From: Ylistrum balloti
Taxonomy: Eukaryota
NCBI RefSeq assembly: GCF_031769215.1
Contig: NW_026781896.1
Span: 930,001-994,000 of the forward strand
Reading direction: 5' to 3'
DNA length: 64,000 nt
Shown here: positions 1 to 64,000 of the stretch, in pieces
How the letters are laid out: every line of letters starts with the position of its first letter
How positions within the stretch are numbered: the stretch's first letter is position 1
Notes under the pieces: model-generated
The model's database searches: none
Told to the model about the DNA's origin: nothing
Seen by the model: the letters and a program-made list of their open reading frames with translations, nothing else
Translations under genes and position numbers: made by a program

Positions 1-158
1 GTTTTGTGTTCATACGTTGCCTTTATTAATCGATTGTGTATTTACAATATGATATTAAAACAATTTACAGAAATTTTCCCATCATTATTCAAAATGAATA
101 CAAAAGAAATCCAGTCGTCTTTCAGGAAAATGCATAATTTTAATTCATTCTTAAGCAT

Positions 159-2661
159 TTAATTAAGAACATAAATTGGCCACCCAGGATGGCATGTATG
201 TGCGAGAGAAGCACTCATCAGTGCCAGGTCGTCATGTGTCATGGGTGTGCTAGTGGGATTGCTGTCAATCAACTGTATGAGTTTTACCTAGAAATATAAA
301 ACAAAAAGTGTCTTCTTGATCTATTAAACAAAGTTGCCAGTTCGCATCGTGGCCAGTGCCGTTAATTGACCAAGGGAGTTGAAATATCTGACAAAGCCAA
401 ATAGCTGATAGGCACGGATCTGACTTCGGCTGTTGTGTGAGATATCTAAATCAACGTTTAACTTACTATATGTATTCCGAAGGCGTCATAACATTTAACT
501 GCAATATTTCCTAGAGATTTTGGGCTTTTAACGAAGTATTCAGCCATATATTGCCATATCCTAATCAAAGTTATTATTATAATCCACCAAATAGGTATTT
601 TGGCTACCATGCATTGCAATAAGTTTAAATGACAAATTTGTATTGATAAAAACTAGAAGATATTTTCGCAAAACGAAAAAAAATCACTAAAAACAAAAAA
701 GAAGAAAGACTGAAAGAATCGCTAATTTCATGAAATCGGAACTAAAACATTTAACGAACATAAAACATATTAAATCGCCTGAATTATTCACTGATTTGAA
801 AAAGGCATTTATCACTTTTAAAGATGAATATATATATATATATATTTAATTTTGTAAAAAAGGGAGAATCCCTCCATTCACTTGATAAAAATGATCTATG
901 AAAAACTCCAAACAAAAGATTGAAGTTAAGCCTATGACGATCGTTTTCATTCCGTGTAGATAATCTCTGTTCATCTACTAACCTCGAGATTCCTGAGAAC
1001 ATGAATATCTTGGATGTGACTCTTCTCATCATCACTTGGGTTATATATCCAACACTGATGGTTACTGACTATCGCCATACGTTGCTGCAAAACGTCATAC
1101 ACACTGCTAAATGATCCTTCAGCTTATTATATTTTCTTAATGTTGAACACATATCTTATTTTAGATTTCAATACCGATGAGAGGTCACATACAAATAGAA
1201 ATTCAAAAGCAGGATTGTATTAATGTTTTTAAACATCAATATTAGTTTGGGCATTTTGATGGTATTACTCACTGAAATACAAACTGACAATAAGGTCGAA
1301 ATTTTCGCGAATCAACTTTATGTACTGGGATGAAGTGTACTACCGGAACATATTTTATCATAGGGTTTGTATAGAACATAGTTTGTTGAATATTTTGGAA
1401 CAATGTGCCAAATTTGCTGAAATAATATGTCATATTCAACACCTTCGTGACATTACCGAATTAATGTCATACTTGAAGGCAAATCCTTCTCCAATATGTG
1501 GTGCGTGGGTTCCATGATGTCCATGTTGGTGTGTTGTATTATGGTTGTTATGGTTATGTGGTGCCTTAGTTGTTGTCATAGCACATGTCTGAAAAAAATG
1601 GAGTTGAAATACTTTTGTCGGTATTAATGCCAACAACTTTGAGATTTTCGAGTACACGATATGAATTTAGCAACTATTTACTGAAAAATAAATAAAGAAG
1701 ACGCTTTTGTACACTGGATTAAATAAATACAATTTAATATGTCTCATGAATATGAAAACAAGAGACCCATGTGCGTTCACGGTCATCTTACTCTAAAAAC
1801 ATATACATGAAAGGTCCAAAATAGGCCTTAAATAATTTTTTCAACTACTCTACAGCTTAAACAGAAGACATTGTTGGTTAATCATGACATTTTTTGCAAA
1901 CTTAATACCATATTCTTTATACATACAATACATTATTATCATTACTCATGATGCTTAACCATTTCAACACATTTAATTACTGTGACTTTGAAAATGGGTC
2001 AATGTCATTCATATCAACAAAGTTGGTAGGCCTTCATCCTAACATGCTATAGGCCTAATATCCTAATCCTTGACTATTATGTTATTTTGAAGAAGTTATT
2101 CTAAGATTTAAACATATTTGATCCATGTGACCTTTCAGGCGATAAAAGTAATCCTATTAACTAGAGCTTGAATCAACTTTCTGAATTTAAGAAATTATTC
2201 CCCATCCTATATGATGTTTCAGACCTTTGGTTGCAATCCAGCATTAAACATTTTGAGGTTTAATTTTGACTAGCTATCCCATTTGGAGCCCCGTCCACCT
2301 CTAGGTTCCTAGGAGTTAAATCAAGTTTCTGAATTTAAGAAATTATTCTCCACTCTGAATAATGTTTCACACCAAATTTCGTTGAAAATCATTCAAACAT
2401 TAAGTGTTTACGACGCAGTCCTAGCCACCGAGAAAGTGACGCCAGTCTCACTTTTGCGACTCTTCGTCGTATACGAGACAACATTACAAGATATTGATAT
2501 CAATGGAGTGCAAAGAACTAAAAAAAACCACGTTTCCTTGTATTATATTATTTGGAAAAACGGAATTTAAAGAATAATTCTTGTAAATAACTGCAAATAG
2601 TAAAGTTTTAAATACTCACTAAGGCGACCATACAGGCCAGAAGACCAAGTATTCCGTTCAT
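159..2661 (-). CDS. Secreted His-rich BRICHOS-like protein, copy 1 (4 exons, 134 aa, intact)
   Basis: Exons on minus strand: 2661-2620 (MNGILGLLACMVAL, donor gtgagt), 1588-1457 (TCAMTTTKAPHNHNNHNTTHQHGHHGTHAPHIGEGFAFKYDINS, acceptor ttttcag, donor gtaatg), 1084-983 (QRMAIVSNHQCWIYNPSDDEKSHIQDIHVLRNLE, acceptor tttgcag, donor gttagt), 287-159 (VKLIQLIDSNPTSTPMTHDDLALMSASLAHTCHPGWPIYVLN*, acceptor tttctag). All introns are GT-AG and phase 0, giving an open frame with a hydrophobic N-terminus. BRICHOS-likeness is inferred from the motif pattern. Confidence 0.88.
1757..2481 (+). mobile_element. Non-autonomous Helentron/HINE-like element in intron 1 (also 9196-9921, 16638-17361, 24076-24800; truncated at 31531-32098; deleted form inverted in copy 6)
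   Basis: 5' end aacaagagacccatgtgcgttcacggtcatct; internal gtgactttgaaaatgggtcaa palindrome-like motif; two ~150-bp core repeats (aatcaa.tttctgaatttaagaaattatt...gatgtttca..cc); 3' gtctc...gagaca stem. The core resembles the one at 55.6-56.2 kb. Confidence 0.6.
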
Positions 2662-4273
2662 CGTTAGAATGTGATGTTGGACCCAAGCAAGGAAACAAGT
2701 GAATCAAAGAATTGAACTGACCGATGTATTTGTATCTAATGTGTGGGAATGACCTGGATTTTCATTCTTATCTGTAGTGTTGTGATGTCTGTGATCATAC
2801 CATATGGTCAGCATCATGCTAACCCATTTCATTATTTTGTTTCACAATTTCTATGTTTGTTTGATTAATGTAGAAACATGTAGATAGCATCCCTTTCTTT
2901 ATTATCTACTTATACTACACGTATCCTATGTAGGTAGAATATTATATATCCTGTCTAAACTCGTTTTTGTAAAGAATTAAAAACAAAGAAAATACTGACA
3001 ATTTAACAGATTATTTATACAGTGTCGTTTTTACCTGTTTTGAATAAATATAGTGCCTGTTAGATATAAAGTAGCACCGCATCTTCGTCGATGCATATAA
3101 TTATGTTTGTTTCATTTATCATCTCTTCGTCAACATCTTTTTGAAACGACTAGTTGTTATCTTATTGAACAACATACGGGAGGCTCGTTACTTGCCTTTC
3201 AGTGCAACTTCGTAAAGGTGGCTTACCAGCGTACACAACCTTGACTGCACAAACCCACTAGTTTCCCATCCTCCTGAGAAAAAACCAACGCCCAATGATG
3301 TATATTCATCATATCTTACAGGGGAACAATGTTCACATCATTTCACGTATTCCGTTTTTATTTCCAATTATTTGAACAGAAAAAACAATCTTGTCCAAAA
3401 TGTGTTACAATAAGCATGAGTACATATACAAATGTGATTAGAGAGCAGACATGTTACCCAACAGTGTGTGATCTTTTGTTAGCTAAGTCTGAAATCGTGC
3501 CCGTTGAACCTTCTAATTTATCACATTTGCACTCAAATGACCAGGTAAGTTTTCGGTCATTTTGAGATGAAACAGTCTCCATTGTTTCCAATTTCCCATT
3601 GTGAAAGTTATTGCCGGCTCTTTTTCCGCATAGGAAGAGAGAAAAATCTCATTTTTCTCTTGCCGCTTGTTGTTTTATGCGATTGGAGTTTTATTTCAGC
3701 TTACAGAGTAAGATACTAATGCTTCACGCTCTTCTATATCTAAAGCACTCCAATACCTCAAGCATTCCACTTTATCTCATAAGGTCAAATGGTTCATATT
3801 GTAATGATTGTAGTTTCACATATTCGACACTAGGATATGAAGCAATTAGCGGACGGCATTATAGTGTAATCGCTTAGAAATGTCAAAACATTGACACATA
3901 TGCATGACCCAATTTGTCTCATTGATATTCAAATAAGGAATGTTTAAAACACTGATCAACAATTTTTTCATTTGTATAACAGTCTTGTCCAGTCACAGCG
4001 TTATTAATACATTAAAGCACACAGCTACTTATTGATGAAACGTATAAAGACAGCAATGAACTTTCACAGCGTCACTAAAACCAAAATAAATTATCAACAA
4101 TTAATCAAATTGAGGAAAACAGTGACTTGTATGACAGCATTGTCCCGTCACAGCGTTAACACAACGTAAAAGAGAACCACCATATTAATCGAATTGATAA
4201 AAAAACAAGAACACAGGACACATTTTACTTCGAAATCATTAAACCACTACAAAAGTGATTCCTTTCTGACATC

Positions 4274-4366
4274 GGAAATTTCCCCGTCGTCTGTATCTGT
4301 AAAAATATATAACTCTTGAGCTGAAGAGATTGTCAAAATTGAAACAATAATGTTATTTTGACGTCA
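4274..4366. promoter_or_regulatory. Candidate kappaB (GGAAATTTCC) plus CRE (TGACGTCA) pair upstream of the His-rich gene, repeated in each unit
   Basis: GGAAATTTCC at 4274-4283 and TGACGTCA at 4359-4366, ~1.6-1.7 kb upstream of the ATG. Motif match only. Confidence 0.3.
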
Positions 4367-4610
4367 TGATTATTGAAAAGAAAATATTTCTCAAAATGAA
4401 AACTAGCCAGCTAGTCAGTCCTAGAACAAACCAAATATGAAGTGATATTGCTCTGTCTTGGTTAAAAGCGATAAAAGGAAAAATTGTACAGTGTCATGAA
4501 TTGAATATACCTTGTTCCTTGATAAATAAAGTTTAGATGTTTTCCAGTTTGGAGGAAACTGATATTTTATCTTATGAGAACAAAAGATTTCTGTTCGGAT
4601 TAAGAATATA

Positions 4611-6090
4611 TACTAAACAAAAAAAATGAAAGGTAACACTACTTTATTCTGTGATTATTTAATTAACCCCTTCATAAACGCTTACCAATCATGTACGAAT
4701 AAAGTAATTGATCACTTCTGATAAAACTGCAGTCATGGTTCATTATAAAACTTTGCGTTCAGTTGATTTTATTCGACTGTAATGGACGTTGGGGTCAATT
4801 TCAAAGGCAACACCATTAGTAACAGGTATGGCCACTGTTTGCGAAGTAAACAGCATTGCAGCGTCGTCGCATAGAAATCGTAAATCGGCGGATAATTCGA
4901 GGAGAGATGTTGTTCGATTCAAAAATCAAGGCTTGGGCCAGCTCCTACAAGTTTGACGGCTGATTTTGACGTTCTCTCACGCGTCGCCCAAGAACGTCAC
5001 AGACATGCTTAATCGGTGACAAATCAGGTGATTTAGACGGCCAATCTAACATCTGTACGTTATTATGCCACAAGAAAGTTCTGCTGACGCGACTGGTGTG
5101 CGCTGGTGCGTTATCCTGTTGAAAAATGTGGCCAAAGCCATGGCGTCTTAAGAATGGCAGAACCACTGGTCTTAAAATTTCGTCGCGATATCGAATGGCG
5201 GTTAAACTGTCATTTAACACAACAAGCCTGGTACAAGTCCCCCCACAAATACCACCCCAAACCATTACACTTCCGCCGCCAAAGCGGTCTCGTTCTGCGA
5301 CGCAGCAGTTCGCAAAACGCTCCCTTCGTCGTCTCCACACTCTGCGCATTTCGTCACCGTGTTGCAGACAAAACCTGGACTCATCTGAAAACAGAACATT
5401 GTTCCATTATCGTAAGGCCCAACGACGGTGAACACGGGTCCAGTTACGCCGATTATTACGGTGACGTCGCAACAAATTGGGTCCAGTGTAAGGACGCCGC
5501 GTTTTCAATTGGTAGGCCCTCAACCTATTGCGGACTGTTTGGGAGACACACGACGCCCAAACAATGTCTTTGTAGTCTCTACTGCGGTTACGAATCGATT
5601 GCGCAAGTGTATCAATCGTATACCACGGTCATCCCAGGCGGTCTTCTTACGGGATCGGCCGCTTCGAGGACGATCGGATGTTGACCAGTTTGGTTTAAAC
5701 GACTTACCAACTAGCAAATTGTCTTAACACTGCAACCAAAATGCCGTACAAGTCGACGGCGAGACTCCCCAGCCTGTATCATGCCTACAGCCCTTTCTCT
5801 CTCTACTTGTGACAGCCGGGGCATAATGATAAAGTTGATAGATAGCAAGATTCGGTGATTTCTAAGTCCTAAGGAACAGTTGTCAGTTTGAATGTTTATG
5901 AAATTCAAGCGAAGGTACAAGGTAGTCACAGAAAACCTCGTGCAGCTCTTTCGATAATACAGACTTTCACGCTTGAATGATTTTGGTAACCTCCTTCAAT
6001 TTTGTAATATTGCACAAGCGTCATTTTGTTTTCACTCATTTACAGGTATTCGCCAAGGAAACATGTTAACCTTTCTTTTTTTGTTGAGTA
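4611..6090 (-). mobile_element. Tc1/mariner (DD34E) DNA transposon, non-functional, unit 1
   Basis: TA-flanked imperfect TIRs (tactaaacaaaaaaaatgaaagg / cctttctttttttgttgagta). Transposase spans 5824-4816: MPRLSQVERERAVGM (paired-like HTH), FSDESRF, GGGSVMVWG, FQQDNAPAH, WPSKSPDLSPI(K)H. It has two frameshifts, an in-frame TAA before WNNVLFSDE, and a further TAG near 4945. Confidence 0.93.
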
Positions 6091-7140
6091 TATACACACA
6101 CATATAAGCTTGTTGAAATGCATTTTTGCAAATCTTGACAGTGTTGGATTGTTGTGTTATCAAGTGAAGTATTCGTACTGATTTTAGAAGGATTATATCA
6201 CTTTCCCACTTTCCTTTGCGAACCAAACCAGCTTGTTATTTCATGAATTGTGAAAATGACAAAGAGGTTGTTACTCATGAATTGTGAAATTATCTAGTGA
6301 TCATATATTATTCTTCAAATTTATTTATTTTTACCCACAAAAACGACTTCAGACATCAACTTAATATTAATATTCATCTTCAATAGCTTTCGAATGGACA
6401 ATACCAATATCATATTTTCATCACAAGTTCATATTACAAATAATTTGTAAATGACAAAACCATTAACACATGAGCTGTTATCATAAGGAAATGGTCGACC
6501 ACTTCTGATCTATTCTATGCAGAATATTTCTTTTGATTTGTCACTAATGTTACAGAAAAGGCCATCTTTTCTTTCCGGAACACAGGGCTTTGTTTCGTTT
6601 GTTGATGTGTCTATCATTAGGTCTCTTATATCTTATGATTAAGTTTGTCAATTTGGAGAATTTCAGCTTGTTTAAATGACACAATGCAATACGTTTGTGT
6701 ATGTGTATACATCACCCAAATACATTTAAATCGTATAATCTAGTACGTATTTATCCAAAAGGCATGGAGACCCTAATGAGCATAACATCTCAGTTTACTC
6801 GATACTCTAAACATACTCATTAAGACGCAATAGACGCTATATTAACGTCACAAAAAACTGCATTCAGCGTAATATTTTTTAGCGAAACCCCTGAAATAAC
6901 ATCATTGCTAAAAGTTATATATAAATTAAAAATATGAATGTATATTAGTCATAAGAAAGGTGATATGTATAAGCTCAATGAGCAAAGAAAACTGAATTCA
7001 TTTAAAGCACATTATCTTGGTATGGTATTCTTTCCAAGAATGGTTAAAAACTATATAGATATATGATTGTGAGTAATACTGAAGAGTGTTTGGTGGGAAA
7101 ATTAGCCCAAATCAAAGAAGAAACATACCAAAACATGAAA

Positions 7141-7290
7141 ATGATCGAGTTTCGTGTTGGCAACATCTTCGTCGAGATTGGTGGCAAGATTTTCCAACAC
7201 CCTATTGGCATACCAATAGGAATTAACTGTGGTCCTTTGTTGGCCGAGTTGTTTTGTTTTCATACGAGGCGGAATTTATCAAAATTGAAA
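7141..7290 (+). mobile_element. Penelope-like retroelement RT fragment (also at ~14572-14720, 22010-22160, 29459-29610, and inverted at ~36165-36315)
   Basis: NIFVEIGGKIFQHPIGIPIGINCGPLLAELF followed, after a frameshift, by FSYEAEFI resembles the PLE RT segment NIFV.FGG..FQQ.IGIPMGTNCAPLLADLFLYSYEAEF. It is a ~150-bp relic only. Confidence 0.7.
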
Positions 7291-7621
7291 AAGAAGTGGT
7301 CAAAACAGGTTTTTGTTTCTTCGGCAAAATCAGCTTTACTTATTAATTTTATCTTAAACAAGGCATAAAAATTCATGCTTGATCATGAGAACGGTTTCTT
7401 GAATACGGGTCAAGTTCTTGTTATCTTTGTATTATTTCAAGAGTTTCCTTATCATCTGTTTTGTGTTCATACGCTGCCTTCATTAATCGATTGTGTATTT
7501 ACATTATGATATTAAAACAATATACAGAAATTTTCTTATTATTATTAAAAATAAGAACAAAAGAAATTCAGTCATCTTTCAGGAAAATGCATAATTTTAA
7601 TTGGTCTACATTCTTAAGCAT

Positions 7622-10103
7622 TTAATTAAGAACATAAATTGGCCACCCAGGATGGCATGTATGTGCGAGAGAAGAACTCATCAGTGCCAGGTCGTCATGT
7701 GTCATGGGTGTGCTACTGGGATTGCTGTCTATCAACTGGATGAGTTTTACCTAGAAATATAAAACAAAAAGTGTCTTCTTGATCTGTTAAACAAGTGTAA
7801 AAATCGTTCATGATCGCAAGGTTGCCAGTTCGCATCGTGGCCAGTGCCGTTAATTGACCAAGGGAGTTGAAATATCTGACAAAGCCAAATAGCTGATAGG
7901 CACAGATCTAACTTCGGCTATCGTGTGAGATATCTAAATCAGCATTTAACTTACTATATGTATTCCGAAGGCGTCATAACATTTAACTGCAATATTTGCA
8001 AGAGTTTTGGGGGTTTTAACGAAGTATGCGACCATATATTGTCATATCCTAATCAAAATTATTATTATAATCCGCCAAATAGGTATTTTGGCTAGCATGC
8101 ATTACGATCAATTTGAATGACAAATTTGTTTTGAAAAGATATTTTCGCAAAATGAAAAAAAAATCACTAAAAAGAACAAAGACTGAAAGAATCGTTAACT
8201 TCCTGAAACATATGAAATCGCCTGAATTATTCACCGACTTGAAAAAGCCATTTATTATTTTTAAAGATGAAATATATATATATATATAATTTTGCAAAAA
8301 AGAAAGAATCCCTCCCTTCACTTGATCAAAATGATCTATGAAAAACTCCAAACAAAAGATTTAAGTTAAGCCTATGACGATCGCTTTCATTCCGTGTAGA
8401 TAACCTGTTCATCTACTAACCTCGAGATTCCTGAGAACATGAATATCTTGGATGTGACTCTTCTCATCATCACTTGGGTTATATATCCAACACTGATGGT
8501 TACTGACTATCGCCATACGTTGCTGCAAAACGTCATAAACACTGCTAAATGATCTTTCAGCTTATTATATTTTCTTAATGTTGAACACATATTTTATTTT
8601 AGATTTTAATACAGATGAGAGGTCACATACAAATAGAAATTCAAAAGCAGGATTGTATTAATGTTTTTAAACATCAATGTTAGTTTGGGCATTTTGATGG
8701 TATTAGTCACTGAAATACAAACTGACAATAAGGTCGAAATTTTCGCGAATCAACTTTAAGTACTGGGATGAAGTGTACTACCGGAACATATTTTATCATA
8801 AGGGTTTGTATAGAACATAGTTTGTTGAATATTTTGGAACAATGTGCCAAATTTGCTGAAATAAGATGTCATATTCAACACCTTCGTGACATTACCGAAT
8901 TAATGTCATACTTGAAGGCAAATCCTTCTCCAATATGTGGTGCGTGGGTTCCATGATGTCCATGTTGGTGTGTTGTATTATGGTTGTTATGGTTATGTGG
9001 TGCCTTAGTTGTTGTCATAGCACATGTCTGAAAAAAATGGAGTTGAAATACTTTTGTCGGTATTAATGCCAACAACTTTGAGATTTTCGAGTACACGATA
9101 TGAATTTAGCAACTATTTACTGAAAAATAAATAAAGAAGACGCTTTTGTACACTGGATTAAATAAATACAATTTAATATGTCTCATGAATATGAAAACAA
9201 GAGACCCATGTGCGTTCACGGTCATCTTACTCTAAAAACATATACATGAAAGAGCCAAAATAGGCCTTAAATAATTTTTTTCAACTACTCTACAGCTTAA
9301 ACAGAAGACATTGTTGGTTAATCATGACATTTTTTGCAAACTTAATACCATATTCTTTATACATACAATACATAATTATCATTACTCATGATGCTTAACC
9401 ATTTCAACACATTTAATAACTGTGACTTTGAAAATGGGTCAATGTCATTCATATCAACAAAGTTGGTAGGCCTTCATCCTAACATGCTATAGGCCTAATA
9501 TCCTAATCCTTGACTATTATGTTATTTTGAAGAAGTTATTCTAAGATTTAAACATATTTGATCCCTGTGACCTTTCAGGCGATAAAAGTAATCCTATTAA
9601 CTAGAGCTTGAATCAACTTTCTGAATTTAAGAAATTATTCCCCATCCTATATGATGTTTCAGACTTTTGGTTGCAATCCAGCATTAAACATTTTGAGGTT
9701 TAATATTGACTAGCTATCCCATTTGGAGCCCCGTCCACCTCTAGGTTCCTAGGAGTCAAATCAAGTTTCTGAATTTAAGAAATTATTCTCCACTCTGAAT
9801 AATGTTTCACACCAAAGTTCGTTGAAAATCATTCAAACATTAAGTGTTTACGAAGCAGTCCTAGCCACCGAGAAAGTGACGCCAGTCTCACTTTTGCGAC
9901 TCTTCGTCGTATACGAGACAACATTACAAGATATTGATATCAATGGAGTGCAAAGAACTTAAAAAAAAACTACGTTTCCTTGTATTATATTATTTAGAAA
10001 AACGGAATTTAAAGAATAATTCTTGTAAATAACTGCAAATAGTAAAGTTTTAAATACTCACTAAGGCGACCATACAGGCCAGAAGACCAAGTATTCCGTT
10101 CAT
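7622..10103 (-). CDS. Secreted His-rich BRICHOS-like protein, copy 2 (intact)
   Basis: Exons 10103-10062, 9027-8896, 8522-8421, 7750-7622, with the same splice sites as copy 1. Exon 4 reads SNPSSTP...MSSSLAHTC (T>S and A>S versus copy 1). Confidence 0.88.
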
Positions 10104-12052
10104 CGTTAGAATGTGATGTTGGACCCAAGCAAGGAAACAAGTGAATCAAAGAATTGAACTGACCGATGTATTTGTATCTAATGTGTGGGAATGACCTGGA
10201 TTTTCATTCTTATCTGTAGTGTTGTGATGTCTGTGATCATACCATATGGTCAGCATCATGCTAACCCATTTCATTATTTTGTTTCACAATTTCTATGTTT
10301 GTTTGATTAATGTAGAAACATGTAGATAGCATCCCTTTCTTTATTATCTACTTATACTACACGTATCCTATGTAGGTAGAATATTATATATCCTGTCTAA
10401 ACTCGTTTTTGTAAAGAATTAAAAACAAAGAAAATACTGACAATTTAACAGATTATTTATACAGTGTCGTTTTTACCTGTTTTGAATAAATATAGTGCCT
10501 GTTAGATATAAAGTAGCACCGCATCTTCGTCGATGCATATAATTATGTTTGTTTCATTTATCATCTCCTCGTCAACATCTTTTTGAAACGGCTAGTTGTT
10601 ATCTTATTGAACAACATACGGGAGGCTCGTTACTTGCCATTCAGTGCAACTTCGTAAAGGTGGCTTACCAGCGTACACAACCTTGACTGCACAAACCGAC
10701 TAGTTTCCCATCCTCCTGAGAAAAAACCAACGCCCAATGATGTATATTCATCATATCTAACAGGGGAACAATTTTTACATCATTTCACGTATTCCGTTTT
10801 TATTTCCAATTATTTGAACAGAAAATACAATCTTGTCCAAAATGTGTTCCAATAAGCATGAGTACATATACAAATGTGATTAGAGAGCAGACATGTTACC
10901 CAACAGTGTGTGACCTTTTGTTAGCTAAGTCTGAAATCGTGCCCGTTGAACCTTCTAATTTATCACATTTGCACTCAAATGACCAGGTAAGTTTTCGGTC
11001 ATTTTGAGATGAAACAGTCTCCATTGTTTCCAATTTCCCATTGTGAAAGTTATTGCCGGCTCTTTTTCCGCATAGGAAGAGAGAAAAATCTCATTTTTCT
11101 CTTGCCGCTTGTTGTTTTATGCGATTGGAGTTTTATTTCAGCTTACAGAGTAAGATACTAATGCTTCACGCTCTTCTATATCTAAAGCACTCCAATACCT
11201 CAAGCATTCCACTTTATCTCATAAGGTCAAATGGTTCATATTGTAATGATTGTAGTTTCACATATTCGACACTAGGATATGAAGCAATTAGCGGACGGCA
11301 TTATAGTGTAATCGCTTAGAAATGTCAAAACATTGACACATATGCATGACCCAATTTGTCTCATTGATATTCAAATAAGGAATGTTTAAAACACTGATCA
11401 ACACATTTTTCATTTGTATAACAGTCTTGTCCAGTCACAGCGTTATTAATACATTAAAGCACACAGCTACTTATTGATGAAACGTATAAAGACAGCAATG
11501 AACTTTCACAGCGTCACTAAAACCAAAATAAATTATCAACAATTAATCAAATTGAGGAAAACAGTGACTTGTATGACAGCATTGTCCCGTCACAGCGTTA
11601 ACACAACGTAAAAGAGAACCACCATATTAATCGAATTGATAAAAAAACAAGAACACAGGACACATTTTACTTCGAAATCATTAAACCACTACAAAAGTGA
11701 TTCCTTTCTGACATCGGAAATTTCCCCGTCGTCTGTATCTGTAAAAATATATAACTCTTGAGCTGAAGAGATTGTCAAAATTGAAACAATAATGTTATTT
11801 TGACGTCATGATTATTGAAAAGAAAATATTTCTCAAAATGAAAACTAGCCAGCTAGTCAGTCCTAGAACAAACCAAATATGAAGTGATATTGCTCTGTCT
11901 TGGTTAAAAGCGATAAAAGGAAAAATTGTACAGTGTCATGAATTGAATATACCTTGTTCCTTGATAAATAAAGTTTAGATGTTTTCCAGTTTGGAGGAAA
12001 CTGATATTTTATCTTATGAGAACAAAAGATTTCTGTTCGGATTAAGAATATA

Positions 12053-13533
12053 TACTAAACAAAAAAAAATGAAAGGTAACACTACTTTATTCTGTGATTA
12101 TTTAATTAACCCCTTCATAAACGCTTACCAATCATGTACGAATAAAGTAATTGATCACTTCTGATAAAACTGCAGTCATGGTTCATTATAAAACTTTGCG
12201 TTCAGTTGATTTTATTCGACTGTAATGGACGTTGGGGTCAATTTCAAAGGCAACACCATTAGTAACAGGTATGGCCACCGTTTGCGAAGTAAACAGCATT
12301 GCAGCGTCGTCGCATAGAAATCGTAAATCGGCGGATAATTCGAGGAGAGATGTTGTTCGATTCAAAAATCAAGGCTTGGGCCAGCTCCTGCAAGTTTGAC
12401 GACTGATTTTGACGTTCTCTCACGCGTCGCCCAAGAACGTCACAGACATGCTTAATCGGTGACAAATCAGGTGATTTAGACGGCCAATCTAACATCTGTA
12501 CGTTATTGTGCCACAAGAAAGTTCTGCTGACGCGACTGGTGTGCGCTGGTGCGTTATCCTGTTGAAAAATGTGGCCAAAGCCATGGCGTCTTAAGAATGG
12601 CAGAACCACTGGTCTTAAAATTTCGTCGCGATATCGAATGGCGGTTAAACTGTCATTTAACACAACAAGCCTGGTACAAGTCCCCCCACAAATACCACCC
12701 CAAACCATTACACTTCCGCCGCCAAAGCGGTCTCGTTCTGCGACGCAGCAGTTCGCAAAACGCTCCCTTCGTCGTCTCCACACGCTGCGCATTTCGTCAC
12801 CGTGTTGCAGACAAAACCTGGACTCATCTGAAAACAGAACATTGTTCCATTATCGTAAGGCCCAACGACGGTGAACACGGGTCCAGTTACGCCGATTATT
12901 ACGGTGACGTCGCAACAAATTGGGTCCAGTGTAAGGACGCCGCGTTTTCAATTGGTAGGCCCTCAACCTATTGCGGACTGTTTGGGAGACACACGACGCC
13001 CAAACAATGTCTTTGTAGTCTCTACTGCGGTTACGAATCGATTGCGCAAGTGTATCAATCGTATACCACGGTCATCCCAGGCGGTCTTCTTACGGGATCG
13101 GCCGCTTCGAGGACGATCGGATGTTGACCAGTTTGGTTTAAACGACTTACCAACTAGCAAATTGTCTTAACACTGCAACCAAAATGCCGTACAAGTCGAC
13201 GGCGAGACTTCCCAGCCTGTATCATGCCTACAGCCCTTTCTCTCTCTACTTGTGACAGCCGGGGCATAATGATAAAGTTGATAGATAGCAAGATTCGGTG
13301 ATTTCTAAGTCCTAAGGAACAGTTGTCAGTTTGAATGTTTATGAAATTCAAGCGAAGGTACAAGTCAGTGACAGAAAACCTCGTGCAGCTCTTTCGATAA
13401 TACAGACTTTCACGCTTGAATGATTTTGGTAACCTCCTTCAATTTTGTAATATTGCACAAGCGTCATTTTGTTTTCACTCATTTACAGGTATTCGCCAAG
13501 GAAACATGTTAACCTTTCTTTTTTTGTTGAGTA
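12053..13533 (-). mobile_element. Tc1/mariner transposon, non-functional, unit 2
   Basis: Same element and flanks as unit 1, with the shared frameshifts and TAA. The C-terminal part is open to 12259. Confidence 0.93.
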
Positions 13534-15052
13534 TATACACACACATATAAGCTTGTTGAAATGCATTTTTGCAAATCTTGACAGTGTTGGATTGTTGTGT
13601 TATCAAGTGAAGTATTCGTACTGATTTTAGAAGGATTATATCACTTTCCCACTTTCCTTTGCTTGTTATTTCATGAATTGTGAAAATGACAAAGAGGTTG
13701 TTACTCATGAATTGTGAAATTATCTAGTGATCATATATTATTCTTCAAATTTATTTATTTTTACCCACAAAAACGACTTCAGACATCAACTTAATATTAA
13801 TATTCATCTTCAATAGCTTTCGAATGGACAATACCAATATCATATTTTCATCACAAGTTCATATTACAAATAATTTGTAAATGACAAAACCATTAACACA
13901 TGAGCTGTTATCATAAGGAAATGGTCGAACACTTCTGATCTATTCTATGCAGAATATTTCTTTTGATTTGTCACTAATGTTACAGAAAAGGCCATCTTTT
14001 CTTTCCGGAACACAGGGCTTTGTTTCGTTTGTTGATGTGTCTATCATTAGGTCTCTTATATCTTATGATTAAGTTTGTCAATTTGGAGAATTTCAGCTTG
14101 TTTAAATGACACAATGCAATACGTTTGTGTATGTGTATACATCACCAAAATACATTTAAATCGTATAATCTAGTACGTATTTATCAAAAAGGCATGGAGA
14201 CCCTAATGAGCATAACATCTCAGTTTACTCGATACTCTAAACATACTCATTAAGACGCAATAGACGCTATATTAACGTCACAAAAACTGCATTCAGCGCA
14301 ATATGTTTTCATTGAAAACCCCTGAAATAACATCATCGCTAAAATTTATATATAAATTAAAAACATGAATGTGTATTAGTCATAAGAAAGGTGATATATT
14401 TAAACTCGATGAGCAACGAAAACTAAATTGATTTAAAGCACATTATCTTGGTATGGTATTCTTTCCAAGAATGGTTAAAGACGATATAGATATATGATTG
14501 TGAGTAATACTGAAGAGTGTTTGGTGGGAAAATTAGCCCAAATCAAAGAAGAAACATACCAAAACATGAAAATGATCGAGTTTCGTGTTGGCAACATCTT
14601 CGTCGAGATTGGTGGCAAGATTTTCCAACACCCTATTGGCATACCAATAGGAATTAACTGTGGTCCTTTGTTGGCCGAGTTGTTTTGTTTTCATACGAGG
14701 CGGAATTTATCAAAATTGAAAAAGAAGTGGTCAAAACAGGTTTTTGTTTCTTCGGCAAAATCAGCTTTACTTATTAATTTTATCTTAAACAAGGCATACA
14801 AATTCATGCTTGATCATGAGAACGGTTTCTTGAATACGGGTCAAGTTCTTGTTATCTTTGTATTATTTCAAGAGTTTCCTTATCATCTGTTTTGTGTTCA
14901 TACGCTGCCTTCATTAATCGATTGTGTATTTACATTATGATATTAAAACAATATACAGAAATTTTCTTATTATTATTAAAAATAAGAACAAAAGAAATTC
15001 AGTCATCTTTCAGGAAAATGCATAATTTTAATTGGTCTACATTCTTAAGCAT

Positions 15053-17541
15053 TTAATTAAGAACATAAATTGGCCACCCAGGATGGCATGTATGTGCGAG
15101 AGAAGAACTCATCAGTGCCAGGTCGTCATGTGTCATGGGTGTGCTACTGGGATTGCTGTCTATCAACTGGATGAGTTTTACCTAGAAATATAAAACAAAA
15201 AGTGTCTTCTTGATCTGTTAAACAAGTGTAAAAATCGTTCATGATCGCAAGGTTGCCAGTTCGCATCGTAGCCAGTGCCGTTAATTGACCAAGGGAGTTG
15301 AAATATCTGACAAAGCCAAATAGCTGATAGGCACATCGTGTGAGATATCTAAATCAGCATTTAACTTACTATAAGTATTCCGAAGGCGTCATAACATTTA
15401 ACTGCAATATTTGCAAGAGTTTTTGGGGGTTTTAACGAAGTATGCGACCATATATTGTCATATCCTAATCAAAATTATTATTATAATCCACCAAATAGGT
15501 ATTTTGGCTAGCATGCATTACGATCAATTTGAATGACAAATTTGTATTCAAAAGATATTTTCGCAAAATGAAAAAAAAATCACTAAAAAGAACAAAGACT
15601 GAAAGAATCGTTAACTTCCTGAAACAGGAACTGAGACAATTAACGAACATAAACATATGAAATCGTCTGAATTATTCACTGACTTGAAAAAGCCATTTAT
15701 TATTTTTAAAGATGAAAAATATATATATATAATTTTGCAAAAAAGAAAGAATCCCTCCCTTCACTTGATCAAAATGATCTATGAAAAACTCCAAACAAAA
15801 GATTGAAGTTAAGCCTATGACGATCGTTTTCATTCCGTGTAGATAACCTGTTCATCTACTAACCTCGAGATTCCTGAGAACATGAATATCTTGGATGTGA
15901 CTCTTCTCATCATCACTTGGGTTATATATCCAACACTGATGGTTACTGACTATCGCCATACGTTGCTGCAAAACGCCATAAACATTGCTAAATGATCTTT
16001 CAGCTTATTATATTTTCTTAATGTTGAACACATATTTTATTTTAGATTTTAATACAGATGAGAGGTCACATACAAATAGAAATTCAAAAGCAGGATTGTA
16101 TTAATGTTTTTAAACATCAATGTTAGTTTGGGCATTTTGATGGTATTAGTCACTGAAATACAAACTGACAATAAGGTCGAAATTTTCGCGAATCAACTTT
16201 ATGTACTGGGATGAAGTGTACTACCGGAACATATTTTATCATAGGGTTTGTATAGAACATAGTTTGTTGAATATTTTGGAACAATGTGCCAAATTTGCTG
16301 AAATAAGATGTCATATTCAACACCTTCGTGACATTACCGAATTAATGTCATACTTGAAGGCAAATCCTTCTCCAATATGTGGTGCGTGGGTTCCATGATG
16401 TCCATGTTGGTGTGTTGTATTATGGTTGTTATGGTTATGTGGTGCCTTAGTTGTTGTCATAGCACATGTCTGAAAAAAATGGAGTTGAAATACTTTTGTC
16501 GGTATTAATGCCAACAACTTTGAGATTTTCGAGTACACGATATGAATTTAGCAACTATTTACTGAAAAATAAATAAAGAAGACGCTTTTGTACACTGGAT
16601 TAAATAAATACAATTTAATATGTCTCATGAATATGAAAACAAGAGACCCATGTGCGTTCACGGTCATCTTACTCTAAAAACATATACATGAAAGGTCCAA
16701 AATAGGCCTTAAATAATTTTTTCAACTACTCTACAGCTTAAACAGAAGACATTGTTGGTTAATCATGACATTTTTTGCAAACTTAATACCATATTCTTTA
16801 TACATACAATACATTATTATCATTACTCATGATGCTTAACCATTTCAACACATTTAATAACTGTGACTTTGAAAATGGGTCAATGTCATTCATATCAACA
16901 AAGTTGGTAGGCCTTCATCCTAACATGCTTTAGGCCTAATATCCTAATCCTTGACTATTATGTTATTTTGAAGAAGTTATTCTAAGATTTAAACATATTT
17001 GATCCCTGTGACCTTTCAGGCGATAAAAGTAATCCTATTAACTAGAGCTTGAATCAACTTTCTGAATTTAAGAAATAATTCCCATCCTATATGATGTTTC
17101 AGACTTTTGGTTGAAATCCAGCATTAAACATTTTGAGGTTTAATATTGACTAGCTATCCCATTTGGAGCCCCGTCCACCTCTAGGTTCCTAGGAGTCAAA
17201 TCAAGTTTCTGAATTTAAGAAATTATTCTCCACTCTGAATAATGTTTCACACCAAAGTTCGTTGAAAATCATTCAAACATTAAGTGTTTACGAAGCAGTC
17301 CTAGCCACCGAGAAAGTGACGCCAGTCTCACTTTTGCGACTCTTCGTCGTATACGAGACAACATTACAAGATATTGATATCAATGGAGTGCAAAGAACTT
17401 AAAAAAACTAAGTTTCCTTGTATTATATTATTTAGAAAAACGGAATTTAAAGAATAATTCTTGTAAATAACTGCAAATAGTAAAGTTTTAAATACTCACT
17501 AAGGCGACCATACAGGCCAGAAGACCAAGTATTCCGTTCAT
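15053..17541 (-). CDS. Secreted His-rich BRICHOS-like protein, copy 3 (intact)
   Basis: Exons 17541-17500, 16469-16338, 15965-15864, 15181-15053; open frame and conserved splice sites. Confidence 0.88.
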
Positions 17542-19490
17542 CGTTAGAATGTGATGTTGGACCCAAGCAAGGAAACAAGTGAATCAAAGAATTGAACTGA
17601 CCGATGTATTTGTATCTAATGTGTGGGAATGACCTGGATTTTCATTCTTATCTGTAGTGTTGTGATGTCTGTGATCATACCATATGGTCAGCATCATGCT
17701 AACCCATTTCATTATTTTGTTTCACAATTTCTATGTTTGTTTGATTAATGTAGAAACATGTAGATAGCATCCCTTTCTTTATTATCTACTTATACTACAC
17801 GTATCCTATGTAGGTAGAATATTATATATCCTGTCTAAACTCGTTTTTGTAAAGAATTAAAAACAAAGAAAATACTGACAATTTAACAGATTATTTATAC
17901 AGTGTCGTTTTTACCTGTTTTGAATAAATATAGTGCCTGTTAGATATAAAGTAGCACCGCATCTTCGTCGATGCATATAATTATGTTTGTTTCATTTATC
18001 ATCTCCTCGTCAACATCTTTTTGAAACGGCTAGTTGTTATCTTATTGAACAACATACGGGAGGCTCGTTACTTGCCATTCAGTGCAACTTCGTAAAGGTG
18101 GCTTACCAGCGTACACAACCTTGACTGCACAAACCGACTAGTTTCCCATCCTCCTGAGAAAAAACCAACGCCCAATGATGTATATTCATCATATCTAACA
18201 GGGGAACAATTTTTACATAAGTTCACGTATTCCGTTTTTATTTCCAATTATTTGAACAGAAAATACAATCTTGTCCAAAATGTGTTCCAATAAGCATGAG
18301 TACATATACAAATGTGATTAGAGAGCAGACATGTTACCCAACAGTGTGTGACCTTTTGTTAGCTAAGTCTGAAATCGTGCCCGTTGAACCTTCTAATTTA
18401 TCACATTTGCACTCAAATGACCAGGTAAGTTTTCGGTCATTTTGAGATGAAACAGTCTCCAGTGTTTCCAATTTCCCATTGTGAAAGTTATTGCCGGCTC
18501 TTTTTCCGCATAGGAAGAGAGAAAAATCTCATTTTTCTCTTGCCGCTTGTTGTTTTATGCGATTGGAGTTTTATTTCAGCTTACAGAGTAAGATACTAAT
18601 GCTTCACGCTCTTCTATATCTAAAGCACTCCAATACCTCAAGCATTCCACTTTATCTCATAAGGTCAAATGGTTCATATTGTAATGATTGTAGTTTCACA
18701 TATTCGACACTAGGATATGAAGCAATTAGCGGACGGCATTATAGTGTAATCGCTTAGAAATGTCAAAACCTTGACACATATGCATGACCCAATTTGTCTC
18801 ATTGATATTCAAATAAGGAATGTTTAAAACACTGATCAACACATTTTTCATTTGTATAACAGTCTTGTCCAGTCACAGCGTTATTAATACATTAAAGCAC
18901 ACAGCTACTTATTGATGAAACGTATAAAGACAGCAATGAACTTTCACAGCGTCACTAAAACCAAAATAAATTATCAACAATTAATCAAATTGAGGAAAAC
19001 AGTGACTTGTATGACAGCATTGTCCCGTCACAGCGTTAACACAACGTAAAAGAGAACCACCATATTAATCGAATTGATAAAAAAACAAGAACACAGGACA
19101 CATTTTACTTCGAAATCATTAAACCACTACAAAAGTGATTCCTTTCTGACATCGGAAATTTCCCCGTCGTCTGTATCTGTAAAAATATATAACTCTTGAG
19201 CTGAAGAGATTGTCAAAATTGAAACAATAATGTTATTTTGACGTCATGATTATTGAAAAGAAAATATTTCTCAAAATGAAAACTAGCCAGCTAGTCAGTC
19301 CTAGAACAAACCAAATATGAAGTGATATTGCTCTGTCTTGGTTAAAAGCGATAAAAGGAAAAATTGTACAGTGTCATGAATTGAATATACCTTGTTCCTT
19401 GATAAATAAAGTTTAGATGTTTTCCAGTTTGGAGGAAACTGATATTTTATCTTATGAGAACAAAAGATTTCTGTTCGGATTAAGAATATA

Positions 19491-20971
19491 TACTAAACAA
19501 AAAAAAATGAAAGGTAACACTACTTTATTCTGTGATTATTTAATTAACCCCTTCATAAACGCTTACCAATCATGTACGAATAAAGTAATTGATCACTTCT
19601 GATAAAACTGCAGTCATGGTTCATTATAAAACTTTGCGTTCAGTTGATTTTATTCGACTGTAATGGACGTTGGGGTCAATTTCAAAGGCAACACCATTAG
19701 TAACAGGTATGGCCACTGTTTGCGAAGTAAACAGCATTGCAGCGTCGTCGCATAGAAATCGTAAATCGGCGGATAATTCGAGGAGAGATGTTGTTCGATT
19801 AAAAGATCAAGGCTTGGGCCAGCTCCTACAAGTTTGACGGCTGATTTTGACGTTCTCTCACGCGTCGCCCAAGAACGTCACAGACATGCTTAATCGGTGA
19901 CAAATCAGGTGATTTAGACGGCCAATCTAACATCTGTACGTTATTGTGCCACAAGAAAGTTCTGCTGACGCGACTGGTGTGCGCTGGTGCGTTATCCTGT
20001 TGAAAAATGTGGCCAAAGCCATGGCGTCTTAAGAATGGCAGAACCACTGGTCTTAAAATTTCGTCGCGATATCGAATGGCGGTTAAACTGTCATTTAACA
20101 CAACAAGCCTGGTACAAGTCCCCCCACAAATACCACCCCAAACCATTACACTTCCGCCGCCAAAGCGGTCTCGTTCTGCGACGCAGCAGTTCGCAAAACG
20201 CTCCCTTCGTCGTCTCCACACGCTGCGCATTTCGTCACCGTGTTGCAGACAAAACCTGGACTCATCTGAAAACAGAACATTGTTCCATTATCGTAAGGCC
20301 CAACGACGGTGAACACGGGTCCAGTTACGCCGATTATTACGGTGACGTCGCAACAAATTGGGTCCAGTGTAAGGACGCCGCGTTTTCAATTGGTAGGCCC
20401 TCAACCTATTGCGGACTGTTTGGGAGACACACGACGCCCAAACAATGTCTTTGTAGTCTCTACTGCGGTTACGAATCGATTGCGCAAGTGTATCAATCGT
20501 ATACCACGGTCATCCCAGGCGGTCTTCTTACGGGATCGGCCGCTTCGGGGACGATCGGATGTTGACCAGTTTGGTTTAAACGACTTACCAACTAGCAAAT
20601 TGTCTTAACACTGCAACCAAAATGCCGTACAAGTCGACGGCGAGACTTCCCAGCCTGTATCATGCCTACAGCCCTTTCTCTCTCTACTTGTGACAGCCGG
20701 GGCATAATGATAAAGTTGATAGATAGCAAGATTCGGTGATTTCTAAGTCCTAAGGAACAGTTGTCAGTTTGAATGTTTATGAAATTCAAGCAAAGGTACA
20801 AGTCAGTGACAGAAAACCTCGTGCAGCTCTTTCGATAATACAGACTTTCACGCTTGAATGATTTTGGTAACCTCCTTGAATTTTGTAATATTGCACAAGC
20901 GTCATTTTGTTTTCACTCATTTACAGGTATTCGCCAAGGAAACATGTTAACCTTTCTTTTTTTGTTGAGTA
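19491..20971 (-). mobile_element. Tc1/mariner transposon, non-functional, unit 3
   Basis: Same element and flanks; carries the extra TAG seen in unit 1. Confidence 0.93.
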
Positions 20972-22490
20972 TATACACACACATATAAGCTTGTTGAAAT
21001 GCATTTTTGCAAATCTTGACAGTGTTGGATTGTTGTGTTATCAAGTGAAGTATTCGTACTGATTTTAGAAGGATTATATCACTTTCCCACTTTCCTTTGC
21101 TTGTTATTTCATGAATTGTGAAAATGACAAAGAGGTTGTTACTCATGAATTGTGAAATTATCTAGTGATCATATATTATTCTTCAAATTTATTTATTTTT
21201 ACCCACAAAAACGACTTCAGACATCAACTTAATATTAATATTCATCTTCAATAGCTTTCGAATGGACAATACCAATATCATATTTTCATCACAAGTTCAT
21301 ATTACAAATAATTTGTAAATGACAAAACCATTAACACATGAGCTGTTATCATAAGGAAATGGTCGAACACTTCTGATCTATTCTATGCAGAATATTTCTT
21401 TTGATTTGTCACTAATGTTACAGAAAAGGCCATCTTTTCTTTCCGGAACACAGGGCTTTGTTTCGTTTGTTGATGTGTCTATCATTAGGTCTCTTATATC
21501 TTATGATTAAGTTTGTCAATTTGGAGAATTTCAGCTTGTTTAAATGACACAATGCAATACGTTTGTGTATGTGTATACATCACCAAAATACATTTAAATC
21601 GTATAATCTAGTACGTATTTATCAAAAAGGCATGGAGACCCTAATGAGCATAACATCTCAGTTTACTCGATACTCTAAACATACTCATTAAGACGCAATA
21701 GACGCTATATTAACGTCACAAAAACTACATTCAGCGCAATATGTTTTCATTGAAAACCCCTGAAATAACATCATCGCTAAAATTTATATATAAATTAAAA
21801 ACATGAATGTGTATTAGTCATAAGAAAGGTGATATATTTAAACTCAATGAGCAAAGAAAACTAAATTGATTTAAAGCACATTATCTTGGTATGGTATTCT
21901 TTCCAAGAATGGTGAAAGACGATATAGATATATGATTGTGAATAATACTGAAGAGTGTTTGGTGGGAAAATTAGCCCAAATCAAAGAAGAAACATACCAA
22001 AACATGAAAATGATCGAGTTTCGTGTTGGCAACATCTTCGTCGAGATTGGTGGCAAGATTTTCCAACACCCTATTGGCATACCAATAGGAATTAACTGTG
22101 GTCCTTTGTTGGCCGAGTTGTTTTGTTTTCATACGAGGCGGAATTTATCAAAATTGAAAAAGAAGTGGTCAAAACAGGTTTTTGTTTCTTGGGCAAAATC
22201 AGCTTTACTTATTAATTTTATCTTAAACAAGGCATACAAATTCATGCTTGATCATGAGAACGGTTTCTTGAATACGGGTCCAGGTCTTGTTATCTTTGTA
22301 TTATTTCAAGAGTTTCCTTATCATCTGTTTTGTGTTCATACGCTGCCTTCATTAATCGATTGTGTATTTACATTATGATATTAAAACAATATACAGAAAT
22401 TTTCTTATTATTATTGAAAATAAGAACAAAAGAAATTCAGTCATCTTTCAGGAAAATGCATAATTTTAATTGGTCTTCATTCTTAAGCAT

Positions 22491-24980
22491 TTAATTAAGA
22501 ACATAAATTGGCCACCCAGGATGGCATGTATGTGCGAGAGAAGAACTCATCAGTGCCAGGTCGTCATGTGTCATGGGTGTGCTACTGGGATTGCTGTCTA
22601 TCAACTGGATGAGTTTTACCTAGAAATATAAAACAAAAAGTGTCTTCTTGATCTGTTAAACAAGTGTAAAAATCGTTCATGATCGCAAGGTTGCCAGTTC
22701 GCATCGTAGCCAGTGCCGTTAATTGACCAAGGGAGTTGAAATATCTGACAAAGCCAAATAGCTGATAGGCACATCGTGTGAGATATCTAAATCAGCATTT
22801 AACTTACTATAAGTATTCCGAAGGCGTCATAACATTTAACTGCAATATTTGCAAGAGTTTTTGGGGGTTTTAACGAAGTATGCGACCATATATTGTCATA
22901 TCCTAATCAAAATTATTATTATAATCCACCAAATAGGTATTTTGGCTAGCATGCATTACGATCAATTTGAATGACAAATTTGTATTCAAAAGATATTTTC
23001 GCAAAATGAAAAAAAAATCACTAAAAAGAACAAAGACTGAAAGAATCGTTAACTTCCTGAAACAGGAACTGAGACAATTAACGAACATAAACATATGAAA
23101 TCGTCTGAATTATTCACTGACTTGAAAAAGCCATTTATTATTTTTAAAGATGAAAAATATATATATATAATTTTGCAAAAAAGAAAGAATCCCTCCCTTC
23201 ACTTGATCAAAATGATCTATGAAAAACTCCAAACAAAAGATTGAAGTTAAGCCTATGACGATCGTTTTCATTCCGTGTAGATAACCTGTTCATCTACTAA
23301 CCTCGAGATTCCTGAGAACATGAATATCTTGGATGTGACTCTTCTCATCATCACTTGGGTTATATATCCAACACTGATGGTTACTGACTATCGCCATACG
23401 TTGCTGCAAAACGCCATAAACATTGCTAAATGATCTTTCAGCTTATTATATTTTCTTAATGTTGAACACATATTTTATTTTAGATTTTAATACAGATGAG
23501 AGGTCACATACAAATAGAAATTCAAAAGCAGGATTGTATTAATGTTTTTAAACATCAATGTTAGTTTGGGCATTTTGATGGTATTAGTCACTGAAATACA
23601 AACTGACAATAAGGTCGAAATTTTCGCGAATCAACTTTATGTACTGGGATGAAGTGTACTACCGGAACATATTTTATCATAGGGTTTGTATAGAACATAG
23701 TTTGTTGAATATTTTGGAACAATGTGCCAAATTTGCTGAAATAAGATGTCATATTCAACACCTTCGTGACATTACCGAATTAATGTCATACTTGAAGGCA
23801 AATCCTTCTCCAATATGTGGTGCGTGGGTTCCATGATGTCCATGTTGGTGTGTTGTATTATGGTTGTTATGGTTATGTGGTGCCTTAGTTGTTGTCATAG
23901 CACATGTCTGAAAAAAATGGAGTTGAAATACTTTTGTCGGTATTAATGCCAACAACTTTGAGATTTTCGAGTACACGATATGAATTTAGCAACTATTTAC
24001 TGAAAAATAAATAAAGAAGACGCTTTTGTACACTGGATTAAATAAATACAATTTAATATGTCTCATGAATATGAAAACAAGAGACCCATGTGCGTTCACG
24101 GTCATCTTACTCTAAAAACATATACATGAAAGAGCCAAAATAGGCCTTAAATAATTTTTTCAACTACTCTACAGCTTAAACAGAAGACATTGTTGGTTAA
24201 TCATGACATTTTTTGCAAACTTAATACCATATTCTTTATACATACAATACATAATTATCATTACTCATGATGCTTAACCATTTCAACACATTTAATAACT
24301 GTGACTTTGAAAATGGGTCAATGTCATTCATATCAACAAAGTTGGTAGGCCTTCATCCTAACATGCTATAGGCCTAATATCCTAATCCTTGACTATTATG
24401 TTATTTTGAAGAAGTTATTCTAAGATTTAAACATATTTGATCCCTGTGACCTTTCAGGCGATAAAAGTAATCCTATTAACTAGAGCTTGAATCAACTTTC
24501 TGAATTTAAGAAATTATTCCGCATCCTATATGATGTTTCAGACCTTTGGTTGCAATCCAGCATTAAACATTTTGAGGTTTAATATTGACTAGCTATCCCA
24601 TTTGGAGCCCCGTCCACCTCTAGGTTCCTAGGAGTCAAATCAAGTTTCTGAATTTAAGAAATTATTCTCCACTCTGAATAATGTTTCACACCAAAGTTCG
24701 TTGAAAATCATTCAAACATTAAGTGTTTACGACGCAGTCCTAGCCACCGAGAAAGTGACGCCAGTCTCACTTTTGCGACTCTTCGTCGTATACGAGACAA
24801 CATTACAAGATATTGATATCAATGGAGTGCAAAGAACTACAAAAAACTACGTTTCCTTGTATTATATTATTTAGAAAAACGGAATTTAAAGAATAATTCT
24901 TGTAAATAACTGCAAATAGTAAAGTTTTAAATACTCACTAAGGCGACCATACAGGCCAGAAGACCAAGTATTCCGTTCAT
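22491..24980 (-). CDS. Secreted His-rich BRICHOS-like protein, copy 4 (intact)
   Basis: Exons 24980-24939, 23907-23776, 23403-23302, 22619-22491; open frame and conserved splice sites. Confidence 0.88.
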
Positions 24981-26930
24981 CGTTAGAATGTGATGTTGGA
25001 CCCAAGCAAGGAAACAAGTGAATCAAAGAATTGAACTGACCGATGTATTTGTATCTAATGTGTGGGAATGACCTGGATTTTCATTCTTATCTGTAGTGTT
25101 GTGATGTCTGTGATCATACCATATGGTCAGCATCATGCTAACCCATTTCATTATTTTGTTTCACAATTTCTATGTTTGTTTGATTAATGTAGAAACATGT
25201 AGATAGCATCCCTTTCTTTATTATCTACTTATACTACACGTATCCTATGTAGGTAGAATATTATATATCCTGTCTAAACTCGTTTTTGTAAAGAATTAAA
25301 AACAAAGAAAATACTGACAATTTAACAGATTATTTATACAGTGTCGTTTTTACCTGTTTTGAATAAATATAGTGCCTGTTAGATATAAAGTAGCACCGCA
25401 TCTTCGTCGATGCATATAATTATGTTTGTTTCATTTATCATCTCCTCGTCAACATCTTTTTGAAACGGCTAGTTGTTATCTTATTGAACAACATACGGGA
25501 GGCTCGTTACTTGCCATTCAGTGCAACTTCGTAAAGGTGGCTTACCAGTGTACACAACCTTGACTGCACAAACCCACTAGTTTCCCATCCTCCTGAGAAA
25601 ACACCAACGCCCAATGATGTATATTCATCATATCTAACAGGGGAACAATTTTTACATCATTTCACGTATTCCGTTTTTATTTCCAATTATTTGAACAGAA
25701 AATACAATCTTGTCCAAAATGTGTTCCAATAAGCATGAGTACATATACAAATGTGATTAGAGAGCAGACATGTTACCCAACAGTGTGTGACCTTTTGTTA
25801 GCTAAGTCTGAAATCGTGCCCGTTGAACCTTCTAATTTATCACATTTGCACTCAAATGACCAGGTAAGTTTTCGGTCATTTTGAGATGAAACAGACTCCA
25901 TAGATTCCAATTTCCCATTGTGAAAGTTATTGCCGGCTCTTTTTCCGCATAGGAAGAGAGAAAAATCTCATTTTTCTCTTGCCGCTTGTTGTTTTATGCG
26001 ATTTGAGTTTTATTTCAGCTTACAGAGTAAAATACTAATGCTTCACGCTCTTCTATATCTAAAGCACTCCAATACCTCAAGCATTCCACTTTATCTCATA
26101 AGGTCAAATGGTTCATATTGTAATGATTGTAGTTTCACATATTCGACACTAGGATATGAAGCAATTAGCGGACGGCATTATAGTGTAATCACTTAGAAAT
26201 GTCAAAACATTGACACATATGCATGACCCAATTTGTCTCATTGATATTCAAATAAGGAATGTTTAAAACACTGATCAACAATTTTTCATTTGTATAACAG
26301 TCTTGTCCAGTCACAGCGTTATTAATACATTAAAGCACACAACTACTTATTGATGAAACGTATAAAGACAGCAATGAACTTTCACAGCGTCACTAAAACC
26401 AAAATAAATTATCAACAATTAATCAAATTGAGGAAAACAGTGACTTGTATGACAGCATTGTCCCGTCACAGCGTTAACACAACGTAAAAGAGAACCACCA
26501 TATTAATCGAATTGATAAAAAAAAACAAGAACACAGGACACATTTTACTTCGAAATCATTAAACCACTACAAAAGTGATTCCTTTCTGACATCGGAAATT
26601 TCCCCGTCGTCTGTATCTGTAAAAATATATAACTCTTGAGCTGAAGAGATTGTCAAAATTGAAACAATAATGTTATTTTGACGTCATGATTATTGAAAAG
26701 AAAATATTTCTCAAAATGAAAACTAGCCAGCTAGTCAGTCCTAGAACAAACCAAATATGAAGTGATATTGCTCTGTCTTGGTTAAAAGCGATAAAAGGAA
26801 AAATTGTACAGTGTCATGAATTGAATATACCTTGTTCCTTGATAAATAAAGTTTAGATGTTTTCCAGTTTGGAGGAAACTGATATTTTATCTTATGAGAA
26901 CAAAAGATTTCTGTTCGGATTAAGAATATA

Positions 26931-28411
26931 TACTAAACAAAAAAAAATGAAAGGTAACACTACTTTATTCTGTGATTATTTAATTAACCCCTTCATAAAC
27001 GCTTACCAATCATGTACGAATAAAGTAATTGATCACTTCTGATAAAACTGCAGTCATGGTTCATTATAAAACTTTGCGTTCAGTTGATTTTATTCGACTG
27101 TAATGGACGTTGGGGTCAATTTCAAAGGCAACACCATTAGTAACAGGTATGGCCACCGTTTGCGAAGTAAACAGCATTGCAGCGTCGTCGCATAGAAATC
27201 GTAAATCGGCGGATAATTCGAGGAGAGATGTTGTTCGATTCAAAAATCAAGGCTTGGGCCAGCTCCTGCAAGTTTGACTGTTGATTTTGACGTTCTCTCA
27301 CGCGTCGCCCAAGAACGTCACAGACATGCTCAATCGGTGACAAATCAGGTGATTTAGACGGCCAATCTAACATCTGTACGTTATTATGCCACAAGAAAGT
27401 TCTGCTGACGCGACTGGTGTGCGCTGGTGCGTTATCCTGTTGAAAAATGTGGCCAACGCCATGGCGTCTTAAGAATGGCAGAACCACTGGTCTTAAAATT
27501 TCGTCGCGATATCGAATGGCGGTTAAACTGTCATTTAACACAACAAGCCTGGTACAAGTCCCCCCACAAATACCACCCCAAACCATTACACTTCCGCCGC
27601 CAAAGCGGTCCCGTTCTGCGACGCAGCAGTTCGCAAAACGCTCCCTTCGTCGTCTCCACACTCTGCACATTTCGTCACCGTGTTGCAGACAAAACCTGGA
27701 CTCATCTGAAAACAGAACATTGTTCCATTATCGTAAGGCCCAACGACGGTGAACACGGGTCCAGTTACGCCGATTATTACGGTGACGTCGCAACAAATTG
27801 GGTCCAGTGTAAGGACGCCGCGTTTTCAATTGGTAGGCCCTCAACCTATTGCGGACTGTTTGGGAGACACACGACGCCCAAACAATGTCTTTGTAGTCTC
27901 TACTGCGGTTACGAATCGATTGCGCAAGTGTATCAATCGTATACCACGGTCATCCCAGGCGGTCTTCTTACGGGATCGGCCGCTTCGAGGACGATCGGAT
28001 GTTGACCAGTTTGGTTTAAACGACTTACCAACTAGCAAATTGTCTTAACACTGCAACCAAAATGCCGTACAAGTCGACGGCGAGACTCCCCAGCCTGTAT
28101 CATGCCTACAGCCCTTTCTCTCTCTACTTGTGACAGCCGGGGCATAATGATAAAGTTGATAGATAGCAAGATTCGGTGATTTCTAAGTCCTAAGGAACAG
28201 TTGTCAGTTTGAATGTTTATGAAATTCAAGCGAAGGTACAAGTTAGTCACAGAAAACCTCGTGCAGCTCTTTCGATAATACAGACTTTCACGCTTGAATG
28301 ATTTTGGTAACCTCCTTCAATTTTGTAATATTGCACAAGCGTCATTTTGTTTTCACTCATTTACAGGTATTCGCCAAGGAAACATGTTAACCTTTCTTTT
28401 TTTGTTGAGTA
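26931..28411 (-). mobile_element. Tc1/mariner transposon, non-functional, unit 4
   Basis: Same element and flanks; retains the catalytic Glu (SPIEH) but shares the N-terminal frameshifts and TAA. Confidence 0.93.
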
Positions 28412-29930
28412 TATACACACACATATAAGCTTGTTGAAATGCATTTTTGCAAATCTTGACAGTGTTGGATTGTTGTGTTATCAAGTGAAGTATTCGTACT
28501 GATTTTAGAAGGATTATATCACTTTCCCACTTTCCTTTGCGAACCAAACCAGCTTGTTATTTCATGAATTGTGAAAATGACAAAGAGGTTGTTACTCATG
28601 AATTGTGAAATTATCTAGTGATCATATATTATTCTTCAAATTTATTTATTTTTACCCACAAAAACGACTTCAGACATCAACTTAATTTTAATATTCATCT
28701 TCAATAGCTTTCGAATGGACAATACCAATATCATATTTTCATCACAAGTTCATATTACAAATAATTTGTAAATGACAAAACCGTCCACACATGAGCTATT
28801 ATCATAAGGAAATGGTCGACCACTTCTGATCTATTCTATGCAGAATATTTCTTTTGATTTGTCACTAATGTTACAGAAAAGGCCATCTTTTCTTTCCGGA
28901 ACACAGGGCTTTGTTTCGTTTGTTGATGTGTCTATCATTAGGTCTCTTATATCTTATGATTAAGTTTGCCATTTTGAGAATTTCAGCTTGTTTAAATGAC
29001 ACAATGCAATACGTTTGTGTATGTATATACATCACCCAAATACATTTAAATCGTATAATCTAGTACGTATTTATCCAAAAGGCATGGAGACCCTAATGAG
29101 CATAACATCACAGTTTACTCGATACTCTAAACATACTCATTAAGACGCAATAGACGCTATATTAACGTCACAAAAAACTGCATTCAGCGTAATATTTTTT
29201 AGTGAAACCCCTGAAAAAACATCATTGCTAAAAGTTATATTAAATTAAAAATATGAATGTATATTAGTCATAACAAATGTGTTATGTATAAGCTCAATGA
29301 GCAAAAAAACTAAATTGATTTAAAGCACATTATCTTGGTATGGTATTCTTTCCAAGAATGGTTAAAAACTATATAGATATATGATTGTGAATAATACTGA
29401 AGAGTGTTTGGTGGGAAAATTAGCCCAAATCAAAGAAGAAACATACCAAAACATGAAAATGATCGAGTTTCGTGTTGGCAACATCTTCGTCGAGATTGGT
29501 GGCAAGATTTTCCAACACCCTATTGGCATACCAATAGGAATTAACTGTGGTCCTTTGTTGGCCGAGTTGTTTTGTTTTCATACGAGGCGGAATTTATCAA
29601 AATTGAAAAAGAAGTGGTAAAAACAGGTTTTTGTTTCTTCGGCAAAATCAGCTTTATTTATCTTAAACAAGGCATAAAAATTCATGCTTGATCATGAGAA
29701 CGGTTTCTAGAATACGGGTCAAGTTCTTGTTATCTTTGTATTATTTCAAGAGTTTCCTTATCATCTGTTTTGTGTTCATACGTTGCCTTCATTAATCGAT
29801 TGTGTATTTACATTATGATATTAAAACAATATACAGAAATTTTCTCATTATTATTAAAAATAAGAACAAAAGAAATTCAGTCATCTTTCAGGAAAATGCA
29901 TAATTTTAATTGGTCTACATTCTTAAGCAT

Positions 29931-31362
29931 TTAATTAAGAACATAAATTTGCCACCCAGGATGGCATGTATGTGCGAGAGAAGAACTCATCAGTGCCAGG
30001 TCGTCATGTGTCATGGGTGTGCTACTGGGATTGCTGTCTATCAACTGGATGAGTTTTACCTAGAAATATAAAACAAAAAGTGTCTTCTTGATCTGTTAAA
30101 CAAGTGTAAAAATCGTTCATGATCGCAAGGTTGTCGGTTACCATCGTGGCCAATGCCGTTAAATGACCAAGGGAGTTGAAATATCTGACAAAGCCAAATA
30201 GCTGATAGGCACGGATTTGACTTCGGCTGTCGTGTGAGATATCTAAATCAGCATTTAACTTACTATATGTATTCTGAAGGCGTCATAACATTTAACTTCA
30301 ATATTTGTAAGAGTTTTGGGGGTTTTAACGAAGTATGCGACCATATATTGTCATATCCTAATCAAAATTATTATTATAATCCACCAAATAGGTACTTTGG
30401 CTAGCATGCATTACGATCAATTTGAATGACAAATTTGTATTCAAAAGATATTTTCGCAAAATGAAAAAAAAATCACTAAAAAGAACAAAGACTGAAAGAA
30501 TCGTTAACTTCCTGAAACAGGAACTGAGACAATTAACGAATATAAACATATGAAATCGCCTGAATTATTCACTGACTTGAAAAAGTCATTCATTATTTTT
30601 AAAGATGAAAAAAATATATATATAATTTTGCAAAAAAGAAAGAATCCCTCCCTTCACTTGATCAAAATGATCTATGAAAAACTCCAAACAAAAGATTGAA
30701 GTTAAGCCTATGACGATCGTTTTCATTCCGTGTAGATAACCTGTTCATCTACTAACCTCGAGATTCCTGAGAACATGAATATCTTGGATGTGACTCTTCT
30801 CATCATCACTTGGGTTATATATCCAACACTGATGGTTACTGACTATCGCCATACGTTGCTGCAAAACGTCATCAACACTGCTAAATGATCTTTCAGCTTA
30901 TTATATTTTCTTAATGTTGAACACATATTTTATTTTAGATTTCAATATAGATGAGAGGTCACATACAAATAGAAATTCAAAAGCAGGATTGTATTAATGT
31001 TTTTAAACATCAATATTAGTTTGGGCATTTTGATGGTATTAGTCACTGAAATACAAACTGACAATAAGGTCGAAATTTTCGCGAATCAACTTTAAGTACT
31101 GGGATGAAGTATACTACATGAACATATTTTATCATAGTGTCTGTATAGAACATAGTTTGTTGAATATTTTAGATCAATGTGCTAAATTTGCTTAAATGAG
31201 ATGTCATATTCAACACTTTCGTGACATTACCGATATAATGTCATACTTGAAGGTAAATCCTTCTCCAATATGTGGTGCGTGGGTTCCATGATGTCCATGT
31301 TGGTGTGTTGTATTATGGTTGTTATGGTTATGTGGTGCCTTAGTTGTTGTCATAGCACATGT
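29931..31362 (-). pseudogene. His-rich BRICHOS-like gene, copy 5, 5'-truncated (exons 2-4 only)
   Basis: Exons 31362-31231 (…GEGFTFKYDIIS), 30858-30757 and 30059-29931 (…GWQIYVLN*) are open. Homology to the unit stops at ~32098 inside intron 1, so exon 1 (start codon and most of the signal peptide) and the promoter are absent. Confidence 0.8.
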
Positions 31363-32115
31363 CTGAAAAAAATGGAGTTGAAATACTTTTGTCGGTGTTA
31401 ATGCCAACAACTTTGAGATTTTCGAGTACACGATTTGAATTTAGCAACTATTTACTGAAAAATAAATAAAGAAGACGCTTTTGTACACTGGATTAAATAA
31501 ATACAGTTTAATATGTCTCATGAATATGAAAACAAGAGACCCATGTGCGTTCACGGTCATCTCACTCTAAAAACATATACATGATAGGGCCAAAATAGGC
31601 CTTAAATAACTTTTTCAACTACTCTACAGCTTAAACAGAAGACAATGTTGGTTAATCATGACATTTTTTGCAAACTTAATACCATATTCTTTATACATAC
31701 AATACATAATTATCATTACTCATGATGCTTAACCATTTCAACACATTTAATAACTGTGACTTTGAAAATGGGTCAATGTCATTCATATCAACAAAGTCGG
31801 TAGGCCTTCATCCTAACATGCTATAGGCCTAATATCCTAATCCTTGACTATTATGTTATTTTGAAGAAGTTATTCTAAGATTTAAACATATCTTATCCCT
31901 GTGAACTTTCAGGCGATAAAAGTAATCCTATTAACTAGAGCTTGAATCAACTTTCTGAATTTAAGAAATAATTCCCCATCCTATATGATGTTGCAGACCA
32001 AATTTGGTTGCAATCCAGCATTAAGCATTTTGAAGTTAAATATTGAATAGCTATCCCATTTGGGGCCCGGTCCACCTCTAGGTTCCTAGGAGTCAAATGA
32101 ATTTTCTGAAAACTG

Positions 32116-35100
32116 AAGACTGTTATACACAAATGAAAAACTTGTTTTTCAGTGCTTTAAACATTCCTTATTTGAATATTAATGTAACAAATGTGGTCAT
32201 GCATATGTGTCAATGTTTGACATTTCTGAGTGATTACACTATAATGGCGTCCACTAATTGCTTCATATCCTAGTGTTGAATATGTGAAACTACAATCATT
32301 ACAATATGAACCATTTGACCTTATGAGATAAAGTGGAATGCTTGAGGTATTGGAGTGCTTTAGATATAGAAGAGCGTGAAGCATTAGTATTTTACTCTGT
32401 AAGCTGAAATAAAACTCCAATCGCATAAAACAACAAGCGGCAAGAGAAAAATGAGATTTTTCTCTCTTCCTATGCTGATAAAGAGCCGGCAATAACTTTC
32501 ACAATGGGAAATTATAAACAAAGCAGACTGTTTCATCTCAAAATGACCGAAAAATTACCTGGTCACTTGAGTGCAAATGTGATAAACTAGAAGGGTCACA
32601 GGAGACTTAACTAACAAAAGGTCATACAGTGTTAGGTAACATGTATGCTCTCTAATCACATTTGTATATGTATTCATGCTGATTGGCACACATTTAGGAC
32701 AAGGTTGTATTTTCTGTTCAAACAAATTTGAAATAAAAAAGGAGCTCGTGAAATGATGTAAACATTCTTCCCCTATTAGATGTAATGAATATACATCATT
32801 GGGCGTTGGGGTTTCTCAGGAGGATGGGAAACGAGTCGGTTTGTGCAGTGAAGGTTGTGTACACTGGTAAGCCACTTTTACGAAGTTACCCTGAATGACA
32901 AGTGACGAGCCTCCCGTATGTTGTTCAATGTGATATCAACTAGCCGTTTCAAAAAGCTGTTTAGGAGGTGATGATAAATGAAACAAACATACTTTCATGA
33001 GTTACGAGAGTATCTTTAATGCTAAAAATCGTTTTCTTGTGTTCATGCTTCCACTGATATGCAATTCACTGACAATGGTATGCATCGACTAAGATGCGGT
33101 GCTACTTTATATCTAACAGGCACTATATTTATTCAAAACAGGTAAAAACGACACTGTATAAATAATCTGTTAAATTGTCAGTATTTTCTTTGTTTTTACT
33201 TCTGTATAATTACGAGTTTAGATAGGATATATTATATTCTACCTACATAGGATAAGTGTAGTATAAATAGATAATAAAGAAAGGATGCTATCTACTTGGT
33301 TCTACATTAATCAAACAAACATAGAAATTGTGAAACAAAATAATGAAATGGGTTAGCATGATGCTGACCATATGGTATAATCTCAGACATCACAACACTA
33401 CAGATAAGAATGAAAATCCAGGTCATTCCCACACATTAGATACAAATACATCGGTTAGTTCAATTCTTTGATTCACTTGTTTCCTTGCTTGGGTCCAACA
33501 TCACATTCTAACGATGAACGGATTACTTGGTCTTCTGGCCTGTATGGTCGCCTTAGTGAGTATTTACTATTTGCAGTTATTTACAAGAATTTTATTCTTT
33601 AAATCCCGTTTTTCTAACATTAATATAATACAAGGAAGTTTTTTTTAGTTCTTTGCACTCCATTGATATAAATCTCTTGCCATTTTGTCTCGTATACGAC
33701 GAAGAGTCGCAAAAGTGGGACTGACGTCACTTTTTCGGTGGCTAGGGCTTCGCCGTTAAAACTTAATGTTTGAATGATTTTCAACGAAATTTGGTGTGCA
33801 ACATTATTCAGAGTGGAGAATAATTTCTTAAATTCAGAAACTTGATTTGACTCCTGGAAACCTAGAAGTGGTCTGAAACATCATATAGGATGGGGAATCA
33901 TTTCTTAAATTCAGAAAGTTGATTCAAGCTCTGGTTAATAGGATTACTTTTATCGCTTGAAAGGTCACAGCTATCAAATCTGTTTAAATCTTAGAATAAT
34001 TCTTCACAATTATATAATATAAATTGTATGTATAAAGAATATGGTATTAAATTTGCAGAAAATGTCATGATTAACCAACAATGTCTTCTGTTTAAGCTTT
34101 ACGATAGTTAAAAAAATATTTAATGCCTTCTTTGGCCCTTTCATGTATATGTTTTTAGTGAGATGACCGTGAACGCACATGAGTCTCTTGTTTTCATATT
34201 CATGAGACATATCAAACTGTATTTATTTAATCCGGTGTACAAAGCGTCTTCTTTATTTATTTTTCATTAAATAGTTGCTAAATTCATATCGTGTACTCGA
34301 AAACCTCACAGTTGTTAGCATTAACACCGACAAAAGTATTTCAACTCCATTTTTTTTTCAGACATGTGCTATGACAACAACTAAGGCACCACATAACCAT
34401 AACAACCATAATACAACACACCAACATGGACATCATGGAACCCACGGAACCCACGCACCACATATTGGAGAAGGATTTACCTTCAAGTATGACATCAATT
34501 CGGTAATGTCACAAAGGTGTTGAATATGACATCTTATTTCAGCAAATTTGTCACATTGTTCCAAAATATTCAACAAACTATGTTCTATACAAACCCTATG
34601 ATAAAATATGTTCCGGTAGTACACTTCATCCCAGTACTTAAAGTTGATTCGCGAAAATTTCGACCTTATTGTCAGTTTGTATTTCAGTGAGTAATACCAT
34701 CAAAATGCCTTAACTAATATTGATGTTTAAAAACATTAATACAATCCTGCTTTTGAATTTCTATTTGTATGTGACCTCTCATCTGTATTGAAATCTAAAA
34801 TAAAATATGTGTTCAACATTAAGAAAATATAATAAGCTGAAGGATCATTTAGCAGTGTTTATGACGTTTTGCAGCAACGTATGGCGATAGTCAGTAACCA
34901 TCAGTGTTGGATATATAACCCAAGTGATGATGAGAAGAGTCACATCCAAGATATTCATGTTCTCAGGAATCTCGAGGTTAGTAGATGAACAAGTTATCTA
35001 TACGGAATGAAAACGATCGTCATAGGCTTAACTTCAATCTTTTGTTTGGAGTTTTTCATAGATCATTTTTATCAAGTGAAGGGAGGGGTTCTCTCTTTTT

Positions 35101-37270
35101 TTACAGAAGTTTATATATATATTTTATCATCTTTAAAAATAATTAATGCCTTTTTCAAGTCAGTGAATAATTCAGACGATTTAATATGTTTTATGTTCGT
35201 TAAATGTCTTAGTTCCTATTTCATGAAATTATTGATTCTTTCAGTCTTTGTTCTTTTTTTTTTTTGTTTTTAGTGATTTTTTTCGTTTTGCGAAAATATC
35301 TTCCAGTTTTTATCAATACAAATTTTTCATTCAAACTGATTGTAATGCATGCTAGCCAAAATACCTATTTGGTGGATTATAATAATAACTTTGATTAGGA
35401 TATGGCAATATATGGCTGAATACTTCGTTAAAAGCCCAAAAACCTCTAGCAAATATTGCAGTTAAATGTTATGACGCCTTCGGAATACATATAGTAAGTT
35501 AAACGTTGATTTAGATATCTCACACAACAGCCGAAGTCAGATCCGTGCCTATCAGCTATTTGGCTTTGCCAGATATTTCAACTCCCTTGGTCAATTAACG
35601 GCACTGGCCACGATGCGAACTGGCAACCTTGCGATCATGAACGATTTTTACACTTGTTTAACAGATCCAGAAGACACTTTTTGTTTTATATTTCTAGGTA
35701 AAACTCATCCAGTTGATAGACAGCAATCCCACTAGCACACCCATGACACATGACGACCTGGCACTGATGAGTGCTTCTCTCGCACATACATGCCATCCTG
35801 GGTGGCAAATTTATGTTCTTAATTAAATGCTTAAGAATGTAGACCAATTAAAATTATGCATTTTCCTGAAAGATGACTGGATTTCTTTTGTATTCATTTT
35901 GAATAATGATGAGAAAATTTCTGTAAATTGTTTTAATATCATATTGTAAATACACAATCGATTAATAAAGGCAGCGTATGAACACAAAACAGATGATAAG
36001 GAAACTCTTGAAACATACAAGGATAGCAAGACCTGGACCCGTATTCAAGAAACCGTTCTCATGCTCAAGCATGAATTTTGTGCTCAAGCCTGATGTCTTG
36101 TTTAAGTTAAAATTAATCCATAAAGCTGATTTTGCCGAAGGAAAAAACTGTTTTGACCATTTCTTTTTCAATTTTGATAAATTCTGCCTCGTATGAAAAC
36201 AAAACACCTCGGCCCACAGAGGTCCACAATTTATTCCTATTGGTATGCCAATAGGGTGTTGGAAAATCTTGCCACCAATCTCGACGAAGATGTTGCCAAC
36301 ACGAACCTCGGTCATTTTCTTGTTTTGGTATGTTTCTTCTTTGATTTGAACTTATTTTCCCACCAAACACCCTTCAGTATTATTCACAATCATATATCTA
36401 TATCGTCTTTCACCATTCTTTGAAAGAATACCATATAAGATATTGTGCTTTAAATTAATTCACAGTTTTGTTTGCTCATTGAGTTTAAATATATCACCTT
36501 TCTTATGACTAATACACATTCATAGTTTTAATTTATATATAAATTTTAGCGATGATGTTATTTCAGGGGATTTCAATGAGAAAATATTGCGCTGAATGCA
36601 GTTTTTTGTGACGTTAATATAACGTCTGTTGCATCATAATGAGTGTGTTTAGCATATTACATATTAGCGTATTGCATTATGTCATTTAAACATACTGAAA
36701 TTCTCCAATTTTACAAACAAACTTAATCATAAGATGTATAAGACCTAATCATTGACACATTAACAAAAGAAACAAGCCCTGTGTTCCGGAAAGAAGAGTT
36801 GGCCTTTCTGTAACATTAGTGACAAATCAAATGAAATATTCTGCATAGAAAAGAACAGAAGTGGTCGACCATTTCCAAATGATAATAGCTCATGTGTGGA
36901 CGGTTTTGTCAGTTACAAATTATTTGTAAAATGAACTTGTGATGAAAATATGATATTGGTATTGTCCATTCGAAAGCTATTGAAGATGGATATTGATATT
37001 AAGTTGATGTCTGAAGTCGTTTATGAGGGTACAAATAAATAAATTTGACGAATAATATATGATCACTAGATAATTTCACAATTCATGAGTAACAACCTCT
37101 TTGTCATTTTCACAATTCATGAAATAACAAGCTGGTTTGGTTCGCGGAGGAAAGTGGGAAAGTGATATAATCCTTCTAAAATCAGTACGAATACTTCACT
37201 TGATAACACAACAATCCAACACTGTCAAGATTTGCAAAAATACATTTCAACAAGCTTATATGTGTGTATA
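32116..37270 (+). repeat. Inverted, more diverged partial copy of the unit (gene plus flanks, no Tc1)
   Basis: Reverse complement aligns to unit positions ~6091-11420, from the Tc1 right flank to ~1.3 kb upstream of the ATG. It has more indels than the tandem units have among themselves. Confidence 0.95.
33514..35826 (+). CDS. Secreted His-rich BRICHOS-like protein, copy 6 (inverted, 137 aa, intact)
   Basis: Exons 33514-33555 (MNGLLGLLACMVAL), 34362-34502 (carries a 9-nt duplication giving GHHGTHGTHAPH), 34875-34976 and 35698-35826, with GT-AG sites conserved. AATAAA at 35964-35969. Confidence 0.88.
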
Positions 37271-38043
37271 TATATTCTTGCTCAGCATGCATTCTCCAAT
37301 ATTTTCACATATCTGATCTGTTACCATTTTGTTGTCATGTTTTACGAACAGTAAAGATTACTTATTTATATTTTTCTTGATTCAAATTTGTTTGGCCTTT
37401 ATAACATGACAGTAGACAGATATATAGACATTACATGTTGTCCATCTGACCAACTGCCTTGAATGAGTTTCTTTTAATGACTTCTAAATCTTCTGTATGT
37501 CAGTTAGGTTCCATAGTGATTTCTTTGAGCTAAAAATATGTTGGAAAGAAAAGTATAAAAGTTTCTTGATGACCTTGATCCACTTACAAGGTTACTAGGG
37601 TTATATACTCTAAATTGAAATTTTGGTTTTGGAAAAAAATTGAAATTGATGCAATTTCTTGAAATTAATTCATTTGTCACTGATAATTACGACCACTTTG
37701 GTTCCATCAGCTATCAGGTCAAGAAATTGATATCGTAGGCCAAGAGTCAATACCTTGTAACTGTATTGAGTGGGATTTCTCAGGAGACACTAAAATAACA
37801 ATTTGATTCTTTCCCTTTACAGCATGATAACAATGCTATAAAAATCATAAAACCAATTGTGACTTCTATTATGATTGTAAAATGTTCACAGGAGCTATAT
37901 TTAGACTTACGAGGTTTTACTCCCATTTTTTCCCTCGAAACTGAAGAGTTACAAGGTATTGTAGTTGTTCAGGTGTAATATTGCCTCAAATAAAGACAAA
38001 AAAATCAAAGAAGGTTAATTCAGTTTTATTTCCAGATATCATA

Positions 38044-38139
38044 TGTTTAGGTGTCGTATTCTCCGACAGTACATAGTTGGCTTAATACATCAAAGTCAGG
38101 AATGCTGAGTCCATCGTCTGAGAATACGACACCTAAACA
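38044..38139. repeat. Small inverted-repeat element (MITE-like hairpin)
   Basis: 20-bp perfect inverted repeat tgtttaggtgtcgtattctc / gagaatacgacacctaaaca around a 56-bp spacer. Confidence 0.7.
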
Positions 38140-39169
38140 AGCTAAACCGGAATATGCGACAAAGAGGAAAATTGTAAACCAGTTTTTGGATTCATAGTAA
38201 TATAGTTCCAGCTTTACTGATTAATTTTGTTTCTTATATTCCTAAAACCTTATATATATATATATATACACACATATCATCAACTATATATTGTAACACA
38301 AATATCAACAACTGATTTATAATGAAATACCTTAACAATGATCAAGTTTCATTTTCTTTGTCAGTGCTATATATTTCAATCAAGTATCAAATTTCCTTAG
38401 AGTAAGAGATTATATTTACGCATTCCAAAAATTTCAAACAGAATACATACCTGGTACAAGTGCAATGAAAATTCAAAGTTTAGCAAAGTAGTTTTTCTTT
38501 TCTTACTTTGGAAATTCTTACCTGGGTAATATCGTAAAATTAATTATGAGATGTGTGAAATCACAGGTTTAATGATGGGATTCCTTGCTCCATGAAATTT
38601 TCATATGTTCAAAATGTGTATGGACTCTCCGCTTTTATCATTCTACTATCACTAATAGAAAGTGAAATAAAAGGGAAGTAACTCTGGGAGATCAGAATCA
38701 CATCACATGATCAACATCATGTAATTGTCTCATCTGCTATGTTAGTTAAATAATTTTGAAGAAAAATACACTAAAATTCTAAAATTTGTGTCTCCTTTCC
38801 CCCTCCCAAAAATCACATCAATTTTTACTAATAATATGTAAACCTCATTGAAATACTATTGTCATGTTTAGATATATGTAAATATAAAAAGAAAATGAAA
38901 TTCTTACTAAAATTCTCAAAATACATGTACACTCAAATAAGACATTTTACCCCCAAAATATCTTTCTTCCCAAAGAGGTACCTGTCTGATAGTCTGTTTC
39001 AAATTGGCTTTACAAACAAAACCTGAAAGGAATGTTTATAAAAAAATAAAAAATTTGTAATAATTTCTCAAAAAGTTTTTGTCCAAAAATTACACCAAAA
39101 ATTGAAATTTATGTAAACTAGTTGGTGTCTATCTCCAGGTATGATTACAGTAACACTTGTACTTTAAAG

Positions 39170-39420
39170 ATAAGTGTTATGCCAGTGTAACCTCAGGTGA
39201 AGGTCTGAGGTGGGTGGTTCGAACCTCCTTACTGATGATAGTTTGTGCTTCTTGGGAAGCTGAGGAACTGACCAGTCTGTGCTGATGTGGTTGTGTCCTT
39301 GGGCAAAACACTTCACTGTTTATTACACTCTATGACAAGTAATGGGTCTCCCAATGAGGTAGCCATCTGCTCTTACAAGGTGACCTCTCCTCTAATTGAC
39401 TTTGGCTGTTCGCTAAGTGA
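39170..39420 (+). mobile_element. tRNA-derived SINE-like relic
   Basis: B-box GGTTCGAACC at 39216-39225, followed by gttgtgtccttgggcaaaacacttcac (39289-39317), a core motif typical of conserved-core SINEs. No complete cloverleaf; boundaries approximate. Confidence 0.45.
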
Positions 39421-39487
39421 CAAACCCAGCAAACGCATTATTGTCGAAATAGAAATGGCTACAAGGCATCACAGTCATTTTGTAAAG

Positions 39488-40456
39488 TCATTTTGTTTTG
39501 CGGATCATAGCAAGAACACAGATGTCACTGAAATATTTATCGTGCTCCTCAACTGGGATATCACCCTCCTCAAATTCTTCTAGCTGTCCTCCACAGCAGT
39601 AACATTCACAAAGGTCTCCAACTCCTGCAAAGCAGCACATAACAAAATGTCTGATAATTTTCACATCTGGAGTTTTCAAATCATTCACCTCACAAGTTAC
39701 AACAGACAAAACGCCTTCTATTATATTAATAAATTAACAATAAATAATTATGAATTAAATTTTATCACAAAAATATATATGAATAATATGGAGAATACAG
39801 GGAATATTCTTTGTTCCTTGAAGAACATTTATATTTTAGGAAGAAGCAAAACACATCATCGCAATGTGTATATACCAACTGGCCATTCTAATTCCGAAAA
39901 AATTACTGAGATAATTACCTGCGTAAAATAGACCAGCTTTTGCTAATTCTTCCTTATCCATGGGATGGTCAGCTGGCCATTCTGAATTTTCAAATGTTTT
40001 TAGCCGATCTTTTAACAGGGCATAATATTTGTGTTTGGGATGTTTTTTGACTGAAGATAAATCCATCTTCCTCATCAGCTCCACAACTCCTTGATCTAAT
40101 CCTTCATCCCCTGGACCATCGGTCTGTGTGTCACTCATATAGCCGAATAACGCACCTTCCATTGCAGTCTCCGTTTCTTCAAAAGTTTGACATCGTGGAA
40201 AATGGCGATAATGTTCTATGTGTACATTTTCATTTTCTTCAAAGCTATGAAGCACACCACCACAAAAAGCACACTGGACTCTGTCTTGTTCTCCAAGATA
40301 GAAAAATCCCTCATCAATCAAATCCTCTTTTAATCTATCTGATTTCGGCCAATATCTGTATGATTCCCTTCTTGTTTCTTTGACACGCAAATGTCGGTAT
40401 CGTTCCCTTGGTGGTGGAGGGGCAACATGCCTACCTAGGGTTTCCACCATTAACAT
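39488..40456 (-). CDS. Inhibitor-of-apoptosis (IAP) family protein with two BIR domains and no RING (~224 aa from the first in-exon Met)
   Basis: Exon 40468-39919 (acceptor ttttacag, donor gtaatt, phase 1) plus exon 39624-39488 (acceptor tttgcag). BIR1: RRESY..WP...EGFFYLGEQDRVQCAFCGGVLHSFEENENVHIEHYRHFPRC (CX2CX16HX6C). BIR2: RLKTF...WP...AGLFYAGVGDLCECYCCGGQLEEFEEGDIPVEEHDKYFSDIC (CX2CX16HX7C), then a stop 9 residues later. The upstream exon was not located with certainty. Confidence 0.9.
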
Positions 40457-52506: not shown

Positions 52507-54786
52507 CCCAGATTTAATCTGATAAGTTGTGATAAAATGTTTGAAATACAGACGCCAGATATGAACAAAATAATTGACTGAATTACCTACGTTCTATATA
52601 TATAAACTTATTTGTAGGTTTCCAGAAGTATTGCGTCAGATAAGCAAGTCAATGATAAAAGAGTCGTTATGCTCTAACAACAGTGTATGTATTCACCACG
52701 TTAAGTGTAGAATAACTCACGAACTTGCTGCTTGCTGTCATTCGACAAGCAAATTAACATTCTTTATTGCATTTTTTTATAAATATTTCAGGATTGTGAG
52801 TAACACAGAATACGGTCAATGTGAAGGTTCGATGACTACTGTGAGGATATTTACATTTATTGTGAACGAAATGTCATATTGTAATAATACTTCGTTAACC
52901 CTGTGTGCCCCGTAAATCCGTACACCTGGTACTATACTTCAGAGTTGAAAGATCAACTATCGTGCTGTATAATTAATTTCAAGGATATACTGTTTAGTGT
53001 ATATCTACACTCCCTATCAGACTCCGAAATGATACATATATTGATTGGAAGAAAGGTTAACCACAATATTAGCGAAGAAGAGTTGATCTATTTTAGATTA
53101 ATATCAATCACGTATGTTTACAAAATGTGCAAGTATTACTATACCTAATGTATGAATCAATTATGTTAATTATGTCATAAATGAAGATATATCGTATGTG
53201 TATGACATATTTACATAATTTTGTGTAAATTTGTGGGTTCCCCATCCCCTGTGTGATACTGGCCCACAAATTTATGTAAACTCTTCCATATATACTCTAT
53301 GATAATTTATCAATTTGATGTGTCACGTGCATGTGTACCTATATATACATGTATATACTATTTATAATGTATTTATGTTACCAAATGTTTTGTATCCATG
53401 TTCTATACTCTCTGTACTCTTCATTTTGGAGGCAATAAAGAAAATAATAATATTGTAATAATACTTCGTTCGCAAGCAACAGTGTGGAGTTTCAAATTTT
53501 TCGGAATAATATTTTTTTGTGTTGTGTTGGAGATACCAATTTGGGCAGTTTCGAATCTGTACACGTGAAAAACTAGCTTTACAGGAAGTGAAATTTCCAT
53601 ACTGTTTACAATCGGTCATGTTGTGAAGATGTTTTGAACTGGAATTTGCTGAAATATAAGTAGTTTGTTACCATGACGACAATGTTGTTGATTTTAAGAC
53701 AGGTGACCAGAAATAAATTTTCTCGGCAAAATTATAGTGTTAGATTGGATTTGGTTGTATTTTTGGATTTTTATCATTTTTTGAGTTGATTACCATGGCA
53801 ATCACATGTCAGGAATCAGGATTTTTTTTTCACACATTTTTATTTTTCTCTTCTTCTAGTGCAATTGTTATGATGTAAATATAAATACATATAACGGTGT
53901 ATTTTTATAAGGAATCTGCTATACCTGTATATCTAAAATATGACAAATTATTTAAGGGGAAATACAAACTAAATGAGACTATAACTATAAGACATTGAAG
54001 ATGTAAAATGTGCTATACTATCTTAGTCAAACTTAATCCCATTCATACTTGCTATAAATACATAAATAAATAAATAAAAAAACACACCCTGAAACTTGTT
54101 CAGTATTATTTCATTTTTATTTTATCTTGGGTGGGTAAAGGGAGGTAATTAGAGTATTGTGGTGAGAATTTTGACCACGTATCAGTTTGAAAACTGTTCT
54201 ACAGTATGTAACAGGTATAAAATAGGTCAGTAACAACCTCAGAAAGACTGGATTGCAGGGAAATTGGAATTTTTAATATGTGATGTTCATAGTAACTAAG
54301 AAGTAAAATGTTAGTTTTTTAAATTCTGGATAAATTTTCTGTTATGATAATTTTTACTCAATGATGTGTGTGTATTTATCATAAACTGAGTATACAATCT
54401 TGTCAATATTGACGGTAAATAATATTTCCATAGTTACAGCTGTAAAAATAGTATTTGTCGAACAAGATTGGAATGACACAGATTCTGATAATCACAGTGG
54501 AAGGAGGGTGGGGGCAGTTAGCATAAGTGTTTGTGATCTCATATCCATTTCATTAAAGGATATGCGATGTCATATCACTGTTACTTCTAAAAAATGTGTC
54601 AGATGCTAACCTGAAATTTTTGCATGTAGAGGAATTGGCTCATCCAACTCATTAATATTTTCATGAAGTAATGACGTCAAAAATTGTTCATCATATAATT
54701 TTTCAAGGCGTTCAGAAATAGATTGGAAGAATTTTTTTTCTCCCTCTCAGGGGGCCTAGACCCCTTTCGACTAGGTGAGCAAAAAC

Positions 54787-55275
54787 GAGATATCTGAAGT
54801 GAGATTGGTATATATCTACAACAGTGGCGATATCGGTATGGTTTTGAAGTTATCTGTAAGGTAACTGGATATCTGACGTTTGATTGGTATATTTACAACA
54901 ATGGAGATATCGGTATGGTTTTGAAGTTATCTGTAAGGTAACTGGATATCTGACGTTTGATTGGTATATTTACAACAATGGAGATATCGGTATGGTTTTG
55001 AAGTTATCTGTAAGGTAACTGGATATCTGACGTTTGATTGGTATATTTACAACAATGGAGATATCGGTATGGTTTTGAAGTTATCTGTAAGGTAACTGGA
55101 TATCTGACGTTTGATTGGTATATTTACAACAGTGGGGATATCGGTATGGTTTTGAAGTTATCTGTAAGGTAACTGGATATCTGAAGTGAGATTGGTATAT
55201 CAATCGATATTTGAGATATCATTATGATTTTGAAGTTATCTGTAGGGTAACTGGATACCTGTAGTGAGTATATAT
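54787..55275. repeat. 77-bp tandem repeat, ~6 copies
   Basis: gttttgaagttatctgtaaggtaactggatatctg recurs at 54841, 54918, 54995, 55072 and 55149, with a degenerate last copy. Confidence 0.95.
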
Positions 55276-55609
55276 TTTATATTGTTGAAAGTGTCTGTAA
55301 GATTCCTGAATATTTGAAATACATTCGGTATATCTGAGTGCTATGTTTGTATAGTTCCGAAGTTTTCGTTATATTCCCAGGTTATTGAGATGTATATAAT
55401 TATTTGACGAGCACCAGTTCTGTTTTGTGTGCCAACAATGTAAAATAAGAATTCTATGAATTTGGTTGATTGATGTTATAAATACAATCTTTATTTTGAA
55501 CGGTGACTGGAATATTGTAACAAGTAATAAATAAAATCAGATTATCCTATCACAGACAACCTTAAATCACATTTTGAAAAAAAAATGTATATTTATGAAA
55601 TAACATTTG

Positions 55610-56246
55610 GTTTTTAAGGCACCCCAAAATCCTCAAGGGGGATCATTAAGAAATAATTCCCCACTCTCAACGATGTTTCAAACCAAATCTGGTTGAAATC
55701 CATTCAAGAATTAAGGAGGAGTAGTGTTTTGGGACCCCGCCCATCCCCAGATCCCTAGGGGTCAAATCAACCTTCTGAATTGAAGAAATGATTCCCCACT
55801 CTCAGTGATGTTTCAAGTCAAATTTGGTTGAAATCCATTCAAGCATGAAAAAGGAGTCGCGTTTTGAAGCAAAATATTGTCTTATTTTCACTTTTAGTGC
55901 CCAGCCCCGAAGTCCATAGGGATTAAATCAAATTTCTGATTTTAAGAGATAGATGCCTAATCTAACTGATGAACCAGGTCAAAACTTGTTGAAGTCCACC
56001 CAGACAGAAAGGAGGAGGGGTAAAATCTAGTTTCAGCACCTTCCCCTTTGGGGCACCATCCCTCAAATCCTAGGAGCAGAACCAAAATTCTGAACTTAAA
56101 AAAAGATATTATAACCCTCACCCAATGATGCATCAGACTAAATTTGGTTGAAATCCATCCAAGTAAGAAAGAGGAGTAGGGTCATAGAGAAAAAGTTTAC
56201 GTACGGCCCACGGCACATGACTCTTCGGGTCAGATGACCTAAAAAG
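55610..56246 (+). mobile_element. HINE-like element with ~3-4 satellite-like core repeats
   Basis: Repeated aagaaat.attccccactctca..gatgtttcaa..caaat.tggttgaaatccattcaag core; 3' stem-loop ggtcagatgacc followed by taaaaa. The 5' end is not defined. Confidence 0.6.
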
Positions 56247-56896
56247 TGTGCTTCACAATACACATAAATTTTGACAATATTGACAAATAACGATTATTGT
56301 ACAAAAAGCTTTTAAAATCTTGTATAAAATCAAGTTTGATAAATCTTATATTGATTTGTTTAGTCACAGTTTAACAATATAAAATTTTGTTACATTTATT
56401 ACTATTGATATGTTAGTCCATAATTTAACATAAAATATAGTTTTGTGATAAAATCAACATATCAACATCATCAATATCACCGACCTATAGCATTTGAAGT
56501 AATTTCTAGAGCTTTCCCGATAGAAAGTTTTTTTTTTTTTTTTTAGTACTCAGATTTTGGCTCTATTTTCCTCTAGACGGTTGATATAGTCTATAATCAT
56601 GTACATACACTTTTCTTCTTTCTTTTTTTTACACAATATCAGGGTTTTCTTTTTGTTAGTTTTGTTAATATTGGTTATTTTTGTGCAGTATTAGTGAATA
56701 CATGTTTTTTTACATTCTAAACATACAGCATATTCGCTATGCTAGCCCATACGTCACTTCCTGTTAGTAACCGAACGAGCTGGTTCCAAACACTCTGAGA
56801 GCCCTGTAGCTTCATCACAGGTAGAGAGATGAGCCCCGTAGCGGGGGGTCAGATTATTGTCGCCATCAGTGTAATGAAGGATGCTCAAAAACAAAG

Positions 56897-57013
56897 ATGG
56901 TGCAGTGTTTTGTTCCCGATTGTAACCAAAGAAGCGAGAACACAAGTTTCAAATTCTTCAGATTTCCTAAATATGACCGAGAAAGAAAAAGATGGTTGGA
57001 CCTTAACATATAA
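56897..57013 (+). pseudogene. THAP-domain N-terminal fragment (not in the ORF track)
   Basis: MVQCFVPDCNQRSENTSFKFFRFPKYDRERKRWLDLNI* matches the THAP pattern M-x2-C-x-V-x2-C-N...F-F-R-F-P-K...R-x2-W. The distal C and H zinc ligands are missing. Confidence 0.7.
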
Positions 57014-57118
57014 TCCTAGTGATATTGGGCTAACTGAACTACTACTGTAGTTTTAGTTGCCGAGCCATATCATCATCGTACTTTTTCCTTTTTTTTCCCA
57101 TTTACTTCCCCCCCCCCC

Positions 57119-60100
57119 TTTTTTTTTTTTTTTTTTACTTTTTATTCATTCTTTTTTTCTGATCAGTATTTTATTACTCGAAAAATAAATCAACAGAGCA
57201 CATATTGTATACAGTTAAATAAAATGACAGGTTTAAAGTGCAAAGTGAAAGATTAGTATCAGTTGTTCGGTTGTAAAAGGTGTACCAGGCTAAGCTAGTC
57301 CATAATTTGGTAATAGACTGGATAGCTTATCATTGAAAAATACGCGCACGTGCTCGAGTATATATGGATTATATTTGATGGAATCAACGATGCTCTCGTT
57401 TGGATATAGCGTACAGAAGGTTTTCAGCCTATGTATGCACGTGTGTATTGTATAATCAGGTAAGTAATCATTCAAAGAAGATTGCATCTGCTTTTATAAA
57501 AGGCTATAGGAGTAAGTTATTTACAGTTAGCCTACGGAGTACATTGTTTACAAAGGGGGTCATTTCAAAAGATTTATATTGTTTTTCATTGATAGTAAAA
57601 ACGTTCATTTCAAATGTTGTCTAACTATGGAGGGGTCGTCTCAAAAACTTATAACAATTCTACTATTTCCTGAAGATGTATCCATTCGGGTGTTAGCTGT
57701 TTCATCCATTTCTTAACCTGCAGCCTGTATTTAACTTCATGTTTGAACAATGATAAAACATTTGTATTCTTTGTTCTTTGCTCAGTAGTGTAGTAGTTTT
57801 TGTAAATAGTGTAGGCTATAATAGTCATGAGGTTATTTATCATTATATACATGTGGTTATCTTTTGAAATCTTATAGCCTAGAATTATTGTTTTCAGCGA
57901 TATTAAGGATTCATTTGTCACATGTAACTGTTTCATAAGTGTCTTGATCTTTTCCCAAAAGGGTTCAACATATTTACAACTCACGAAAAAGTGATTCAAG
58001 TTTCTTTACAGTAATTACAAAGAGGATTATCAGTTACATTCCATTTGTACAATAGTTGTTTACATGGAATTATCATATGAATCAATTTCCATCTAAATTC
58101 TTTCAGCTTGTTTTCTTGTATGTTTTCTTTTATAAATTCAAAAGTATCTTTAACTTCAGTTTTTGTAGCTTTGAACAATTCTGACAGTTTCATTAAGTTT
58201 AAAGGTTCTGTTATCCTTGTTGATAGTATTGTTTCGTATGTATCTCTACTTTGCAGTTCATGCAGCCTTATGTATTTGTGTTTAATGTTGTCATAAAAGT
58301 AAAATGGACAGTCAGTTTTCACTTGAGTCTTTCTACTATCTTCTTCTTCAAGAATTTTAAACTGTCTTTTCGGAAAAGCTCTTTTCAGTTTATTTATTTC
58401 TGATATTCAGTTTGTTTTTATTTCCAATTTGGTTAATATAAATTCCTCAGATATTTTTTTCTCTTGGTTAAGAATGTCTTCAACTGTTATTAAGTCATTT
58501 TCTATCCAATTATTGTAAACTTAACTTTTCCCTTTGTATTTAATAAATTGATTTCCCCATTATATTTGTTTTCTGATTATGTGATGTGTTGTTGGGGAAA
58601 AAATTGTTGTTGACTGTGTTTTATCCATGCATTTAATATGTCTCGATAGAACTGAGGTATTCTCTCTGTCCTTTCTATTCTTTTTTCAGAATCAAGATTC
58701 ATTTTGAAAATTAGAAAATTTTTTCCATATTTCCCATAAACCCTGCTGGGGAGAGTCCTTCAGTTTCCTTCGTTGTTATCTGTTAACCATTTAACCTATT
58801 GAATTCTGAGCATTTCTATATGAGATTCAATGTCACACATGTTTAAGCCTCCCTCTTCAAGTTTTCTTACCAAATCTGTTCTTTTTAGTTTTTCCCTTTT
58901 TCCTTCCCATATGTACTCAAAATCAAATATCATAGTTTTTAACCTTTTAATTATGAGCTTCGGCCCGTGTATATTAGCTGCTTTATATGTTATTATTGGT
59001 ATGATTAGTGATTTCACAATCTGAATTCTGCCTAGTATTGTAAGTTTTCTCCTTTTCCACTGTTGCAACTTTCCACTAATTTTTGATTCCATTTTTTCCC
59101 AGTTGAGCTCATCACAAAGATTCCTATTGGCACCAAAATATATTCCCAAAGATTTAATTGGTTGCTTCCAAAACTGAATTCCTTCATATACTGCTTCTCT
59201 GTTTTTCCATGATCCTAACCATATTCCTTCAGTTTGCTTTTTGTTTAGCATTAGCCTAGAGTATTTACCATACTCATTAAACAGGTTGAGAGCCAATTTT
59301 ATTTCAAAATTTGTTTTAGGAATAGCGTAGTGTCATCTGCGAATTGGGAAATTACCTTATATTTTATATTGTGTTTTAATTGTATAGGTATTCCTCTGAG
59401 GTATTTGTCCTCTCTTATTCTTATTGCAAGAATTTCCACAGCTATGACAAACATCAAAGCCGACAAGGGACAACCTTGCCTTATTCCATGTGAAATATTG
59501 ATTTTTGTTGATAACCAACCCTTATTTAATATGTAACCAGAGACATTTTTGTACAGAGTTTTTACCATCTAATAAAAGGATTATTAAAACCAAATCTCAC
59601 TTGTTACTACTTTACCGTGTATATAGTACCTACGCTCGTTTGGGCATTTAATTCTGGGGAATTATACCCCCAATTCATTTTAGGTTTGTTTTTTGTATTT
59701 GCATTTGTTAACATAATTCAATTTCCATGTTGTTCATAAGTCTATGTACCTGTCAGGGCTTGCCCTGTAAGTCATGTGCAAACACTTTACTCGCAATGAG
59801 TATTAATTACACAATTCCGGGATCGCTCGGTGACTCGCAATGAGTTCTTACTTATCACAACTCCGGGATCGCTCGGTGTTGCAGTGGGATTGCCCACTTC
59901 ACCTTATAACCTTCAGGGTCGCCTAGTGGTTGTGTTAGCTTTTGAGGTTGCCCGGGGATCGCCCCACTTTCACTTAATTATGTTGTAAGTAATAAATTTT
60001 GCTTATTTGTAATTAGATAGGTTTTTGTATCTTTGCTTTGTACCAGTTTATATTGTCTTTTTTTGTAATTTTAGTAAGAGCGTTAGATAGTGAGTAGCCC

Positions 60101-63100
60101 CTAAGATTGCCAAAACCTAGCTTCGACTTTTTTCCTATGTCCTGAACAAGGTAAAGTTAGCATTGATGTTGAATGAATTTTCATTTTCTCTGTCAACTGC
60201 TGTTTGTGTCATGTATAAACCCTTATTTGATATATAACCAGAGACATTTTTGTACAGAGTTTTTACCATCTAATAAAAGAATTATTAAAACCAAATTTTG
60301 TTAGGGCTTCTAGCATGAAAGGCCATTCTATTGAATCGAAAGCTTTCGAGAAGTCGAGGAAGAATAAAGCACCATTTGTCTTAATTTCTTCTGTATATTC
60401 TATCATATCTTGGATTTGTCTTATATCAAAACCAATGTTTCTATTTCTATATAACCAGTTTGATCTGAGTGTAGAACAGATTTAAGTCTTTGTGCTTAAG
60501 CTCTTGCTGGTATTTTATAATCGACATTAGGAATTGTAATAGGCCTCCACTTGTCTAATGATAGTGGGTCACCTTTTTTGACAATCAGAGATAAGAGTCC
60601 TTGTTTCTGTGTAGTTGACATTTCTTCATGTTCATAACCACTATTGAGTGGATTTAGTACCATGTCACTAACCTCATTCCAGAAAATTCTGTAAAATTCT
60701 ATAGTTAATCTATCTAGGTCGGGGCTTTTATTTAATTTCATTTCAAATAATGCTTTTTTACATTCTTTGAGTTTTAATTTACCGTCGCATCTTTCTTTTT
60801 GTGATGTGTTGAGAAGTTTTCTAGTGCGAGTTTGCTGAATGTACTCTTTTATCTCATTTTCATTTAGGCTTTTGGATTGATACAAGTTTTCATAATATTG
60901 TCTTTCTAACTCTAGTATTTCTGTTTGACTTGTAACTACTTTCCCATTTTTGTCTTTTAATTGAGTTATGTTCTTCATACTCTGCTTTTTTGTTTCTAGT
61001 CCAAGAAAGTATTTGGTGTTTTTTTCTCCTTTTTCTAGCCATTCTGCCCTAGCTCTGATTTGAGCCCCCCTTGCTTTGTATTCATAAGCATCCTCAATTT
61101 CTTTCTCTTGTTCAGTCAGTTTTGAACTATCTGCTTCACTCAAAGATTTTTTTAAAGTTTTGAAGAAGTTTTGAAGTGTTTTCTCCATTTCTACAATCTC
61201 GTTTTTTCTTTTCATTGCCAGGTCCCTGCAAAATTTTATAGTGTACTCTTTTATTTCTTTTTTGCATGTGTCCCACTGTAGTCGTTTTTCAATGTTATGT
61301 TTTGCACAGTACTGCTTGTGTTTTGTTATTAAATCCTTAATTTGTGCTTTGTAGAAATCATTGTTCAAAATACTGTTGTTTATTTTCCAGTACCCACAAC
61401 CCTTTTCTTTAATTTTACTAGCAATTTTTAGTGAGATTCCCAAGTGTGATGTAGATTTTATGTGTGCAGGTCTAATGTCACATGACTTTGTATACTGTAT
61501 AATTTCTTTATCAGTTATCCATAAGTCTATTTGACTTGCTTCAACATTCAAATTTCTTTGCCATGTATATTGTGTATCTGATGGGTGCTTTTCTCTCCAC
61601 AAATAAATTAGTTTGTTTGTTTTCAAAAGAGAATTTAAGCTATTTACTGTTGTTTTCTTTTTTGGTTAGGGTTTTTTTACTTTTTCTGTCTATCGGCTTT
61701 AGTGTGTCATTAAAATCTCCACCTATGATTAAAAATCCTGTTGCATTTTTATCAACATATTCTTTTACTTTCTTAAAGAATGCGTTACGCAATATTTTAT
61801 TATTTGGTGCATATACATTACCAATACTGTAGCCCACATTGTCTTTTTCAATGTCTAACAAGAGGAATCTCCCATCCTCATTTTTCACTATTTTTATAGG
61901 TTGTATTTGTCACTCTTCATAAGAATTGAAATTCCTCTGCTGCTACTAGTTCCAAAATTATGCCAAACAGGCTCAGTCCATTCTGCACTTAAAAAGGGTT
62001 CAAGCTCCTTCGTGAAGTGTGTTTCTTGTATGAGTATTATATCTGCAATTTGGTTTTTTAACCATTCATAAAACCGGTTACGTTTTTCCTTATCCCTTAA
62101 CCCCTGTACATTCAAAGATAATAGATGTGTTGTCATGTATATGTGTGTTTTTACTATTTTTTTTTATACAGATTTATTTTTATATAAAATATACATATAT
62201 ATATATATTTTAACTTTTGCATGCTCATTTTTTATGCCTTAATATTTTGTTAGTTATTAGTCTTATATAAGTCTTATATACTAGTAATGAAACATGCAAG
62301 ATATGTCTTTACTAGAGCAATGATTGCCCCTGCATAGTCTTGCAAGATTTTCAGTAGTCTACTTTTTATTGCCAGTCTTTTTCTCTGTTTTTGAACGTTT
62401 ATCATTGGCGTTGAGGACTTCTGAAGGTGTGGGAGGAGAACGCTCGATGATAGTATGTGCCTGGTTGTTCCCTTTGTTGCCTTTAGGAGTGCCTGTGACC
62501 ACCTGTCCATGTCTGCATTGACCAGCTATTACTGATACTTCTTTACCTTTAGGTTTCTTTTCTTTTTCTTTTCAGTGATTGTCGTGAGTATTGGTATCGT
62601 GTGTCATATCTTCGTTGTCGTTACTTTCGTTGTCATCTTCGTGCATTTCGTCAGTTTCTGTGCCTGTATCACTTTCTGTGGGACTTGGACAGTCTACTTG
62701 TTTGTGTCCCGTTTTACCACAGTTTTTACATACCCAGTCGTTAGTACATTGTCGGAAGGCGTGTCCCTCGGACAGACATTTCATACATTTCAGTTCCATG
62801 TCACCCGTGTTGTCCCTAGGTTGTCCCCTGTAGGTAGCTATCGCTCTATATTTGCCGATCATGATAGATTTTGGAATGTGGGATGTCATTTTATCAACTA
62901 CCACAAGTCTATCCCCAGGTTGACAGTTAGTTAACAGACCATCAACCCTAAGTCTCTCCCGATAGAATTGTAGTATATTGCAACCTCGCAGAGAAATTTC
63001 CCTTTGAATTTGACCGTTGTCGGCCGACAGTGGCACGTTTTTAACCCTTATCGCTGTCGTATCGTTCCTGTATTGAAAACGTGGATTTTGACTTTGTAGA

Positions 63101-63141
63101 GTAATATGTTTTTGCCTCAAGTCAATTCCAGATACAAGTAA
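57119..63141 (-). mobile_element. Decayed L1/Tx1-type non-LTR retrotransposon, 5'-truncated in ORF1
   Basis: ORF1 remnant with two CCHC knuckles (CMKCLSEGHAFRQC, CKNCGKTGHKQVDC). ORF2 runs 62136 to ~57649 in broken frames: APE (LSLNVQGL, IQETH, IIGGDFND), RT (WRPITIPNVDYKI, GIRQGCPLS, FADDTT) and a C-terminal Cys motif (CNYC...HFFVSC). AATAAA at 57146-57141 and an A18 tail at 57136-57119. Confidence 0.93.
59596..60217. other. 622-bp unidentified insertion in the LINE RT, flanked by a 79-bp direct duplication
   Basis: 59517-59595 and 60218-60296 match with 3 mismatches; the intervening sequence is not RT-coding. Confidence 0.85.
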
Positions 63142-63149
63142 ATAGATCC

Positions 63150-63500
63150 ATATATAATGTTTAAAATTTTCCCGAGACAGGATGCATGAATTTTCTGGTC
63201 TGTATACAGTGCACATTGATGAAATTTGATGAGCCATTTCAATCTGTACCCAAATTGTTTTCCCACCCTGGAATTCAAGATCATCTCTCCAGTATGATAC
63301 ACTAATGAATTCGAGACTAAAATACCACCATCGGTAAGACTCAATATATCCAGGTAGAACTCATTCAGGAGGAGGCACATCTTTGTCCAGTGAAATATAG
63401 ACAGTTCATTTTCAAAAGGACATGAATTCATTTCTACATCCATGTCTGATATAATGTTAACTATGAACCCATCAGACACAGGATAACCAGACATAATTTA
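63150..63500 (-). mobile_element. Decayed CR1/L2-type LINE endonuclease fragment
   Basis: Across frameshifts it reads FIVNIISDMDV ... VLPGY..SYR ... DGGILV-SNSLV ... RDDLEFQGGKTIWVQI ... CTVYRPENS, the APE motif order typical of CR1-group ORF2. Confidence 0.6.
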
Positions 63501-63760
63501 CTTGATCCCATTTTATTAGGTAATTGATCCACATGTAATTTCTATTGGTTGCGGTATCAGTGATCACGAGCCATGTGTAGTATTCTTGTCTATTCCTGAT
63601 AGCATTTCTCATACATATATCTGAGAAGTTTTAGCATATAAACATACTAATTTTAACCAGTTACTGTTACATTTGACTTGGTAACACTGTTTCGAAATTG
63701 TATTTCAGCTGATATGGCAAGTCTTAAAGTTACTGTATTTGCTGAGAATTGTATTCCTAG

Positions 63761-64000
63761 AACAAAAGGCCCAGAAGGGCTGTATCGCTCACCTGGATAT
63801 TTAAGTCAATATTGCAAAACTTAACATTTCTTCAAAAGGAAAATATTTCCCCTGGTGAGCCTCATCCCACAGATACAGCGTCATATTCCCTAGCGGAAGG
63901 GTAAAGAAAGAGTTGTTTTAAAGTACATGTATAATTTTTTCCCTGATAACTAATTGTTTTATGAGAAATAGTCTGGTTTTATGATGCAACATTCCACTGT
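63761..64000 (+). mobile_element. 5' end of another HINE-like element (runs off the window)
   Basis: aacaaaaggcccagaagggctgtatcgctcacctg resembles the 5' termini at 1757 and 42738. Confidence 0.45.

What the first reader, a model, noticed from the sequence alone, without database searches (positions are those of the whole stretch)
159..35826. Amplified family of secreted His-rich, BRICHOS-like mini-proteins hidden from the ORF track
Seen in sequence: four phase-0 exons splice into a 134-aa protein with a signal peptide (probable cleavage after TCA), a tract with 9 His in 21 residues (HNHNNHNTTHQHGHHGTHAPH), and a ~90-aa domain reading FKYD...RMAI....CWI ... helix ... LAHTCHPGWPIYVL. Five copies are intact. 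Established: BRICHOS domains have a vhDf..g.ia....CyI start, two Cys about 55-65 residues apart and a C....Y.l end; in proSP-C, BRI2 and annelid arenicin/alvinellacin precursors they chaperone an aggregation-prone or antimicrobial peptide located C-terminally. Inference: here the order is reversed (His-rich segment N-terminal, domain ending the protein), which suggests a dosage-amplified metal-binding (Zn/Cu), mucus/adhesive or histatin-like defence system.
Basis: partly seen in the sequence, partly recalled or inferred. Interest (0 to 1): 0.85.

Follow-up and report, generated by a model that had tools for sequence, protein, structure and literature searches.

The report
Scallop array of His-rich BRICHOS-fold genes
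A saucer scallop carries a young tandem array of a small four-exon gene for a secreted protein with a histidine-rich tail and a divergent BRICHOS-type domain, belonging to an unstudied family found across bivalves whose function is still unknown.

Summary
Window 159-35826 contains six copies of one four-exon gene with GT-AG, phase-0 introns. Five are intact (134 or 137 aa). One has lost exon 1 at an inversion breakpoint.

The window is Ylistrum balloti contig JAUZWB010000184.1. RefSeq already models these genes as "uncharacterized protein"; three of its entries are letter-identical to copies 2-4.

The protein has a signal peptide, a disordered tail of about 28 residues that is 32% His, and a 90-residue domain. 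Relatives with the same layout occur in scallops, oysters, mussels, clams and a freshwater mussel.

The BRICHOS reading is supported by fold, not by Pfam:
- Two AlphaFold models are confident over the domain.
- Their best solved match, also in a search independent of Foldseek, is proSP-C BRICHOS (2YAD; Z 6.2-7.1; TM 0.57/0.64).
- Predicted SP-C and gastrokine-2 models match at TM 0.69-0.73.
- The Asp and two-Cys signature is present.
- UniProt names two oyster homologues "BRICHOS domain-containing protein".
- PF04089 matched no member.

The layout is unusual for BRICHOS: no C-terminal client region and no transmembrane client. The metal-binding and histatin-like ideas are untested, and no dibasic processing site separates tail from domain. 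Oyster transcript contigs confirm the conserved splice pattern. The scan held no earlier finding on this locus.

The parts
159..2661 (-). Copy c1, intact gene, 134 aa. Exons 2661-2620, 1588-1457, 1084-983, 287-159 (stop 161-159).
   Evidence: ATG, three GT-AG introns, all phase 0. ATTAAA at 144-139, about 15 nt after the stop, is a possible poly(A) signal (read; inference).
7622..10103 (-). Copy c2, intact gene, 134 aa. Exons 10103-10062, 9027-8896, 8522-8421, 7750-7622.
   Evidence: The protein is identical to P0008, a RefSeq Ylistrum balloti protein.
15053..17541 (-). Copy c3, intact gene, 134 aa. Exons 17541-17500, 16469-16338, 15965-15864, 15181-15053.
   Evidence: The CDS is identical to c2 and c4, while the introns differ by 0.5-1.0%.
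22491..24980 (-). Copy c4, intact gene, 134 aa. Exons 24980-24939, 23907-23776, 23403-23302, 22619-22491.
29931..32110 (-). Copy c5, 5'-truncated. Exons 2-4 only (31362-31231, 30858-30757, 30059-29931). The true exon 1, which carries the signal peptide, is missing.
   Evidence: No exon 1 hit. The unit ends at 32110 inside intron 1. RefSeq model P0012 begins it with a 10-residue first exon (tblastn hit, 12 of its residues aligned at 92% identity, 32028-31993). That exon lies in intron 1 sequence and gives no signal peptide.
33514..35826 (+). Copy c6, intact inverted gene, 137 aa (one extra GTH in the tail). Exons 33514-33555, 34362-34502, 34875-34976, 35698-35826.
   Evidence: It lies in an older inverted segment, 32116-37274, that is 91-93% identical to the direct units.
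159..29930 (.). Four complete head-to-tail units of about 7.44 kb: 159-7621, 7622-15052, 15053-22490, 22491-29930. They are 97.2-99.4% identical to unit 3.
   Evidence: Each unit holds the 2.5-kb gene plus about 5 kb of spacer with a Tc1/mariner-type DDE remnant.
32110..32116 (.). Inversion junction between truncated c5 and the upstream region of inverted c6. The two genes lie head to head.
   Evidence: the direct-unit match ends at 32110 and the inverted match starts at 32116.

Best explanation
These are real, annotated but unstudied genes of the scallop Ylistrum balloti. Each encodes a small secretory protein with three parts: a cleavable signal peptide (about 17 residues, probably cut after T-C-A), a disordered N-terminal tail of about 28 residues rich in His and Thr, and a compact 90-residue domain that ends the protein.

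The domain has the BRICHOS fold: a central beta-sheet with one helix on each side. An Asp closes the first strand, and one Cys in the sheet pairs with one at the end of helix 2. It is a very divergent member of the BRICHOS superfamily.

The protein belongs to a bivalve-wide family that usually sits in tandem clusters. In Y. balloti one paralogue was recently amplified as a 7.44-kb unit. That gives four full copies, one truncated copy and an older inverted copy in the window, with two more paralogues just beyond its left edge.

Inferred, not shown: by analogy with other BRICHOS domains it acts outside the cell as a binding or holdase module. The His-rich tail would give it a charge switch near pH 6 and/or binding of Zn, Cu or Ni. 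The amplification would raise dosage.
For: Gene models:
- Canonical splice sites and phase-0 exons in all copies.
- The RefSeq protein P0008 is identical to c2-c4.
- The oyster homologue has the same exon pattern (42/123/102/126 nt). Contigs L006 and L003, assembled from public sequencing runs, carry its ORF uninterrupted across all three introns of the genomic loci L004/L005, so it is transcribed and spliced as modelled.

Selection:
- dN/dS is 0.21 overall and 0.13 in the domain against the older paralogue P0014.
- CDS divergence is 3-4 times lower than intron divergence in every copy pair.

Family:
- 31 aligned members from Pectinida, Ostreida, Mytilida, Venerida and Unionida share the same layout.
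- F52, Y54, C69 and E92 are invariant. C124 is invariant among complete domains.
- The tail is 20-44% His in 29 of 30 members.

Fold:
- The AF2 full-length model has block-mean pLDDT of 82-94 from about residue 50 to the end and below 50 over most of residues 1-44.
- The domain-only model from 30 sequences has pLDDT 84 and pTM 0.70.
- The five best Foldseek PDB hits are all 2YAD proSP-C BRICHOS chains, with TMq 0.57, TMt 0.64 and probability 0.95.
- VIA-align gives Z 7.1 with rmsd 2.5 A over 69 of 79 residues.
- 2YAD is again first (Z 6.2) in a Foldseek-independent search of 48,161 chains.
- ESM Atlas shape search gives the SP-C cluster at TM 0.73 (82 aa, 2.1 A) and the gastrokine-2 cluster at 0.69/0.58; the next unrelated family scores 0.43.
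- Most of the top Swiss-Prot AlphaFold hits are BRICHOS proteins: BRICD5, arenicin, SP-C, LECT1, GKN1/2, ITM2B/C.
- Language-model neighbours with a family name are BRICHOS or OAF clusters.

Topology and signature match the published definition in PMC10182729 and PMC9627735: strand between helix 1 and helix 2, Cys in the sheet plus Cys at the end of helix 2, and the Asp.

UniProt names two oyster family members 'BRICHOS domain-containing protein'.
Against: - Pfam PF04089 gives no hit, even at E up to 10, for any member.
- The family profile finds no BRICHOS chain among PDB sequences.
- Every Foldseek E-value against BRICHOS is above 0.05, and Z 6-7 lies in the range the tool warns can be a common arrangement.
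- I could not run a profile-profile comparison with a BRICHOS alignment. I also could not inspect a residue-level superposition, so the Asp and Cys equivalence rests on aligned ranges and spacing.
- The signal peptide was judged by eye (no SignalP).
- No expression data for Y. balloti itself were seen.
- Everything about metal binding, pH switching and chaperoning is inference.
- Young copies differ mostly by non-synonymous changes (5 of 6 between c3 and c6; dN/dS 0.6-1.3 on very few sites). Constraint on the newest copies is therefore not demonstrated.
Confidence: 0.72

Rival explanations
1. Precursor of a histatin-like antimicrobial peptide. The His-rich tail is cut off and acts as a cationic or metal-dependent antimicrobial peptide. 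The BRICHOS-type domain serves as its pro-domain chaperone, in the reverse order to arenicin and alvinellacin.
For: BRICHOS pro-domains accompany antimicrobial peptides in polychaetes (PMC9756803). Arenicin and preproalvinellacin models are among the structural hits. His-richness of the tail is kept across bivalves. Tandem amplification is common for immune effectors (general knowledge).
Against: No dibasic or furin-type site, and no other conserved basic pair, lies between tail and domain in any of 31 members. The tail has one Lys and no hydrophobic or amphipathic stretch. In known BRICHOS antimicrobial precursors the peptide is C-terminal and Cys-rich. No expression or infection data are available.
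Confidence: 0.12
2. Not a BRICHOS homologue. It is a bivalve-specific alpha/beta domain that converged on a similar small sheet-plus-two-helices arrangement.
For: Pfam and PDB sequence-profile searches are negative. Foldseek E-values are 0.08-0.9. An unrelated bacterial DUF1488 structure (2gpi) scores Z 5.0, close to the BRICHOS hits.
Against: Hits span the BRICHOS superfamily in four independent libraries, while nothing else reaches TM 0.5 both ways. The Asp and two-Cys signature has the published spacing and secondary-structure placement (PMC2751770, PMC10182729). The secretory context is the same. UniProt's automatic name for oyster members agrees.
Confidence: 0.12
3. The array is an assembly artefact or a set of decaying pseudogene copies. 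Only one or two loci are functional.
For: Units are 97-99.4% identical. c2-c4 have identical CDS. One copy is truncated. Recent copies show dN/dS near 1 on few sites.
Against: Units differ from each other by 0.5-3.7% in introns, with indels, so they are distinct sequences. All five full copies keep ORF, splice sites and start codon. Exons are 3-4 times less diverged than introns. Similar multi-copy clusters occur in Argopecten and oysters.
Confidence: 0.04

Closest known systems
proSP-C BRICHOS domain (PDB 2YAD; Pfam PF04089)
   Same: It is the best structural match (Z 6.2-7.1; TM 0.57/0.64). Both have a central sheet with two flanking helices, an Asp at the end of the first strand, a Cys in the sheet bonded to a Cys at the end of helix 2, and a domain that ends the protein about 8-10 residues after the second Cys. 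Neither has a C-terminal region.
   Different: Sequence identity is 12-19% and Pfam gives no match. proSP-C is a type II membrane protein whose client is its own poly-Val transmembrane helix; here there is only a short cleavable signal peptide. proSP-C's loop between the helices is long and disordered; here it is short and forms a strand, as in most other BRICHOS domains (PMC10182729). proSP-C has no His-rich tail.
Gastrokines GKN1/GKN2 (secreted BRICHOS proteins of vertebrate stomach mucosa)
   Same: Both have a signal peptide, are small secreted proteins and carry a single BRICHOS domain. They are the top named language-model neighbours (0.85-0.87) and match at TM 0.69/0.58.
   Different: Gastrokines keep a C-terminal region after the domain and have no His-rich linker. 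Pfam recognises them. Nothing indicates orthology.
BRICHOS antimicrobial-peptide precursors of polychaetes (arenicin, alvinellacin, nicomicin, capitellacin)
   Same: They are lophotrochozoan secreted precursors with a BRICHOS domain, and they appear among the structural hits.
   Different: Their peptide is C-terminal, Cys-rich and released at a processing site. Here nothing follows the domain and no processing site is seen.
His-rich metal- and pH-responsive segments (histidine-rich glycoprotein GHHPH repeats, histatins)
   Same: The composition is similar: HGHH, GTH and HxH runs, with 20-44% His over 17-37 residues.
   Different: This is resemblance in composition only (from my own knowledge of those proteins). 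There is no homology, no ATCUN motif (the first His is at mature position 5-8), and no test of binding.

Membership tests
BRICHOS superfamily | Match to the curated sequence model (Pfam PF04089) above its gathering score | tested here: not met
   hmmscan at E up to 10 gave no BRICHOS hit on exon pieces, on the 31 aligned family members or on 6 further oyster and scallop entries. SMART and PROSITE models could not be run. UniProt names two oyster members 'BRICHOS domain-containing protein'.
BRICHOS superfamily | Fold: central beta-sheet flanked by helix 1 and helix 2, usually with a strand between the helices (PMC10182729) | tested here: met
   The AF2 models give E-E-E-h-H-E-H-E. 2YAD is the top hit by Foldseek, by VIA-align and in the Foldseek-independent search. 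SP-C and GKN2 predicted models match at TM 0.69-0.73. All of this rests on predicted structure.
BRICHOS superfamily | Two conserved Cys forming a disulfide between the central sheet and helix 2 | tested here: met
   C69 lies in strand 68-72 and C124 directly follows helix 118-123. Both are invariant in complete domains and are the only Cys of the mature scallop protein. Their spacing is 55, against 59 in ITM2A (PMC2751770). The bond itself was not observed.
BRICHOS superfamily | Conserved Asp (D105 of proSP-C) about 16 residues before the first Cys | tested here: met
   D55 ends strand 1, 14 residues before C69. It is Asp in most scallop, oyster and mussel members and in the unionid, and Glu in the venerid clams and two oyster members. 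Glu is a rare but recorded variant (PMC9627735). The VIA alignment starts at model residue 46 against chain residue 96, which puts D55 opposite D105. No residue-level superposition was seen.
BRICHOS superfamily | Four-region architecture: hydrophobic segment, linker, BRICHOS domain, C-terminal beta-prone client region | tested here: not met
   The protein stops 10 residues after the second Cys, at the domain's last strand. proSP-C is described as the only family without the C-terminal region (PMC10182729). Unlike proSP-C, there is no transmembrane client here.
BRICHOS superfamily | Anti-amyloid or holdase chaperone activity | not testable with these tools
   This needs recombinant protein and aggregation assays.
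Histatin-like / BRICHOS-linked antimicrobial peptide precursor | A peptide released at a conserved processing site | tested here: not met
   No dibasic or furin-type motif lies between tail and domain in 31 members.
His-rich metal-binding proteins | Demonstrated Zn, Cu or Ni binding, or a defined motif (ATCUN, HExxH) | tested here: inconclusive
   Composition only: 9 His in 28 residues, conserved as a composition across bivalves. No ATCUN or HExxH motif is present. Binding is not testable here.

The most novel reading that the evidence does not exclude
A stand-alone, 'client-less' secreted BRICHOS. On this reading, bivalves evolved and repeatedly amplified a BRICHOS domain whose only appendage is a His-rich tail. 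The result would be an extracellular chaperone or binder switched by pH or by Zn/Cu, or a metal-dependent defence protein. It would be a second exception to the BRICHOS architecture rule, besides proSP-C, and the first with a non-hydrophobic partner segment.
Probability: 0.2. Interest if true: 0.7.

Novelty: new variant of a known kind. Interest (0 to 1): 0.45.

Why it matters
BRICHOS domains are studied as anti-amyloid chaperones. The field's working rule is that each one guards an aggregation-prone segment of its own precursor.

This bivalve-wide, often multi-copy family has the fold and signature residues but no such segment. It has a conserved His-rich tail instead. It would therefore test whether BRICHOS can act on clients in trans, or has functions unrelated to amyloid control.

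The family also shows that the Pfam BRICHOS model misses it across bivalves. For bivalve biology, a conserved, abundant small secreted His-rich protein is a candidate player in metal handling, mucus or defence. That remains to be shown.

Tried and rejected
- Pfam on single exons and on full-length homologues found nothing relevant.
- phmmer and hmmsearch against PDB sequences with exon pieces, a full-length homologue and two family profiles returned only chance or His-tag-like hits.
- Eight full-text literature searches were run: BRICHOS with scallop or bivalve terms, histidine-rich with scallop, BRICHOS with histidine-rich, BRICHOS defining residues, gene and UniProt identifiers, run accessions, and peptide strings. 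None found a paper on this family.
- The scan's earlier notes held nothing near this locus or on BRICHOS.
- The spliced scallop protein has no reference. I did not type it in. I reached it through a 42-aa exon-4 search, which returned full-length homologues and then the identical RefSeq protein P0008. That used the only exhaustive HMMER job, so no exhaustive profile search of the family was possible.
- A profile-profile (hhalign) test against a BRICHOS alignment was not done, because no BRICHOS sequences could be fetched by reference.
- I looked for further copies in 36-64 kb and found none.
- I considered the signal peptide as a type II anchor, as in proSP-C, and rejected it. The hydrophobic stretch is only about 14-16 residues and is followed by a small-residue T-C-A or G/A/S cleavage motif that is conserved across the family.
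Full report
**What is in the sequence**

The window is AT-rich animal DNA (about 35% G+C).

I read copy 1 base by base and mapped its exons back onto the window. This gives a four-exon gene:
- Exon 1 is 42 nt and starts with ATG. It encodes 14 mostly hydrophobic residues.
- Exon 2 is 132 nt. It encodes T-C-A, then the His-rich tract, then the start of the domain.
- Exon 3 is 102 nt.
- Exon 4 is 129 nt including the stop.

All introns are GT...AG and all are in phase 0. Copies c1-c4 give 134 aa. The inverted copy c6 gives 137 aa because of one extra G-T-H.

Copy c5 has exons 2-4 but no exon 1. RefSeq's model for it (P0012) starts with a 10-residue first exon that maps to a short stretch of intron 1 sequence, and the product has no signal peptide. 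'Five intact copies' is therefore correct.

**Array structure**

A unit-against-window comparison shows:
- Four complete 7.44-kb units: 159-7621, 7622-15052, 15053-22490 and 22491-29930. They are 97.2-99.4% identical to unit 3.
- A fifth unit cut at 32110, inside intron 1.
- From 32116, an inverted and older segment (91-93% identity) that carries c6 head to head with c5.

Each unit holds the 2.5-kb gene and about 5 kb of spacer. The spacer includes a Tc1/mariner-type DDE remnant.

**Source and annotation**

The window's first 1,824 bases match, at 100% identity, the end of locus L001, taken from Ylistrum balloti contig JAUZWB010000184.1 of assembly GCA_031769215.1. P0008 carries three RefSeq accessions and is named 'uncharacterized protein'. 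It is identical to c2-c4.

Two further paralogues, P0007 and P0014, lie on the same strand just beyond the window's left edge. The cluster therefore has eight loci, seven of them intact.

**Are these real genes?**

The older paralogue pair c3/P0014 has dN/dS of 0.21 overall and 0.13 in the domain. In every copy pair the CDS is 3-4 times less diverged than the introns; for c3 against c6 the figures are 1.5% and 6.2%.

The few differences among the young copies are mostly non-synonymous. Constraint on the newest copies is therefore not shown.

A profile search found the family in many bivalves: scallops (Pecten, Mizuhopecten, Argopecten), oysters (Ostrea, Saccostrea, Crassostrea/Magallana), Mytilus, Mercenaria, Ruditapes and the unionid Potamilus. 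All are named 'uncharacterized' by NCBI.

In oysters, two contigs assembled from public sequencing runs (L006, L003) carry the 130-aa ORF uninterrupted. The genomic loci (L004, L005) split that ORF by three introns into 42/123/102/126 nt. This is the same exon pattern as in the scallop, so the splice pattern is confirmed at RNA level in a homologue. I saw no RNA data for Y. balloti itself.

A tree places all window copies and P0007 in a species-specific clade. The amplification therefore happened in the Ylistrum lineage. Near-identical multi-copy sets also exist in Argopecten and oysters.

**Protein anatomy**

In the 31-sequence alignment the signal-peptide region ends in a small-residue motif, followed by a conserved M-T-T start.

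The tail is 17-37 residues long and 20-44% His in 29 of 30 members. It often ends in T-H-E-P.

The domain follows. F52, Y54, C69 and E92 are invariant, C124 is invariant in complete domains, and D55 is Glu in the venerid clams and two oyster members. The mature scallop protein has only two Cys. No dibasic site separates tail and domain.

**Is the domain BRICHOS?**

Sequence models say no. PF04089 gave no hit at E up to 10 for any member. The family profiles found no BRICHOS chain among PDB sequences.

Structure prediction says yes:
- The full-length model (9 sequences) has block-mean pLDDT of 82-94 from about residue 50 to the end and below 50 over most of residues 1-44.
- The domain-only model (30 sequences) has pLDDT 84 and pTM 0.70. 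Its topology is strand-strand-strand, short helix, long helix 1, strand, helix 2, strand.
[quoted passage not shown] - VIA-align gives Z 7.1 with rmsd 2.5 A over 69 of 79 residues. The alignment runs from model residues 46-133 to chain residues 96-197.
- In a search of 48,161 chains that does not depend on Foldseek, 2YAD is again first at Z 6.2. The next hit is an unrelated DUF1488 protein at Z 5.0.
- In the ESM Atlas, three unnamed mollusc clusters match best. Then come an SP-C cluster (TM 0.73, 82 residues, 2.1 A) and a gastrokine-2 cluster (0.69/0.58). The next family reaches only 0.43.
- Most of the top Swiss-Prot AlphaFold hits are BRICHOS proteins of seven different families.
- Among fold clusters, the eight best hits are uncharacterised Mytilus and Mizuhopecten proteins (E 3e-8 to 1e-4). 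This points to a larger bivalve expansion of the domain.
- Language-model neighbours with a family name are BRICHOS or OAF. OAF was itself recently recognised as BRICHOS-containing (PMC10182729).

The published definition reads as follows. Secondary structure is conserved and sequence conservation is very low. Only one Asp and two Cys are conserved. The disulfide links helix 2 to the sheet, and most families have a strand between the helices (PMC9627735, PMC2751770, PMC10182729). The models and the alignment fit all of these points.

UniProt also names two oyster members (P0056, P0057) 'BRICHOS domain-containing protein', while near-identical entries stay 'uncharacterized'. That is what a borderline match to some non-Pfam signature would look like. 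I could not see which signature it was.

My conclusion is that this is a divergent BRICHOS-fold domain, very probably homologous. That rests on predicted structure and signature residues, not on a significant sequence-profile score.

**How it differs from known BRICHOS proteins**

[quoted passage not shown] In this family nothing follows the domain, the hydrophobic segment is a short cleavable signal peptide, and the linker is a conserved His-rich tail. No self-client is apparent.

**Function**

Nothing here tests function. The most likely reading is an inference. The protein would be a secreted binder or holdase of BRICHOS type. Its tail would either become cationic below about pH 6 or chelate Zn, Cu or Ni.

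A released histatin-like peptide is less likely, because no processing site is conserved. I found no paper on this family.

**Verdict**

The functional ideas remain open.

The genes are already annotated, and oyster relatives already carry an automatic BRICHOS name. The new points are the family's range, its unusual architecture and the young Ylistrum array.

Noticed in passing
window 4945-5349 (-), with equivalent positions in the other three full units: Each 7.44-kb unit carries a Tc1/mariner-type transposase remnant (Pfam DDE_3, E 3.8e-9) in the spacer between gene copies. The transposon fragment was amplified along with the gene.
   Followed up: partly
window 31993-32028 (-); the same sequence lies in intron 1 of copy 1 near 2220-2250: The RefSeq model for truncated copy c5 (P0012, LOC132552253) borrows a short stretch of intron 1 as its first exon. 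The product has no signal peptide. This is probably an annotation artefact on a pseudogene.
   Followed up: partly
window 39836-40486 (-): A 216-aa ORF has two BIR (inhibitor of apoptosis) domain stretches (Pfam BIR, E 6.8e-23). It is probably an exon of an IAP-family gene downstream of the array.
   Followed up: no
window 44300-44885 and 47353-51925: A dense block of minisatellites with periods of 30, 28, 24, 49 and 61 nt, 80-100% matching. The 28/24/49-nt series occurs twice (47.3-49.5 kb and 49.7-51.2 kb). Strand composition skew is strong (GC skew down to -0.45).
   Followed up: partly
window 58796-63494 (-): Long ORFs that look retroelement-derived: 166-aa and 376-aa ORFs without a Pfam hit, and a 221-aa ORF with a CCHC zinc knuckle (E 2e-5).
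   Followed up: no
L003:110-2166 (oyster transcript contig); UniProt K1QF57 (P0039) and K1Q0Q3 (P0053): In oysters one transcript contig joins the upstream thioesterase-like gene (4HBT_2, faint) to this gene. Two old UniProt models are fusions: thioesterase-like plus this gene, and two tandem copies joined. These are read-through transcription or mis-assembly or mis-annotation.
   Followed up: no
Searches (AlphaFold DB fold clusters; three unnamed mollusc clusters of 62-118 members): Several other uncharacterised Mytilus and Mizuhopecten proteins of 109-195 aa share this domain model at E 3e-8 to 1e-4 with only 18-34% identity. Bivalves seem to hold a wider expansion of divergent BRICHOS-fold proteins with no telling name in these libraries.
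   Followed up: no
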